64,000 nt of DNA, taken from an uncultured Gemmatimonadales bacterium. GTDB lineage: Bacteria; Gemmatimonadota; Gemmatimonadetes; Gemmatimonadales; Gemmatimonadaceae. How positions within the stretch are numbered: the first letter of the stretch is position 1; each line of letters starts with the position of its first letter. The position numbers and the translations under genes were made by a program. The notes beneath the pieces were generated by a model. That model did no database searches and was not told the DNA's origin. It saw nothing but the letters and a program-made list of their open reading frames with translations. Shown in pieces: positions 1 through 64,000 of this stretch. The stretch spans positions 2,912,001 through 2,976,000 of the forward strand of contig OY969695.1 in the NCBI GenBank assembly GCA_963701965.1, read 5' to 3'.

Positions 1-481
1 CGCGTAGCGCGCGCCGGTAGGCGCCCAGCAGGGTGCCCCACGTCGTCTGCGGCGTGGGGCGGTGCGCGTAGAGCAGGGCGCGGGCCCGCGAGCCCGCGTC
101 CGACGGCGGCAGCCACGTCACGCTCAGCACGTACGTCGTCTCGTAGCGGCGATCGCCGCGGGCGTACGCCGCACGGCGCTCATCGTCGATCATCGCCGCG
201 ACCGGCGCGGGAAACACCGACGTCGGGTACACCGGCGCGGGTCGGCGCACGGCGTCGAGATGCCAGCACCAGTCGTCGCCGTGCGACAGCAGCGCGTCGC
301 TCACTGTTCGCGACAACGCCTCGCGCTCGGCGTCCGAGGCGGCCGAGATATCCGGTCCGCGATATGTGAACGCGGAGAGGAGGGCGCCGTCTTTTTGGAG
401 GACGATCCCGTCGTCGATCATGAACGCCCACGTCAGGAGATCGGCCACGCCGGTGGCGTGGGGGCGGTGCTCGCGCAGCAT
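1..481 (-). CDS. trbE: Conjugal transfer ATPase TrbE/VirB4, N-terminal part (truncated by window edge)
   Basis: Not in ORF track. Manual translation from ATG at 481: MLREHRPHATGVADLLTWAFMIDDGIVLQKDGALLSAFTYRGPD..., matching the TrbE N-terminus pattern (ADxLxW...GxxLxKDG...RGPD); follows trbD. Confidence 0.85.
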   Translation of the reverse strand, partial: MLREHRPHATGVADLLTWAFMIDDGIVLQKDGALLSAFTYRGPDISAASDAEREALSRTVSDALLSHGDDWCWHLDAVRRPAPVYPTSVFPAPVAAMIDDERRAAYARGDRRYETTYVLSVTWLPPSDAGSRARALLYAHRPTPQTTWGTLLGAYRRALR

Positions 482-482
482 C

Positions 483-791
483 TCAGTGCCGCGGGATCGA
501 GACGGGCGCCAGCGGCGGCCGGGCGCGGGGATGCGCGTGCGGCGGATAGTAGTCGCGCCACCGGAGGGAGCGGAGATACACGGCCGCGATCGCCGGATCG
601 GCGACCGTCGCCCGGACCATCGCCGTATGAATGACCGTGAGATAGAACGCGCATAGCGCGATCGTCGCCACGTGCAGGCCGACTATGATGAGCAGCCCCA
701 GCACGGCGCTGCCCTCGGCCACCGCGACCGCCGGCTCGACGCCGGCGAACAACACGGGCCGGTGGAGCGAGGCATGGATCGTGGCGCTCAT
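483..791 (-). CDS. trbD: Conjugal transfer protein TrbD/VirB3
   Basis: MSATIHASLHRPVLFAGVEP..., two hydrophobic segments; ATGA overlap with trbC stop; position between trbC and trbE. Confidence 0.85.
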   Translation of the reverse strand: MSATIHASLHRPVLFAGVEPAVAVAEGSAVLGLLIIVGLHVATIALCAFYLTVIHTAMVRATVADPAIAAVYLRSLRWRDYYPPHAHPRARPPLAPVSIPRH

Positions 792-1093
792 ACGGTGGCG
801 CCCGCGAACTGCAGGAGCGCCACGATCTGCACGGCGCCGAACATGATGGCGATGGCGAAGATCGCCTGGCCAAACCGTTTCGCGCCGTCCTCGTGTCGCG
901 TGAACCCCCACACGACGCCACCGATCACCAGCATGATGCCCGCCATGACGCGCGCGGTGGGGCCCGAGAGATTGGCCAGCAGCGTCTCGAACGGCAGGTT
1001 CCACGGCATGTCCGTGCCGCCGGTGCCCGCGAACGCCGGGGCCGGCGCTGCGAGCCCGGCTGCGAACAGCATCAGGGCAACGCCAACGCGCAT
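788..1093 (-). CDS. trbC: Conjugal pilin TrbC/VirB2
   Basis: Signal peptide, then GTGGTDMPWNLPFETLLANLSGPTAR (MPW..P......L.GP.A pilin motif) and two TM helices. Confidence 0.88.
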   Translation of the reverse strand: MRVGVALMLFAAGLAAPAPAFAGTGGTDMPWNLPFETLLANLSGPTARVMAGIMLVIGGVVWGFTRHEDGAKRFGQAIFAIAIMFGAVQIVALLQFAGATV

Positions 1094-2055
1094 TGCGCCT
1101 CCGACTCGCCGAAACGGTCGATGCGATAGCGGCCCGCGCCGTCGAGGCCACGGAGCCGGGCCAACCGGCTGACGCGACGGTCGGCGCCGGACATCATCAC
1201 GATCCACTCCACGGCCTCGGCGATCAGCGCCGGTTGCGGCGGCACGTTGGCGCGTTGCGCCAGCCGGTCGAGCCGTGCCAGCGCGCCGGCCGGCGATGTC
1301 GCGTGCAGCGTCGCGACGCCACCCGGGTGTCCGGTCGCCCAGGCGTCGAGGAGATCGAGCGCGGCCTCATCGCGCACTTCGCCGACGATGATGCGGTCCG
1401 GGCTCGCCCGCAGCGTCGCCTTGACCAGCTGCGCCAGCGTGCTGCCGGCGGGCGTGCGGACCGCGAGATGATCGCGGGCCACGCACAGGAGCTCCGCCGT
1501 GTCCTCGAGGATCACGATCCGGTCGTTGGGGCAGACCCGGGTTATCTCATGAAGGACGGCGTTGGCGAACGTCGTCTTGCCGGAGTTCGTGCCGCCGCAC
1601 ACGAGAATGCTTTCCCGGCGCAGCACCGCGTCGCCGAGGGCGTGGCGGTGTGTGGCGGAGAGCGCGCCGCGGGCCACGTAGTCGTCGAGACCGTAGACGA
1701 TCGCCGGCGGTTTCCGGATGGTGAACGCCGGCGCCGGTGTCACTGGCGGCACGAACCCCTGGAGGCGCGCCCGCCGAAAGAACGCGTGCGGGAGCGTGGT
1801 CTGGAGGAACGGCGCCTCGGCGCCCAGCGCGACCCCGGCCCGCGCCGCGGCGGCGTTCAGGAACATCTCGACCTGGTCGCTCTCGATCGTGCACGGGAAC
1901 ACGCTGCGTCCGCCCGAGCGCGTGTCGACGCGTACGAGATGATCGTGCGGGTTGACGTAGACCTCGGTGACATCCTCGTCGGCCAGCGCGCCGGCCGCGA
2001 CCGGGCCCAGATAGCGGAGGAGCGGCTCCGCCTGATCGGTATCTTCGGCGTCCAT
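1072..2055 (-). CDS. trbB: P-type conjugative transfer ATPase TrbB/VirB11
   Basis: Walker A GGTNSGKTT, ILEDTAEL, LRASPDRIIVGEVRD, WATGHPGG. Confidence 0.93.
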   Translation of the reverse strand: MDAEDTDQAEPLLRYLGPVAAGALADEDVTEVYVNPHDHLVRVDTRSGGRSVFPCTIESDQVEMFLNAAAARAGVALGAEAPFLQTTLPHAFFRRARLQGFVPPVTPAPAFTIRKPPAIVYGLDDYVARGALSATHRHALGDAVLRRESILVCGGTNSGKTTFANAVLHEITRVCPNDRIVILEDTAELLCVARDHLAVRTPAGSTLAQLVKATLRASPDRIIVGEVRDEAALDLLDAWATGHPGGVATLHATSPAGALARLDRLAQRANVPPQPALIAEAVEWIVMMSGADRRVSRLARLRGLDGAGRYRIDRFGESEAQCALALP

Positions 2056-2115
2056 TGGTCTCCTGGGAGAGAGGGTGATCTCTACCAGTCAAGACACACG
2101 CCGAGGCCTCGAGGA

Positions 2116-2832
2116 TCAATTTTGTCGAAAAGTCGCGACGTCAATGTGTTCGCCAGCGTGCACCGCGGACGGCTGGCCGGTGCGCGTGGTGTCCGCCCAG
2201 ACCATCACGCTCCCTTGTTCGACCGAGACGCCGACGGTGGAGTCCCACGTGTTGGCGCGGACGGTGAACACCGTGCCGACGGCCGTCACCAACACGCCTT
2301 GGGCGACGACCTCGAACGGGTGCGCGATGTCGGGATGGACCTGGAATCGCGCTTCGCCGTCGAGCGTGAGCGCGCGCGGCCGCCGGAAATACGACGCCCG
2401 GTAGCCCAACCGCGCCCCAGGCTCGAGCGTCGCCCGTGAGCCATCGGGCAGGCGCACGACGCGACGCGCGTCCATCGGCGCGGCGTATCGCTCGTTGGCG
2501 TGCGCCGCGACCAGCGGCGCCACGGAGAGGTACGTCACGCGGCCGATCACGAGCACGACGACCGCGGCGACAATGATCTCGGCCCACTGCAGGACGCGCC
2601 GCCCGCGCCGCGGGGTTGCGCGCGCCGAGAAGCTGGCCCACGCGGCGTCCACCGGATCGGGCGCATCGACACTCATGCCGAGCGCCAGGAGGTCGGCGGC
2701 GCGCCGGAGTCCCGGATCGCGCGCCAGGTCGCGCGCCACATCCGCCGCCTCGTCGGGTGGCAGGTCGCCCCGGATGTACTCGGCGAGCCGGAGATACACG
2801 CGGTCGCGCCGCGGCAGCCGCGGTGCGCTCAT
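2116..2832 (-). CDS. FecR-family anti-sigma/sensor protein (short form)
   Basis: One TM helix, then VRLPDGSRATL...LDGEARFQV...PFEV...VGTVFTV...VSVEQGSV FecR core; overlaps sigma stop. Confidence 0.85.
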   Translation of the reverse strand: MSAPRLPRRDRVYLRLAEYIRGDLPPDEAADVARDLARDPGLRRAADLLALGMSVDAPDPVDAAWASFSARATPRRGRRVLQWAEIIVAAVVVLVIGRVTYLSVAPLVAAHANERYAAPMDARRVVRLPDGSRATLEPGARLGYRASYFRRPRALTLDGEARFQVHPDIAHPFEVVAQGVLVTAVGTVFTVRANTWDSTVGVSVEQGSVMVWADTTRTGQPSAVHAGEHIDVATFRQN

Positions 2833-3443
2833 GATCGGCCGTCCGGTCGCGTGATGCGTCCGAGCGCGTCGGCCCAGTCTGTCTGGGCGAGGTTTCGAGC
2901 CAGCAAGTGCAAGGCTCGCGCGTGATGGCGCTTCACCGTGACGACCGAGATGCCGAGCCGCGCCGCGACCGCGTGCGCGTCGAGGCCCGCGCCGTGGCGG
3001 AGGCGGTAGACATCGCGGCAGCGCCGCGGCATCCCGCGCACTATCGCGTCGACCGTTGCTGCCAGTTCGTGAACGAGCGGCCGGTGTTCGCCGGAGTTGT
3101 CGACCGTCGGTTCTCCGGCGCCGTCCTCGAACGCCCAGGCGACGACCGTGTGCCGCGCCGCGCGCACGCGGTGGGCGCGGTTCAGCACCGCGCCATACAG
3201 GTAGCGCCCGAGACCCTGGTAGATCGTGAGCCGGTCGCGCGCCCGCCAGAGGCTCAAGAACACCTCCTGCACCAGCTCCTGCGCGTCATCGCGCGACAGC
3301 GTGCCCGAGTGGCGCGCGCAGGCCACGAGTGCTGGCCAGAACGCGCGGTAGACCCGTTCGAACGCCGCCCGGTCACCCGCGCGCACGCCCGCGATGACCG
3401 CGGGCTCGTCCTCCAGCTCCACACTGGGCGCGTCCGATTTCAC
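2829..3443 (-). CDS. ECF sigma-70 factor
   Basis: GDRAAFERVY, AQELVQEVFLSLW (region 2), MPRRCRDVYRL...VAARLGISVVTVKRH (region 4). Confidence 0.9.
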   Translation of the reverse strand: MKSDAPSVELEDEPAVIAGVRAGDRAAFERVYRAFWPALVACARHSGTLSRDDAQELVQEVFLSLWRARDRLTIYQGLGRYLYGAVLNRAHRVRAARHTVVAWAFEDGAGEPTVDNSGEHRPLVHELAATVDAIVRGMPRRCRDVYRLRHGAGLDAHAVAARLGISVVTVKRHHARALHLLARNLAQTDWADALGRITRPDGRS

Positions 3444-3492
3444 TGTCCCCCCGCCGCCGTGACTTCGGCGACCGCTGGCTCGTATCCGTCCG

Positions 3493-4782
3493 ATGACCCT
3501 CGGCCGCGAAACTGGTGAGTGGACGGGACGCCGGCAAGGTGGCCCAAAGACGGTTGATCCTCGGACCCGTCTCGTGTGTCATCCGGCTTTAGCGGCGCTT
3601 GCGGCGCTGATGCTGGCCGTTGGTTGCCACGGTCACCACCCGCCGCCGGCGCCGGTGACGCGGGCCGAGGCTCCGATCGTGACACCCGATCATGCGATCC
3701 TGGCGCTCGACGCCACGCAGCGTCGCGAGCGCTTACAGCACGTCCTCGACGCCTACCGCGCGCGCGGCGGGATGCCGGGCGCGGTCCTCGCGGCGCGCTT
3801 CGGGGACAACACCACGATCGCGGTCGCATTGGGGTTCGCCGATCGCGAGCGCGGCACGCCAATGACGGCTGATGCGCGGATGCTGGCGGGCGGTGTGGCC
3901 CCGACGTTCTTCGCCGCCTTGGCGCTGGAGCTGGCGCGCGAGGGGCGTCTCGCGCTCGACACGCCGATCACCGTGTACCTGCACGGGGTCCCGTGGCTGC
4001 GCCGTTTGCCGAACGCCCAGCGGGTGACGCCGCGCATGCTGCTGTTGCAGACGAGCGGGTACGGCGGGTTCTCAAAGACGTTCTACGATGCGCTGGGGCG
4101 CGACCCGTTGCGGCCGCGGGAGCACGTCGAGATGCTGCGGTCTCTCTTTGAGACCGCGCCACGCGGCCAGCCTGGGGAGCGGTTCGAGGCGAGCGCGCTG
4201 GACTACGATCTCTTGGCGATGATCGAGGAAGCGATCACGCACGACGATCCGTACGCCGAGATCGAGCGCCGGTTCCTGCGGCGTTACGGGCTGCGCGAGA
4301 CGACGCCGGCGCTGAGCCCTCGTCTCGCCGGTCTCGTGCCCGGCTACACGGGGCCGGTCAGTCCGGTCGGCAACGCGCTGACGGGCGAGGGTACGCTCAT
4401 CGTCAATCCGCAGTTCGAGTGGGCGGCGGGCGGGTTCGTGTCGACGGGCGGCGATCTCGCGCGCTGGATCGCGGCGTATTGTCGCGGGGAGGTGGTGCCG
4501 CCGCGCGAGTGGGCGGAGGTCATTCGCGGCGACGGGGTGCCGGCGCCTGCATTCGGGCCCGGCGTGCGTTGGGGGCTGGGGCTCACGATCGAGCACACGG
4601 CGCTGGGACCGGCGTTCGGCACACGGGGGTTCTTCCCGGGGTATATGTCCGAGGCCCGGTGGTATCGTGACATCAATGTGGCGATCGCCATTCAAGTGAA
4701 TACGAGCGATCCCGATGCGTTGCCCGGGTGGGCGGCGGGGGTGGTGCTCGACGAGGCGGCGCAAGCGCTCACGCGGCAGTAG
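3493..4782 (+). CDS. Beta-lactamase/serine hydrolase-fold protein, probable lipoprotein, catalytic motifs degenerate; true start may be downstream
   Basis: GMPGAV, ALGFADRE..PMTAD, LxLDTPI, VTPRMLLLQTSG, PGERF, AAGGFVSTGGDLARW; lipobox-like LAVGC. Confidence 0.8.
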   Translation: MTLGRETGEWTGRRQGGPKTVDPRTRLVCHPALAALAALMLAVGCHGHHPPPAPVTRAEAPIVTPDHAILALDATQRRERLQHVLDAYRARGGMPGAVLAARFGDNTTIAVALGFADRERGTPMTADARMLAGGVAPTFFAALALELAREGRLALDTPITVYLHGVPWLRRLPNAQRVTPRMLLLQTSGYGGFSKTFYDALGRDPLRPREHVEMLRSLFETAPRGQPGERFEASALDYDLLAMIEEAITHDDPYAEIERRFLRRYGLRETTPALSPRLAGLVPGYTGPVSPVGNALTGEGTLIVNPQFEWAAGGFVSTGGDLARWIAAYCRGEVVPPREWAEVIRGDGVPAPAFGPGVRWGLGLTIEHTALGPAFGTRGFFPGYMSEARWYRDINVAIAIQVNTSDPDALPGWAAGVVLDEAAQALTRQ

Positions 4783-4815
4783 TCCTGGCGGGGGACCGCG
4801 TGTCATATTGCAATC

Positions 4816-6012
4816 GTGACCGAGCACGTACAGTCGAGCCCGTTTCGCACGTCGGGCGCGCAGCAGCGCGTGTCGCAGCCGCAGCAGCGCGCGTCGGAGC
4901 AGCGCCTTGCGCGGGTTCCCGATGTCGACTGGACGCTCGACTTGCGGACGGACGCGTTATCGATGTCCGACACGTTGATGGTCTCGTTCGGGTGGCCGAG
5001 TGAGGACGCGACCACGCGCCAGTGGTGGATGGAGCGGTTGCATCCCGACGATCGGGAGCGCATGCTCAGCGAGACGGCCGCGGTGATGGATGGTGCCGAT
5101 GCGCGGTCGGGCGTGAGCTATCGGTTTCGGGATGGGCACGGCGAGTACGTGCGCGTGCTCGATCGATGGGCGATCGAGCGGGACGCGGCGGGGCGGGCGA
5201 CACGGATCGTGGGGACGTTGGTCAATCTGACGGCGCGTCACGCGGCCGATCTCACGGAGACGCGACTGTTGGTGATGGAGAGTGCGGCGCGGGCGAACGC
5301 CGAAGCGGCGAACCGTGCCAAGGCCGAGTTTCTGGCGGCGATGAGTCATGAGCTCCGGACACCGCTCAACGCCATTGCTGGATACTCCGAGCTCTTGGAG
5401 ATGGAAGTGCACGGGCCATTGAGCCCGATGCAGCGCGAGGACGTCAAGCGCATCCAGAACGCCAGCGCGCATTTGTTGGCGCTGATCAGCGACATCCTCG
5501 ACTTCACGCGGATCGAAGCCTCGCGCGTGGAGCTCAGGGTGCGCGACATGCCGATCGACGCGGTGCTGACACCGGCGATGGTGATGGTCGAGCCGCAGGC
5601 GGACGCCAAGGGCGTGTCGGCGTCCTATCTGGGCTGCGATCCGAAGCGCACGGCGCGGGCCGATCCCGAGCGCGTGCGACAGATCGTGCTCAACCTCCTG
5701 TCGAACGCCATCAAGTTCACGCGCTCAGGCGGGTGCGTCGTGTTGGCGTGCGATGGGGGGAGCGATCCCGTTCGCATCACGGTGAGCGACACCGGCCGCG
5801 GGATCCCGCCGGACAAGCTCGAGGCGATCTTCGAGCCGTTCGTGCAGGTCGGTCGCGCGCTCGGCATGGGCGAGCATGGCGGCGTCGGGCTGGGGCTCGC
5901 CATCAGCCGCGAGTTGGCGCGGCGTATGGAGGGCGATCTCACCGTGCAGAGCGTGCACGGCGAGGGGTCGACGTTCACGCTGACGTTGCCGGCGGGACCG
6001 CTCCATGACTGA
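4816..6012 (+). CDS. PAS-domain sensor histidine kinase
   Basis: PAS (LHPDDRER), H-box FLAAMSHELRTPL, N-box NLLSNAIKFT, DTGRGI, GVGLGLAI. Confidence 0.95.
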   Translation: MTEHVQSSPFRTSGAQQRVSQPQQRASEQRLARVPDVDWTLDLRTDALSMSDTLMVSFGWPSEDATTRQWWMERLHPDDRERMLSETAAVMDGADARSGVSYRFRDGHGEYVRVLDRWAIERDAAGRATRIVGTLVNLTARHAADLTETRLLVMESAARANAEAANRAKAEFLAAMSHELRTPLNAIAGYSELLEMEVHGPLSPMQREDVKRIQNASAHLLALISDILDFTRIEASRVELRVRDMPIDAVLTPAMVMVEPQADAKGVSASYLGCDPKRTARADPERVRQIVLNLLSNAIKFTRSGGCVVLACDGGSDPVRITVSDTGRGIPPDKLEAIFEPFVQVGRALGMGEHGGVGLGLAISRELARRMEGDLTVQSVHGEGSTFTLTLPAGPLHD

Positions 6013-6400
6013 CGATAACAACGGAGAGATTCCCGCCGCCATCGTCGAGGCGGTGCGGGCGTTAGCCGAGTACGAGGCCTCGATGGCCGCCTACGTGTCG
6101 CTGGCCCAAGAGCATCCGACGCCGCGGTCGTTGCGCCGATTTCGCGAGGAGCGCGCCGGTCTTGCCGGCGACCGCCGCCGCGTGCGGCGCGAGTTGCGCG
6201 AGATGCTGGCCGATTTCACGGGCGCGTTGCGCGCGCACGGCGTGCCGCCGGAGCGCATGGTGATCGCGGTCAAGACCATCGCCGAGCGGGCGCTGGGTCG
6301 GTCGAACACGCTGCTGGCGGCGACGCTGCGTAGTGATCTTATGCTGTGGGCGATTGAGACGTACTACGCTGGTGCGCCGGGTGGCAGCGAGGGCGTATAA
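6005..6400 (+). CDS. Small helical protein of the 'GxPPER...W.IExYY' family (paralogs at 37845, 41628, 62334)
   Basis: Overlaps kinase stop; GVPPERMVIAVK...LMLWAIETYY. Confidence 0.7.
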   Translation: MTDDNNGEIPAAIVEAVRALAEYEASMAAYVSLAQEHPTPRSLRRFREERAGLAGDRRRVRRELREMLADFTGALRAHGVPPERMVIAVKTIAERALGRSNTLLAATLRSDLMLWAIETYYAGAPGGSEGV

Positions 6401-6510
6401 CGGAACTCGACGCCGTTCTATCAATCACCAGGCGTTCCATTACGTGCGCATCGCGGTCGTGACTGCGCAGGGACCACCCACTGAGTCGGTGATTGAGCCG
6501 TGAGGCACGC

Positions 6511-6750
6511 ATGTGGAACTTGGTGGTCACGGCGGTCTCGGTTGTGGTGGTCGCCGCACGTATCACACTGAGTATCGCCATCCACGAAGACCGAACGGGT
6601 CGAGACGAGTCTCTACCGGGGTGGCTTTCCACGAAGTGGCGTCCGATCCGCGGTCCTCTGACCGAGCGTGGGCGTTTGCTATGGCGCTTGCGGCTCTTGT
6701 GTGTCGGCGTTGGCGCCTCCGTCATTCTCCTGTGGCACTATGCCGCATAG
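6511..6750 (+). CDS. Small two-TM hypothetical membrane protein
   Basis: GAGG upstream of ATG; hydrophobic N- and C-terminal helices. Confidence 0.45.
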   Translation: MWNLVVTAVSVVVVAARITLSIAIHEDRTGRDESLPGWLSTKWRPIRGPLTERGRLLWRLRLLCVGVGASVILLWHYAA

Positions 6751-8193
6751 CAGCGTAGGCCATGCGTGCGTAGCCCCCCGGCGAATCCGGCGGGTGCACC
6801 TGAGTAGCGTTAACTCCGGGTCTTCGCACGCCGCGCGGTAATGTGCTAGACCAACGTGGCTATCCGACGTCGTCCGTTGGAAAACAGCCTATACTCAATG
6901 CACGCGCCAGGAGCACTTTAAGGATGTGAATGGGTACCGACTCGGCCTTGGGCTATCGCCAGGGCCCAGCACTACCGTTGTGGGCCCAGTTTCATCAAGC
7001 CACTGCGCGCGTCGCGAATGAGACCAGGCAGCAAGCCTTCGTCGCGGCGTATGGAATCTCGCAGATCGAGAGTTGGGGCACCCCCGAGTGTGCCCGGGCC
7101 TTGCCCCGCTGATGATGTATCACGCGAAGGAAGAATCTGCAATTCTGAGAAGCCGACGGAACTGACATAGCGGCGAACGCGGTCGGTCGCCGACAACGGC
7201 ACGTCGGAGCGTGTGAACGCAATGGCCACCAGCGACGCAGCATCGATATGGCCTGCGCCGGGTTCCGTGGACACCATCTTTAAGGTGTTCTTTACGGAAT
7301 CGGGGGTGCCGATGGGCACGAGACGGCGGTACAGTCGGGAGTTTAAGCTCGAGGCGGTGCGGCTGGTGTGCGAGCGCGGCGTGACGGTGGCGCAGGCGGC
7401 CCGGGACTTGGATGTGCATGTCAATGTGCTCCGGAGCTGGGTGCGGGAGCATCGCGCGGATCCGGCGCAGGCTTTTCCCGGAGTCGGCCAGCAGAAACCG
7501 GACGACGCCGAGGTGACACAGCTCCGACGGGAGATCGCGCGCCTCAAGATGGAGCGCGACGTACTAAAAAGCCGCGGCCTACTTTGCGAAGGAGTCACTG
7601 TGAAGTTCGGCTTCGTCGCGACGCACCGAGGGATCTGGCCGGTGGCAGTGCAGTGCGAGGCGCTCGGGGTCTCGCGCAGCGGGTTCTATGCCTGGCGCAC
7701 GCGCCCACCGAGTGCCCGCACGCGGACCAATGCGGCGATCCTGGCGACCCTCCGGGTGCGCTTCGCGTTGTCGGACGCCACGTACGGGGCGCGACGTCTG
7801 GTGCTCGACGTACGCGACGCCGGCCATGTCTGCAGTCGGCAGCATGTCGCCCGGCTAATGCGGGGGGCCGCGCTCCGGGCACGACCCCGGCGTCGCGCGC
7901 GGCCCATGGATACGGGTGAGAGTGCGTTGCACGCGATCGCGCCGAACGTGCTCGATCGACAGTTTGGCGCGTCCGCCCCGAATCAGAAATGGGTCGCCGA
8001 CTTTACCTACGTCTGGACGACCGAGGGCTGGCTCTATGTCGCCGCGGTGCTCGATCTCTTCTCGCGCCGCGTGGTCGGCTGGTCGATGCACGCGACAATG
8101 ACCACGCAGCTCGTGGCTGACGCGCTCCTCATGGCGGTGTGGCGCCGCGGTCCACGGGCGACCGTCCTCCATCACTCGGATCAGGGCAGCCAG

Positions 8194-9658
8194 GGTGGAT
8201 TCAATCGGTCGTCGCAACACCTAGCAGAGGGGTTGCGATGTCGACGAAAAGACAGCGGTCTTCAGGTCGAGCCGGGCGAGTCGTCGTGTTGCGCTCACCG
8301 GGCCGGCCCTCGGTGGCACAGCGGGACGAGCGGCGACGATTCTGGGTCGCGATCGCAGTGGGGTGCTCCAGTGATGACGCCGCGATCGCCGTCGGAGTGT
8401 CGCCCGCTGTGGGCAGACAATGGTTCCGGGAGACTGGCGGGATGCCCCCATCACACCTTGCGCCGTCATCGCCACCCCGGTCCGGGCGGTACCTGTCGAT
8501 CGCGGAACGCGAGGAACTGGCGATCCTGCGCACGCACGGGCACGGCGTGCGCGAGATCGCCCGTCGCTTGACACGCGCGCCGTCGACGATCTCGCGCGAG
8601 GTGCGACGGAATGCCGCGACGCGTGGCCGTGGGTTCGCCTATCGGGCCACGACGGCGCAGTGGTACGCCGACCGAGCCGCTCGTTCGTCCGAGGTCGCCC
8701 CGACTGGCGGTCCATGCGGCGCTCCGCGCGTATGTGGAAGACCGTCTGGCCGGTGTGGTCGTCGCGCCTGACGGCGCCGCCGTCCCCGGTCCCGTCGTGG
8801 CGTGGAAGGGTCGTCGGCACGGGCCCCGGCAGCACCGGCGGTGGGCGTCGGCGTGGGGTCCGGAACAAATTGCGCATCGCCTGCGACTCGACTTTCCCAC
8901 GGACCCCTCCATGCACATCAGCCACGAGGCCATCTACCAGGCGCTGTACGTGCAGGGCCGGGGCGCCCTGCGCCGTGAGTTGACCGCGTGCCTGCGGACG
9001 GGGCGGGCGCTGCGCGTGCCGCGGGCGCGCAGCCGCGGGCAGGGCAAGGCCTTTGTCACGCCGGAGCTCATGATCACCGCGCGCCCGCCGGAGGCGGCCG
9101 ACCGCGCGGTGCCGGGCCATTGGGAGGGCGCCCTGATCCTGGGCGTGGGCAGTTCGGCGATCGGCACCTTGGTGGAGCGCACGACGCGGTTCACGCTCTT
9201 GCTGCACCTGCCGCCTATGGCGGGCCATGGCCTCGGCGCTCGCGAGAAGAACGGGCCTGCCCTCGCCGGGCATGGCGCCGAGGCGGTCTGCGACGCGATC
9301 ACGCGCACGATCGCCACCTTACCCGAGCAGCTCCGACGCTCGCTGACGTGGGATCAAGGGGCGGAGATGTCGCAGCACGCCCGCCTGCGCATCGACGCCG
9401 GCCTGCGCGTCTACTTCTGCGACCCCCACAGTCCGTGGCCGCGCGGCACGAACGAGAACACCAACGGCTTGTTGCGACAGTACTTTCCGAAGGGCACGGA
9501 CCTGAGCCTGCACAGCGCGACCGACGTGGAAGCCGTGGCCCTCAACCTCAACACCAGGCCTCGGAAGACCCTCGGTTGGAGAACACCAGCCGAGGCGCTG
9601 GATCAGCTCCTACGTTCCACACATTCAGCCGCTGTTGCGACGACCAGTTGAATCCGGG
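8194..9658 (+). mobile_element. IS30-family insertion sequence nested in IS3
   Basis: IR core GGATTCAATCGGTCGTCGCAACA (8197-8219) vs TGTTGCGACGACCAGTTGAATCC (9633-9655), 21/23; CAG duplicated at 8191-8193 and 9659-9661. Confidence 0.9.
8238..9651 (+). pseudogene. IS30-family transposase, frameshifted and with a DDE substitution
   Basis: RYLSIAEREE, ISREVRRN, ISHEAIYQALY, PGHWEGAL (Asp expected at Ala), LTWDQGAEM, RGTNENTNGLLRQYFPKG; extra T near 8685. Confidence 0.88.
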
Positions 9659-10049
9659 CAGTATACCAGTGAACCCTTTCAGCGCCTGTTGCGGGATCTC
9701 GGCGTCATCTGCAGCATGAGTCGGTCCGGCAACGTCTGGGATAACTCGGTGATGGAGAGCTTCTTCTCCACACTCAAGACGGAGCGCTGTCACCGGCGCG
9801 GTTACGCCACGCGGCAGGCCGCGCGCGCCGACGTCTTTGACTACATCGAACGCTTCTACAATCCCACGCGGAGGCATTCCACCCTGGGCAACATCAGCCC
9901 CATTGCGTTTGAGCGGGCGATGTCAGTAGCGTAACTCACCGTCCACAGAACCCGGCGCAGGCCAATGCGAACTTACTACGTCACCGCGTCCTGAGGGCGG
10001 GTTTCGGAGAGCAGCTCGACGTTCATTCCTGTCTAAAGCGGAGCAAAGT

Positions 10050-10466
10050 GTGACGAACACTGTCGACAGGTCCGCCGATCGAATTCCGAAATTAGTAATT
10101 GTCTGTGTCGTCACCGCTGCGTTAGTGGCAGTCGCCGCGGTGTACCAACCGTCGTACCGGGTAGCAGCCACTGCGAATGGCGATCACTTTCTGGTTGCTG
10201 GCGCCGGGCACGCTGTTGGAACAATGGGTAAGTGGACATATTTTAACTACTTCACGCACGATAGCGAGCCCTCCCGCCTCGACGCGGATGTGGCGGAGCT
10301 GCTGCGGGACGTGGTGGCGCCAGCGGCCGATCGTTACGGAGACACGGTGATCGCCATTCAGGCCATCAAACCTCGATTGCACATAGGGATCCTTGTGAAC
10401 ACCAGCAAGCGATTCTCGTTTCGTTTCGTGAAGCGAGACGGTCGCTGGGTGAACATCGCCTATTAG
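10050..10466 (+). CDS. Hypothetical protein with N-terminal TM/signal anchor
   Basis: GGAG upstream of GTG; LVIVCVVTAALVAVAAV hydrophobic stretch; lower-GC region. Confidence 0.55.
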   Translation: MTNTVDRSADRIPKLVIVCVVTAALVAVAAVYQPSYRVAATANGDHFLVAGAGHAVGTMGKWTYFNYFTHDSEPSRLDADVAELLRDVVAPAADRYGDTVIAIQAIKPRLHIGILVNTSKRFSFRFVKRDGRWVNIAY

Positions 10467-10578
10467 TAGATCACAGATCAACAACGCCGTACTGATGTTC
10501 CACGACGTGGCGAGAACAGGAACGCCCTGGTTCTGGACTGGCATCTTCTGTGACTAGGGTCAACGCCTCGATGCCATG

Positions 10579-11112
10579 CTATAAATGCCGTCCCTGGGCT
10601 CGCCGAACGAGGTCCCGCAGCTCTTCAGTCGCTCCAGTGCCGCCACCGGTAAAATTTGCATCCAACGGTATGAATAGGAGAACATCCGCAGATTGAGGAG
10701 CCACGTCGAAACGCACTCGGGTGAATCGCGGCCGATCGTATGGATGCGTTAGTTCGACGTGCGATATGCCAGACAACGGGATACGGCGCGTGCTCCTTCG
10801 AGTGCGCACTTCGAGCTCGTCTCCGACCAGCCACACATCCTTGAACCGACGTCCCCGATAAACACACCACGTTACAAGTGCGAGCCAAAACACACCCGTG
10901 GCGAAGATCATCCAGTGAACGTGCCCCGCCGCAAGAGCCTGCGCGATGCCGGGGATCTGGAATGCGAAACCACCGATTCCCACGAACGCCGGGAGGATCA
11001 GGCGATAGAAGACAGTGATGCTACGCGAGGAGAGCCGGCGTTGCCTGACGGGTATAGCAGTGGAACCGTCCCCGTCACCTGCTCCGGTCCCCTCAGCAAC
11101 TTCGTCTCTCAC
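10579..11112 (-). CDS. Two-TM membrane protein with C-terminal beta-rich domain; candidate immunity protein for RHS-1
   Basis: Co-oriented, 170 bp downstream of RHS-1; two hydrophobic helices. Confidence 0.55.
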   Translation of the reverse strand: MRDEVAEGTGAGDGDGSTAIPVRQRRLSSRSITVFYRLILPAFVGIGGFAFQIPGIAQALAAGHVHWMIFATGVFWLALVTWCVYRGRRFKDVWLVGDELEVRTRRSTRRIPLSGISHVELTHPYDRPRFTRVRFDVAPQSADVLLFIPLDANFTGGGTGATEELRDLVRRAQGRHL

Positions 11113-11282
11113 GGTGAATTTCGTCCTTGATGGGGGGCCTTGTCAGGACCTTTCGGACACATAACATCCCTCCACCCTCTGCGAAGTCAATCGAAATGCG
11201 TTTCCGGTACGCCTAGCGGCGACGGATTTCGTGCCAACGCAGCCTCCTTCGCCGCCGGTAGGTGCTCCCACTCCGATCCTCG

Positions 11283-14200
11283 CTAGTAATCCAGCAGGCC
11301 GCCAGCACAACCATAGCGGTATCCGTAATAGCGCCCCGGGCTCTGAATAGTGATGCAACCAGTCTTGGGCCCCAGTGGAATCGACAAACTAGGTGGCAAC
11401 CCGAAGCTTCCGCCGTTTCCCCAGTAGAACCCGTTCACGTAGAGTCCTCCTGCGAGTCCCCCACCGCTGATACCCAGACTCAAGGTAGTTGGTGGCCCGA
11501 GTGTGAAGTTCGTCACATTGGAACCGGATACAACGTTGCCTACGATTATGCTGTTCGTATTGGTCATTCCATCGGGGCCAAAAGTCGTGCAATTTTGAAC
11601 TATGCCAATGCTGCCACACAAGGTCTGCGAAATCTGGAAAGGACCGAACAATGACGTACTAGGCGGGGCGCCACAGGGACTTGATTGTGTGGAATTTCCG
11701 TAGTTGCAACTGGAAGGAGGAGGTGGTGGAGGAGGCGGCAGGGTTGAATTCGCATCGCCCGAGTCGCCGCCTCCCTGATCCGAACCGCCGTCGCTTCCGC
11801 CCTCCGGATCACAATCGGCAACAGACGGGTCCGCACAGTCCATCCCGCTCGGATCCCTGCCGTTGATCGGGTCTCCGCCCGCGAACGCGTATTGATTGAT
11901 CCCCGCTGAAAGGCCCAGTGGATCCGGCGAAATGAACCGACGCGTCGTGGGGTCATACCACCGCGCTCTCATGTAGTACAGGGAAGCAACACCTCCCTCG
12001 TAGAGCAGCCCTTTCCACCGCAACTGCGTCGTGTCGCCGGATGACAAGCCGACGGCCGCGGTCCCCCACGGCTCATACGTCAGTAATTGGTCGACGGTGT
12101 CCGCGTGAAACTCGGCAAAGACGTTGCCTAACGCATCCTGCGCGTAATAGTGAATGGCGCCCGCCAATGCTCCTGTAATCCGGGCCAACGGCTGATCTGT
12201 GCCACCCGGCATATACGCGAACTCGGCAATGCGGGTGTTCCCGCTGCTGTCCACAATCGCGAGGAGCTGGCCACTATCCCAGATGTAGTACTGATCGGGC
12301 TGGCCGCTCTCCGCACGATGCACCAACTGCCCTTGCGCATTGTATTCGTACGTGCGGGTAGTGGGTCCAATGATCTGCCGGAGCAGGCCGTCGGCACTCC
12401 ACTTGTAGGTCGTTGTCGCCGAGCCGGAGGTTGTACTCATTCGGTTCCCATCCGAATCGCTGCCGAACGTCAAGCCCGTCCCCGAACTCAGAGCCTTCCA
12501 CGCAGTCATCAAACCGTTGCCTGATGCAAACGTGGCTATCGTGTCTGTCGCACCGACCTTGATCGTATCGAGACCTTGCGCCGAATCGAACGTCAATGCG
12601 TACTGTTGTAGCAGGCTGTATTTGGTGGTATCGCCCTGATGACATCCGTTGCCCTGGAACTGGTGATTCGGACAGGTCGTAACGGTGCTCTTCCAGGTAC
12701 CCAATTGCCGGCCGATAAGCTCGCCGAGTTTATCATAGGTGAAGAACGCGACTGTGTCATTCAGCTGCACAGTGTTGAGGTCTAACTCGTTGATGCGGCC
12801 GGTCGGGTCGTATCCGTAGCTCCGAGACAGAGCACTGGTCAGCCCAGACCATGTGCTGGAGACCAACTGGTCCGTATCGGTGGTAGAGTCCACTCGCATC
12901 ACACTGCTCGGGTAGGTGACCGTATCGCGTCGACGGTCTGCGTCGTAACCAAAGAGCGCCCGCGAAGACCCTCCGAGCCTGAGGCTGTCGAGAAGGCCAC
13001 TGCTGGCATTGAAGAAATAGTGTCGATTGTTCGGTGTGAACGCGGTCGCCGTGGTTTTCAGACCGACCGAGTCGACGCGCCCAAGATTGTCATGGTGATA
13101 GTAGCGTCTGAAGCTCTTTCCATGAATATGCGTCGTCGTTGAGTCGAGCCATCCAAACGCGTCCGAGTAGAAGCTACTATCTGTCGACACCATATCATGC
13201 GTGACAGCGAGGTCCCCGGATATCGAGTACTGCATGATCTCGAGGGTGTCCGCATCCCCGCTGAACGCTGCGGGCCGATGCACGGCCGTGTCACGGCCGA
13301 TCCGGTCGTACCCGTAGGTGATTTGCTGCCCACGCCGGTTCGTTACGACTGCCGGGAGTTCGAACTTATTGTAAGTGGTCGTAGTCGTGCGGCTGGTCGG
13401 GTCCGTCTGACTCGTGGGAAGACCCAAGGCATTGTACACGGTCGTGTACCGCCGACCATTCGGGTCCGTGACCGACACCACGTGCGATGCGGAATCATAG
13501 GTGTAGGACGTCGGCCGGTTGAAGCTATCATGGACGACCGTCGCACGATTGAGCATGTCGTAAGTCGTGGTCGTCAAAGTCGTTTGCCCCGCCGTGGCAC
13601 TTCCTGTGACCGTTGACGTCCGACCACGACCATCGAATCTCTTAGACGTGAACCGGCCGCTCGGCGTAGCCGCCACACTGTCAAGATTGCCAGTCCTCGC
13701 GTCGTAGAACTGTACCGTCGTGTGCCCTAATGCGTCGACGAGCGCGCTATCCCGTCCCAGGTGGTCGGTGAAGTACGTCATCTGGTTGCTGCCGGCCACT
13801 TGTACCGAGTCGACATGGCCGCGCTTGTAGGTGCTGTCGTTGATGAAGAACGTCTGCGTCGGACCGCCACTCACGGTAATCGTACTCACCTCGCCGAACG
13901 GTCCGTACGTATATGTGGTGGTGTTTTGCCCGGCCGGCGTGCTCGACGTGAGAAACGGGCCAGTGTACTCGTAGTTGTCGGTCTTGCCACTGAAACTCTT
14001 GAACTGCGTCGGAAATCCGTTCGCGTCTCGTGTGTAAAAGGAGGAGATGCCAAACGGTATGTCGTACTGCAGCAGCTGGCCCCAAGGATCGAGCGTCACG
14101 AAGTAATTATGGCCCGCCGTGCTGAGCTCATTGGCGCAGGCGACGTTGTTCGACCGGAATGGCGCCGCCGGAGTGCTGGCACTCGTCCGCCCGGTAGGCA

Positions 14201-16193
14201 GCGCGCAAGTCTGGTATGGGTGAAAGGCCTGCCGGAGCGAGATAGTCGCGGGCAACGGCGATCCCGCGGTCCCGGTATCGATCAGCGTGGCCGGATAGAT
14301 GATCGTATCGACCTTCCAGGTCGTACTATCGTAGGCGTAGCGCGTCAGATTCCCGTTGCGGTCTGTCACCGAATTGAGCCGCCCCAGACCGTCGTATCCG
14401 AGTTTTGTAGTGTCGCCGCCCGGATCAATCCAGGCCGTGAGAAACCCACTGGCGTCGACCACAAGGTGCGTGACGCGGGCTTGCGCCGACGTCGAATCTC
14501 CGATCGTCCCGTCCGTATCCGGCTCGATGATCGAGCGGAGACCATTGGCGGTCCAGGTGAGCAGCCAGGCCGTGTGGCCGCCTCCCGGCTTCAGGCGCCA
14601 CGGGTCCGTGATCGAGTCGAGCCGGTTGTTGGAGTTGTACTTGTAATTGATCGTATCGTTCAACCGGTCAATCGTCCGAATGATCTGTCCGCTGGGTGCG
14701 TAGTACTCCTTGGACGAATCAGGGTAGACCACCTCTATCCCGCCGCCGAAGGTACTATCGGCACTCACGAATCGGAGCTGGTTCGCCACGTTGGCTCCTG
14801 GAGGAGCGGACCAGGTGCAACCCCAAGCGAAGCATTGCGCGTTGTTATACATGATCACCGACCCGTCGCCACGCCCAATGGTCTCGTTCTCCGACCCGCC
14901 GTCCTCCGGATTGAATCGGCCGTTCTGACCAAGAATGGTCCAGCCGTGAGCAATGGTCGAGCCTCGAGTATTGTGGATGACCACATGGTGCGACGAATCA
15001 GTCACGGTGTCGCGGTGGCTATCCTGATAGACCGCCACAACGGTCATCCTGAGGGGATAACTGCCATTGGCAAGTCCACTCGCGTCGAACACTCCGGAGA
15101 GTCTGTACGGCTTCGTCGAGCCGTAGACGGAGTCGCCTTTGAAGTAGATCGTGGTGTCGCCGTTCAGAAACACGATCTTCTGCCATGCGCCGCTCTGGTG
15201 CAGGAAGGCCGTGAGTTGCAACTGCGTGACCTTGTACGTCGTATCCGTGGTACCATGGCCAACGGTCACGTCAGCACTCAGGATCGGCCGCGCCGCAACG
15301 CGATCGCCGTTGTAGACCAATGTCACGGATCGCGCGACGTCCCGCGAGATGTAAGGGACCGTGCTGAGCGCCGCCGTCATCGCGTAACACGCCGAGTGGC
15401 AGCGGCTCTCATCCTGATCTTCCTGGTTGGTGTACGCCGTACTGACGACAAGCTGGGGCGCATAGTGAACCGCAATACTGACCGCCGCCGAGTCGGCATT
15501 GCCATTCCATCGCGCCTTGAGTTGCACCGCGCCGCTCGAAGCGGTCGCCGCGGTCTGGTATGTCACGATCACCGCGTGCAGTCCGGGCGGCACCGTATCG
15601 ATGCTCGGCCCGTGACAAGTCGAGATGCCCGATCCGGTGCAAGACGCCGTCAACGTGTCAATTGTGGTGCTGCCCGTATAGTTGTGGACGTAGAAGGTCT
15701 GCAATGTGTCCTGGTTGGGATTCACCAGTGACGGCCCTCCCGAGTCGATCACCGCGATAATCTTGCGTGTGATGGTGAGTGATGCGCTGGTGCAGGTTCC
15801 CATGTTACCGGCCAGCAAACCGCTGCATCCCCATGCTTGGAGGACATTGCCACTACCGATTGACAGCGAGTACGTCGCCGTCTTGGTCCAGCAGCCGCCG
15901 CTATAGGTCAGTCCCGTAATCGTGGTGCCGTTAAACTTGGCCGAATCGCCGGCCGCGGGACTCTCGCAAATGGAGATCATCTCGGTCCTGCTCGCAACGC
16001 TGTCGATCGTTGTCGAAGGATTGAACGTGATGGTCACTGGGTTGATACATGTCCCCGTGCACGCGTTCGGATTAGCCTGCGCTTGCGCGGTCCACGCCAG
16101 TGGACCCATAGTCGCCAGCGACAATACGAATAACAGCGCAGGGAGAATGCGAGACAGGGAGTACCACATCCACTGCGGGACTGACGCTGACAT
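11283..16193 (-). CDS. RHS/YD-repeat protein 1 with Sec signal peptide, Ig-like N-terminus and variable C-terminal tip (~1636 aa)
   Basis: ATG 16193 with AGAGG RBS; ...LLFVLSLA...TAQA|Q; many YDxxGR repeats; RHS core YYMRARWYDPTTRRFISPDP...NQYAFAGGDPINGRDPSG. Confidence 0.93.
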   Translation of the reverse strand: MSASVPQWMWYSLSRILPALLFVLSLATMGPLAWTAQAQANPNACTGTCINPVTITFNPSTTIDSVASRTEMISICESPAAGDSAKFNGTTITGLTYSGGCWTKTATYSLSIGSGNVLQAWGCSGLLAGNMGTCTSASLTITRKIIAVIDSGGPSLVNPNQDTLQTFYVHNYTGSTTIDTLTASCTGSGISTCHGPSIDTVPPGLHAVIVTYQTAATASSGAVQLKARWNGNADSAAVSIAVHYAPQLVVSTAYTNQEDQDESRCHSACYAMTAALSTVPYISRDVARSVTLVYNGDRVAARPILSADVTVGHGTTDTTYKVTQLQLTAFLHQSGAWQKIVFLNGDTTIYFKGDSVYGSTKPYRLSGVFDASGLANGSYPLRMTVVAVYQDSHRDTVTDSSHHVVIHNTRGSTIAHGWTILGQNGRFNPEDGGSENETIGRGDGSVIMYNNAQCFAWGCTWSAPPGANVANQLRFVSADSTFGGGIEVVYPDSSKEYYAPSGQIIRTIDRLNDTINYKYNSNNRLDSITDPWRLKPGGGHTAWLLTWTANGLRSIIEPDTDGTIGDSTSAQARVTHLVVDASGFLTAWIDPGGDTTKLGYDGLGRLNSVTDRNGNLTRYAYDSTTWKVDTIIYPATLIDTGTAGSPLPATISLRQAFHPYQTCALPTGRTSASTPAAPFRSNNVACANELSTAGHNYFVTLDPWGQLLQYDIPFGISSFYTRDANGFPTQFKSFSGKTDNYEYTGPFLTSSTPAGQNTTTYTYGPFGEVSTITVSGGPTQTFFINDSTYKRGHVDSVQVAGSNQMTYFTDHLGRDSALVDALGHTTVQFYDARTGNLDSVAATPSGRFTSKRFDGRGRTSTVTGSATAGQTTLTTTTYDMLNRATVVHDSFNRPTSYTYDSASHVVSVTDPNGRRYTTVYNALGLPTSQTDPTSRTTTTTYNKFELPAVVTNRRGQQITYGYDRIGRDTAVHRPAAFSGDADTLEIMQYSISGDLAVTHDMVSTDSSFYSDAFGWLDSTTTHIHGKSFRRYYHHDNLGRVDSVGLKTTATAFTPNNRHYFFNASSGLLDSLRLGGSSRALFGYDADRRRDTVTYPSSVMRVDSTTDTDQLVSSTWSGLTSALSRSYGYDPTGRINELDLNTVQLNDTVAFFTYDKLGELIGRQLGTWKSTVTTCPNHQFQGNGCHQGDTTKYSLLQQYALTFDSAQGLDTIKVGATDTIATFASGNGLMTAWKALSSGTGLTFGSDSDGNRMSTTSGSATTTYKWSADGLLRQIIGPTTRTYEYNAQGQLVHRAESGQPDQYYIWDSGQLLAIVDSSGNTRIAEFAYMPGGTDQPLARITGALAGAIHYYAQDALGNVFAEFHADTVDQLLTYEPWGTAAVGLSSGDTTQLRWKGLLYEGGVASLYYMRARWYDPTTRRFISPDPLGLSAGINQYAFAGGDPINGRDPSGMDCADPSVADCDPEGGSDGGSDQGGGDSGDANSTLPPPPPPPPSSCNYGNSTQSSPCGAPPSTSLFGPFQISQTLCGSIGIVQNCTTFGPDGMTNTNSIIVGNVVSGSNVTNFTLGPPTTLSLGISGGGLAGGLYVNGFYWGNGGSFGLPPSLSIPLGPKTGCITIQSPGRYYGYRYGCAGGLLDY

Positions 16194-16289
16194 GGGCCGA
16201 CCTCTGACTGGGGTCAACGGATGCGCCTTCGACGAGGCACGATCTATAGCGCGTCGGCATCATGCACACAGTGCCCGGGTCAGCCAGCG

Positions 16290-16532
16290 TGTCACGTCGC
16301 GAGACAGGACAATGCAGATGGGCTGAGTAGTCTACGCTTGTTGTCAGTTTTGAAATGGCCGCACGGCGTGATGTAACCGCGCCGTATTATGAGCAAATCG
16401 CCGGATCGATCAGCGACGCTGTGTGACGTGTGCGCGACGTCGGCTAGGTCGGCTTTGGAAGGGGCCGAGAATATAGGGTCTCCCAGGTCGCCCGCAGTGT
16501 CTCCGCCGGACAATGTGTCACCGGATAGGACA
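16290..16532. promoter_or_regulatory. Candidate regulator-binding palindromes in the divergent RHS-1/araC intergenic region
   Basis: TGTC-N9-GACA at 16290-16306 and 16516-16532; TGTC-N7-GACA at 16498-16512. Confidence 0.35.
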
Positions 16533-16653
16533 CCCACGACATTCGTAGATCGCTAGGGCAAACTGCCAGTGGCGAGTCCCGACGCGGTGTCATATACTCG
16601 TCGCCCCGTTCCAGTCGCATCGTGCCGTCGTTTTGATTTGCATCCGACAATCA

Positions 16654-17505
16654 ATGATCTCAGCGTTGCCGCCGTTGGTTGCCGCAGGGGTACCCCCTGA
16701 AGAACGAGACGCGATCGACCGCGCTCTACGTCGCATTGCCCCCACAGAGTTCATTGCCCTACAGCAACTTGGGCCCTATCTGGACACTGGGCGATCCGCA
16801 TCTGGGTTCCTGATCGCGCTCTGGCCCCGCGACCGAATGCAGATCGAGGATTGGATTAGACGCCTCCATCGTGCGCGAGCAGCGACGCCGATCATTGCGC
16901 TCGTGCGCATGGTCGGTGAATGGCCCAATCAAGTGGTAGGCGCTGTTAGGGCAGGGGCCAGTCACTTCGCACTCGACGACATCGACAGTCTGCACAATGT
17001 GGTGGCTCGTGCCCTGGGAGACCTTCAGATCACGGCCGCGTGTGCGCAGACGGCGCGACACGTCATTCCATTGATGCCTCGCGCCGCCCACTCCACCATC
17101 GAGTTCTGCACAATGAATGCGGCGCGCCCCTTGGCAGTATTGGACGTCGCTAATGCTGTCCGCCTTCACCCCCGGAGCTTACATCGTCTGTTACATCGCC
17201 TTGCGCTGCCGTCCCCGTCCGCGACCATAAGTTGGTGCCGCCTGTTCGTAGCGGTTCACATGCTGTCGTCTGGTGCTCAGCGGGTGGATCACATCGCGAC
17301 CACGCTGGGATACGCATCGGGCTCGGGTCTGCGGAATATGCTGCGTCGCTATTGTGGCCTGACCACGTCTGGGACTCGCGAAAATGGCTCCCTCATTCAT
17401 CTTGCGCGCCTCTATCGCAGTGGCGACTTGAGCGGCCGTGGACAGGATGTGATTCAGAATGTCGATCCTCGCGAGCAGGCGTTGGCTCACGCCGCGGTGC
17501 TTTAG
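16654..17505 (+). CDS. AraC-family transcriptional regulator with degenerate receiver-like N-terminus
   Basis: VANAVRLHPRSLHRLL...WCRL...VDHIATTLGYASGSGLRNMLRRYCG double HTH; AVRAGA receiver-like motif. Confidence 0.85.
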   Translation: MISALPPLVAAGVPPEERDAIDRALRRIAPTEFIALQQLGPYLDTGRSASGFLIALWPRDRMQIEDWIRRLHRARAATPIIALVRMVGEWPNQVVGAVRAGASHFALDDIDSLHNVVARALGDLQITAACAQTARHVIPLMPRAAHSTIEFCTMNAARPLAVLDVANAVRLHPRSLHRLLHRLALPSPSATISWCRLFVAVHMLSSGAQRVDHIATTLGYASGSGLRNMLRRYCGLTTSGTRENGSLIHLARLYRSGDLSGRGQDVIQNVDPREQALAHAAVL

Positions 17506-17514
17506 GCAACCTGA

Positions 17515-18963
17515 GTGTTACACACATTGCGAAACGGCAATCTGCCCTCCGCCGTTCTCCTGGCTGATGGGCTGACGCGCGACTATCTGCTGCACCACGG
17601 CATCTGCCCGGTCGGTCACACTGATGCCGGTGCAGTCCGAGTGGCTGCCGCGCCGGGGGCGTTGCTCGAGGATGCGCTCGACGATCTCTGTTTCGTCTAT
17701 GGCCAGGAAGTCGTGGTGGAGCCCGCGAGTCGCGGGGACGTCGAGCGCGCGATCGAGCGCCTCACGACGCAGGCCGGCCGCGACATCGAGCTCGCGCGGG
17801 TCGACGCCGTCGAAGACGAGCGGACGGCCGACGTGCGCGATCTCGCCACCCAGCCGCCCGTCGTGCGCTTCGTCAACCTGCTGGTACGCGACGCGTACGA
17901 TGCCGCCGCCAGCGACATTCATCTCGAGTCGGCCCGCCATGGGCTCGGCGTCCGGTTCCGGCTCGATGGCGTCCTGACGCCGGCGCCCGAGCCGCCGGCG
18001 GAACTGGCGCACGCCGTGGTGTCGCGGATCAAGTTGTTGGCGGAGCTCGACATCGCCGAGCGGCGGCGCCCGCAGGATGGGCGCATCCGCGTCCGCCTCG
18101 AGGATCGCGAGCTCGATCTTCGCGTGTCGACCGTGCCCACGCTGTTCGGCGAGAGCGTCGTACTCCGGCTGCTCGATCGCGGCGGCCGTCCGGTCGCGTT
18201 GACCGAACTGGGAATGCCGGACGACATCCTGGCCGCCGTGTCGCGCCTCGCCGCACGACCCCACGGGATGATCCTCGTGACCGGCCCCACCGGCAGTGGG
18301 AAGACAACGACGCTCTACGCGGCGTTGCAGCGCCGCGACACGAAAGCGGAGAAGATCATTACCGTCGAAGATCCCGTGGAGTACGAGCTGCCGGGCATCA
18401 CCCAGGTGCCGGTCCATCGGCAAGCGGGCGTGACGTTCGCCGCCGCGCTCCGTTCGATCCTCCGGCAGGATCCCGACGTCGTCATGCTCGGCGAGATGCG
18501 GGATCCCGAGACCGCGGAGGTCGCGGTCCAAGCCGCCATGACCGGACACGTCGTGTTTTCGACGCTGCATACGAACGACGCGGTCAGCGCCGTGCCGCGG
18601 CTCATCGATCTCGGCGTCCCTCCGTATCTCATCGCGGCCACGGTCGACGGCGTGTTGGCGCAGCGCCTCGTGCGCCGGGTCTGCGAGACCTGCCGGGTGC
18701 CGTCTGGCGACGGTGTCAGTTGGGTACGTGGGGACGGATGCCCCACCTGCCGCGGCACCGGATACCGCGGACGACTCGGCGTGTTCGAGCTGTTCACGGT
18801 GAGCGAGGCGGCCAAGCACGCGATCGTGGCCGGCGCGTCGCGCGCCGAGCTGACGGCGCTGGCCCGAGGCGAAGGCATGCGGACGTTGGCCGAGGACGCG
18901 CAGGCGAAGGTCCAGGCGGGACTTACCACGATCGAGGAGGTACGCCGTGCGGCGGACGCGTAA
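17515..18963 (+). CDS. gspE: Type II secretion ATPase GspE
   Basis: ASDIHLE, LDIAERRRPQDGRI, GPTGSGKTT, TVEDPVE, LRQDPDVVMLGEMRD, TGHVVFSTLHTN, CxxC..CxxC. Confidence 0.95.
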   Translation: MLHTLRNGNLPSAVLLADGLTRDYLLHHGICPVGHTDAGAVRVAAAPGALLEDALDDLCFVYGQEVVVEPASRGDVERAIERLTTQAGRDIELARVDAVEDERTADVRDLATQPPVVRFVNLLVRDAYDAAASDIHLESARHGLGVRFRLDGVLTPAPEPPAELAHAVVSRIKLLAELDIAERRRPQDGRIRVRLEDRELDLRVSTVPTLFGESVVLRLLDRGGRPVALTELGMPDDILAAVSRLAARPHGMILVTGPTGSGKTTTLYAALQRRDTKAEKIITVEDPVEYELPGITQVPVHRQAGVTFAAALRSILRQDPDVVMLGEMRDPETAEVAVQAAMTGHVVFSTLHTNDAVSAVPRLIDLGVPPYLIAATVDGVLAQRLVRRVCETCRVPSGDGVSWVRGDGCPTCRGTGYRGRLGVFELFTVSEAAKHAIVAGASRAELTALARGEGMRTLAEDAQAKVQAGLTTIEEVRRAADA

Positions 18964-19399
18964 CCAGCGGCGGGGATTCACGCTCATCGAGATGATCGTG
19001 GTCATCGCCATCATCGCGACGTTGGCGGCGGTCGTCGCCCCGTCCGTCTTTCGCAACGTCGGGGACGCGAAGGTCAGCGCCGCCAAGAGTCAGATCGAAG
19101 TGTTCGCGCTGGCGCTCAACGCCTATCGGATGGACAACGACAACTTTCCGACCTCCGATCAGGGGCTGGAAGCGCTCCGCACCCTGCCGACGGCGGGCGA
19201 CCCGCCCCGCAACTGGCGCGGACCGTACCTCGCGCGGATCGTGCCGCTCGATCCGTGGGGACGGCCGTACGTCTACGTCGCCCCCGGAAAAGCCAACCCG
19301 CAGTCGTTCGATCTCTACACGCTGGGCCGGGACGGGAAGCCGGGAGGCGATGGGGAGGACGCGGACGTCACATCGTGGGGCGGCCCCGTCTCGCCGTGA
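18947..19399 (+). CDS. gspG: Major pseudopilin GspG
   Basis: RRG|FTLIEM, YRMDNDNFPTSDQGLEAL, NWRGPYL, PLDPWGRPYVY, GRDGKPGGDGEDAD. Confidence 0.95.
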   Translation: MRRTRNQRRGFTLIEMIVVIAIIATLAAVVAPSVFRNVGDAKVSAAKSQIEVFALALNAYRMDNDNFPTSDQGLEALRTLPTAGDPPRNWRGPYLARIVPLDPWGRPYVYVAPGKANPQSFDLYTLGRDGKPGGDGEDADVTSWGGPVSP

Positions 19400-20580
19400 C
19401 GTCGGCGTACGCGTACCGTGCGGCCCGCGGCGATGGCGCGATGGAGCTGGGCACGGTCGACGCGGCGAGCCGCGACGCGGCGTCGGTGGTCCTGTCGGCG
19501 CGAGGACTCTGGGTCCTCGACGTACGGCCGGCGGCGCCAACACTCGCCCGCCGGTCACTGCCCGTCGCCGATCTCGCGCTCGGCCTCCGCCTTCTCGGCT
19601 CCCTGCTGGACGCCGGTCTCCCGGTCGCGCGGGCACTGGCGGCATTCGGCGACGTGGCGCCCGACGCCTGGCGCGAGGCGATCCCCGGCGTCCGCCAGAG
19701 CGTGCGTGAAGGGCAGTCTCTCGGCGCGGCGCTGGCCGCGGCGCCGATCGACGTGCCGGCGGTCGTCATCGGCATGGTCCAGGCGGGCGAAGCCGGCAGC
19801 GGGCTCGCCGCCGCCGTCACCCGCGCGGCCGATCTCATGGAGTCCCAGGCGGCTACGCGGGCGGCCATCCGGGGAGCCCTCATCTATCCGCTGATCCTCA
19901 CCGTCGCCGGATCGGCGTCACTCACGCTCCTGGTCGGCGTCGTGTTGCCGCGGTTCGCGGCGATCCTCGCCGATCTCGGACAGACACTGCCGCCCACCAC
20001 GCGCGTCGTGCTCGATGCCGCGGCGGTCGTCCGCGCTGGTATCATCCCGGGGCTCATCGCACTGGTCGTCGGCCTCGGCGTCTGGCGGGTGTGGGTCGCG
20101 ACGAGCGCCGGTCGGGCGCAGTGGCATGCGTGGCTCCTCACCGTGCCCCTCCTCGGCGCGATCCGGCGCTCGGCCGCGGTCGCGCGCTCCGCGGCGGCGG
20201 TCGCGTCTCTACTCGACAGCGGAGTCCCGCTCGCCTCGGCGATGACCGCCGGTGCCCGCGCCGCCGGCGACGCGTCGCTCGAGACACGACTCAGCGCCGC
20301 GCGCGCCGCCGTCGTCGCCGGCGCACCCTTGGGTCGCGCGCTGCACGACGCCGCGGCGGCGACGTCGACCGTCGTCCGCCTCGTGCGGGCCGGCGAAGAG
20401 AGCGGCAGGCTGGCCGAGATGCTGGCGCGGGCCGCCGCGCTGGAGGCCGAGCGCGCGCGGCGGCTCGTGACGGGCGCCGTGCGGCTCTTGGAGCCCGCAT
20501 TGATCCTCGCCTTCGGCGGCGTCGTGGCGTTTGTCGCGGCGGCGCTACTGCAGGCCGTCTACAGTGTGCGTCCCACGTGA
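19396..20580 (+). CDS. gspF: T2SS inner-membrane platform protein GspF
   Basis: GTGA overlap with gspG stop; LLDAGLP, AGEAGSGL, ALIYP, LLDSGVPL, AGEESGRL, LLEP. Confidence 0.92.
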   Translation: MTSAYAYRAARGDGAMELGTVDAASRDAASVVLSARGLWVLDVRPAAPTLARRSLPVADLALGLRLLGSLLDAGLPVARALAAFGDVAPDAWREAIPGVRQSVREGQSLGAALAAAPIDVPAVVIGMVQAGEAGSGLAAAVTRAADLMESQAATRAAIRGALIYPLILTVAGSASLTLLVGVVLPRFAAILADLGQTLPPTTRVVLDAAAVVRAGIIPGLIALVVGLGVWRVWVATSAGRAQWHAWLLTVPLLGAIRRSAAVARSAAAVASLLDSGVPLASAMTAGARAAGDASLETRLSAARAAVVAGAPLGRALHDAAAATSTVVRLVRAGEESGRLAEMLARAAALEAERARRLVTGAVRLLEPALILAFGGVVAFVAAALLQAVYSVRPT

Positions 20581-20879
20581 CTCGCGCACGCGGGTCGACG
20601 CTGATCGAGTTGATCGTCGTGCTGGCGATCCTCGGCGTGCTCGCGGGTGTGACGACCTTGGCGTTCCGCCGGGCCGCGCCGGCCGCCGAGGCGCCGAGTT
20701 GGGCCCGCGCCGTGGCCGCCGCCCGGCGCACCGCGCTCGACTCGGCACGGTCCGTCACCATCACCGTCACCGTCGACGCAACGCCGCGTGCCGTGACGGC
20801 GCTACCCGACGGAAGCGTGATCGCCGACCAAGGCCTCACGCTGGATCGCTTGACCGGAGGAGCATCGCGTGTCCGTTAG
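20577..20879 (+). CDS. Minor pseudopilin (GspH position)
   Basis: GTGA overlap; RARG|STLIELIVVLAILG prepilin-type N-terminus. Confidence 0.75.
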   Translation: MTRARGSTLIELIVVLAILGVLAGVTTLAFRRAAPAAEAPSWARAVAAARRTALDSARSVTITVTVDATPRAVTALPDGSVIADQGLTLDRLTGGASRVR

Positions 20880-21225
20880 CGTCCGATCGGGCGTGGTGCT
20901 CCTCGAGACGATGATCGCGTTGACACTATTGACAGTCGCCGGTCTCGCGACCGTCGCCATCGTGCGCCAGGGCGTCGACAGCGCCCGCCGGGCCGAGATC
21001 GCCGACGCCGAGATCCGGCGCGCTAGCGCGTTCCTCGATGCGGTCGCGCTCTGGCCCCGGGCCGATCTCGATCGCCATCTCGGGGATCGCCCCGAGGGTG
21101 CGTGGCGCCTCACGATCGACCGCCCGGTTCCGACCCTCTATCTCGTGGCGTTGAGCGACGGCGGTTCTGGTCGCGAGCTGCTGCGTACGGCCCTCTATCG
21201 TCCGGTGCCACCTGATGCGCCCTAG
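20869..21225 (+). CDS. Minor pseudopilin (GspI position)
   Basis: RSG|VVLLETMIALTLL prepilin-type N-terminus with E5. Confidence 0.75.
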   Translation: MSVSVRSGVVLLETMIALTLLTVAGLATVAIVRQGVDSARRAEIADAEIRRASAFLDAVALWPRADLDRHLGDRPEGAWRLTIDRPVPTLYLVALSDGGSGRELLRTALYRPVPPDAP

Positions 21226-21745
21226 GGGATTCACGCTGATCGAGCTTGTGGTCGCGATCGCGATCGGTGGCGTGGTATTGCTCGGCGCCCGCGCGCTGTG
21301 GGAGTCGCTGGCGCTGTCGGTCGATCGTCTGAGCGGTCAGGCGCGTGTCGCTGACGCCCAGGCCAACGGCGACCGGCTGCTGCGGTCGGTCCTCGGCCGC
21401 CTGGAAGTCGGCACGGATCAGTCCAAGGAATTTGCTGGCGACCCGGGCGTTGTCTCGTTCACCACGTGGTGCGACGTCCCGGCGGGCTGGCAGGAACGGT
21501 GCGACGCCCGCCTTTCGATCGAAAACGCGTCGGATTCGGATCTCGCGCTCGTTCTGCGTCTCTCCACCGGCGAGAACGTCACGCTGCGCCGCGGGATACA
21601 CGTCGCCGCGCTGCGCTATCTCAATGATCCGGTCGCTAGCGGCGTGTGGTTCCGCGTCTGGGGCCGTGGCATCACGGCGCCGCTCGCCGTGGGTGTGATC
21701 GCCGACGGGGACACCGCGATCGTGCGCATTGGGGAGCGGGGATGA
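21215..21745 (+). CDS. Minor pseudopilin (GspJ position)
   Basis: RPRG|FTLIELVVAIAI. Confidence 0.8.
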   Translation: MRPRGFTLIELVVAIAIGGVVLLGARALWESLALSVDRLSGQARVADAQANGDRLLRSVLGRLEVGTDQSKEFAGDPGVVSFTTWCDVPAGWQERCDARLSIENASDSDLALVLRLSTGENVTLRRGIHVAALRYLNDPVASGVWFRVWGRGITAPLAVGVIADGDTAIVRIGERG

Positions 21746-22653
21746 CCCGTCGACGTCAACGCCGCGGGTTCGCCTTGCTCGCGGTGCTCTGGGTCACCGT
21801 AGGCTTGAGCGCCATCGCGCTGGCCGGCCTGCTCGCTGCCCGGGGCGCCGCCGCAACGGCGCGGAATCGCATTGCCCTCACGCGCGGACGGTGGCGCGCC
21901 GAGGATTGTGTGGAACGGGCACGGGCGGTGATCGACGACGCGTTGAGCGGTGGGAATGCGATTCCGCGTCCCATCGCCGGCGGTTGGGATGCGCTCGACC
22001 GTGTCGTCGCCGCGTCGCCCGCAGTCACGGCCGCCCAGTGCGACGTCACGATGACACCTGCCGGTGTGGCCGTCGACGTCAACGTCGCGGACGCCGAGCA
22101 GGTGCGCGCCACGCTGCTGGCGGCGGGCGTCGTTGCGCCACAGGCAGATTCAATGACGGATGCGTTGCTCGACTGGCGCGACCCCGACGACATCCCGCGT
22201 CCACTCGGCGCCGAGCGTGACTGGTACGCGGCGCGAGGGCTGTTCACTCCGCGCAATGGCCGGATCGCGGACATCCGCGAGCTACGGCGCATTCGCGGGT
22301 TCAATGCCACGGTGTTGCCGGACTCGACGCTCGCTGCGCTGTTCACCGTCGAGCCGGGCCGCATCCTCTGGAGTCGTGCGCCGCTCGCTGTGCTGGCCGG
22401 CCTGCCTGGCGTCGACAATGAAGCGCATGGCCTCTTGCGTGAGGCGCGCTTGAGCCTCCCCGATCTACGCGCCTCGCTGTCGCCGGCAGCGCAGAAACGT
22501 ATGGATGCCCATTATGCGGACCTCCAGCGGCTCACGACCGACCATCCGGATGCGTGGTTGCTGACGGCACGGGACAATGGCGCAACTATAGAGGTGCGGC
22601 TGGCGCTCGCCGGCCCCCGTGCCGCCATTGTCCGGCGGCGTACCACGCCATGA
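21742..22653 (+). CDS. gspK: Minor pseudopilin GspK
   Basis: RRG|FALLAVLW (no E5), VDVN, DALLDWRDPDD, GAE..WY, PRNG...ELRRIRG. Confidence 0.9.
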   Translation: MTRRRQRRGFALLAVLWVTVGLSAIALAGLLAARGAAATARNRIALTRGRWRAEDCVERARAVIDDALSGGNAIPRPIAGGWDALDRVVAASPAVTAAQCDVTMTPAGVAVDVNVADAEQVRATLLAAGVVAPQADSMTDALLDWRDPDDIPRPLGAERDWYAARGLFTPRNGRIADIRELRRIRGFNATVLPDSTLAALFTVEPGRILWSRAPLAVLAGLPGVDNEAHGLLREARLSLPDLRASLSPAAQKRMDAHYADLQRLTTDHPDAWLLTARDNGATIEVRLALAGPRAAIVRRRTTP

Positions 22654-23849
22654 GGATGCTCGTCGGGGTAAGCCTCGATCGCGACCGGGCGCGCGCCGTT
22701 GGCGTGACTGGCGACCGCGTGGCGTGGGGTGTCAATGCGCCGATCGATCCCGCCGCGCCTCTCGCCGATGCCCTTGCCGCTTTCCTGGGCCAGCTTCCGT
22801 TGCCCCGCTGGCCGCGGCCGCGACTCACGGTCGCACTAGGGAGCGCGTTCGCGCAGACGAAGCGGTTGGCCGGGCTGCCGCCTCTCGCTGACGAGCGCCT
22901 ATTGGCTCGCGCGGTGGACGAGCACGTCGGCCGATTCTTTCTCAAGAATGGTATCCCGCTCGTGACGACGTCCGTGCGCGTGGATAGCCCGGACGTCGTA
23001 TGGGCCGCCGCGCTCGACCAGCCCGTGGTCGCCGCGGTGGAGTCCGCCTGTCGCACGACGCGCGTCCGGTTGCACGGCATCGTGCCCGTGGTCGACGTGG
23101 TGGGCCGCGGCCTCGCGCTCGCGGCGAGTGACAGCGTGACATGGCGCGAGTCTGGACCTGGCTCGCGCATCAGTTGGATCAATGGGCGGTTGATCGGAGT
23201 ATCCCGCCACTCGGGCTCCGCCGACCCAGCCCCAGCACCGATCCCCGTCGCCGCGCTGTCGGCCCTGGGCGATAGCGCCTGGCGGTTCGCGGCCGCATAT
23301 GGCGCGACCCAACATCTCGGGCAAACGCTCGTATGGCGTTCGCGCGTCGAAGCGGCGGATGCGGTGCCCCGATGGCGTCTCGGAGTCGCCGGTGCCGCGG
23401 CCGCACTCGCGCTGTGCGCGACCCTGCTGGTCCCGGCGTTGTCAGCGCGACTCGCCGAACGTCGCACGATCGCGCATCTCGGGGCGGTTGGACCGGCGCG
23501 CCAGCGGGCCCTCCGGATCGACCGTGAAACCGATCTGGTCACACGCGCACTCGGCGAAGTCGCCGCGTTCGACGCCGGTCGCCGGCCGGTGACCTTGATA
23601 CTCGGCGCCCTGGCGCGCGCGTTGCCCGCCCAGTCGGCGGTCGTGGCGCTGCATGTCGACAGCCTCGGCGGCTCGGTCGTCGCGCTGGCGCCCCGGGCGG
23701 GTGCTGTTCTCACCGCGCTGGAGCACGTCCCCGGCGTGGCCGCGCCGGAGATCGTCGGTCCGGTCACCCGCGAACTCACGGGTTCCGATGCGGCACATCA
23801 AATCGACGTCGAGCGCGCGACAATGCGATTCCGGTGGTTAGCTCAATGA
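22650..23849 (+). CDS. GspL/PilMN-like assembly platform protein
   Basis: ATGA-coupled to gspK; cytoplasmic domain, single TM, periplasmic domain; position between K and M. Confidence 0.65.
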   Translation: MRMLVGVSLDRDRARAVGVTGDRVAWGVNAPIDPAAPLADALAAFLGQLPLPRWPRPRLTVALGSAFAQTKRLAGLPPLADERLLARAVDEHVGRFFLKNGIPLVTTSVRVDSPDVVWAAALDQPVVAAVESACRTTRVRLHGIVPVVDVVGRGLALAASDSVTWRESGPGSRISWINGRLIGVSRHSGSADPAPAPIPVAALSALGDSAWRFAAAYGATQHLGQTLVWRSRVEAADAVPRWRLGVAGAAAALALCATLLVPALSARLAERRTIAHLGAVGPARQRALRIDRETDLVTRALGEVAAFDAGRRPVTLILGALARALPAQSAVVALHVDSLGGSVVALAPRAGAVLTALEHVPGVAAPEIVGPVTRELTGSDAAHQIDVERATMRFRWLAQ

Positions 23850-24427
23850 CGCGCATCGCGATGTCACCGCGCGAGCGGCGTCTCGTGATCGTCGGAAGCA
23901 CCGCCATCGCGTTGATCGTCGTTCTCGGCCGCGGGATTCCGGCGTGGCGCGCCTGGGTGCGCGATGCCCGCGCCGGTGCCGCCGAACAAATGCGCGCCGC
24001 CGCGACGGCTGACGCGTTGCTGGCTGGGACTCGCGGGCGGCAGGATACGCTCGCGGTACGCCAGGCGCGATATCTGGCGCTCGCGCCGTCTCTGGTCCCG
24101 GGAACGACCACGGGTCAAGCCTCGGCCGCGTTGGCCTCCTTCGTTTCGAGCAGCGCCGCGGCGGCGGGTGTCAAACTCGGCGCGGTGCAGATTCGACCCG
24201 CCGCCGACACGGGGCACGGCCACGCATTCGCCCGCGTGAGTGTCCACGCGGATCTCGTTGGCGACGTGCGCGGCCTCGCGGCCTTGCTGCTCGCCCTGGA
24301 ACGCGGACCCCTCGGACTCAGGGTGCGCGAGCTGACCGTCAATCAGGCCGCGCCGTCGGCCCCGACGGACCGCGCGGAAGCCTTGCACGCTGATCTCGTG
24401 GTCGACGGGCTCGTACTCATTCAATGA
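23846..24427 (+). CDS. gspM: T2SS protein GspM-like
   Basis: MSPRERRLVIVG N-terminal motif plus TM; C-terminal GD...L..LL..LE ferredoxin-like pattern. Confidence 0.75.
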   Translation: MTRIAMSPRERRLVIVGSTAIALIVVLGRGIPAWRAWVRDARAGAAEQMRAAATADALLAGTRGRQDTLAVRQARYLALAPSLVPGTTTGQASAALASFVSSSAAAAGVKLGAVQIRPAADTGHGHAFARVSVHADLVGDVRGLAALLLALERGPLGLRVRELTVNQAAPSAPTDRAEALHADLVVDGLVLIQ

Positions 24428-24434
24428 ATTCGCT

Positions 24435-24905
24435 ATGAACTCGAGCCGCATCGAGATCGCGCTATGGGTCGCGACCGCCACGTTTGGCGTCGGGGCTGGC
24501 ATTGCCGGGCGTATGACGTCTGCGTCACCGGTTGACGCTGCCCGCGGCGCCCCTATCGTCGCCGATCCCCGCGCGCCCGACGCGGACAGCCTCGCCGCCT
24601 CGGCGCGAGCGCTGGCGGATGGCGATCCATTCCGGCTCGACCATCGCCCGACGGCTGTCGCCTATCGGCCCGAGCTCGAGGGCGTCACGCCGCCGCCGAG
24701 ACCACCCAAGCCTGTGCTCGTGGTCGAAGGCGTCGTCGGCCGCTCCGCCCTGCTCAATGGCGTTCCGGGGCGCCCCGTGACCGCACTGGTCCATGCCGGT
24801 GACACCCTGGGAGGCCTGCGTGTGCGGCGTATCACCCCCGACACCGTAATCGTGTCCGATGCGGATACCACCTGGCGACTGATCGTGAGACGTCTATGGC
24901 AATGA
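24435..24905 (+). CDS. GspC/PilP-like small T2SS accessory protein
   Basis: TM anchor, DPF motif, Pro-rich linker, LVVEGVVG..ALL...VHAGDTLGG.RVRRI..D.V HR-domain pattern; precedes secretin. Confidence 0.6.
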   Translation: MNSSRIEIALWVATATFGVGAGIAGRMTSASPVDAARGAPIVADPRAPDADSLAASARALADGDPFRLDHRPTAVAYRPELEGVTPPPRPPKPVLVVEGVVGRSALLNGVPGRPVTALVHAGDTLGGLRVRRITPDTVIVSDADTTWRLIVRRLWQ

Positions 24906-26404
24906 GTTTCCCGCGCGCCGCGCGTGCCCTGTTCGTGATCGCGACAATGGCGGGCGCGACCCAGACATCGGCCCAACGCCCGGTCAGCGATCAGGGCGAC
25001 AGCGTCACGATCCACCTCGTCAATGTCGACCTCCGCGTTGCGGTCTCCGCGCTGGCGCCGTATCTCGACCGGCCGGTCGTATTCGGCGCGGTGCCCGCTC
25101 TCCGCGTGACGTTGGAGACACCGCACCCGGTGCCGCGCGCCGAGATCACGCGGCTGCTCACCGGCGTCGTGATATCGCAGAATCTCGATTTCACGATCGA
25201 TTCGACGGCGGGGCTCTATCGCATCATGCCGCACCCTCCGGCGTCACCGCCCCCACCTCCGGGCGGCATTCGCGGTGCAGACGGCATCGTTCGCGCGGCG
25301 GACGCCCCGCAACTCTTCGTCATTCACTTGAGTCATGCGCGGGCCGCTGACGTCGCGGCGACGGTGAACGCGCTGTACGGCCGCGCGAGTGCGTTGGGCG
25401 AGCCGGGTTCGGAGCGATCCGGCACCGGCACGCTGGGCAGTCAGCTGGCACAGAGCGCTTTTCAACCGCTGGCCACTCCAACAAGTCCCGGGAACCCGTC
25501 GCCCGCTGGCTCCGGCGGCCACGGGGCAACGCTAACGGGGGAAATCGCGATCATCCCCGACGCCGGAACCAACAGCCTCTTGATTCGCGCCAATGCCAGC
25601 GACTATGAGCTCCTCGCGGCCGCCGTCCGGGAGCTCGACGTGCGGCCCCTGCAGGTGCTCATCGAGGTGTTGATCGTCGAAGTCACGAAAAACTCGAACT
25701 TTGCGGCGGGACTCGGTCTCGCGTTTCCCACGCAGCAGGTCAAAGGCTCGCCCGTTAGTATCGGTGGTTCGACGCCGAGCGCGGGACTCGGCGACTTCGC
25801 GCTCAACGTCATGCGGAGCGGCGGACTGGCATTCACGGCCGCGCTGACGTCGGCCGCGACGAAGGGCGAGGCGCGGATTCTGTCGCGGCCCATCGTGCTC
25901 GCTGAGAACAATGAGGAGGCCGAGATCCTGGTCGGGAGCCAGCAGCCGTTCATACAGGTGCAGCAGACGCAAGTCGGCGCCGTTGCGCAGAACCAGGTCG
26001 TGCAGTATCAGGACGTCGGCACCAAGCTCACGGTCAAGCCCACGATCTCAACCGACGGCTACGTGCAGCTGCAGCTCACCCAGGAAGTCAACCAGGCCAC
26101 GGCTACGGTGCAGTTCAACGCCCCGGTGATCTCGACGCGCACCCTGCGCACGCGGCTCCTCGTGCGTGACAGCCAGACCGTCGTCCTTGGCGGGCTCTCG
26201 AGCCGCGAGAAGGACCGGACGTCGGAGGGAATACCGGTGTTGTCCTCGATCCCGGTCTTCGGGACACTGTTTGGACAGCAGAGCCGGACCGGCAGCGAAA
26301 CCGAGTTCTTCTTGTTCCTGACGCCGCGCATCGTCAAGACCGACGCCGACGCCGCGCGGGTGACCCAGCCGATCGATTCGATCATGCAGCGGGAGGTACC
26401 GTGA
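24896..26404 (+). CDS. gspD: Secretin GspD
   Basis: Signal peptide; LSHARAADVA, TNSLLI, LDVRPLQVLIEVLIVEV, ILSRP, YQDVGTKLTVKP, GIPVLSSIPVFGTLF, FLTPRIV. Confidence 0.95.
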   Translation: MAMSFPRAARALFVIATMAGATQTSAQRPVSDQGDSVTIHLVNVDLRVAVSALAPYLDRPVVFGAVPALRVTLETPHPVPRAEITRLLTGVVISQNLDFTIDSTAGLYRIMPHPPASPPPPPGGIRGADGIVRAADAPQLFVIHLSHARAADVAATVNALYGRASALGEPGSERSGTGTLGSQLAQSAFQPLATPTSPGNPSPAGSGGHGATLTGEIAIIPDAGTNSLLIRANASDYELLAAAVRELDVRPLQVLIEVLIVEVTKNSNFAAGLGLAFPTQQVKGSPVSIGGSTPSAGLGDFALNVMRSGGLAFTAALTSAATKGEARILSRPIVLAENNEEAEILVGSQQPFIQVQQTQVGAVAQNQVVQYQDVGTKLTVKPTISTDGYVQLQLTQEVNQATATVQFNAPVISTRTLRTRLLVRDSQTVVLGGLSSREKDRTSEGIPVLSSIPVFGTLFGQQSRTGSETEFFLFLTPRIVKTDADAARVTQPIDSIMQREVP

Positions 26405-27420
26405 GAGTAGCGACGACGATCGAGGATCTCCTGATCGGCGACTCGAGGGTGATGTCCGACCTGCGCGCACTCATTCGGCAGGTCGCGCGCTCTTCGCTGC
26501 CGGTCTTGGTGCGTGGTCCACGCGGAGCTGGCAAGGAGCTGGTCGCGCAGGCTTTGCATCGTGCCAGTGAACGCTCGGGTGCTTTCATCGCCTTCAATAT
26601 TTGCGCGATCCCGGACCCCATGTTCGAGGACGCGCTGTTCGGCCACGTCCGTGGCGCGTTCACGGGTGCGGTTTCGGATGCGCCAGGATACCTCACGGAG
26701 GCCCATCGCGGAACGGTCTTACTTGACGAAGTGACCGGGGTGGCGCCCGTCAACCAGCGCAAGTTGTTGCGCGCTCTTGAAACGCAGCGTTTTCGTCCGG
26801 TCGGCGGTCGAACCGATCGGCAAAGCGATTTTCGTCTTATTGCGGCGACGAACGATGACGTCGCTACGATGATCAGCGCGGGTCACTTTCGCGCAGACTT
26901 GGCAGACCGCCTGGCCGGAATTGTTGTCGACGTTCCTCCGCTCGCGAAGCGAATGGACGACTTGCCGTTGCTGGCGCGTCACTTCGTCACCGCGGCTCAG
27001 GTGCGACGACTGATGCACTTGTCCGATGACGCCGTCAGTGAACTGACAAGACACCATTGGCCCGGCAACGTCCGGCAGCTTCGCAGCACGATCGATCGTG
27101 CGATCGCGGTGACGGAGGGCCCGATCATTAGACGAGAAACAATTCTGTGGGCGCTGGCGAGCTCCGTCACGGAGACGGTCAGTCCGCCAGACCAGATTAA
27201 GAGCGTCTTCGAGCGTCGACGACTGATGACACTGCTTGAGGACCATGACTGGAATGTCGCCCGCGCTGCGGCTGCTCTCGGCGTGCATGAGACGACGGTC
27301 TACCGGCGCATGCGCAGACTCGACCTTGATCTTCCCAGAGAGACGCGATGGATCGCGCGCCGGCCGTCGGATGTTGCCAACGCTGGGTCGACTGCTGCAC
27401 GCGAGGAATCGCCGACCTGA
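26401..27420 (+). CDS. Sigma-54-dependent activator (AAA+ and Fis-type HTH) with no N-terminal sensory domain
   Basis: GPRGAGKE, LFGHVRGAFTGA, LLDEV, RLIAATN, WPGNVRQL, NVARAAAALGVHETTVYRRM; GTGA overlap with gspD. Confidence 0.92.
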   Translation: MRVATTIEDLLIGDSRVMSDLRALIRQVARSSLPVLVRGPRGAGKELVAQALHRASERSGAFIAFNICAIPDPMFEDALFGHVRGAFTGAVSDAPGYLTEAHRGTVLLDEVTGVAPVNQRKLLRALETQRFRPVGGRTDRQSDFRLIAATNDDVATMISAGHFRADLADRLAGIVVDVPPLAKRMDDLPLLARHFVTAAQVRRLMHLSDDAVSELTRHHWPGNVRQLRSTIDRAIAVTEGPIIRRETILWALASSVTETVSPPDQIKSVFERRRLMTLLEDHDWNVARAAAALGVHETTVYRRMRRLDLDLPRETRWIARRPSDVANAGSTAAREESPT

Positions 27421-27883
27421 CGGCGCCGCGAGGACTAGTTGCCGTACGTGCGGCCTGGCAGCCAATTGCGAATCAGACTCGATGGTGGGCACCCAATGCC
27501 TGGAGACGAATCGGACTCGTAGATCTCGGAGCCGTCGCCGTAACCGCTCGTCGGGAATTCGGCCCCGGTACCGCCTTCACACGCGCCTCGGTTGCGCCGT
27601 AGCCTGGTCACTAGGCGCCGCAAGCGGTGGGCTGCACGACTTGCGGACTCGCGCGCAACTTCGCGCGCCTGACAGGCAAGAAATGCAAGAGCCGGAGCGT
27701 CATCAATCGCCGTAACATCAGCGTGACCAGCGGGTTAGTACTTCGGCGCGAACGGTACGGCGGGTGCTAAGGAATGCCTGTCTCGATCGTCTTCCTCGTT
27801 CTCGCTGCGCTGGTGAGGGAGACATTGTGGTTCTCGGCTCAGGTGCATCCGCCCATTTGCGCGCTCCCTCAGGAGGTACATTG

Positions 27884-30800
27884 GTGATTCGGCTCTCGAA
27901 GCATGTCCCCGGTTTCGCACTGGCTTGTGCCATACTGCTCGTGGCGCGTGCCGGAAGTGCCCAGACACCTCCGCCACACCTGTCGTTCAGTGTCGGTGGT
28001 GTGGTTGGGTCCGACACTCTCCACGAGATGATCACAGCGTGCTCCGGGACGACGCCGAACAACACGACATGGGCGGTCACGTTCAACGGGGCCACGGTCA
28101 CATCATCGTTCCCGCTGGTTAGCGGTGGAACGTGTACGTCAGGGTCGCCGCAGCACGGCACGGGGATCGTCACACCGTTGCTCATGGGCACCAACACAAT
28201 GACCGCCCACTTATGCGACCTCGGTACCGTGCGCACGGACCCTCCGGGTTGTGTGACGAACACTCTGACGTTTACGCACGATTACGTTCAGGTGACTCCG
28301 AAGAATGCGACAGGAAAGGGCGTGGTCAACGAACCGGACTCCGTGCTCTTCACTGTTCAGAATCTCCGCCCCGCGGCCTCCACTTTTGCGCTCACGGTCA
28401 CATGTAGTGGCACTGGTGTCTCGGCGTGCACTGCGCCGAGCTCGATCACGGTCCCCGCTTCCTCGAGCAGCCCAGTGCCAGTGCATTTCAATGCCGGTGC
28501 ATTGAACTCCACTGGTACTATGCAACTGAAGGCAGTCTACACCGCAAACACGGCTGCCAAGGACTCCGGTGCGGTGATTTTCACGGCGCAATGGAACTCG
28601 TTTCTCTCTGTGAACACCAGTTACACGAATCAGGAGGATCAAGACGTCGGACTCTGTGCGCAGGCCTGTTTCGCGAATGCCCTCACGGTGTCTACCGTGC
28701 CGTACATCTCCAGCGACACCCCTCGTCGGGTTACCCTCGCGTACAACAGTGACGGACATGCTGTGCGCCCCATCATACGTGCGGACGTCACGATGGCCGC
28801 CGGCGCCCAGGCCGTGCAGGAGTTTCAGCTGCAGGCGCAAGTGAACGGTTCTTTCGCCACCTTCACGAACGGTGAAACGATTCTTCACTTCAGCGCCGTA
28901 CCCGTCAACGGCACGACAATGCCATTCCGGCTGGCCGGAGTCTTCGATGCGAGTACGCTGACCTCCGGTGCTTATGGGCTGAAACTGATCGTCACCGCCA
29001 TTATTCGGATCATATGGAGCAGGTAGTCGACAGTTCGCACGTGCTTGGCATCGTCAACACTCGTCACTCGTCGATCGCAGACGGTTGGTCTGTGTCGGGG
29101 GTACCGTTCCTCTATAGCTACTATCATCCGGACGGCACGTTCGACCAACACATGCTCTTGGTGCCGAACGGCAATGGCTCGGCCGTCGTATACGGACCAG
29201 TGGATTGTGTCACTACCTGCCACTGGGGTGCCCCCACCGGCGTATACAATCAGATCCAGGGCCACGACAGTGCGGGTCTCCACAATCAGGGATACGAGAG
29301 ACTGTACCCTGACACATCAAAGGAAGTATTCAACACTACCGGGCAGCTCGTGTACACCGTCTCGCGTAGCGGCGTGGACACGGTGTTCTACACGTACGAC
29401 GGGTGCTGCAATGCGGGACGCTTGATGACGATCTCCGATCCGCATCGTATGAACGGGGCTACGCACGCAGTCACCACGATTCACTACAGCGCAAACGGTA
29501 TTTCGTCGATCGTCGAGCCCGGCGCGAATGGCGCGAGCGGTGGTGGTCGTACGACCACATTCACGGTCGGTACCGACAGTCTCTTACGCGTGGTCACCGA
29601 TCCTGATAGCGTGACAACACACTTTGGATACGATAGCCAGAGGCGGCTCGACTCTTTGACCGATCGACGCGCTAGCCTGTGGGTCTTCGCCTACGAGCCA
29701 GTAGCCTCGAAGCTCACCCAGACGACGCTGCCGCAAGTGCCGATCGACAACGGCGCCGGCTCCACGACGCTACAACACCCTGTGCTCAATCAGGCGGCGT
29801 GGCACCTCGTCGGAGTGCCAACGAGCGCGACCGGGACCGGCACCCCAGCAGTGCCGGTGCGCGCGGACACTGTGCGGGCGAGCGTGACTGACGCTAGTGG
29901 CCAGACGACGCGATTCACTATCGACAAATGGGGTCAGCCGATGGTCAGCACCGATCCAATCGGGCGAGTGACATCGATCGTGCGTGGCGGCCCCGGCCCA
30001 TTCGCGACACAAGTCACGCACCCCACTGGTATGGTCGACACCTACATTTACGACCAATTCTTGACCGGACACCTCAACCAGTCGATCATCGCCGGTGGGA
30101 ACGCAACTGTGTATAGTTACGGCGCCGCGAACCAAGTCCAATCACAGTCGGGCACCAATCAGCCATCCATCACGTACACCCTCGGCCTCCATGGCCGCGT
30201 GGATTCGGTCGCCGTGGCGGGCGTGGTCCGCACACGTATTACATATGATGCTTTGCAACGGCCGATCGTCGTCGCCGATGCCAAGTTTGATTCGACGACC
30301 TTGCACTACGACGCGCGTACCTTGAATCGCGACAGTGTGACGAGTGCTCAGAGTCGCCGATTTGCGAAACGGGTATTCGATGCCTTCGGACGGGATTCCG
30401 TGCGGCGTGCGTCGGGCGAGCCTTCAAGAACAATGTTGTATGACGTCATGAATCACGTGCTCCAGACTTCAGACGGCGTGCACCCATTGCCCACGACATT
30501 CGCCTACGACTCGCTGCATCCGCGCGCCGTGACCGATCCGAAGGGACAGACGTTCGCCACGACCTACAATGCTCTTGGCTGGATCACACAGCGGACCGAT
30601 CCCACCGGGGCATCCGTGGCCTTTACTTATACGCTGAATGGTCTCGAGGCGAGCATCACGAATCGCCGGAACCAGCGCGTGACGAAACGCTATGACGCGG
30701 TCGGGCGGCTCATCGCGAAGCACGACCCAGCGGTCGCAGCCGCGGACACATTTAGTGTCTCGGCGAATGGCAGGGTAGGCGTTGTCGCGAACGGTGTGTC

Positions 30801-32649
30801 CGTCGACACAGCCTACACGAGTGTGCTGGGTGTCGTGGACTCCGTCACAACATGGATGGGCGCTCATCGTTTCCATCGCGCCTACCAGTACGACAGCCGA
30901 CATCGCTTGACATCAATGGTGACAACAACCACCGCCACTGGCATCGATTTCATGTCGCGGGGGGTGACCTGGGATGCCACTACCGACGAACCGTCCCAAC
31001 TGACGCTCAATACGGCCACGATTGGGCTCCATCATGATTCGACATTTTTTCTGACATCGGTCAGTTTCCCCGGAGGTGCAACGCGATCCGACACCCTGTC
31101 GTCGGCCGGGCTGCTGCTGAATTCGCGATTCACGCCGGCGCCGGTCGATTCGGCGCTGGGGCGGAGCTACGCCTATGACTCTGCCTATCGCATCGTGGAG
31201 ATCGACGGACGCTTTTCGGGAGCATCCGAGCCTGTGCGGGCCTTCCAGTTTGATGGAATCGGAGAGCTGGTGCGTGATCTGCGTGCAACATCAACATCGT
31301 CGCGCACGTGCACAATCACGGGCACCCAGATTACCGATTACCAGTGTACGACGACCACGGGCTTGACGACGAACCAACTGTACGGGTTTCTGTATGATGC
31401 GGCCGGCAATCAGACACAGATCGTCGACTCGACTCATGGCAATGCGATCACCGTCGCCGTGTACCTACCGGGAAACCGCGACAGTACCTTCGGCGCCCTG
31501 ACGTATCAGCGCGATGCCGATGGCAACCGTACCGGCAAAAGCGGCGCAGCGACCGCCATCCAATATGGGTGGAGCGCTGACGGCCGCCTTCTGTCCGTTA
31601 CCGCTGGATCCTATGTACTCAACTACGACTACAACGCTCTTGGGCAGGTCGTGCGCCGCCGCCGCAATGGGACGGCGGACCGTTATTACCTCTGGGATGG
31701 CAATAAGCTCTTGGCCGAGCTCGATGGAGCGGCGAACGCCCGTGTCAATGAATACGCGTATTACCCAACTGCTGATCGGCCGCTGGCTGTTATCACCGGG
31801 GCGGCGGGCGCAGCGGTGCCGCATTACTATGCCGTCGATCAGGTTGGTGCCGTTATTGGCACGTTTACGTCGGGCCCGGAGCAAGGCCTCACATACGATC
31901 CCTGGGGCAGGCTCGAAAGTGCCACCACGACTACCGGTGACACGACGCACCTTCGGTGGAAGGGCCTGCTGTGGGAGGGTGATTCGACGCAACTCTACTA
32001 CGTCCGGAATCGTTGGTACGACCCGGTAAGTCGTCGCTTCATTACCGAGGATCCGCTTGGTACCACCAGCGGCACGAATCAATACACCTTCGCCGGTGGT
32101 GATCCAGTCAACGCCAACGATCCGACAGGGCTCGCCTGCCGGGAGCACAGCGATCTCGACACGTGCTTCTCCGGCCCGGCCGGGATAGACGGCTTCGGGA
32201 CGCCGGACGGATACGCCGGGTTCTCGGGACCGAGCACGCTACAAGACATCGTGAACTCCGTGTGCCCGGGTGCGGGTTCTTGCGATGTGACGATTACCGA
32301 TCCGGCCGCCATCCAAGAACTCTTCGCGGACAACTACTCAGCGTACTTCATTGACTTTCAGTTCCAGGACCAGTTGCCAGGTTGTCCGGACGGAACTAAC
32401 AAGTTCGGGGGGCCTGGTCCCGTCGATGATGCGACGTCGGGTTCAACGATCGGGATGTATAACTACACCTTGACGCTCTGGGTGTGGTTCCCCGACCTTA
32501 GTTCGGGCGACTTTTTCACCAAGAGCACGGCCATTTATTCAGGCAGACTGGATGTCAACTCGCGTTTCTCTTCGAGAACATATTTCGTGCCCTCTGCCAC
32601 CGTCGACTGCGCTACGGGCAACGGCCACGGGACGGCTATCTCGCCCTAA
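27884..32649 (+). CDS. RHS/YD-repeat protein 2 with Sec signal peptide; split by an apparent 1-bp deletion near 29001 (~1588 aa if repaired)
   Basis: AGGAGG then GTG 27884; ...AILLVARAGSA|Q; both halves align colinearly with RHS-1; core YYVRNRWYDPVSRRFITEDP...GDPVNANDPTG. Confidence 0.9.
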
Positions 32650-32657
32650 TCTTCCCG

Positions 32658-33203
32658 ATGATGGATCAATTGGACACCGTGCCGGATGATGCTAACCTTC
32701 GAATGGCGCGGGCGACCCTCGTCGCGCTGCATAGTTCGATTGCCGAACACTACCGTCCCTCCCAGAGCCCGGTGGTATTTCTGCCGGGACTTCGGCCCTT
32801 CGATGTCGCCGGAGCAGTGGAGTACCTGGCGCGGTTGCCCAAGCCGGTCGTGTGCATTGGGCTCGAAGCCGCTGGCGCCCTGGTGATCGGGTGCTGGGAG
32901 GCTGGTTGCATAGAGACTGGCACTGACAGTAGCACGGACCGCGAATTCGCGCGTCAAGCTTGCGATGGGATTTTTCGCAACGCGGCTCTGCGCGGTGCGC
33001 CGGCGCGAGCCGAGGTGAAAGGCGTTACAGAAAGTGTGCAGCTGGAGGGGCCCGAGATCGAGCGGTGGCTGCGAGACTTTGCGATGCCCCTTGCCGTCCG
33101 TAGCGTCAGGTGGGGAGACCGTGAGGGTCGCTTGACGGGAGTAGACGCCGTCTTTCTCACGAATGCCTGGCGCCCAGGAAACTTCTCAGGTCGTTCGTGG
33201 TGA
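32658..33203 (+). CDS. Hypothetical protein, candidate immunity protein for RHS-2
   Basis: Starts 8 bp after RHS-2 stop, same strand, 181 aa. Confidence 0.6.
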   Translation: MMDQLDTVPDDANLRMARATLVALHSSIAEHYRPSQSPVVFLPGLRPFDVAGAVEYLARLPKPVVCIGLEAAGALVIGCWEAGCIETGTDSSTDREFARQACDGIFRNAALRGAPARAEVKGVTESVQLEGPEIERWLRDFAMPLAVRSVRWGDREGRLTGVDAVFLTNAWRPGNFSGRSW

Positions 33204-34123
33204 GGTACATCGTAAGCGTCGTGGGGCTTGCCTGTGTGACCGGTGCGTTTGCCGCGGTGGCCCGGAGTCAGAGCATCGCGCCCGAGTCGACCGCGCTTGC
33301 GGACACGGCCGCGCGGATCGAGCTCATTGCCCTACGCTCTGTCGTCCCGGCCGGACGCGTGCCGGGTCTCTATCAGATGGGCAACGGATCGCCGGTTGGA
33401 CGCGACGAGGCGATTCGCTGGCTCGCGACGCGTCCCAAGCCCAGCGAGTGCCACGCCTCGGTAACCGCGGCGGTGCTGGCGATGGTCTGCCAGCCGTTCG
33501 ATTCGTTGAGCGCCGATGAACAAGAGAACATTCGCGTTCCGTTGAAGGGAATCGATGGCAAACCCGGATTGCTCGGTTTTCTTCGTCTCACGCGCGGCGC
33601 GGCAGCCGACAGCGTCCGGGTCGTGTGCATCGGGCAGGGCGGCGATACGATCACCACGCGCACTCGGGATGTGGAACAATGGTTTCGAGACTATCCCATT
33701 TGGACGCCGACGGCTCCGCCGTGGCCGCCGCCGCCGATGTATGAGGTGGAGGCGCGAGACGTGACGACTCTGACTCATGCGCCCGTCACACTCTACGAAC
33801 TGGGGCAGCGCCGATCGGCGGTCGCGGTCGTGCGGTTCGCGCCGGTTCCGACCGACCGTGTAGGTCTTGAAGATATCGCTGACGACGCTCCGCGCGAAGC
33901 AACCGACAGCACGCGACGCGCGGCGGCGCGAGAGACATACCTCATTTCGGTTGCCGAGCAGCTTGACCATGTGAGGTTAGACGGACCTGATTCGGCGGAG
34001 CATGCCTATCTCGCCTGGTTGACTGGCGTAATGCGGCGCACCTGGGCCGGGCGAGCAATTCCACCAATGGTCCAAGCGTTTTTGGAGAGGGTCGATGCCA
34101 ACACGCCCAAAGCGGGCCACTAA
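33200..34123 (+). CDS. Exported hypothetical protein, candidate immunity/accessory
   Basis: GTGA overlap with preceding gene; signal-like RYIVSVVGLACVTGAFAAVARS. Confidence 0.6.
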   Translation: MRYIVSVVGLACVTGAFAAVARSQSIAPESTALADTAARIELIALRSVVPAGRVPGLYQMGNGSPVGRDEAIRWLATRPKPSECHASVTAAVLAMVCQPFDSLSADEQENIRVPLKGIDGKPGLLGFLRLTRGAAADSVRVVCIGQGGDTITTRTRDVEQWFRDYPIWTPTAPPWPPPPMYEVEARDVTTLTHAPVTLYELGQRRSAVAVVRFAPVPTDRVGLEDIADDAPREATDSTRRAAARETYLISVAEQLDHVRLDGPDSAEHAYLAWLTGVMRRTWAGRAIPPMVQAFLERVDANTPKAGH

Positions 34124-34173
34124 CCGGGCACGAGTCGCGCGATTATGATGACATCCAACCGGAGCGCGCCCCG

Positions 34174-34236
34174 ATGCCCGTGTGGGAGGCCACTGTGTGT
34201 ATGTGTTCTTTCTCGTCGGCTTCTTTGCGCTCGCGC
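34174..34236 (+). pseudogene. 5' remnant of a membrane-protein paralog (family at 34674-36262), cut by an IS remnant
   Basis: ggagcgcgccccgatgcccgtgtgggag...gtgttctttctcgtcggc nearly identical to 35831-35888. Confidence 0.6.
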
Positions 34237-34490
34237 TTCGGAACCTGTCAACGAGTTTGAGACACCGGGTGGGTGGAGTTTACGGAGCGACGCTCGCTGA
34301 CGGGGCGCGAGATTGGGGTGGGTTGATCCATGCCGCCGTCGGCAGCGCGGGTGGGATCGGCATTTGGCGGACGAACCGCTCCGGGTGTGCGGCGTAGGCA
34401 GCCTGCGCACGGTGGCGCGGGCCCCGCGCCGGGCATCGGCGAGGCCGTGATGGACGTCGTGGGGCGTGTGCAGCCCGAGCCCGCCGTGGC
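34237..34490 (-). mobile_element. 3' remnant of an IS3-like transposase with terminal IR
   Basis: HGGLGLHTPHDVHHG / AAYAAHPERFVRQMPIPPALPTAAWINPP across a frameshift; end sequence TGTCTCAAACTCGTTGACAGGTTCCG. Confidence 0.7.
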
Positions 34491-34673
34491 GAGCAACAGC
34501 CACACGCACATCCTCGATCACCCTCAGACACTAAATCCAGGGAAGGTCGGTGTCTCACTCATATTGGCAGAGAGGGGCCAAGTTGAACGGCCGCCCTCGA
34601 CAAACGCTCGGCTGGCAGACACCATCCGAAGCGTTCGCCCGGCTGTTGCGATGACCGCGTGAGACCGCCCCTC

Positions 34674-35090
34674 ATGAATTCCTGGACGATAGCTCTCGGC
34701 GTCGAGTTTGTGCTGGCGCCAATCAGCCTTGCGGTACTTGGGGCGCGCTTCGGACGTGGACAGTGGCGATGGACTCTGTACGGTATCGCGCTGATCGCGA
34801 TCGCGGCTGGCACGCTGCTCTACATTGGCCGTTTGGCAGTCGGCTCGCACGTTCTGCTGCCTGACGGAACGTGGGGGAGTGCGTGGCGTGATCCCTGGCA
34901 GTTACCGCCGGCGCTGGCCTTCGCCGGCGTGCCCGTGTGGGCGGTGGTATATCGGGCGACGAAGCGATCCGATGTTGCGCCGGCGGTGACTCTGCGTGAC
35001 TTGCTAAGGACCGCGCTGCTGTCCATGGTTATCGCGCTCCCCTTCAGCCTGTTCGTGGCACTGGCGACTTGTCACGGCACCTGCTCCTGA
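34674..35090 (+). CDS. Four-TM membrane protein, paralog array member A
   Basis: VLLPDGTWGSAWRDPW motif shared with neighbours. Confidence 0.7.
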   Translation: MNSWTIALGVEFVLAPISLAVLGARFGRGQWRWTLYGIALIAIAAGTLLYIGRLAVGSHVLLPDGTWGSAWRDPWQLPPALAFAGVPVWAVVYRATKRSDVAPAVTLRDLLRTALLSMVIALPFSLFVALATCHGTCS

Positions 35091-35112
35091 TGACAATGTG
35101 CCGAGGCGTGCG

Positions 35113-35526
35113 ATGAACATGTTCCCGATCGCTCTCGTGGCGTTGCTGTTTCTCGGAGCGTTCGCGTTGGCATTGGTCGACCTGCACCTCGTGCGCCGAG
35201 GACGGGGGCGGGCCGTTTATACAGCCATGGGCGTCTTCGTCGCTGTCGGTACGATTGTCTACGGTGCCGCCAGTCCGTGGTCAGCACTGCTGCCGAACCG
35301 CTCGTGGGACAGTGTGCTTCGCCTACCCTGGCACCTCCTGCCGACACCGGTCATCCTGTTTGGCGTGCCCGCTCTTGGGCTCGCGTGGTGGACATCGGGC
35401 GCCTCGCCTGACAAACCAGCGCGGTCCGATGTCGTATCGACGATCCTCCTGACGATGGTCCTCCTCATGGCCGGCGCCGGCGTGCTCGCGATCTTTCTCG
35501 GATTGCTGGGCGGCCTTATGAGCTAA
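35113..35526 (+). CDS. Four-TM membrane protein, paralog array member B
   Basis: GAGG RBS; ALLPNRSWDSVLRLPW...LFGVPALGLAWWTSGAS...PARSD. Confidence 0.72.
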   Translation: MNMFPIALVALLFLGAFALALVDLHLVRRGRGRAVYTAMGVFVAVGTIVYGAASPWSALLPNRSWDSVLRLPWHLLPTPVILFGVPALGLAWWTSGASPDKPARSDVVSTILLTMVLLMAGAGVLAIFLGLLGGLMS

Positions 35527-35630
35527 TATTATGATGATTGAACTTACGGCCACATGACTTTGCCCTCTGGAGGGGCAAAGGGCCGGCTAGCTCGCGGCGC
35601 CCCGCCACCGGAAGGGAATTTCACGCACGC

Positions 35631-35780
35631 TTCAACATTTGGGCGATCGGTTCCTCTGCGGCGTTTTTCCTCGGCCCGATCACCCTAGCCTTCCTCAACG
35701 TCCCTCTCGTATGGCGGCGGCGACGGTGGGCAGGGTACGCGGCGACTGTCGCGGAGGTGGTCATACGCGCGGTGTCACTA
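35631..35780 (+). pseudogene. Degenerate N-terminal fragment of the same membrane-protein family
   Basis: WAIGSSAAFFLGPITLAFLNVPLVWRRRRWAGY aligns with FFLVGPFVLAFLDLYFVRRQRSQMVY. Confidence 0.5.
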
Positions 35781-35843
35781 TGCGGCTGGCGAAGAACGGC
35801 TACGCCCGCGATCATAGATTGCATCCGTCAGGAGCGCGCCACG

Positions 35844-36262
35844 ATGACCGTGTGGGAGAGCGCCTTGTGCGTGTTCTTTCTCGTCGGCCCTTTGTGCTCG
35901 CCTTTCTCGACTTGTACTTCGTGCGCCGCCAGCGGTCGCAGATGGTCTATGTGGCGGCGACGCTCTTCGTCGTTCTCGGCATAGCGCTCTTCGGGAGGGC
36001 ACAGGTGAGATACGGCTATGTGCTGCTTCCAAACGGCACGTTCGGCAGCATTCTGGGAGACCCCTGGATGCTCATTGGACCCCCGCTCGCACTCTTCGGA
36101 CTGCCGGCAGGCGGCCTGGCCTGGTGGACCTTAGGAGCGTCGCTGGAGGAACCAGCGCGGGCGGATGCGCGGCACACGCTCTTCGTCGCCATCGCATTCA
36201 TCGCCGCCGGGATGGTGGCCGGCTTGCTGACGGCCATGGCAACGGGTCTCGTCTGGATCTGA
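35844..36262 (+). CDS. Four-TM membrane protein, paralog array member C (1-bp deletion near 35889)
   Basis: AGGAG then ATG 35844 MTVWESALCVFFLVGP, shifting into FVLAFLDLYF...VLLPNGTFGSILGDPW...LFGLPAGGLAWWTLGAS...PARAD. Confidence 0.7.
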
Positions 36263-36359
36263 GATAGAACAAGGCGTTAGTGGCGGTGTCCCGCGCCGGC
36301 CGTCGGCGCCGCCGTGATACCCCTCGATCCCCCACCGCGCAACACGTCACCATGTGCGA

Positions 36360-36481
36360 TCCACCGCGGCGGATCCGCTCCCCCTTCTCGGCATCGATCT
36401 TCGCGAGGCGTGGCACCTCGTGAGCCGCAAAGCTGCGCTCGGCGATCGGCGCGATTGGCTGGAGGTTCAAGATGTCCTTGC
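36360..36481 (-). pseudogene. C-terminal fragment duplicating the nucleotidyltransferase at 40676-41206
   Basis: KDILNLQPIAPIAERSFAAHEVPRLAKIDAEK vs KDISDLQQIGPTAAERSFAAHEVPRLAKIDVEK; DNA near-identical to ~40730-40830. Confidence 0.75.
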
Positions 36482-36578
36482 AGGCGAGTGTGCGAATACA
36501 ACGATCCATTTATGTGCGGAGCGGCGGCCGCAGGAGCTCGCGCCTTTCCATCGAGGGCGACGTCGACTGGCACTACGC

Positions 36579-36989
36579 TCACGCTCGGGAGAATGGATTG
36601 ACGACCGCGACACCGGCGCGCCGCAGGTGCGCCTCGCTTCGCGTGGCAACCGATAGCCCATGCTCGAGCGCGGTCGCTGCCAGCAGCATGTCGACTGCGC
36701 GCTGCGGCTGGGCCGCAACCAGCGCGCCCCATCGCATCGCGACCGCCGAATCAACCGGGAGGATGCGGTCGCCATACCCGGTCACCAGGCGATCGAGCCA
36801 TCGTTCCAACTCGTCGGCGTGCGCAGGATTGTCCCGGTGTCGTAGCGCCATGCCGCTCGCGATCTCTCCGATCGTCACGACGCTAACAAAGGCCGCCCCC
36901 GGCCCAAGCGCCCGGACCCACGCAACAACGCGCGGGTCGGGCCGCGGCCGCCGCAACTCCGAAATGACGTTCGTATCCAGCAGGTACAT
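36579..36989 (-). CDS. vapC: VapC PIN-domain toxin
   Basis: MYLLDTNVISE, SVVTIGEI..G, DMLLAATA..HGL.VATR. Confidence 0.92.
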   Translation of the reverse strand: MYLLDTNVISELRRPRPDPRVVAWVRALGPGAAFVSVVTIGEIASGMALRHRDNPAHADELERWLDRLVTGYGDRILPVDSAVAMRWGALVAAQPQRAVDMLLAATALEHGLSVATRSEAHLRRAGVAVVNPFSRA

Positions 36990-37014
36990 GGCTGCGGTGA
37001 TCCGGCGAGCCGGG

Positions 37015-37302
37015 TCAGATGTCGACGTCGCGCAATGTCATGCGAATACGCTTCGGCCCGGTGCGAACGGCGTCCTTTGGGGCATTAAGGAGAAACTGTT
37101 CGAATGATTCCCGCTCGCCCTCGACGACATGCGCGACACGCACGTAATCCTCGTACGACAGCACGACGGCCGTCTTGACCCCGCGTCGGGTCACCACCTG
37201 GGGCCCTGACGCGGCGGCGCCGATGACTTCGCTGAGCTTGTTCTTCGCGTCTTGCAGCGACCACTGGCGCGGTGCAACCAGTCGTGATTGGCGGGTAGGC
37301 AT
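37015..37302 (-). CDS. Phd/YefM-family antitoxin
   Basis: WSLQDAKNKLSEVI..A..GPQVVTRRG..AVVLS; directly upstream of vapC. Confidence 0.9.
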   Translation of the reverse strand: MPTRQSRLVAPRQWSLQDAKNKLSEVIGAAASGPQVVTRRGVKTAVVLSYEDYVRVAHVVEGERESFEQFLLNAPKDAVRTGPKRIRMTLRDVDI

Positions 37303-37323
37303 GACCACGCTCGGTTCAGAATT

Positions 37324-37340
37324 GTTAGCAGCTAGCTAAC
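37324..37340. promoter_or_regulatory. Probable autoregulatory operator of the phd-vapC operon
   Basis: Perfect GTTAGC-N5-GCTAAC inverted repeat about 20 bp upstream of the antitoxin start, in an AT-rich patch. Confidence 0.5.
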
Positions 37341-37344
37341 TGAT

Positions 37345-37513
37345 CTAGCCCGTTCGGCCGGAATGGCAGGCGAAAACCGACTTGGCATGGAGGAAACCCA
37401 GATCGAACGTGTGCGTCACCTCGACGCCCGAAACCTCTTGCGAGCCAGCGCGCCAGCAATGGCGGGAGCTGCGCATCGATCCAGACGCGCAGTACGGGCG
37501 GGCTGGTGCTCAC
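37345..37513 (-). pseudogene. Truncated DUF5615 PIN-like toxin
   Basis: VWIDAQLPPLLARWL then (frameshift) GVEVTHTFDLG; stops early; downstream of DUF433. Confidence 0.7.
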
Positions 37514-37525
37514 GCCGTAAACTCG

Positions 37526-37750
37526 TCAGGCAGCAAGTGTTGGGTGGTCGAATCGTCGCGCGGCGTACTGCAGGGCGGCGAAGATGTCGTCGCCTTCGAG
37601 ATACGGGTAGTCGGCCAAGATCTGCTCGTGCGTCTCGCCCGCGGCGAGCAGCTCCAGAATGTCCTTCACGCGAATGCGCATGCCCCTGATGCACGGTCGC
37701 CCCCCGCACTGATTCGGGCTCACAGTGATCCGATCGAGGAGATTCGTCAC
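37526..37750 (-). CDS. DUF433-family antitoxin
   Basis: RITVSPNQCGGRPCIRGMRIRVKDILELLAAG...ILADYPYLE..DI.AAL.YAA. Confidence 0.92.
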   Translation of the reverse strand: MTNLLDRITVSPNQCGGRPCIRGMRIRVKDILELLAAGETHEQILADYPYLEGDDIFAALQYAARRFDHPTLAA

Positions 37751-37842
37751 GGGCGCTCCTGAGGGTGCGTTGAACGGGTCGAGAGGAATCTAGTCGAACG
37801 TCGACGGCGCGTTGTGACGCGCGACGACACCCCGCGCGCGTC

Positions 37843-38150
37843 CCCTACCCGCCGTAATACCCCTCGATCCCCCAGCGCACGAGCCGGTCGATCACCGTCG
37901 CCCGCCACCAAGACGTCGACCCGAGCAGCTGCGGCGACGCCACCGAGTCCTTGAGCACGATCAACAGCCGCTCGGGCGGCAACCCGCCCATCCGCGCATG
38001 CGACGAAAGCCCCGCCACCGCCGCCCGCATGGCGGGCGTATCGTACTCATCCCGCACCCGCGCCCGCACAAGGGCCGCCACCAACCGCCCCCGATCCGCA
38101 GTCAGCGTCGGGCTGTGTTCGTAATTGGCGGAGTACGCGATAGCAGAAAT
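37843..38150. repeat. ~308-bp direct repeat, copy 1 (copy 2 at 41626-41933)
   Basis: Colinear at constant offset 3783 with only a few mismatches, mostly at the left end. Confidence 0.92.
37845..38084 (-). CDS. 'GxPPER...W.IExYY' family protein, copy inside repeat 1 (5' end possibly lost)
   Basis: GGLPPERLLIVLK...LVRWGIEGYYGG. Confidence 0.6.
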   Translation of the reverse strand: MVAALVRARVRDEYDTPAMRAAVAGLSSHARMGGLPPERLLIVLKDSVASPQLLGSTSWWRATVIDRLVRWGIEGYYGG

Positions 38151-38382
38151 ATTCGGGCACCAACGACGCCTGTCGCTCTATGAATGGTTTGCCGGTTTCG
38201 ACGCACGGCGGAAGTTACTAGCTGACGGTTCTTGGCAATGACGCGATAGTCAGGAGCCTCAGGGAGGGTGACGGAAGCTGGCCCCTAGGCTTGACTGTTG
38301 GATTCTTCGCACAAGTATACAGAATACACAGGTGCCAACGACGCTTGCCGCTCAATAACGGTTTGCCACTTCCGATCTGAGA

Positions 38383-38655
38383 GTGACCTTGATACCGTTT
38401 CGTTCCCCTCGAACGGGCCAACCGGATAGCGGACATATTTCCGGCGGGGCGGCCACGCTGAAGACCATCCTTGTCATCTTGCCCTCGCTTGTCGTGACTG
38501 AGGTCGCGCATTCTAGTAATCGCTTCGTTTTTGCCGGTTCTTTGGTTGCTGGCGCTTTGCTACAAACCGTGGTTCCTCCGGCGAGAAAGGGACTACTCTG
38601 GATTCTTGGGGGATCGCTCATCGTGGCGGCAGTCTATTTGGCTTTCCGAAGGTGA
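38383..38655 (+). CDS. Small hydrophobic hypothetical protein
   Basis: Three hydrophobic segments ending in RR; lower GC; start uncertain. Confidence 0.4.
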   Translation: MTLIPFRSPRTGQPDSGHISGGAATLKTILVILPSLVVTEVAHSSNRFVFAGSLVAGALLQTVVPPARKGLLWILGGSLIVAAVYLAFRR

Positions 38656-39087
38656 GTCCAGACCGCTGAGGCTCGGGTGACCCTAGCACGGCTTCGACGA
38701 CGCGCGTCGTCCGGCAAACCCGCCGGGCAGAGAACCGAGATTCGCCAGGGCTAGCGCTCGACGACCGCGTGTGGCGTCGTTCGGATCGCCGCCGGAAGAA
38801 CAGAGTGCGGGCAACGACGTACGCGACGAGCAAAGCAAAAGGGACTGCCGCACCCTGCGATGCGGGGAGGATCGTGCAGAACTCTAGCAGCAATGCGCAA
38901 GACTTAATTGACGGAATCGGTCGAGCGTTGGGCACGCCTCCTCAACCCCTACCTGCTCACGGTGCGCCGCCATCTCCGCCCCGCTGCCGTTTGCCGTAGG
39001 ATTACCGTAGTTAAATTCGAGAAGAAATGTCCCGCACTTACCGTCATCGCGCCGCAGCGAACTATCCCTGTTCGGGCGGCGTGGTGA

Positions 39088-39756
39088 TTGAGTGTGTGCG
39101 CCGGCTACCAACTTCCCGACATGCTGCGTTGCGATCTTGGGCATGTCGACAGGACGATAATGGTACAGCCTTCGAGATACCACATCATTGCCAGAGTGCA
39201 TGGGCCGACGGGCGAGCACGACCTCCGGTCGACGTGCGCTGTATTGTTGGACATCCTCCCCCGAGGGGGGACGATACATCGTGCCACCTCGCTGTCCAAC
39301 AATGTGTTCATTCTGCAGGAAGCATCCCGTGCCACTCTAATCCTGTGTCAGCTAGCGCTCGATACCGGTTTCGCACTGCGCTTCGACCTTTCCCCGGATA
39401 CCGACGTGCTGGGTGAGTGGCCAGCGGTGGTGCATACAGCGCCGGAGCTGGAGCAGGTCATCTGGCGGCTGGTCAAGTGTGCGAGACACGAGTTGCTCTA
39501 CCCGTTGTCGATCTGGGGAATTGCCTTGGACCGCGAACTGACGACCAATCGGGCGATCGAAGCATTTCAGAGTCTTCGCATGGATGAAGGACTGTTTGAC
39601 AATGTGCTCGCGCGACAGGGCTTTCGAATCGCAGTGCTCCAATCATCCATCACCATTTCGGTTCACTGCGCGGATCTCGATCGCTCGATCGCATGGGCTC
39701 GACGGGCTCTCCAAGAACCGGGGCCATTCGTTAGTTGGCCGGTCGACACGAGTTAG
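39088..39756 (+). CDS. Hypothetical protein
   Basis: 222-aa ORF with protein-like composition in a lower-GC stretch; start uncertain. Confidence 0.5.
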   Translation: MSVCAGYQLPDMLRCDLGHVDRTIMVQPSRYHIIARVHGPTGEHDLRSTCAVLLDILPRGGTIHRATSLSNNVFILQEASRATLILCQLALDTGFALRFDLSPDTDVLGEWPAVVHTAPELEQVIWRLVKCARHELLYPLSIWGIALDRELTTNRAIEAFQSLRMDEGLFDNVLARQGFRIAVLQSSITISVHCADLDRSIAWARRALQEPGPFVSWPVDTS

Positions 39757-39874
39757 TGCAGGTGGCGACGGCAGCATGCGCCGCGGAGTGGGTAGTACCT
39801 GGCGTTGTTGATGCTGGGGATCTAATCGGGAGAGCTGACAGTGCCGGAGCCTGATGTAGCCGACGGGGCGCGAG

Positions 39875-40679
39875 CTACGCTGCGGAGCCCTCGCGAGACG
39901 CGGCCAGCGCGCCGGTGGCCGCCAGCGTCGGCCGAAGGAATTGCCGTACCCCGACGCGCTCGCGCACGAGCAGTCCGCGTGTGACCAGTCGGTCGGCGGC
40001 GCCGTGAGCGGCGGCGTAGGACACGCCGGTCGTTCGGCCCAAATCGCTGGCGGTCAGAGGCGCTTCGAGCGCTTTGATGATCGAGATCGGCCTCGAGCGA
40101 AGGGCCAACAATGGCGCGAACGCGGAGTTCCGGGACATGACGCAGGAGCCAGTCGGCGGGGCGGATCGCGCTCGGCTTGAGCGCGGTGTCGTCGTGCCAG
40201 AATCCCCACTGCCGATAGAGTGGCGCGGCGTGCTCACGGACTGATGAGCGCAACGTGGGGAATTGTTCAATGACGGCGAACAAGGGCCGCGGCGTTTTGA
40301 TGGGGCGGCAGCGCTCGATCGCGCCGGCGAGCTCCGGCGCGGACAGGGCAGTCTGTGTGGTCGCGAGCGTGAGCATCGCGCCCATCGCCGCCGACGCAAT
40401 GGGATCCGTCTTCGCGAGCGCCGTCGCCAGCGCGACCAGGCGCCGGCCGTTGACCCAGCCATGGTACGCCGCCAACCAGGACGCCGCGCCGACGAAGAGG
40501 CGCTCATCCGTCCGCGCCACCCGTGCGGTGCGGACGATGAGCGCTTCGACGTCGACGACATCCAGGGCGGATGCCACACTGAGCCACAGACCGATCCGCG
40601 CCCAATCTTGAGCGATACGCTCAAGGGGATCGGACCGCACCGCTGCGGTGATCGCCTTGTGTCGCGCAATGCCACTCAT
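39875..40679 (-). CDS. Partner of the nucleotidyltransferase, with C-terminal winged HTH; frameshift near 40082
   Basis: ATGA overlap with NTase stop; ...GPSLEADL shifting into IIKALEAPLTASDLGRTTGVSYAAAHGAADRLVTRG. Confidence 0.65.
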
Positions 40680-41206
40680 CGGCTTGCCCCCTCGGCCCAT
40701 ACATCGAGCAGCGCCTGCATCCGCTTGGCTTTCTCGACATCGATCTTCGCAAGGCGCGGCACCTCGTGCGCCGCAAAGCTGCGCTCGGCGGCTGTTGGCC
40801 CGATCTGCTGGAGGTCCGAGATGTCCTTGGGGCGCCCGGAGAAGAACTTCATGACAATGACATCCTTCCGGGATACGAGGGACACGGAGAGCCGACCGAA
40901 CGGTGGGAGTGTCGTGACACGCGAGGCGTAGTCGGGCGGGAGAACTTCGGCGTAGCTCTGCACGCTGCCGTTCAGCCAGCCGTCGGGCAACCCTCGGTCA
41001 TGCGCGACCGCTCGGATGGCGGCCTGTAGCCGGTCCAACCCCGGGCTCAATGTCAACACATCGCCGTCGTTGGTACCGCGATCAAGCGCGTGGCGCAGGA
41101 TAAGCGCGGCCGAGCCACCCAACAGCAACGTCGTCCGTCCCCGGCACTTCGCACCGAGCGCGGCGAGCGCATCAACAAGTTCCGTGCGGTTAAGCGCTTC
41201 GGGCAT
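40676..41206 (-). CDS. DUF6036/AbiEii-like nucleotidyltransferase
   Basis: LLLGGSAALIL...RGTNDGD (GG-S...DxD), WLN, MKFFSGRPKDISDL. Confidence 0.8.
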   Translation of the reverse strand: MPEALNRTELVDALAALGAKCRGRTTLLLGGSAALILRHALDRGTNDGDVLTLSPGLDRLQAAIRAVAHDRGLPDGWLNGSVQSYAEVLPPDYASRVTTLPPFGRLSVSLVSRKDVIVMKFFSGRPKDISDLQQIGPTAAERSFAAHEVPRLAKIDVEKAKRMQALLDVWAEGASR

Positions 41207-41293
41207 ATATAAAGATAATATGATAACATGCGGATACAACGATTCGTATGGCGGAACCCTAGCGCGGAACGGGCGCGTGGACGATCATCTCGA

Positions 41294-41737
41294 ATGCGCC
41301 GCAGGAGATCCGTGTCTGCCATCCTCTGGGCCGCCGCTCTGCTGCTCGCCTTCGCACCCGCCAAGCACACCGCGCCCCGCGATCACCAACCCATCGCGAC
41401 GCGGCGTGGGATCGAGCATGACAGCACCGCTGCGGTCGAAGCGGTGCTGCGCCCACTCGGCATTTCGCACGGTGAGATGCCCATGCGTGTCGTCACGTTC
41501 TATCAGGACGTGGACGGTGACCTGGTTCGCCTAGCCGTCACCACGCCAGGCACACGCGACGGCGTCGTACTGCTATGGTTCGACCGGGCAACGGACAGCG
41601 ACACGGTACTGCGATTGGACCGACGCCCTACTGGCCGTAGTAGCCCTCGATCCCCCAGCGCACGAGCCGGTCGATCACCGTCGCCCGCCACCAAGACGTC
41701 GACCCGAGCAGCTGCGGCGACGCCACCGAGTCCTTGA
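41294..41737 (+). CDS. Small exported protein; 3' end reads into repeat copy 2 and may be truncated
   Basis: MRRRRSVSAILWAAALLLAFAPA signal peptide; low-complexity tail after 41626. Confidence 0.45.
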   Translation: MRRRRSVSAILWAAALLLAFAPAKHTAPRDHQPIATRRGIEHDSTAAVEAVLRPLGISHGEMPMRVVTFYQDVDGDLVRLAVTTPGTRDGVVLLWFDRATDSDTVLRLDRRPTGRSSPRSPSARAGRSPSPATKTSTRAAAATPPSP

Positions 41738-41933
41738 GCACGATCAAAAGCCGCTCGGGCGGCAACCCGCCCATCCGCGCATGCGACGAAAGCCCCGCCA
41801 CCGCCGCCCGCATGGCGGGCGTATCGTACTCATCCCGCACCCGCGCCCGCACAAGGGCCGCCACCAACCGCCCCCGATCCGCAGTCAGCGTCGGGCTGTG
41901 TTCGTAATTGGCGGAGTACGCGATAGCAGAAAT
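41626..41933. repeat. ~308-bp direct repeat, copy 2
   Basis: Matches 37843-38150. Confidence 0.92.
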
Positions 41934-41960
41934 GAGGACACCTGTGAACGGTTGTGTCAC
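41628..41960 (-). CDS. 'GxPPER...W.IExYY' family protein, longer copy
   Basis: Same protein as 37845, ends YYGQ, open frame extends beyond the repeat. Confidence 0.62.
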   Translation of the reverse strand: MTQPFTGVLISAIAYSANYEHSPTLTADRGRLVAALVRARVRDEYDTPAMRAAVAGLSSHARMGGLPPERLLIVLKDSVASPQLLGSTSWWRATVIDRLVRWGIEGYYGQ

Positions 41961-42117
41961 AGGTATTCAAACGCCGTGCCACGAGGACGCCTTTCTCGCT
42001 GGCGTTAATGTAGAGCCCGGTAGCGCAACAGACCGGAAACACGAGACATAGCACGAGACTGGCATTACATGCGTAACAAAGCGGGCCCACCTCGGCCCCA
42101 ACCCCCTAGGGAGACCC

Positions 42118-42354
42118 GTGCACGCCCTCACCGCCTCGACGATCGCCACCGTCATCTGCGTCGCGCTCATCGTCCTGGTGATCCTGGGCGTCCTCCGCAC
42201 GCTGGTCCGCCCCCTCGTCGCTGTCGCCCTCATCGCCATAATCCTGATCCTGCTCGGCGTCCTCCGCGCCGACGAGGTCGGACACGCGGCCCGGCTCGCC
42301 GTCCATCACATCTACCGGTTCATCGAATCGCTGATCGGCGCCGCCAGCCGGTAA
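42118..42354 (+). CDS. Small membrane protein
   Basis: GGAG RBS, two long hydrophobic helices. Confidence 0.6.
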   Translation: MHALTASTIATVICVALIVLVILGVLRTLVRPLVAVALIAIILILLGVLRADEVGHAARLAVHHIYRFIESLIGAASR

Positions 42355-42864
42355 CGCTCGTTGAAGATCCGCAGATGATGTCGCTCATGCCCGGGGACGA
42401 TATAGGCCAACGCCCGTACACTCACGGGGACACCCATGGCCACGCCCGAGCGACTCCACGCCTCATGGTCGAAAGCTCTCGAACAGCGCGACCGTCGACC
42501 CCCGCACCAGCCAGTACGCCTCGGCCAGATCAGCGATAGGCTGCCGGTCGGCGCGCGCGACCGTCGCATACAGATCCTGATCCCACGCCGGCAACGGCGT
42601 CACATCCCCGCGCCCGATCCGGAGCGCCCGATACGCACTGATCCGCTCGGCATCGATCAGATGGCCGATGACGTCGCTCACGCTCCACTTGTCCGGCGCG
42701 TACCGGTAGTGACCCTGCTCCTCGGTCAACCCGGCAATCCACGCGTGCGTCGCCTCCCCCTGCGACCGCATCGCGTCCACAGGATGCTCGGGGACGTTGG
42801 CAATGTACTGGGCATGGAATGGCGCATATTCGCCAGGATCGAGCGGTGGAATGATCTTGTTCAT
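42312..42864 (-). CDS. DinB-family protein (extra base near 42472)
   Basis: EYAPFHAQYI, YRYAPDKWSV..VIGHLIDAERI..YRALRI.RGD.TPLP..DQD; C-terminus GHERHH in the adjacent frame. Confidence 0.85.
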
Positions 42865-42919
42865 GGACACGGACCAAGAATGCTCGAATGAGAGAACAGA
42901 TCGACTACCTTCGGATCCC

Positions 42920-44143
42920 ATGAAAAAGCTAGCGCTCGCGCTGTCCGCCCTGCTCGCCCCGGCGGTCCCGGCCCAGGTCGTCCCGCCCATCGATAGCGTC
43001 CCCATCGTCGCCCTTGCCGACACCGCCAACCCCGACCGCGGCCCCGCGCTGCTCGATAGTCTTCAACACGACACCGCCGCCCGCCGCGCGCTCTTCGACG
43101 CGTTGCGCGGACGGTACAAGCACAACGACTACATCTGGCGCGCCATCCCCGAGTCCAGCCTCGGCCCCGCGCTCCTCGCCATCGTGCACGACCCCGCCGC
43201 CTCCCCACACAATGCCTGGGACGCGCTGCAGTTTTATCACGTCTGGGAAGCACGCGGCGACCGCCAACGCATCCGCGCGCTCCGAGCACGAGCCACGCCC
43301 GACACCGCGCTCGCCAACGACATGGACATGGCCGACGACCAATGGCTCGGCCAACAACTCGGCAACGCGGTCCCGCGCTTTTTGCAAACCGTCAAACCGT
43401 TCACCGTCACGAAAAAGGACGCGATCCGCGTCCTCGTGTTCGGCGACTACGGCAATCTGCCGGCGCAAAAGGCCATCGCCGCCGACATGCGACGCTACCA
43501 TCGGGACCACCCGTTCGACCTGGGCGTCACCGTCGGCGACAACTTCTACAACCCCGACGGCATGTCGTCGCCCACCGGCCCACGGTGGCGCACGCTGTGG
43601 GAGAATGTCTACGGCCCGATGCACATTCCCATCTACGCGAGCCTCGGCAACCACGACTGGTACGTCGGCGATGCGCCGGCCGCCGAGATCCTGCACACGG
43701 GCAAAAGCCCGACCTGGAACATGCCGGGCGAGTTCTACCGGTTCCGCGCCGGACCCGTGGAGTTCTTCGCGGTGAATACCGGTATCGCCGAAGTCTCGCC
43801 CGTCCAGCTCCAATGGCTGGCCCACGCGCTCGCCACCAGCACCGCGCGCTGGAAAGTGGCGTACGGCCACTACCCGGTCGTGAACCCCGACGGCTCACCC
43901 GAGCCGCACATGGCCGAGCTGCTGGCCGTCCTCGAGCAGGGCCACGCCGACGCCTACCTGTGCGGCCACATCCACGATCTGTCCAAGATCCCCCCTCGCG
44001 GCAACCTGCATTTCCTGCTGTCGGGCGGCGGAGGCACCGAAGGCAAAGGGTTCGCCGTGCTCCGGGCCGATCAACACCGGATCACGATGACCCTGGTCGG
44101 CCAAGGCCTGACGGAACGAGGAACGGAGACCCTGACCAAGTGA
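42920..44143 (+). CDS. Secreted metallophosphoesterase (purple acid phosphatase-like) with N-terminal helical extension
   Basis: Signal MKKLALAL...; GDYG, GDNFY, GNHD, GHYP, GHIH motifs. Confidence 0.88.
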   Translation: MKKLALALSALLAPAVPAQVVPPIDSVPIVALADTANPDRGPALLDSLQHDTAARRALFDALRGRYKHNDYIWRAIPESSLGPALLAIVHDPAASPHNAWDALQFYHVWEARGDRQRIRALRARATPDTALANDMDMADDQWLGQQLGNAVPRFLQTVKPFTVTKKDAIRVLVFGDYGNLPAQKAIAADMRRYHRDHPFDLGVTVGDNFYNPDGMSSPTGPRWRTLWENVYGPMHIPIYASLGNHDWYVGDAPAAEILHTGKSPTWNMPGEFYRFRAGPVEFFAVNTGIAEVSPVQLQWLAHALATSTARWKVAYGHYPVVNPDGSPEPHMAELLAVLEQGHADAYLCGHIHDLSKIPPRGNLHFLLSGGGGTEGKGFAVLRADQHRITMTLVGQGLTERGTETLTK

Positions 44144-44153
44144 TTCGTAAGGC

Positions 44154-44996
44154 ATGCGTATCGGCTTGGTCCACCTCCGCGTCGCCGACCGGCAACGGTC
44201 CCTCGACTTCTACACGGGTCTCCTCGGGCTCCACGTCGCCGCCCACGAGGGCGACACGACCACCCTCTCGGCGACCGGCGGGACACCCCACCTCCTCGCG
44301 CTCACCGAGTATCCGGGCGCCCGCGCCCCGGAACGCACCACGGGTCTCTATCACGTCGCCATCCGCGTGAGCGACGCGCCCGCGCTCGGGCAACTCCTGG
44401 CGAGGCTCCTGGCCGCCGATTACCCGCTGCAAGGCGCCAGCGACCACCCGACCAACAAAGCGATTTACCTTGCCGATCCCGACGGAAACGGCATCGAGCT
44501 CACGATCGACAACCCGCGCGCCGAGTGGTTCGGGCCGGACGGGCATATCCGTCTGGAATCACCGCCGCTTGACGGACCAGCACTGTTGGCCGCGGCCGGC
44601 GGCGCGAAATTCCATATCCATTCGCACACGAACATTGGGCACGTGCACCTCCACGTGGCGGACTTACCGAGAGCCATCGCGTTCTATCGCAATGTCCTGG
44701 GGCTGACGGTGACGTCGGCCCTGCCGCGACTCCGCGCGGCGTTCCTCGCCTACGGCGACTACCACCACCACATCGGTCTCAATACGTGGAATGGCGTCGG
44801 CGCCCCGCGGCCGGCCGCCAACGCCGCCGGCCTGCTCGCGTACACGATCCTGCTACCGGATACAACCGACGTCGAGACCGTGTTGGCGAATGCCGCCCGC
44901 CACGGCGCGAGGATCGTGGGCACCTCTGGGGCGATCGTCGACCCCGATGGACACCACATTCTCGTCACCACCGCCGACGTCCCTCTAGCCGTGTAG
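44154..44996 (+). CDS. VOC-family protein (CatE-like dioxygenase/glyoxalase)
   Basis: IGLVHLRV, GLYHVAI, IYLADPDGNGIEL, IGHVHLHV, YHHHIGLNTW. Confidence 0.9.
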   Translation: MRIGLVHLRVADRQRSLDFYTGLLGLHVAAHEGDTTTLSATGGTPHLLALTEYPGARAPERTTGLYHVAIRVSDAPALGQLLARLLAADYPLQGASDHPTNKAIYLADPDGNGIELTIDNPRAEWFGPDGHIRLESPPLDGPALLAAAGGAKFHIHSHTNIGHVHLHVADLPRAIAFYRNVLGLTVTSALPRLRAAFLAYGDYHHHIGLNTWNGVGAPRPAANAAGLLAYTILLPDTTDVETVLANAARHGARIVGTSGAIVDPDGHHILVTTADVPLAV

Positions 44997-45064
44997 TGCG
45001 CTCTGGGGTACTGTAGAGGATTCCCGCATTTGGAGGGGTCCTGCTCCGTAAGCTGCGCGTAGGC

Positions 45065-46603
45065 GTGCTCGATCTCGTATCGACCGGCCCGGCCAAGGGC
45101 CTGTATTCGAAGTTGATGAACGCGAACCTTGCCAGCATCATGCCCCAAGTCGTCGGCGCATGGTGTGAAGAAGCGGGCCATGAGGTCCGCTTCGTGTGCT
45201 ATACGGGATACGAAGATCTCGCCCAAGAGCTGCCCGCCGACACCGACATCCTGTTCATCTCGGCATTCACGGAGAGCGCCCAGCTCTCCTACGCCATCAG
45301 CGCGATGTACCGGGACCGGGGCTGCGTGACCGCCCTGGGCGGCCCGCACGCGCGGTGCTACCCGGAAGACGCGGCCCAATACTTCGACTACGTCTTCGGG
45401 TTTACCGACAAGACGATGGTCATGGATGTCCTGGCCGACTGCGAGTCGCACCGCCCGATGGGCGTGATGCTGAACGCCGGCAAACAGCCCCGCCAACTCC
45501 CCAGCGTCCGCGAACGCTGGAAGTTCATCCAGGCGACCCTGGCCAAGGCGCCCACCATCAAGATCGTGCCCATGCTGGCCAGCCTGGGATGCCCCTACAC
45601 CTGCAGCTTTTGCATCGACTCGACGGTCGACTATCAACCGTTCGACCGGCACCAGCTGCGCGATGACCTCCGGTTCCTGCTCGACAACATGAAGCGCCCG
45701 CGCATCGGATGGCACGACCCGAACTTCGGCGTGCGCTTCGACGAGACGCTGGGCGCGATCGAGGAAGCCATCCCGCCCGGCCGGGCCGATTTCATCGCCG
45801 AGAGCAGCCTGTCGCTGCTCAACGAAGACCGCCTGCCGCGCCTCAAGAAAAACGGCTTCGCCGCGATCCTGCCGGGCATCGAGTCCTGGTTCTCGCTCGG
45901 CAACAAAACGAAAACCGGCAAGAACGTCGGCATGGACAAGGTCCGCCAGGTCTCGGACCACGTGAACATGGTCATGCGCTACATCCCGTACGTGCAGACC
46001 AACTTCGTCCTGGGACTGGATACCGACGAGGGCGAAGAGCCGTTCGAGTGCACCAAGCGGTTCATCGACATGACGCCGGCCGCGTTCCCGGGCTACTCGC
46101 TGCTCTCGGCGTTCGGCCGCGCCGCGCCGCTCAACCTCGAGCTCCAGCGCGCCGGACGCGTCCTACCGTTCCCGCACCACTTTTTGAATAACAACCTGGC
46201 GATGAACGTCAAACCCAAGAACTACTCTTGGGGCAAGTTCTACGACCACGTGATCGACCTGACGACGTACTCGTTCTCCAAGCGCGCCATCTGGCGGCGG
46301 TTCGCGGCCACCAAGGGCGCGATCCCGAAATGGATGAACGTCGTCCGGGCGATGTCCAGCGAAGGCTACGGGCGCATGGCGTACTACAAGCACGTCCGCG
46401 GACTCCTGGACTCGGACATGGGGGTCCGTCGCTACTTCGATTCCGAAACCGACGTCCTCCCGCCGTTCTACGAGGACCGGGTGCGCCGCGACCTGGGACC
46501 GTTCTGGCCGATGCTCCCCACGGGAGCGATCAACCACGACCCGAACGCGTACCTGCACGCCGAAGCGCCGGCCATCACGCGGTTGTCCGTGCGGGAAGCG
46601 TAA
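45065..46603 (+). CDS. B12-binding radical SAM protein
   Basis: ALGGPHA in B12-binding region, GCPYTCSFC (CxxxCxxC). Confidence 0.88.
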   Translation: MLDLVSTGPAKGLYSKLMNANLASIMPQVVGAWCEEAGHEVRFVCYTGYEDLAQELPADTDILFISAFTESAQLSYAISAMYRDRGCVTALGGPHARCYPEDAAQYFDYVFGFTDKTMVMDVLADCESHRPMGVMLNAGKQPRQLPSVRERWKFIQATLAKAPTIKIVPMLASLGCPYTCSFCIDSTVDYQPFDRHQLRDDLRFLLDNMKRPRIGWHDPNFGVRFDETLGAIEEAIPPGRADFIAESSLSLLNEDRLPRLKKNGFAAILPGIESWFSLGNKTKTGKNVGMDKVRQVSDHVNMVMRYIPYVQTNFVLGLDTDEGEEPFECTKRFIDMTPAAFPGYSLLSAFGRAAPLNLELQRAGRVLPFPHHFLNNNLAMNVKPKNYSWGKFYDHVIDLTTYSFSKRAIWRRFAATKGAIPKWMNVVRAMSSEGYGRMAYYKHVRGLLDSDMGVRRYFDSETDVLPPFYEDRVRRDLGPFWPMLPTGAINHDPNAYLHAEAPAITRLSVREA

Positions 46604-46607
46604 ACCA

Positions 46608-47204
46608 CTACTTGCTCGCCGCCTCGATACTCAGGGAGATGACGACGTTCGTTCCCGCGAACATCGTCCCGTAGGTCATCCCGTAATCGCGGCGGTCGAG
46701 CGTCGTCGTCGCTCGATAGGCGACGCGCGGCGCGCCCATCGCGTTGGCCCGGCCGTCGAAGTGCGCGCTGAGCGTCACCGGCTTGGTCACCCCGTGCAAC
46801 GTCAGCGTCCCCTCGATCGTGAACGTCGAGTCGGCACCCATCGGCGAGACTTTCGTGCTGGCGAACGTGATGGTCGGATACTTGGCGGCGTCGAAGAAAT
46901 GCTCCGACTTGAGGTCGGCATCGCGCTTGACGTTGTTCGTGCTGACGCCGCCCACGTCCAGCGTCGCCGAGATCGATGACGGCACGGTCTGACCGCCCGC
47001 GACCTGGGCCTGCACCGTGGTGATGGGAATCGTCCCCTTCACATGCGTAATCCCGAGGTGCACGACGTCGAACTCGGCGCTGGAATGCACCGGGTCCGCG
47101 GTCCAGGTGCTGTCCGGAGCGAAAGCCAGCGGGCGCACGGCATGCGACGGCGCAACCAACACGCTGAAGGGCAGGGCGAGGGCGGCGAAACGGAGCGCGA
47201 ACAT
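46608..47204 (-). CDS. YceI-family protein
   Basis: WTADPVHS, RDADLKSEHFFDAAKYPTITF, GTLTLHGVTKPV, LDRRDYGM. Confidence 0.93.
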   Translation of the reverse strand: MFALRFAALALPFSVLVAPSHAVRPLAFAPDSTWTADPVHSSAEFDVVHLGITHVKGTIPITTVQAQVAGGQTVPSSISATLDVGGVSTNNVKRDADLKSEHFFDAAKYPTITFASTKVSPMGADSTFTIEGTLTLHGVTKPVTLSAHFDGRANAMGAPRVAYRATTTLDRRDYGMTYGTMFAGTNVVISLSIEAASK

Positions 47205-47288
47205 GTCAGTTCTGGTGTGAAATGGGTGGGAAACAAGGGCGCACGAAGTCTCCCCCCGAAGGGGGCGGCGTCGTGAAGAAAACGTGAT

Positions 47289-47960
47289 CTATGAGTGGCG
47301 GTTGATGGCGTGTCGCGCCGAGGGCACGATGTCACCGATGCCGGCGGGCCGCGCGGCCTGGCGATACCAGGTGGCCAGCTCGCGCCAGGCCTCCGCCGTC
47401 TCCTGAATGGGCGTCGCGCTCCGCCAGGCGCACATGCCGCTGCCCCGTGTGGTCAGCGAGTCTCGACGATAGGCGATGCCGAACTGCACGAGCACCCACT
47501 CCTCGTACGAGGCCACCGCGGCCAATGCCTCGGCCAACGCGCCGCACGCCTCCCGCCACTCGGGGATGCCGGCGTTGGGCCGCACCTTCGTAGCCTGCAA
47601 CGGCACGCATGAGCTGGGATCGCTCATCACCCCATCGGTATGCCGCGGCTCGAACCCCAGGCGCCGCACGTAGACGCCCCCGCCCGACCGCTCACCGCTG
47701 ACCGTCGTGACGAACAGCCCGCTCTCGCACACGCGCATCGACCGGCCACTCTCCAGCGGCAACGCGTACGCGTTCGTACTCAGCGTGCCGCCGGACCCGG
47801 GACCGCACTCGCACGTGAACCCGTACGCGAGCAGGAGATTCCCCGACGGATGCTTCACATCGTGATTCCACAGCCCGAGTTGTTGATCGAATAGCCGCTC
47901 GGCACGCGTGCGAAGCGTGCGCGGCAGCTGGTACGGCAGAAGACCATGCGAGAAGGGCAC
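47289..47960 (-). CDS. Hypothetical protein
   Basis: GTG 8 bp after anti-sigma stop; LFDQQLGLWNHDVKHPSGNLLLAYGF, YEEWV...G..YR protein-like sequence. Confidence 0.55.
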   Translation of the reverse strand: MPFSHGLLPYQLPRTLRTRAERLFDQQLGLWNHDVKHPSGNLLLAYGFTCECGPGSGGTLSTNAYALPLESGRSMRVCESGLFVTTVSGERSGGGVYVRRLGFEPRHTDGVMSDPSSCVPLQATKVRPNAGIPEWREACGALAEALAAVASYEEWVLVQFGIAYRRDSLTTRGSGMCAWRSATPIQETAEAWRELATWYRQAARPAGIGDIVPSARHAINRHS

Positions 47961-47968
47961 GATCAGAT

Positions 47969-48772
47969 TTACCGCTGTGTGAGGATGATGTTCCTCGCGA
48001 ATTCGCGCAGATCGGACGCGTTGACGTCGGACACGGCCCAGCACTCCAGTCCGCCAGTCACCCAGTGTAGCACAGTGTAACCACGATGCAACTCTGATGC
48101 TATATCCGCACCCGTGGCGCCTTCCGCGGCCGGCCATTGATAAAGATTGATCAGATGTTGGCGCCGGCCATAAACGAGGGCCGCCGCGGGATGTCCGTCG
48201 ATATAGTCGACCCGGCCGCCGAGGAGCGGAAACCCCTGGGGCGCGAGATCCGTCACCGCCGGGCTGAAGTCGAGCTTGCCTTGGAACCACGGCTTGACCG
48301 TGTGTTGATCGGTCGAGGCGACGTCCATGAGATGCGTGGCCCCGCCGGCCAGCGAACGGATGTGGCTGTCGAGCACCTCGCGCACAATGGCCGACCCGGC
48401 CTCCGGCCGGGCCCGGCGGGTCAACGCTGACCACGTCGCGCCCAGTCCCAGCCCGATGAGCAGTGTCGCGGCCATCGCCATCGCCGGCCTCGTCGGCCGC
48501 CAGCTGTTCCGTCGCACGGCCCGCGCCGATCCACCGTCCGCCGCCTCTGCCCCCCTGAGGGCGGCCACCACTTGGCGTCGGAGCGCTTCCGGCGCCGGCG
48601 CAGCGTCGGCGCGAAGCGCCGCGCCGAGATGGACCCGCAGCCGCTCGAGATCCTCGAGATGGGCCGCACACGCCGCACAGCCCGCGAGATGGGCGGCAAT
48701 CTCCGCGGCCTCACCAGCCGGGAGCTCGCCATCGACATAGGCGCTCAAGCGAACGCTATCGACGTGGGTCAT
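47969..48772 (-). CDS. Zinc-finger anti-sigma factor
   Basis: LSAYVDGEL...HLAGCAAC, TM helix, SHIRSL...DVASTDQHTVKPWFQGKLDFSP. Confidence 0.9.
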   Translation of the reverse strand: MTHVDSVRLSAYVDGELPAGEAAEIAAHLAGCAACAAHLEDLERLRVHLGAALRADAAPAPEALRRQVVAALRGAEAADGGSARAVRRNSWRPTRPAMAMAATLLIGLGLGATWSALTRRARPEAGSAIVREVLDSHIRSLAGGATHLMDVASTDQHTVKPWFQGKLDFSPAVTDLAPQGFPLLGGRVDYIDGHPAAALVYGRRQHLINLYQWPAAEGATGADIASELHRGYTVLHWVTGGLECWAVSDVNASDLREFARNIILTQR

Positions 48773-49266
48773 GGATTCACGACCTGCCGCAGCCGCTCGC
48801 GCGCCCGGGCCAGCCGCGACATGACGGTGCCAATGGGTGCTCCGATCACGTCGGCGATCTCCTTATACGAAAGTCCCTCGAGCTCGCGCAACACCAGAAT
48901 CGCGCGCGCATCGTGGGGCAGCGCCGCCAGGGCCTGCGTCAGGGTGAGGCGATTCTCTATGCCACCGGCTTCGGGAGCGGGAGGCGAGTGTACCCGATCG
49001 TCGAATTCGACGGTCTCCGCCCGCTCCACGGCCCTCCCGCGCGCCGAGTAGCACGTGTGCCGGACGATCGTGAGCAACCACGCCCGGCTGTCTTCCCCGC
49101 GAAACCCCCCGAAATACCGGAGCGCGCGCAGATAGGCCTCCTGCACGACATCCTCGGCGTCATGGTGGTTGCGCGTGAGTTGCCGCGCCACCGCATAGGC
49201 GGCATCGAGGTGTGGCATCATGAGCCGCGCGAAGCGCCCGGAGCGCTCCGCGTCATCGTCCGTCAC
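48769..49266 (-). CDS. ECF sigma-70 factor
   Basis: PHLDAAY, DAEDVVQEAYLRA, RAWLLTIVR, LSYKEIA...PIGTVMSRLARAR. Confidence 0.93.
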   Translation of the reverse strand: MTDDDAERSGRFARLMMPHLDAAYAVARQLTRNHHDAEDVVQEAYLRALRYFGGFRGEDSRAWLLTIVRHTCYSARGRAVERAETVEFDDRVHSPPAPEAGGIENRLTLTQALAALPHDARAILVLRELEGLSYKEIADVIGAPIGTVMSRLARARERLRQVVNP

Positions 49267-49326
49267 GTGATGAGTATACCACCACCGGTCCGGGAATATT
49301 CCCGACGCGGGTGCGGTCTCCGTGGC

Positions 49327-50583
49327 ATGACAAAAATCATCACGGAAGATACGGCGCACGACGGCATCGACCGTCGCGGGTTCCTGGAATGCATGGCCTG
49401 GGCAGGCACGGGCGTGGTCTGGTCCATGGTCGGCGGCGTGCCCCGCTCGTTTCGCATCGGGGAAGCCCATCCGAAAGACCTGTTTTTCGTACAGATCAGC
49501 GACAGCCACATGGGTTTCGACAAAGCGGCCAACACGGACGTCGCGGGGACGTTCCAAGAGGCCATCCGGCGCATCAACGCGCTGCCATCCCAACCGCATT
49601 TCCTGCTGCACACCGGCGACATCAGCCACCTCTCCAAACCCAGCGAGTTCGACGCCGTCGACCAGATGATCCGCGCGGCGAAGACAAAAACGGGCAACGT
49701 GTTCTATGTCCCAGGCGAGCACGACGTCCTGAACGACGCCGGCGCGTCCTATCGCGCGCGCTATGGCAAAGAGACCAAAGGCAACGGCTGGTACAGCTTC
49801 GACCACAGCGGCATCCACTTCATTGGCCTGGTCAACGTCATGGACCTCAAGCCGGGCGGCCTGGGCTCACTCGGCGCCGACCAGTTGGCGTGGCTGGCGC
49901 AAGATGTCAAAGGGCTGGCCAAGAGCACGCCGATCGTGGTGTTCGCCCACGTGCCCCTCTGGGCGCTGTACCCGCAGTGGGGCTGGGGCACCGATGACGG
50001 AGCGCAAGCGCTGGCGCTGCTCGCCAAGTTCGGCTCGGTGACCGTGCTCAATGGACACATTCACCAAACGGTCCAAAAAGTGGAGGGCCACATGACGTTC
50101 CATACGGCCCTGTCGACCGCGTTCCCACAGCCGGCGCCCGGCACCGCGGCCGGCCCCGGCCCCGTGGACGTGGGCGCCGATCGCCTCCGGAGCTTTCTCG
50201 GCCTGTCCAGCGTGCGATTCTCGGCGCACGGCGGCACGCTCGCCATCGTCGATGCGTCCCTCGCCGGCACACCCGTGGCCGTGGCCGGAGCGTCGACCAA
50301 CCGCGGCAAGCCCAAGACCCTGGCGCCGGTCAAGGACGACGAGATCGCGATCGACAACTTCGTGTTCTCGCCGCCGAACCGCACCGTGCCCGCCGGCACC
50401 ACGGTCACGTGGATCAATCGCGACGATGTCCCGCATCGCATTGCCAGCTTCACGAACGCGTTCAACCCCGGACCGACGATGGATACCGACGGGAAATTCT
50501 CGCAGAAGTTCGAGACGCCGGGGACGTACAAGTACTACTGCACGGTGCATCCCACCATGACGGGAATCGTTACCGTGCAGTGA
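49327..50583 (+). CDS. Tat-exported metallophosphoesterase fused to a cupredoxin (amicyanin-like) domain
   Basis: IDRRGFL Tat motif; SDSH, HTGD, PGEHD, NGHIH; VTWINRDDVPH...YYCTVHPTM. Confidence 0.88.
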   Translation: MTKIITEDTAHDGIDRRGFLECMAWAGTGVVWSMVGGVPRSFRIGEAHPKDLFFVQISDSHMGFDKAANTDVAGTFQEAIRRINALPSQPHFLLHTGDISHLSKPSEFDAVDQMIRAAKTKTGNVFYVPGEHDVLNDAGASYRARYGKETKGNGWYSFDHSGIHFIGLVNVMDLKPGGLGSLGADQLAWLAQDVKGLAKSTPIVVFAHVPLWALYPQWGWGTDDGAQALALLAKFGSVTVLNGHIHQTVQKVEGHMTFHTALSTAFPQPAPGTAAGPGPVDVGADRLRSFLGLSSVRFSAHGGTLAIVDASLAGTPVAVAGASTNRGKPKTLAPVKDDEIAIDNFVFSPPNRTVPAGTTVTWINRDDVPHRIASFTNAFNPGPTMDTDGKFSQKFETPGTYKYYCTVHPTMTGIVTVQ

Positions 50584-51196
50584 CCACGTGATAGAAGAGC
50601 ATCCGGTCGCCCGACTCGACGTGGGCGGCCAGCCCCACCGTCGCGCATTCGTCGGGGAAGCGCGGCGCATGCACGCGGTGCGGGTCGGCAATGAGCGCGC
50701 GGCCGCCCGGCGCGATCGTCCGCGCGATCGCGCCGGCGATGAGTCCGGGATAATCGGGCTCGTACAACACATCGGCGCCGACGATCAGATCGTACCCGCC
50801 ACCGTCGCCGATGTCCGCGGGCAGCGCGCGCCAGTCGACCAGGCGGACGTCGGGCCGCCGGCCGGTCGCCGTGAACGCGTTGTGGGACGTGAACAACAAG
50901 GCGTCTTCGTAGTAATCGCTGGCCGTGACGCGCCAGCCCGCGCGCATCGCGGCGATGGTCGCCAGACCGAGGCCGCATCCGAGCTCCAGCAGCCTGGCGT
51001 CCGCGCGTGGGGGTTTTGGGATCGCCTCGGCCAGCGCCCGCGACGCGGGCCAGAGGTCCGCCCAATAGGGCAGACGCTCATCCCGCACGAAATCCTCTTC
51101 CCGGATCAGATCATCGGCGTTGCGCGGGCGCAGCAGAACCACGGTGGCGTCGCCGAGCGTCACCGACTCCGAGAGCGTGACGAACCGGTCGAACAC
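50570..51196 (-). CDS. SAM-dependent methyltransferase (METTL21-like)
   Basis: LPYWADLWPAS, LLELGCGLGL, YDLIVGADVLYE. Confidence 0.88.
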   Translation of the reverse strand: MFDRFVTLSESVTLGDATVVLLRPRNADDLIREEDFVRDERLPYWADLWPASRALAEAIPKPPRADARLLELGCGLGLATIAAMRAGWRVTASDYYEDALLFTSHNAFTATGRRPDVRLVDWRALPADIGDGGGYDLIVGADVLYEPDYPGLIAGAIARTIAPGGRALIADPHRVHAPRFPDECATVGLAAHVESGDRMLFYHVVTAR

Positions 51197-51240
51197 ACCG
51201 GGAACCGGACCTGCGTCCGGTTCCCGGTCATCAGCAGGGG

Positions 51241-51657
51241 TCAGAACCGCACAAAGACGGGCTGGCCCGTCCGTCGGGCGATCTCGTACGCGTCATTCAT
51301 GATCTGCTGCCGCGCGGCATCCGTCGGCTCCGACGGCGTCAACATTGACGTCTTGGGCGCCATACCCGGGCCGGCGCACGTGACCTTGATGTCCATCGGC
51401 GTATAGATCTGGAACGTCAGAAATGCCACGAGCGCATTCAGGAAGCTGTGCTGCGTCTCCACCTTCGCGACGCCGGACTTGCACTCGTTGGAGACCTCGA
51501 GCGGATCAGGCGGCACGAGTCCGAACACGAACGAACTGGCCCAAGGCTTCTCGATGATCGTGGAGCTTTCGGCGCGACCGGTGGTGATAATGGCGTGATA
51601 GCACGCCATGGAGGAAAACAGGACGACGGCGAGCGTAGCCCTACTGAGTGAGCGCAT
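51241..51657 (-). CDS. Bor/Iss-like lipoprotein
   Basis: Lipobox SMAC; FVFGL...C..GVAKVETQHSFLN...LT..IYTP....VTC. Confidence 0.78.
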   Translation of the reverse strand: MRSLSRATLAVVLFSSMACYHAIITTGRAESSTIIEKPWASSFVFGLVPPDPLEVSNECKSGVAKVETQHSFLNALVAFLTFQIYTPMDIKVTCAGPGMAPKTSMLTPSEPTDAARQQIMNDAYEIARRTGQPVFVRF

Positions 51658-51797
51658 GCGTAAGCCTCGGGGCGTAAACGGGGAAAGACACGTGAGCACG
51701 CAAGGATGCGAACGACCGGGTCGACCTGGCAACCCTCTCCGAGGGTCGCGGTGATCCGTGTCACGATCCCAGGATACTATCCCCGCCTCACCCCATT

Positions 51798-52160
51798 TCA
51801 CCCGGGCCGTGCGTCCGCCGCCGTGCGCGCCCAGGGGATGATATCCAACCGCTCGAACGGAATTTCGCCCCCGGTATGCTCGTCGCGCCCAAACCGCGCC
51901 GGCTCCGAATAGAGGCGGCGCAGCGCATCGTCGATCTCCGCTAGCTCGCGGGTCTCGCGCGCCGCCTCCGACGCATCCAGCTCCTCGTCCATCGTATCCG
52001 TTCCTTCATCGGCCAGATGAAACGGATAGTGGGAGAGGTCGCCCGCTTGGTCGGACGTCGACTCTCGCGTGCGGGCGTGGTACTGCTCCAATGCCCGGAC
52101 GACGCGCGTCCGCTCTTCCAGCAGTCGGCGCTCCAGGTACTCGCGTTGCTCCTTCGTCAT
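51798..52160 (-). CDS. TraR/DksA-family protein without zinc-finger cysteines
   Basis: HLADEGTD, LAEIDDALRRL, FGRDEHTGGEIPFERLDIIPWAR. Confidence 0.82.
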   Translation of the reverse strand: MTKEQREYLERRLLEERTRVVRALEQYHARTRESTSDQAGDLSHYPFHLADEGTDTMDEELDASEAARETRELAEIDDALRRLYSEPARFGRDEHTGGEIPFERLDIIPWARTAADARPG

Positions 52161-52171
52161 AGGCGAGAAAG

Positions 52172-54433
52172 CTAGCGCATCGCATTGCGCAAAGCGGCCG
52201 TCGCTTCCGTCACGACGCCGGCCTCGTCCTCCAGCACCTTGCCCACGCGCGCGATCTCGTGGTCCGCCGACGACCAGGTACGCTGTTCGATGGCTTCGCG
52301 GACGCCCGGTAGCGTTTTCACTCCGTATCCCGTGTAGAATCCCGGGGCATAGATCAGATGCCGGTACCAGGAACGGTTCGGCAATCCTTCGGCGGACGTC
52401 AACGCGCGCTCGCTCTTGATGAGCACCGCGTTGAGCGCGGCGAGCGCGGCGGGCGATGCATGGTCGAGGGTCGTGCCGCCGGCGGAGTCGGAGACGATCT
52501 TGTACGCGGCGGCCGCCCGGGTCAGCGCATCGAGGCCGTTCTCCAGCGGCGCGAAGTCGAGATGCGGCGGAACCGCGGTGGTGTCCGGCGCGTAGGTCGG
52601 CCGGCGCGGGTCGTTGACCGCGGTGAACGTGCCCTCGCGCACTTCGCGGTTCGTCTCCGCGATCGAGTCGGCCTCGGCCGCCGCGAGTTTCTCCACCTCC
52701 GTCCGGTATCGTCCCACCGTCTCGGCCAGCCCGGTGAAATCGAACGGGATGACTTCGGCGTCGGCCAGCCGCATCACGGCCGTGCCCACCGTCTGCGCCA
52801 GCGCGCGCTCGTACACGAACGCGGTGTCGGCGAAATGCGTGTACCAATAGAAATCGTCGTACACGGAGTGGTAGATGCCGCCTTCGTCCTCGCCGCCGTA
52901 CCCGAGATTGGCGGACGCGATGCCGGCGTGCTGCAAGAACGACGAATAGTCGGAACCCGATCCCAGCGCGCCGACGCGCAGGTTCGGATGGGCGCGAATC
53001 TCATCGCGATCGGCCGCGGTCGCGGCGGCGCGCAGTTGCCGCGCTTGTTGCCGGCGCCAGACCGGGAGTTTGGTCTCCGGATCGGTGATGTCGCGCGCGA
53101 TGTCGTTGAAGAAATGCTCCAACGTGTGGGAGGCCTCGACGTTGAGGAATCCGCGCCCGTTGCCGTCGGTATTGATGTAGGCCACCGCGTGCTGGGCCAA
53201 CTCTTCACCGTGCTGCTCGACCCACTCGGTGGACCCCAGAAGTCCGGGCTCTTCGCCGTCCCAGGCGCAGTAGATGATCGTGCGGCGCGGCTTCCAACCC
53301 TTGGCCAGCAGGATGCCATACGCGCGCGCCTCGTCCAGCAGCGCCGCCTGACCGGAGAGCGGATCCTCGGCGCCGTTCACCCACGCGTCGTGGTGGTTGC
53401 CGCGGACGATCCACTCGTCGGGCGCCACCGCGCCGGGAATGCGCGCGACCACGTCAAAGAGTGGCTTCGTGTTCCAGTCCGACTTCAACACGAGATGAAC
53501 CCGCGCCGGTCCGCTGCCGCCCAAGTGATACGTGATCGGGAGACTGCCCCGCCACGAGACCGGCGCCACCGGTCCACCCATCGCGGCCAGGATCGGCTGC
53601 GCATCGCCGTAGGAAATCGGGAGCGTGGGAATCTTGGTGAGGGTCTTGGCCTCGGAGATGGGAAGCCGCTTCGCGCCGGGCACCGCGCCGACGCCCGGCG
53701 TCAACGGGTCGCCCGGGTAGACCGGCATGTCCAACACACTGCCGCGCTGCACGCCGTCGCGGGGACGCATCGGGCCGGCGGGGAAGACTTCGCCGGCGGC
53801 GTACCCGTCCTCGTGGGGGTCCGAGTAGATGAGGCAACCCACGGCCCCATGTTCGGCCGCGACCTTGGGCTTGATCCCGCGCCACGATTGGCCGTAGCGG
53901 GCGATCACGATCGCGCCTTTCACCGAGACGCCGTGGCGCGCCAATTCATCGTAGTCGGCCGGTACGCCGAAGTTCACGTAGACGACGGGCGCCGTGACGT
54001 CGCCGTCCAGCGCATAGGCATTGTACGTGGGGAGCTGCTCCGTGGTCTGCCCCGACGTGGGGTCACTGGCGACGGTCGGCTCCTTGAGGGCCAACTTGAA
54101 GTGCGTGGGAGCGACGAGCTCGACCGAGCGCTCCCGGGGGGTGGGGTATAGCACATCGAACTGCTCGATGTGCGCATCCAGTCCAAACGACTTGAACCGG
54201 CCCAGAATCCACTCGGCATTGTCTCGATCGTACGGAGTCCCCACATTATGCGGCCTCGCGCTGAGGCGGCGCATTGCCACACGCATGGTGTCGGGTGCCG
54301 GAATCGCCTGCATTTGACGCTCCCAGTCCCGTTCGGCCTGGGCCGCTGAACTGGAATAGCCGGTCAATCCCTGGGGCTCCGGAAGGAGCGCCGCGGCAAG
54401 GAGGGCGATCGAGAGTCGTGGCAGTATCGGCAT
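52172..54433 (-). CDS. M28 peptidase (glutamate carboxypeptidase II/transferrin-receptor-like)
   Basis: Signal peptide, PA domain, GNHHDAW, GAEDP.SG, WDGEE.GL.GSTEW, GSDY, YHS.YD, WYRHLIYAPG. Confidence 0.93.
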   Translation of the reverse strand: MPILPRLSIALLAAALLPEPQGLTGYSSSAAQAERDWERQMQAIPAPDTMRVAMRRLSARPHNVGTPYDRDNAEWILGRFKSFGLDAHIEQFDVLYPTPRERSVELVAPTHFKLALKEPTVASDPTSGQTTEQLPTYNAYALDGDVTAPVVYVNFGVPADYDELARHGVSVKGAIVIARYGQSWRGIKPKVAAEHGAVGCLIYSDPHEDGYAAGEVFPAGPMRPRDGVQRGSVLDMPVYPGDPLTPGVGAVPGAKRLPISEAKTLTKIPTLPISYGDAQPILAAMGGPVAPVSWRGSLPITYHLGGSGPARVHLVLKSDWNTKPLFDVVARIPGAVAPDEWIVRGNHHDAWVNGAEDPLSGQAALLDEARAYGILLAKGWKPRRTIIYCAWDGEEPGLLGSTEWVEQHGEELAQHAVAYINTDGNGRGFLNVEASHTLEHFFNDIARDITDPETKLPVWRRQQARQLRAAATAADRDEIRAHPNLRVGALGSGSDYSSFLQHAGIASANLGYGGEDEGGIYHSVYDDFYWYTHFADTAFVYERALAQTVGTAVMRLADAEVIPFDFTGLAETVGRYRTEVEKLAAAEADSIAETNREVREGTFTAVNDPRRPTYAPDTTAVPPHLDFAPLENGLDALTRAAAAYKIVSDSAGGTTLDHASPAALAALNAVLIKSERALTSAEGLPNRSWYRHLIYAPGFYTGYGVKTLPGVREAIEQRTWSSADHEIARVGKVLEDEAGVVTEATAALRNAMR

Positions 54434-54496
54434 GGGTCGAACTTGTGCCGAAACCAACCTCGGCGTAAAGGGGCTCCTACTAGCTGAGCGGGAACA

Positions 54497-55297
54497 ATGG
54501 CGGGTATACTCAACCATATGAGCGAGACCGTTCAGGCCGCGACTGACAGCGGGAAGTACGTCTACTGCATCGTCAGGAGCGATAAGCCACGGGATTTCGG
54601 GGACATTGGGATCGGCGGGAGTCGGCGCGTTTACACGGTGCAGCACAAGGATTTAGCCGCCGTGGTCAGCAATACGCCGATCGTCCTGTACGACCCCACC
54701 CGGGAGAACGTCCTCGCGCACGAGTTCGTGAACGAGACCGTGATGCGGGAGTTTACCGTTATCCCCATGAGCTTCGGGACGCTGTTCCGTTCCGAGGACG
54801 ACGTGACCGAGTTGCTCCGCTCCGCGTATCAAGCGTTCAACGACGTGTTGGACAAAATGCAGGACAAGATCGAGTTCGGTCTCAAGATCCTGTGGGACCG
54901 CGAAAAGGTCATCGCCAATCTCGAGCAGCAGAATGACGAGATCCGGCGGCTCAAGGACGAGATCACGAACAACGCGTCGTCCTCGACCTATTTCGCGCGC
55001 ATGCAGCTCGGGCGGTTGGTCGAGGCGGCGCTCGAGGAGACCGGCAACCGCCTGGTCGCCGAAGTGCACGAGGCGCTCAAGCCCATCGCCGTCGCCAGTC
55101 GCAGCAACAAGGTCATCGGAGACCGCATGATCATGAATGCGGCGTTCCTCGTCGACCGGGCACGGAGCGAAGAGTTCGACGAGGTGGTGCGTGTGGTCAG
55201 CCACCGCTACGACGAGCTGCTGACGTTCAAGTACACGGGCCCCTGGCCGCCGTACAACTTCGTCAACATCAAGCTCAAGCTCGAACGCGCGAGCTGA
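54497..55297 (+). CDS. Gas vesicle protein GvpF/GvpL family
   Basis: YVYCI, ENVLAHE.V.E, VIPMSFGT, IMNAAFLV, YTGPWPPYNFV. Confidence 0.92.
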   Translation: MAGILNHMSETVQAATDSGKYVYCIVRSDKPRDFGDIGIGGSRRVYTVQHKDLAAVVSNTPIVLYDPTRENVLAHEFVNETVMREFTVIPMSFGTLFRSEDDVTELLRSAYQAFNDVLDKMQDKIEFGLKILWDREKVIANLEQQNDEIRRLKDEITNNASSSTYFARMQLGRLVEAALEETGNRLVAEVHEALKPIAVASRSNKVIGDRMIMNAAFLVDRARSEEFDEVVRVVSHRYDELLTFKYTGPWPPYNFVNIKLKLERAS

Positions 55298-55313
55298 GGG
55301 TCCGGGCGGCGCT

Positions 55314-55604
55314 ATGGGACTGCTGGCCAAGCTCTTGTTCTTTCCCGTGACGGGCCCCGTCGCCGGGATCCGCTGGACGCTCGGTCAGGTGCAGCGCGTC
55401 GCCGAGGAAGAGCTGACGGACGACACGGACATCAAACGGGACCTGATGGAGCTGCAGTTGCGCCTCGAGCTCGGCGAGATCGACGACTCGGCGTATGCGG
55501 CGGAAGAGGCCCGCATCATGGACCGGCTCCGCGCCGTGCGTGAGTGGCGGGAGCGGCTCGGGCGACCGACGAGCGGCGGGCCGGTGCGCGTCGCCGGGGA
55601 GTGA
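55314..55604 (+). CDS. gvpG: Gas vesicle protein GvpG
   Basis: LLFFPVTGP..GI.W...V...AEEEL.D...L.EL...LE.GEID...Y..EE..I.DRL. Confidence 0.88.
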   Translation: MGLLAKLLFFPVTGPVAGIRWTLGQVQRVAEEELTDDTDIKRDLMELQLRLELGEIDDSAYAAEEARIMDRLRAVREWRERLGRPTSGGPVRVAGE

Positions 55605-57460
55605 CCGGGCGGGCTCTCGATCAACTGCTCGACGCGCTGCCCCGATGGGTCATCGTTGGGGGCAAGGGAGGGGTCGGTAAGACCACGTGCGCGGTCGCGC
55701 TGGCCGCGCGGAGCGCCGCCCGTCACCACCAGACCCTGCTCCTCTCCACCGACCCTTCGCGCTCGCTCGGCGACGCGGTCGGGGAGTCCGTAGGGGCGGC
55801 GGCCGCCGCACTGCGGCGATACCCCGGCGTGTTCGCGCGGCAGCTCGACGCTGGTGTGGAACGGGAAGCGTTTCTCGCGCGGTGGCGGGAGGAGATCGTC
55901 ACCGTCGTCGATCGCGGGACCTATCTCGATCGCGAGGACATCGCGGGGTTGGTCGATGCCGCGTTGCCAGGGACCGACGAAGTCATGGCGGTGCTGTCGC
56001 TGGCCGACATCGCGGCCGAGGGCCAGTGGCGGCGCGTCATCGTGGACACGGCGCCCACGGGACATACCCTGCGGCTCCTCGCCCTGCCGGAGACGTTCCG
56101 GCTGGTCGTCGACCTGCTGGAGCGGATGCAGGAGAAGCACCGGTTTCTGGTGCGGGCGCTGACGCACCGGTATCGGACCGATGGCGTCGACGCCATGCTC
56201 GTCGAGTGGCGCGCGCGGATCGCGGCGCTGCGCGCGCTGTTCGCCGATCCGGCGGCCACGCGATTGGTCCTCGTTACGCGGGCCGAGCCCGTGGTGATCG
56301 CCGAGACCGGACGCTACGCCGCCGCGCTCCCCGCGCTCGGCATCGCCGCCGGCGCGGTGATCATCAACGCCGCCCCCGAGACAGCGGATCTCGTGGCGTT
56401 CTCGGACATTCTCCCCGACGTCCCCCACTACGTCGTGCCGTTGATTGCGGATCCGACGCCGGAAATCTGGGCGGCCCGCTTCGCGGCCGCCCCGCCGGCG
56501 CCGCCCCTCGGTGGAGTGCCCCGGGAGATCACAGGAGTGTCCGGGGAGAAAGTGGCGCGCGTAGCGCCGGCGGAGCCCGGCGCTACGGGCCCACAGGTGA
56601 AGGCCCTGACGATCGTCGGCGGAAAGGGCGGCGTTGGGAAGACGACAGTCGCCTGCGCGCTGGCAATCGAGGCCGCGCACGAGGGGCATCCGGTGCTGGT
56701 GGTGTCGACCGACCCGGCGCCGTCCGTGGGCGACGCCCTCGGCCTCGCTGTTGGCGACACCGAGGTCGCGATCGCCGATGCCCCGGGCTTATGGGCCCGC
56801 CAGGCCGACGCCACCGCGGCCTTCGCGGCTATCGAGCGCTCGTATCGCGACCGGGTCGACGCCGTATTTGATCGCCTGGTCGGCTCCGGTCTCGACCTGG
56901 CGCACGATCGCCGGATCCTGCGCGACCTCTTGTCGTTGGCGCCCCCGGGAATCGACGAGCTGTACGCACTCGCCGTGGTCGGCGAGATGCTGGACCAAGG
57001 CCGCTACGCGAACATCATCGTCGACCCCGCGCCGACCGGCCACTTGTTGCGCCTCCTCGAGACGCCGGCCGTGGCCCTCGATTGGAGCCACCGGATCATG
57101 CGCCTCATGCTCAAGTACAAAGAAGTCGGCGCGATGACCGACGCCGCCGGCGATATCGTGACCTTTGCCCGTCGCACCCGCGCCGTGCGGGATCTGCTAG
57201 CCGATCCCGCCCGCGCCGGTCTCATTCTGGTTGCCCTCGACGAGCCGATCGTGCGCCGCGAAGCCGGACGGCTCGCCGCCGCCGTCGGCGCGCTGGGCCT
57301 CGCGGTCCAGGCCGTCGTCTGGAACCGCGCCGATGGCACGGTCCCCCCACTGTCGGTCGCCCCATCGATCCCGCAGTTTGCGGCACCGCCGGAGGTGACC
57401 GGCCCCCGCGGCGTGTCCGCGATCCGGTCGTGGCGCGCCGGGTGGACGGCCATCCGTTAA
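55601..57460 (+). CDS. Tandem-domain ArsA/GET3-family ATPase
   Basis: Two GGKGGVGKTT Walker A motifs, two STDP, DTAPTGH and DPAPTGH; GTGA overlap with gvpG. Confidence 0.92.
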   Translation: MTGRALDQLLDALPRWVIVGGKGGVGKTTCAVALAARSAARHHQTLLLSTDPSRSLGDAVGESVGAAAAALRRYPGVFARQLDAGVEREAFLARWREEIVTVVDRGTYLDREDIAGLVDAALPGTDEVMAVLSLADIAAEGQWRRVIVDTAPTGHTLRLLALPETFRLVVDLLERMQEKHRFLVRALTHRYRTDGVDAMLVEWRARIAALRALFADPAATRLVLVTRAEPVVIAETGRYAAALPALGIAAGAVIINAAPETADLVAFSDILPDVPHYVVPLIADPTPEIWAARFAAAPPAPPLGGVPREITGVSGEKVARVAPAEPGATGPQVKALTIVGGKGGVGKTTVACALAIEAAHEGHPVLVVSTDPAPSVGDALGLAVGDTEVAIADAPGLWARQADATAAFAAIERSYRDRVDAVFDRLVGSGLDLAHDRRILRDLLSLAPPGIDELYALAVVGEMLDQGRYANIIVDPAPTGHLLRLLETPAVALDWSHRIMRLMLKYKEVGAMTDAAGDIVTFARRTRAVRDLLADPARAGLILVALDEPIVRREAGRLAAAVGALGLAVQAVVWNRADGTVPPLSVAPSIPQFAAPPEVTGPRGVSAIRSWRAGWTAIR

Positions 57461-58245
57461 GGAGCACTACGCTGTTCTACGTCTACGGCATCGTTCCGCG
57501 AGCACTCGACATCCGCGCCGCACCTCCCGGCATCGACGGCGAACCGGTGACCGTCGTCGGCGCGGGCGCTGTCGCGGCGTTGGTGTCCGAGCTCCCGCCC
57601 GACACGTACGATCCCCAGCGCCTCGAGTCCTTGGTCGCCGATGTCGCCTGGCTCGCGCCGCGTGCCATCGCGCACGACACCGTCGCCAGTTGGGCGAGCG
57701 AGCATGGCGGGTCGATCCCGTTTCCGATGTGGGTGCTGTTTCGGGACACCGCGTCCGTCCGTAATCATCTCGAGCCGCGATCGGCCGAGTATGCCGAAGT
57801 CATCGACCGCGTGGCGCTCGGTCGGGAGTATGCCGTGCGCGTGTTCGGGCTCGACGATCAACTCGGGCCCCGGCTCACGGAATTGAGTCCCGCGGTGGCG
57901 CGCTTGGAAGCGGAGATCGCCCAGGCCACGCCGGGCCAACGGTATCTCTTGGAACGGAAGCTCGCCGGCTTGAGGAGCGCCGAGTTGCGCGAGGCCACGG
58001 CCAAGATCGCCACGACGATTCATAGCGAGCTGACCCACGTCTCCGCCGGCAACTTCCAGGGCACTCTGCCCCGCCGCGAGGACGGCGCAAACGCCGCGGC
58101 GATCTTGAACGGCGCCTATCTCGTGCGGCGCGATGCCTTCGAGCCCTTTCAAGCGCGGCTGACCGATCTCATGCGCCGGTTCACACCGCTCGGATTCCGG
58201 TTCGAATTCACCGGCCCGTGGCCGCCGTATCATTTCGTCCAGTGA
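57442..58245 (+). CDS. Gas vesicle protein GvpL/GvpF family
   Basis: FYVYGI, AIAHDTV, PGQRYL, ILNGAYLV, FTGPWPPYHFV. Confidence 0.9.
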   Translation: MDGHPLRSTTLFYVYGIVPRALDIRAAPPGIDGEPVTVVGAGAVAALVSELPPDTYDPQRLESLVADVAWLAPRAIAHDTVASWASEHGGSIPFPMWVLFRDTASVRNHLEPRSAEYAEVIDRVALGREYAVRVFGLDDQLGPRLTELSPAVARLEAEIAQATPGQRYLLERKLAGLRSAELREATAKIATTIHSELTHVSAGNFQGTLPRREDGANAAAILNGAYLVRRDAFEPFQARLTDLMRRFTPLGFRFEFTGPWPPYHFVQ

Positions 58246-58424
58246 GTAGCGACGCGGACGAACGACTCATTCTGAGCGACCTGATCAACCGGGTGCTGGA
58301 CAAGGGTGTCGTGCTGAGCGGCGACGTCGTGATTTCGGTCGCCGATATCGACCTCGTGCGACTCGAGCTGCATCTCCTGCTGAGCGCGGTCGAGACCGCT
58401 GTACGCAAGATCGAGCCGCGATGA
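58242..58424 (+). CDS. GvpA-family minor protein (GvpS/J/M-like)
   Basis: LSDLINRVLDKGVVLSGDVVISVADIDLV. Confidence 0.88.
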   Translation: MSSDADERLILSDLINRVLDKGVVLSGDVVISVADIDLVRLELHLLLSAVETAVRKIEPR

Positions 58425-59050
58425 GTCCGACGTATCTGTATTGCATCACGCAGCCGATCGCCGCCGGACCGCCATCCGAGACCGCGGGAGTGGATGACAC
58501 GCCGGTCCGGCGATTGGCCGACGCCTGGGTCAGCGACGTCCCCTCACTCGTCGTGCGTCCGACGGTGGACCGCATTCGCGCGCATGACGCGGTGGTGGCG
58601 ACGGCGCTGGATACGGGCACCACGCCGCTGCCGGCGCGATTTGGTCAGACGTTTGCGACCGATGCCGCTTGTGTGCAAGCCCTCGCCGGGCGCGGTGACG
58701 CGTTGCGAGTCGCACTCGCGCGCGTCGACGGATGTGTCGAGATGACGGTCCTGTTGCACGCGGAAACCGGTACGGAGACCGATTCCGACGCGTCGATGGG
58801 GCCGGGCCGGCGGTATCTCGAGCGATTGGGTCGATTAGCGGCGGCCGGGCGACGGGTGGACGCGGCGGTCGCGCCGCTGCTCCGGGCGGCAAAGACCAAG
58901 GACGCGACAGTGTCGCATCTCATCGCACGCGAGGCCCTGACGGCGTATCGCGCGCGTATGGATGCCGTCGCGGGTACCTTGGGAGGCATTACGGTCCGCC
59001 TCGTGGGTCCGGCGGCCCCTTATTCGTTCGGAGCGGTCGATGAGCAGTGA
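58421..59050 (+). CDS. Gas vesicle protein GvpL/GvpF family (short)
   Basis: YLYCI, AHDAVV, LPARFGQ, GPGRRYL, VGPAAPYSF. Confidence 0.88.
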   Translation: MSPTYLYCITQPIAAGPPSETAGVDDTPVRRLADAWVSDVPSLVVRPTVDRIRAHDAVVATALDTGTTPLPARFGQTFATDAACVQALAGRGDALRVALARVDGCVEMTVLLHAETGTETDSDASMGPGRRYLERLGRLAAAGRRVDAAVAPLLRAAKTKDATVSHLIAREALTAYRARMDAVAGTLGGITVRLVGPAAPYSFGAVDEQ

Positions 59051-59357
59051 AGGTGAAATGGGGCGGTCCCTGCGCGACGTGGCGCCCGCGCTGCCGCAAC
59101 GGATCGACGCCGATCCTGAGCACGTCGAGCAGGGACTCGCCCGTCTCGCCTTGACCTTGATCGAGTTGGTCCGTAAGGTCCTTGAGCACCAGGCAGTCCG
59201 GCGCATGGACGGCGGCACCTTGACACCCGAAGAGATCGAGCGTCTCGGACTGGCTTTGCTCAAGTTGAACGATCGGATGCAGGACCTGAAAACCACGTTC
59301 GGACTCTCCAATGATGATTTGGAGATCGACCTCGGACCACTTGGACGGCTCGGATGA
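59040..59357 (+). CDS. gvpK: Gas vesicle protein GvpK
   Basis: RIDADPEHVEQGLARLALTLIELVRKVLEHQAVRRM..G.L..EEIERLG...DLEIDLGPLG. Confidence 0.93.
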   Translation: MSSEGEMGRSLRDVAPALPQRIDADPEHVEQGLARLALTLIELVRKVLEHQAVRRMDGGTLTPEEIERLGLALLKLNDRMQDLKTTFGLSNDDLEIDLGPLGRLG

Positions 59358-59378
59358 CGCCGGGTTGGAGTTGACGTC

Positions 59379-59702
59379 TTGTCAGATTTCGTATCCCCGA
59401 CGCGGAGCCATGGACTGGTCGAGATTCTCGACCGCGTGCTCGACAAAGGCCTGGTCGTTGCCGGCGACATCAAGGTCAATCTGGCGAACGTCGAGTTGCT
59501 CACCATCCAAATCCGGTTGCTCATTTGCTCCATCGACAAAGCGGAGCAGATCGGGTTGAACTGGTGGCGTCACGACCCGCGGTTGACCGCGGGCCCGGTC
59601 GGCATGGGCGGGTACGTTCCCGGCGCCGACCTCGCCGATCGGCTGGCACGAATCGAGCGACAGCTCGACAAGCTCACTGGCACACAACCGGAGTCCTTGT
59701 AA
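59379..59702 (+). CDS. gvpJ: GvpJ-like GvpA-family protein
   Basis: [46 protein letters not shown]. Confidence 0.85.
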   Translation: MSDFVSPTRSHGLVEILDRVLDKGLVVAGDIKVNLANVELLTIQIRLLICSIDKAEQIGLNWWRHDPRLTAGPVGMGGYVPGADLADRLARIERQLDKLTGTQPESL

Positions 59703-60011
59703 ATGGCCGTCGAACGCTCCCCGAGTGGTAGCTCCCTGATCGATGTCCTCGACCGCGTGCTGGATAAGGGCATCGTGATCGATGCCTGGGTGCGGGTCTC
59801 GCTGGTGGGGATCGACTTGGTGACCGTCGAGGCGCGGATCGTCGTCGCCTCGATCGACACGTACCTCAAGTACTCGGAAGCCGTGGGTATCACGTCCCCG
59901 GTTTCCCGGCCGCGCGAGTCACTCATGGCGGCGACGGCCGAGGCGGAACTGGATCGGGTTCGGCTCGAGAACGCCGAGTTGCGGCGCCGACTCGAGCTGC
60001 AGCGGCCCTAG
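59703..60011 (+). CDS. gvpA: Major gas vesicle shell protein GvpA with C-terminal coiled-coil extension
   Basis: [62 protein letters not shown]. Confidence 0.93.
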
Positions 60012-60027
60012 CCTTCGAGCGTAGACG

Positions 60028-62310
60028 GTGAGCGTTGCGGCGCACGACGACGCCGAACACACCGACGCGGGCGCGCTCCTCGAGTTCCTGGCCACGCTCA
60101 CGGAAGCTCCGGACAGCGCGACGGCGGCAACGTATCTGTTGTCGCAGTTGGTGGGGCGGACGCCCGGCGCGACCGGGCGCGCGTTCGCCATGCTGTTGGA
60201 CGTCACTCAGGAGACGTTGGCCGCGACGGCGACGCTCGGCATGTTGCCGGCCGAGTTGCCGGACGAGCCGGTGTCGATCACCAATGAGCGGCATCCGCTG
60301 GTCGTCTCGGCGCTCACCCTGACCACGGTCATCGGGTCCGGCGCGCGCTACGACATCCCGTTCACGGGATGGATGGTGTTCCCGCTGCCCCAGCCGACGT
60401 TCCGTGGTGCGCCGGCGCCGATTCCCAGCCACCGCGCTTCGGCGTTAGCGGCCAGCGTCAACGCGACGCCGGGGCCGGCGATCTTGCGGCCCGGCCAGGC
60501 GCCCGCCGGTGTCGTCGTCGTGGAAGGGTTGCCCGGCACGCCGGAGGATCTCGTCTTTCTCGCGCGCTTGGCGGCGCTGGCGGGACCGGTGTTGGCGCGG
60601 ATCGCGGCGGCCGGCCGGACGGATGACATGACGGACCGGTTGCGACAGCAGCGGGACCGGCTCCGCATGATGATCGATGCGCTGCCCGATCCGATCGTCA
60701 TCACCGACGCGGCGAACGACATCGTCGTGCAGAACGCGCGGGCCGAGCAGCTGCTCCACGCCCGGGAAGGCGACTCGCAAGGACGGCGGCGCGCTGTCGA
60801 GATCAACAACTTGCTCTTCACGTCGTATCTGTCGAAGGCGATGATGACGGGGCCGACCAAGCAGAGCGGCCCGCGGGAGTTGAATCTCGTCGACCCGAGC
60901 GAAGGCGCCGACATTTTGTTCGAGGTGCTCGCCCATCCCTTGAGCGAGCACGTGGATCGGAAAGGCGCGTTCCTCTCGGTGCTCCGCGACGTGACCGATC
61001 TCCGGCGCGCGGTGAACGAGTTGGAGCGGCACATGCAGCGGCTGCGGCTCGCCGAGATCGACGCGACGCGCGAGCGGGACCGGCTGAATCTCATCCTCGA
61101 GAATGTCGCCGATCCGATTCTCGTGACCGACGACCGGTCGAACATCATCCTGATGAACGATCAGGCCGAGCGGCTCTTCGAGATGGCGCCGGCGACGCCG
61201 GCGGCCACGGCGCGCGCCCGCCGCGCCCAGGCGCAGGCCGTCCGCGGCAACGACATGAAGTTCACGTCCTTCATCTCGGACTTCGCCATGGCGACGGCCA
61301 TGTCCCACCGGGCCGAGATGATGTTGACGCGGCCGGAGACCGGTGATGCGCTGCCCATGGAGGTCGTGTCCGGCAAGATCCGGAACGATCGCAACGAGCC
61401 CGTGGCCATCGTGTCCGTGCTGCACGATCTCACCAAGCAAGTGGAGAACGCGCAGCTCTACGAGGAGTTGAAGCGGTTCAGCGAGGATCTCGAGGCGCGC
61501 GTGCGCGCCGCCACCGGCGATCTCGCCGAACAGAATGCCAAGCTGCAGTGGCAGGCCCAGGAAGTGGAGCGGGCCAATACGCTCAAGTCCGAGTTCTTGG
61601 CCAGCATGTCACACGAGCTCCGCACGCCGATCAACGCGGTGCTCGGGCACACCGCGAACCTGATCGACAGCATCTACGGCGACGTGCGGCCCGCGCAGCT
61701 CGACATGCTCAAGCGCATCCGGGCCGCCGCCAACCATCTCCTGGCGTTGATCAACGACATCCTCGATCTGGCCAAGATCGAAGCCGGCAAGATGCCGTTG
61801 CGCATCGAGAGCGTGAGCTTGAGCGCCGTCGTCATCGAGATCTCGCAGCAGATCGAGCCGCTGATCCGGCGGAAGGGGCTCAACTACGTCACGCAGGTAC
61901 CGACGGATTGTCCGGCGCTGCGCACCGATCGGACGAAGGTGAAGCAGGTCCTGCTCAACTTGCTCTCCAACGCGATCAAGTTCACGCCGCGCGGCACCAT
62001 CACCCTACGCGCCGAGTGCGCGAACGAGTCCGTGCGCATCATGGTGATCGACACCGGGATCGGGATCAAAGAGAAGGACATGGAGGTGATCTGGGAGGAC
62101 TTCCGGCAGGTCGATCAGACGCTGATTCGCGAGTATGGCGGCACGGGTCTCGGTCTCAGCATCACCCGCAAGCTGCTCGACCGGCTCGGCGGCACGGCCG
62201 ACGTCCGCAGCGAATACGGCCGGGGGACGACGTTCACGGTGGTGCTGCCCTGGCGCGTCGACGAAGAGATGGCATTGACGACGCCCGTGGAGCAGCGGGC
62301 GATCTCGTAG
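60028..62310 (+). CDS. Soluble GAF-like/PAS-PAS sensor histidine kinase
   Basis: Two PAS domains (LPDPIVITD, VADPILVTD), FLASMSHELRTP, NLLSNAIKFT, DTGIGI, GGTGLGL. Confidence 0.93.
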   Translation: MSVAAHDDAEHTDAGALLEFLATLTEAPDSATAATYLLSQLVGRTPGATGRAFAMLLDVTQETLAATATLGMLPAELPDEPVSITNERHPLVVSALTLTTVIGSGARYDIPFTGWMVFPLPQPTFRGAPAPIPSHRASALAASVNATPGPAILRPGQAPAGVVVVEGLPGTPEDLVFLARLAALAGPVLARIAAAGRTDDMTDRLRQQRDRLRMMIDALPDPIVITDAANDIVVQNARAEQLLHAREGDSQGRRRAVEINNLLFTSYLSKAMMTGPTKQSGPRELNLVDPSEGADILFEVLAHPLSEHVDRKGAFLSVLRDVTDLRRAVNELERHMQRLRLAEIDATRERDRLNLILENVADPILVTDDRSNIILMNDQAERLFEMAPATPAATARARRAQAQAVRGNDMKFTSFISDFAMATAMSHRAEMMLTRPETGDALPMEVVSGKIRNDRNEPVAIVSVLHDLTKQVENAQLYEELKRFSEDLEARVRAATGDLAEQNAKLQWQAQEVERANTLKSEFLASMSHELRTPINAVLGHTANLIDSIYGDVRPAQLDMLKRIRAAANHLLALINDILDLAKIEAGKMPLRIESVSLSAVVIEISQQIEPLIRRKGLNYVTQVPTDCPALRTDRTKVKQVLLNLLSNAIKFTPRGTITLRAECANESVRIMVIDTGIGIKEKDMEVIWEDFRQVDQTLIREYGGTGLGLSITRKLLDRLGGTADVRSEYGRGTTFTVVLPWRVDEEMALTTPVEQRAIS

Positions 62311-62333
62311 GCCAATTCCCGGCTAATCCCCGG

Positions 62334-62666
62334 CTAATCCGCCCGGGTGCGGATCTCGCTGGCCCAGCGCACGACCTGATCGAGCACGGCCCGGACGCCG
62401 GGGTCATCGCCCCGCAGCGCGCCGGTACGGGCCAGGGCGTCGGCCACTTCGCGTTTGATCTCGGCGAGCACGCGTTCGGTGGGCTCGCCCTGCTTCATGA
62501 GATGGCGCGTCTGCTCGGCGACGGCGTCGCGGAGCTCGTCGTTGGCCATGGGCTGGGACGCATCCGTCATGCGGACCGCAATCTCGAGGCGCTGCAACGC
62601 ACCGGAGGAGAGGCGCCGGCGCCGCGGAGACGAGGAGTCAGTGCCACTGCTCATCATGAAAAACAA
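62334..62666 (-). CDS. Divergent member of the 'GxPPER...W' small helical family
   Basis: ELRDAVAE...GEPTERVLAEIK...LDQVVRWA. Confidence 0.62.
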   Translation of the reverse strand: MFFMMSSGTDSSSPRRRRLSSGALQRLEIAVRMTDASQPMANDELRDAVAEQTRHLMKQGEPTERVLAEIKREVADALARTGALRGDDPGVRAVLDQVVRWASEIRTRAD

Positions 62667-62721
62667 CCTTGATCGAACAGTGGCCGAATGTCAACGGCGC
62701 CCCTCAATTCTTATTTCGCTC

Positions 62722-63624
62722 TTATTTCGTCGCGTACCCGATGAACTTCGCCCGTACGGGGCCGGTCCGCTGGTTGTTCACCAGTTCGTGGTCAAACTCG
62801 CCGTACGATCCCGATGCACTGCGCACTTGCACGAAGTCACCGAGTTGCCAGGTCGCCGTCTCCGCCTGGTCGGCGGGGAAGACGTCCCACACGCTGCCAT
62901 CATCGATCTGGATGTAACGACTGCCCACACGGATCGCCGTGACCGTATGCGCATTCGCCGGCGGCAGGGGCGTGCGGGCGGCGGCGACACCCGACGCCGC
63001 GGCGGCTGGCATCGCGGCGTTTTGCGCGGCCGGTGCTGCCGGCGCCGCGCGCTGCTCCGACGACCGGTTCACACTGTCGATGAGCTGCGCCCGATATCGC
63101 GTGAACCAGACCTCGAGCGACTGCACCGCGGCCGGTGTCAACGTCGTGAGTCCGCTCGCCGTGTACTCGTGGAGGCTCATCAACTCATCGAGATGCACGG
63201 GGGCGCCGCTCGCTCCCGCCGGCGGATTGGTGTCGTACGTCCCCGCGGCCGCCACGGGCGCGCGGTCGCCGGCGTAGCCACCAGTAGCCGCAGTCGTGGC
63301 CGCGGCGGGCGCGGCGGGATACGTTGCCGCCGGTGCGGGGGGCGGCGTGCCCGGAGTGCCCGGCGGATACGTGGTGTTGCCGACAATCGTCGGGAGCACC
63401 GTCGGACCCTGCTGGGTGGGCGCCGGCGCCGGCGGCTTCGCGGCCGGCGTGCTCGCGCTCGAGCCACCGACATACGTGGCCGTCGCGGGCTGTTGTCCTT
63501 GTTGCTGTTGTCTGCTCTTGGGCGACGAGTATACCACGCCCCATCCATGCTGCGCGCTCGTGTCTTGCTGCGCGTGCAGCCCCACGGCGAAGGTCGAGCC
63601 GGCCAGCAGCATCACGTACCGCAT
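62722..63624 (-). CDS. Secreted Pro/Ala/Thr-rich protein with two small globular domains
   Basis: GGAG RBS, signal peptide ...GLHA|Q, low-complexity linkers, LDELMS..EY..SGL..L domain and YIQIDDGSVWDV beta domain. Confidence 0.7.
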   Translation of the reverse strand: MRYVMLLAGSTFAVGLHAQQDTSAQHGWGVVYSSPKSRQQQQGQQPATATYVGGSSASTPAAKPPAPAPTQQGPTVLPTIVGNTTYPPGTPGTPPPAPAATYPAAPAAATTAATGGYAGDRAPVAAAGTYDTNPPAGASGAPVHLDELMSLHEYTASGLTTLTPAAVQSLEVWFTRYRAQLIDSVNRSSEQRAAPAAPAAQNAAMPAAAASGVAAARTPLPPANAHTVTAIRVGSRYIQIDDGSVWDVFPADQAETATWQLGDFVQVRSASGSYGEFDHELVNNQRTGPVRAKFIGYATK

Positions 63625-63843
63625 CGGACGAGCTCCTGACGATGTGCGGGGTCTCTCAGTACTGGCGAGTCTACCAGAGAAAAGTACAACACTTGCAGCG
63701 CTTGCAATTGTAGGACCGCGGGGGGCGTGTGGAGTTCTCTCGCATTTTGCGAGGGTGAGCGGACTCGTCTGCCTTCTACGCCAGACGGAAGCGTCACGAA
63801 CCGTCCCCTCCAGAGCACGACTCTGTTTCGATGCGAGGACACT

Positions 63844-64000
63844 GTGACACAGCGTGTGCGAGCCGTCATTGTTGCGGTCATCGTGACCGCAGGGCCGCTG
63901 TCACTCGGCGGACAGACTGTAGTGACGCAAAAGTGGACCGCGGTCTTGGCCACACGCGATGCGCCGACGGTCGCCGCCGGACGGGCGACGGTCACGACGC
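63844..64000 (+). CDS. Probable exported protein, N-terminus only (window edge)
   Basis: GAGGA then GTG; TQRVRAVIVAVIVTAGPLSLGG signal-like; frame open to the end. Confidence 0.4.
   Translation, partial: MTQRVRAVIVAVIVTAGPLSLGGQTVVTQKWTAVLATRDAPTVAAGRATVTT

Follow-up and report, generated by a model that had tools for sequence, protein, structure and literature searches.

A gsp operon between two RHS genes

The window, a stretch of 64,000 nucleotides from an uncultured Gemmatimonadales bacterium, holds eleven type II secretion (T2SS) genes in the order gspE-G-F-H-I-J-K-L-M-C-D at 17515-26404, as a preliminary description of this DNA had stated. An RHS gene lies on each side. The operon is accompanied by genes for an AraC-family regulator and a sigma-54 activator, both missed in the earlier description.

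7213..9934, + strand: transposase/integrase genes (rve and HTH_Tnp_1 in Pfam), IS remnants that border the module on its left
10050..10466, + strand: small ORF with a hydrophobic segment at its N-terminus; no family match
10579..11112, - strand: candidate RHS1 immunity gene, from its position behind the tip; two predicted membrane helices, no family match
11283..16193, - strand: RHS1, an intact single ORF of 1,636 aa; YD-repeat shell, core end PINGRDPSG
16633..17505, + strand: AraC-family regulator (HTH_18), preceding gspE
17515..18963, + strand: gspE ATPase; MshEN-like domain at the N-terminus, PF00437
18947..19399, + strand: gspG major pseudopilin; TIGR01710 at 163.7 bits (cut-off 88.85)
19396..20580, + strand: gspF platform protein; two PF00482 matches
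20577-20879, + strand: gspH minor pseudopilin; TIGR01708/TIGR02532
20869-21225, + strand: gspI minor pseudopilin, from position and sequence
21215-21745, + strand: gspJ minor pseudopilin; N_methyl
21742-22653, + strand: gspK minor pseudopilin; T2SSK_1st
22650-23849, + strand: gspL, from position and conserved synteny
23846-24427, + strand: gspM; PF10741
24435-24905, + strand: short gspC of 156 aa, from position and conserved synteny
24896..26404, + strand: gspD secretin, 502 aa; N0-like region, then a single Secretin_N domain
26401..27420, + strand: sigma-54 activator (Pfam); no receiver or sensor domain, 4-nt overlap with gspD
27884..32649, + strand: RHS2, of the same architecture as RHS1, in two frames (27884-29026 and 29014-32649); 165-aa tip
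32658..33203, + strand: candidate cognate RHS2 immunity gene; its protein has a homolog (34%, E 2e-8) after a weakly similar tip at locus L064
33197-34123, + strand: small ORF with a hydrophobic segment at its N-terminus
34659-35090, 35098-35526 and 35639-36262, + strand: three related membrane proteins (mutual similarity 34-44%, hydropathy)

The operon is coupled as described, with overlaps of 4-17 nt at nine of the ten junctions from gspE to gspD and a 7-nt gap between gspM and gspC. Family matches were obtained for E, G, F, H, J, K, M and D. Profile scans of the window ORFs gave none for gspI, gspL and gspC, the last two of which are kept at their expected positions in the loci of relatives. 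GspE matches PF00437 at 436 bits; its top NCBIfam model is TIGR02533 (gspE) at 529 bits, under the cut-off of 630, with pilB at 484. The top NCBIfam model for the secretin is gspD, and its score of 233 bits is under the cut-off of 351 because the protein is short; the top-ranked solved structures among its relatives are GspD proteins. The window secretin and all five clade members tested carry a smaller number of N domains than secretins of the other T2SS clade in the genome, and the 156 residues of GspC leave no room for a PDZ domain. The sigma-54 activator is kept behind gspD in most relatives, and synteny places AraC homologs divergent from solo RHS genes as well. We claim no sigma-54 promoter between activator and RHS: a loose -24/-12 pattern occurs in 6 of 31 regions (shuffle mean 1.5, maximum 5), mostly within signal-peptide coding sequence, with no match in the window.

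Much of what had been claimed for the two RHS proteins is seen in their sequences. Both begin with a Sec-type signal-peptide-like start, judged heuristically (..WTAQA↓Q in RHS1 and, from 27884, ..ARAGSA↓Q in RHS2), and continue into a cysteine-rich N-terminus, with 10 Cys within residues 39-290 of RHS1 and 8 Cys in RHS2. Both exceed the cut-offs of TIGR01643 (YD repeats) and TIGR03696 (RHS core), and the PxxxxDPxG core end is intact (PVNANDPTG in RHS2). The tips that follow are unrelated by sequence comparison; that of RHS1 has 186 aa and is Gly-rich, and neither contains a recognisable toxin domain in Pfam and Atlas searches. The shell matches PF25023 and, by Foldseek, 9ifo and teneurins, and structure modelling predicts three Ig-like domains ahead of the YD shell in RHS1. 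Small ORFs do follow both RHS genes, and those within 33197..36262 are candidate orphan immunity genes by sequence. A protein of about 1,600 aa on each side had been reported, which holds for RHS1. In RHS2, homology to RHS1 changes frame at about 29002-29008, giving pieces of 380 and 1,211 aa; the break near 29005 is possibly an assembly error, and contigs assembled from three read runs fall outside it.

Linkage between the gsp clade and an RHS family

In trees of GspD (FastTree and LG+G4, concordant), the window protein belongs to a clade of its own (SH-aLRT 99). The idea that homologs of this cluster would often lie near signal-peptide RHS genes also held up. With flanks of up to 10 kb fetched, RHS genes are nearby in 44 of 80 GspD relatives. 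When 5 kb or more of downstream sequence is required, the count becomes 35 of 49, two of the 35 being orphan fragments, and with both flanks of at least 8 kb it is 19 of 30. The corresponding counts for the control, the clade of the genome's other T2SS, are 0/33, 0/30 and 0/23, with 12 of the 33 control loci coming from a single genus. The median distance from gspD to the RHS gene is 1.7 kb (n=33). Among 251 genomes, TIGR03696 RHS cores occur in 35 of 37 with a GspD of this clade (26 genera, 3 families) vs 57 of 214 without one. Apart from RHS, relatives show no candidate substrate that is conserved next to the gsp cluster.

The neighboring RHS proteins belong to a family of more than 1,300 sequence clusters, built from a signal peptide, an Ig-like stalk, an RHS shell and a hypervariable tip, with an immunity-like gene downstream. 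The signal-peptide heuristic is positive for 32 of 47 RHS ORFs, vs 2 of 50 GspE and 3 of 58 activators, and a lipobox is found in none of the 47 neighboring RHS ORFs and in one of 88 representatives. The number of Ig-like repeats in the stalk ranges from one to as many as 25 matched stretches (884-4,123 aa), and structure models place three sandwiches immediately ahead of the shell. Tips are highly diverse, forming 53 clusters among 66. Six of 54 scanned exceed the cut-off for a toxin or enzyme family: Tox-REase-7 (twice), Ntox21 (followed by CdiI_N), TreTu_C, eCIS_core and Peptidase_M15_3. The other 48, which include both window tips, match no such family above cut-off. Genes downstream of relatives' tips give CdiI_N and Imm21 matches. 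Secretins that are 98% identical accompany RHS proteins that are 20% identical, and secretin and RHS divergence are only loosely correlated (Mantel rho 0.24, 34 loci). Near-identical secretins beside unrelated family members indicate that the cargo is exchanged while the association itself is retained. Because this gsp clade mostly adjoins signal-peptide RHS genes with exchangeable tips, it is likely their exporter.

The module described earlier is only part of the picture in its genome, where profile, ORF and genome searches found three further loci:

C1:362650-367209: third signal-peptide RHS paralogue, solo
about C1:3.294-3.305 Mb: second T2SS, gene order D-E-F, without RHS
about C1:4.42-4.43 Mb: T6SS (VipB, VgrG-type, PAAR)

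The only prepilin peptidase gene (PF01478) also lies outside the RHS/gsp module. Solo RHS genes are common among genomes. The earlier term "self-contained" is therefore too strong, as it is also in view of intact family members in genomes showing no T2SS.

A proposed export route and its alternatives

We think it probable that the operon encodes an accessory T2SS from a Gemmatimonadales clade of its own, set between two signal-peptide RHS genes and acting as the likely dedicated outer-membrane exit for predicted antibacterial toxins; gene linkage is what points to this clade as the exporter. The RHS protein would be exported by Sec and cleaved at its heuristically predicted, lipobox-free signal peptide. 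It would fold in the periplasm, with an Ig-like stalk held by disulfides and the tip inside the RHS shell; this fold is predicted, and the disulfides are suggested by conserved Cys pairs. The folded protein would then pass through the short secretin, presumably pushed by the pseudopilus, as the linkage would imply. By analogy with known RHS proteins, the Ig-like domains may bind the target cell and self-cleavage at the DPxG site may release the tip, and the gene behind each tip would protect. RHS proteins encoded alone at other loci of the genome would be exported in trans by this machine. A more tentative proposal is that this T2SS subtype is an interbacterial weapon, in which the short secretin, the PDZ-less GspC and a dedicated activator are adapted to RHS export; proteins of about 900 to >4,000 residues, fully folded shells borne on Ig stalks, would have to cross the outer membrane. 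Such a subtype would be the first dedicated exporter of Sec-signal RHS toxins in two-membrane bacteria.

Several observations limit a strict dependence on the T2SS. No RHS gene is nearby at 14 of the 49 gsp loci with at least 5 kb downstream, and three genomes (G035, G096 and G159) have the T2SS but no full RHS genes, YD repeats not being found. Conversely, 60 genomes matched the family N-terminus strongly in a whole-genome search, and only 32 of them have a full GspD of the clade. Five near-complete genomes, G155 (97%, 3 contigs), G094 (100%), G044 (98%), G025 (100%) and G029 (97%), carry intact family members, yet show no T2SS and no GspG over cut-off; their secretins are only PilQ-like, Tad-like or unrelated, and four of the five also lack VipB. 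In the family tree, the RHS proteins of T2SS-less genomes are scattered rather than limited to dead ends.

These five genomes speak for an alternative that we regard as unlikely, in which a shared regulon or an island hotspot links T2SS and RHS. The RHS proteins would then reach the periplasm by Sec and leave by another exit (PilQ, the type IV pilus secretin; vesicles; or lysis), and the T2SS would help partly or export something else. AraC and sigma-54 activator genes accompany solo RHS genes, the RHS genes have a GC content of 0.59-0.60 vs 0.70 for the gsp genes, IS remnants border the RHS genes, and Xanthomonas is known to use outer-membrane vesicles as another way out. However, a regulon or hotspot does not readily account for the lack of another conserved candidate substrate by the cluster, nor for a link that outlives the exchange of one RHS for a distantly related member of the family. 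In G155, moreover, one RHS has next to it an activator of the after-gspD type (59% vs 47%) and the RHS arrays lie at contig ends, and in G152 a gspD remnant resembling the clade lies directly against a transposase. These features are consistent with a T2SS that was lost or left out of the assembly.

The remaining alternatives keep the T2SS as exporter. Contact-dependent display or delivery, in which pseudopilus and secretin hold the RHS on the surface or press it onto a neighbor instead of releasing a diffusible protein, would suit the variable repeat stalks as a means to reach out and fits the reduced number of secretin N domains. We nevertheless consider it improbable: the near-absence of a lipobox leaves no obvious surface anchor, and Bcn-A activity is in the supernatant. 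Contact display would in any case still require T2SS passage and differ in the last step only. That the T2SS exports adhesins or kin-recognition proteins whose tips are inert appears more improbable still. Ig-like stalks and the 48 unmatched tips would suit such a role, but some relatives' tips carry nuclease and other toxin domains, CdiI_N and Imm21 genes lie downstream, and orphan core-tip-immunity arrays and a recurring tip/immunity pair are found. The preliminary description had left toxins and adhesins side by side; the known antibacterial toxin domains of relatives' tips, together with immunity genes, favor toxins.

Relation to known RHS systems

The window locus bears on the way in which signal-peptide RHS toxins pass the outer membrane. 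An eleven-gene machine lies next to its likely cargo here, and the second T2SS clade provides a natural negative control, which makes the question experimentally testable. Should the export model be true, the T2SS would count, like T5SS, T6SS and T7SS, among the weapons dedicated to polymorphic toxins; its substrates would reach or exceed the size range known for T2SS, and the little-studied phylum Gemmatimonadota would gain its first described competition system.

A T2SS route for RHS toxins has been hinted at in plant pathogens. The earlier description knew of no characterised example; we found no dedicated machine described in the literature, but T2SS-dependent RHS activity has precedent (PMC7259588; bioRxiv 10.1101/2025.05.08.652813). 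The extracellular activity of Bcn-A, an RHS/YD toxin of Xanthomonas perforans, is lost in an xpsD mutant (PMC7259588). Like Bcn-A with its downstream immunity gene, the window proteins are predicted RHS/YD toxins followed by candidate immunity genes, and the order of the Xps genes (xpsE, F, GHIJKLMCD; PMC11981180) is similar. Bcn-A, however, depends on a general virulence T2SS encoded elsewhere, whereas the window has, beside the predicted toxin, a distinct gsp clade together with regulators belonging to it. The available text also assigns a signal peptide to ORF4, not to Bcn-A, and models Bcn-A as a plug plus beta-propeller, in contrast to the signal peptide and Ig-like stalk, without propeller, of the window RHS. 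For Xanthomonas XRhs F VIII (180 toxins) and Ralstonia RRhs F II (56), T2SS export was predicted from gene neighborhood, and the preprint notes that such export lacks functional confirmation (bioRxiv 10.1101/2025.05.08.652813). Its text mentions gspG alone, in a neighborhood of 5 kb upstream and 3 kb downstream, whereas our analysis links all 11 gsp genes and includes a control clade.

The family also resembles the 'T2SS/Sec-dependent' toxins of Zhang et al. (2012), which have a signal peptide, RHS repeats, a variable C-terminal toxin and an immunity gene (PMC3482391). In that work, T2SS denotes the default Sec pathway and the neighborhood signature is '-' (Table 1), unlike the gsp clade plus activator found here. 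Bacterial teneurin-like proteins (TLPs) share a Sec signal, variable N-terminal adhesion domains, a YD shell and a polymorphic tip of known or predicted toxicity, and have no evident delivery machinery (PMC13018210; 9ifo). TLPs require an FN-plug, an NHL propeller and a YD shell, those of Gram-negative bacteria are predicted lipoproteins, and their six phyla do not include Gemmatimonadota (PMC13018210); the window family has neither an NHL domain nor a lipobox. A teneurin-like assignment, prompted by sequence motifs, was rejected because no NHL family or propeller was found. The third stalk domain is a conserved Ig/FN-like sandwich, with no teneurin among the top matches listed.

As had been noted, no PAAR, VgrG or Tc family is present among the window ORFs scanned. 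We rejected a Tc toxin complex, TcA/TcB Pfam families being absent from the RHS proteins and from those ORFs, and a T6SS RHS effector, given the signal-peptide-like starts and the position of the genome's only PAAR at the T6SS locus. The shell fold and DPxG core end are shared with T6SS RHS effectors (Tse5, 8cp6; RhsA, 7q97; Tre23, 7pq5) and Tc C subunits. In place of their PAAR, VgrG or TcB parts, the window proteins have a signal peptide and Cys-rich Ig-like domains.

The gsp operon and RHS genes of the window

The gsp operon of the window runs from gspE to gspD in the order given by the preliminary description, and it is coupled as claimed there, with nine of ten junctions overlapping and the remaining one a 7-nt gap. 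The module comprises:

11283-16193, minus strand: RHS1, a single ORF of 1,636 aa
17515-26404: gspE-G-F-H-I-J-K-L-M-C-D, from gene order and family matches
27884-32649: RHS2, in two reading frames

T2SS family matches cover E, G, F, H, J, K, M and D, and the identities of I, L and C (GspC has 156 aa) are assigned from position. The preliminary description omitted two regulators, an AraC gene directly ahead of gspE and a sigma-54 activator gene, coding for no receiver domain, that overlaps the end of gspD. GC content is 59-60% in the RHS genes, 70% in the gsp genes and 67-70% in the flanks. Canonical GspD contains N0-N3; the GspD of the window and all five relatives tested have a single Secretin_N domain, and the secretin of the other clade, that of the genome's second T2SS, has two plus N0. 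The gene order of the window's clade resembles that of Xanthomonas Xps (xpsE, F, GHIJKLMCD) as it appears in the available text of PMC11981180.

Both RHS proteins had been put at about 1,600 aa, which is correct for RHS1. RHS2 is split, its similarity to RHS1 changing frame at about 29002-29008, and none of the public contigs searched spans this position. Among 55 same-genus probe proteins with a match of at least 60% in the genome, 41 are whole and 3 are frame-split, so residual assembly errors are plausible. The break in RHS2 is thus plausibly an assembly error, or alternatively may be a real mutation.

The module was also thought to be self-contained. It does hold a full gsp operon with RHS genes, but the genome, a single 5.1-Mb contig, encodes a third signal-peptide RHS paralogue elsewhere (G000:C1:362650-367209, equivalent to L009:7651-12210). 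This gene is intact (1,519 aa, with HExxH in the tip, the variable part after the core), adjoins secD/secF-like genes and lies far from every gsp gene. The genome also has an orphan core-tip fragment (C1:3057402-3058226). The second T2SS has the order L-M-C-D-E-F with RHS absent nearby. Type IV pilus genes and one prepilin peptidase are present as well, together with a T6SS that includes the only PAAR gene found genome-wide.

At the left edge of the module (7213-9934) is an IS3-like transposase region broken by a second integrase-domain ORF. To its right, in a lower-GC stretch, are a Phd/YefM antitoxin and a DUF6036 nucleotidyltransferase (37015-37308 and 40676-41239). The window also contains a lone PF00437 (PilT/GspE-like) ATPase fragment adjoining FecR and ECF sigma genes (1072-2055) and an ArsA ATPase (55544-57460).

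Linkage between the gsp clade and RHS genes

Neighbourhoods were scanned for the best 80 of 263 GspD relatives, with flanks of up to 10 kb; 77 are from Gemmatimonadota and one each from Gammaproteobacteria, Chloroflexi and an unassigned source. The order E-G-F-(H)I-J-K-L-M-C-D-activator-RHS recurs among these 80, and 44 have RHS homology in the flanks. Where at least 5 kb is available downstream, RHS is nearby in 35 of 49 loci (two of the 35 having orphan fragments only), whereas the control clade has none in 30. With both flanks at least 8 kb, the counts are 19/30 and 0/23, and over all control loci 0/33. The median gspD-to-RHS distance is 1.7 kb (n=33). The controls are the locus of the genome's other GspD and the 32 best relatives of that protein, 12 of the 33 coming from one genus, and eight weaker matches were excluded from the count. 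Five of these eight belong to the window's clade, all with RHS, and one duplicates an earlier locus; the other three represent a third T2SS type, one with RHS. In the 14 long-flank loci that lack RHS, no other conserved large secreted gene was found.

The separation from other T2SS that the preliminary description proposed to examine is seen in GspD trees, where the window's clade (87 rows, SH-aLRT 99) and the D-E-F clade (33 rows, SH-aLRT 100) form separate groups. The third type (L161-L163, L046-L047, L180, L216) is sister to the window's clade, with occasional RHS neighbours and the order G-F..K-D-E in some loci.

Secretins that are 98% identical accompany RHS domains only 20% identical, and the two identity matrices correlate weakly (rho 0.24, 34 loci). 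Gsp-adjacent RHS proteins are spread across the whole family tree, in which two rows labelled solo adjoin partial gsp genes. Such repeated re-pairing of machine and cargo speaks for a functional link rather than one ancient hitch-hiking event. At L168, and at L062 and L063, secretin-activator-RHS units occur in tandem or in duplicate within the same genome, the RHS differing from unit to unit.

Linkage extends to whole genomes. A single draw from the order gave 251 genomes, of which 37, from 26 genera and 3 families, have clade GspD (at least 530 bits, a threshold of our choosing). The RHS core TIGR03696 is found in 35/37 of these vs 57/214 of the others; the family N-terminal profile gives 33/37 vs 37/214 at E 1e-12 and 32/37 vs 28/214 at E 1e-30. 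TIGR03696 is the independent measure, because both other profiles derive partly from sampled genomes, and the very small Fisher p-values overstate the association because related genomes are not independent. When 301 genomes were drawn from the whole phylum, 32 matched at E 1e-140; only two of these are not from the order, and each scores below 530 bits.

The RHS family, probable cargo of the gsp clade

Signal peptides were predicted by a hydropathy/cleavage heuristic rather than SignalP. It passes 32 of 47 distinct gsp-neighbouring RHS ORFs, eight of the failures being fragments or missing their start, compared with 2/50 GspE and 3/58 activator ORFs. No lipobox was found among the 47. AlphaFold models (pLDDT 82.5 over 1,026 residues, 87.9 over the first 412) predict three beta-sandwich domains followed directly by a YD shell. 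The predicted stalk matches only generic Ig-like folds (best Z 11.3), and the modelled shell resembles T6SS RHS and teneurin structures. The family is large, with 1,387 clusters at E 1e-30 (N-terminal profile, 50%-identity representatives). Of 149 newly listed representatives, 104 have the core end (884-4,123 aa), and among the 88 with an initial Met the heuristic passes 58.

Tips are hypervariable, 66 of them falling into 53 clusters. Toxin or enzyme families match 6 of 54 tips scanned above cut-off, including Tox-REase-7 on a full-length RHS protein adjoining gsp genes and Ntox21, followed by a CdiI_N gene, in an orphan adjoining gsp genes; immunity families match 2 of 16 downstream ORFs scanned, again above cut-off. 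Neither window tip has a family match. The RHS2 tip and the next gene have side-by-side counterparts in one other locus, L064 (25% over 85 aa, and 34%, E 2e-8), the pattern expected of a cognate pair.

Proposed export of the RHS proteins

Taken together, we think that the window-clade T2SS is probably a dedicated exporter of antibacterial RHS toxins. The RHS protein would fold in the periplasm, leave folded through the clade's secretin, bind its target and cleave itself, with an immunity protein giving protection. There is precedent for the concept of T2SS-exported RHS toxins, which is already known: Bcn-A, an RHS bacteriocin of 1,398 aa, loses activity in an xpsD mutant (available text of PMC7259588). 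GspG-associated Rhs toxins number 180 in Xanthomonas and 56 in Ralstonia in the accessible part of bioRxiv 10.1101/2025.05.08.652813, whose authors predict T2SS export and state that it is unconfirmed; its figures or supplements may show further gsp genes. The portion of PMC3482391 available gives no neighbourhood signature for its T2SS/Sec polymorphic-toxin class, and the text available of PMC13018210 describes teneurin-like toxins with Sec signals for which obvious delivery machinery is absent. In full-text literature, with subscription journals largely outside it, we found no description of a full set of gsp genes devoted to RHS toxins, nor of this T2SS-RHS system in Gemmatimonadota. Within the literature searched, the link of a conserved T2SS clade with its own regulators to a large family of signal-peptide RHS proteins thus appears undescribed.

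It is rather unlikely that the linkage is real but the RHS proteins leave by another route. Counted against dedicated export, full clade GspD is present in only 32 of 60 genomes with a strong family match. Secretins and GspG were looked for in ten genomes. Five of these, near-complete and with intact family members (G155, G094, G044, G025, G029), gave no GspG match above cut-off and no secretin locus of GspD type; the secretins they do have are PilQ-like, Tad-like, next to pilin genes or isolated, and four of the five also lack VipB. In mitigation, the RHS arrays of G155 are at contig ends, with an activator of the after-gspD type preceding one RHS, and in G152 a gspD remnant adjoins a transposase. 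Conversely, in the genomes G035, G096 and G159 the gsp cluster is kept and no YD repeats were found. That RHS is displayed on the surface or delivered by contact is very unlikely. Least probable, in view of the toxin and immunity matches among tips and downstream ORFs, is that these proteins are non-toxic adhesins.

Solo RHS genes frequently retain either the activator gene of the module (L015, L028, L197, L205) or its AraC gene (L016, L018, L024, L185), so regulator-RHS cassettes move without gsp genes. A promoter search at activator-RHS regions identified none. G155 (L197-L199, L219-L223), where no T2SS was found, has no fewer than 21 RHS cores, arranged in long orphan arrays that lie at contig ends.

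RHS cassette arrays also contain small PF08334 (GspG-like globular domain) genes with no prepilin motif:

L189:5812-6483
L190:5426-5947
L210: about 9369-9614, minus strand
L095: below 238, minus strand
L184: about 4114-4407 and 609-866, both minus strand

Four of the six directly follow an HExxH tip, a motif present in 7 of 66 tips overall. These genes may be a pseudopilin-fold immunity family against metallopeptidase tips, and such genes could elsewhere be annotated as a lone 'gspG' beside Rhs.
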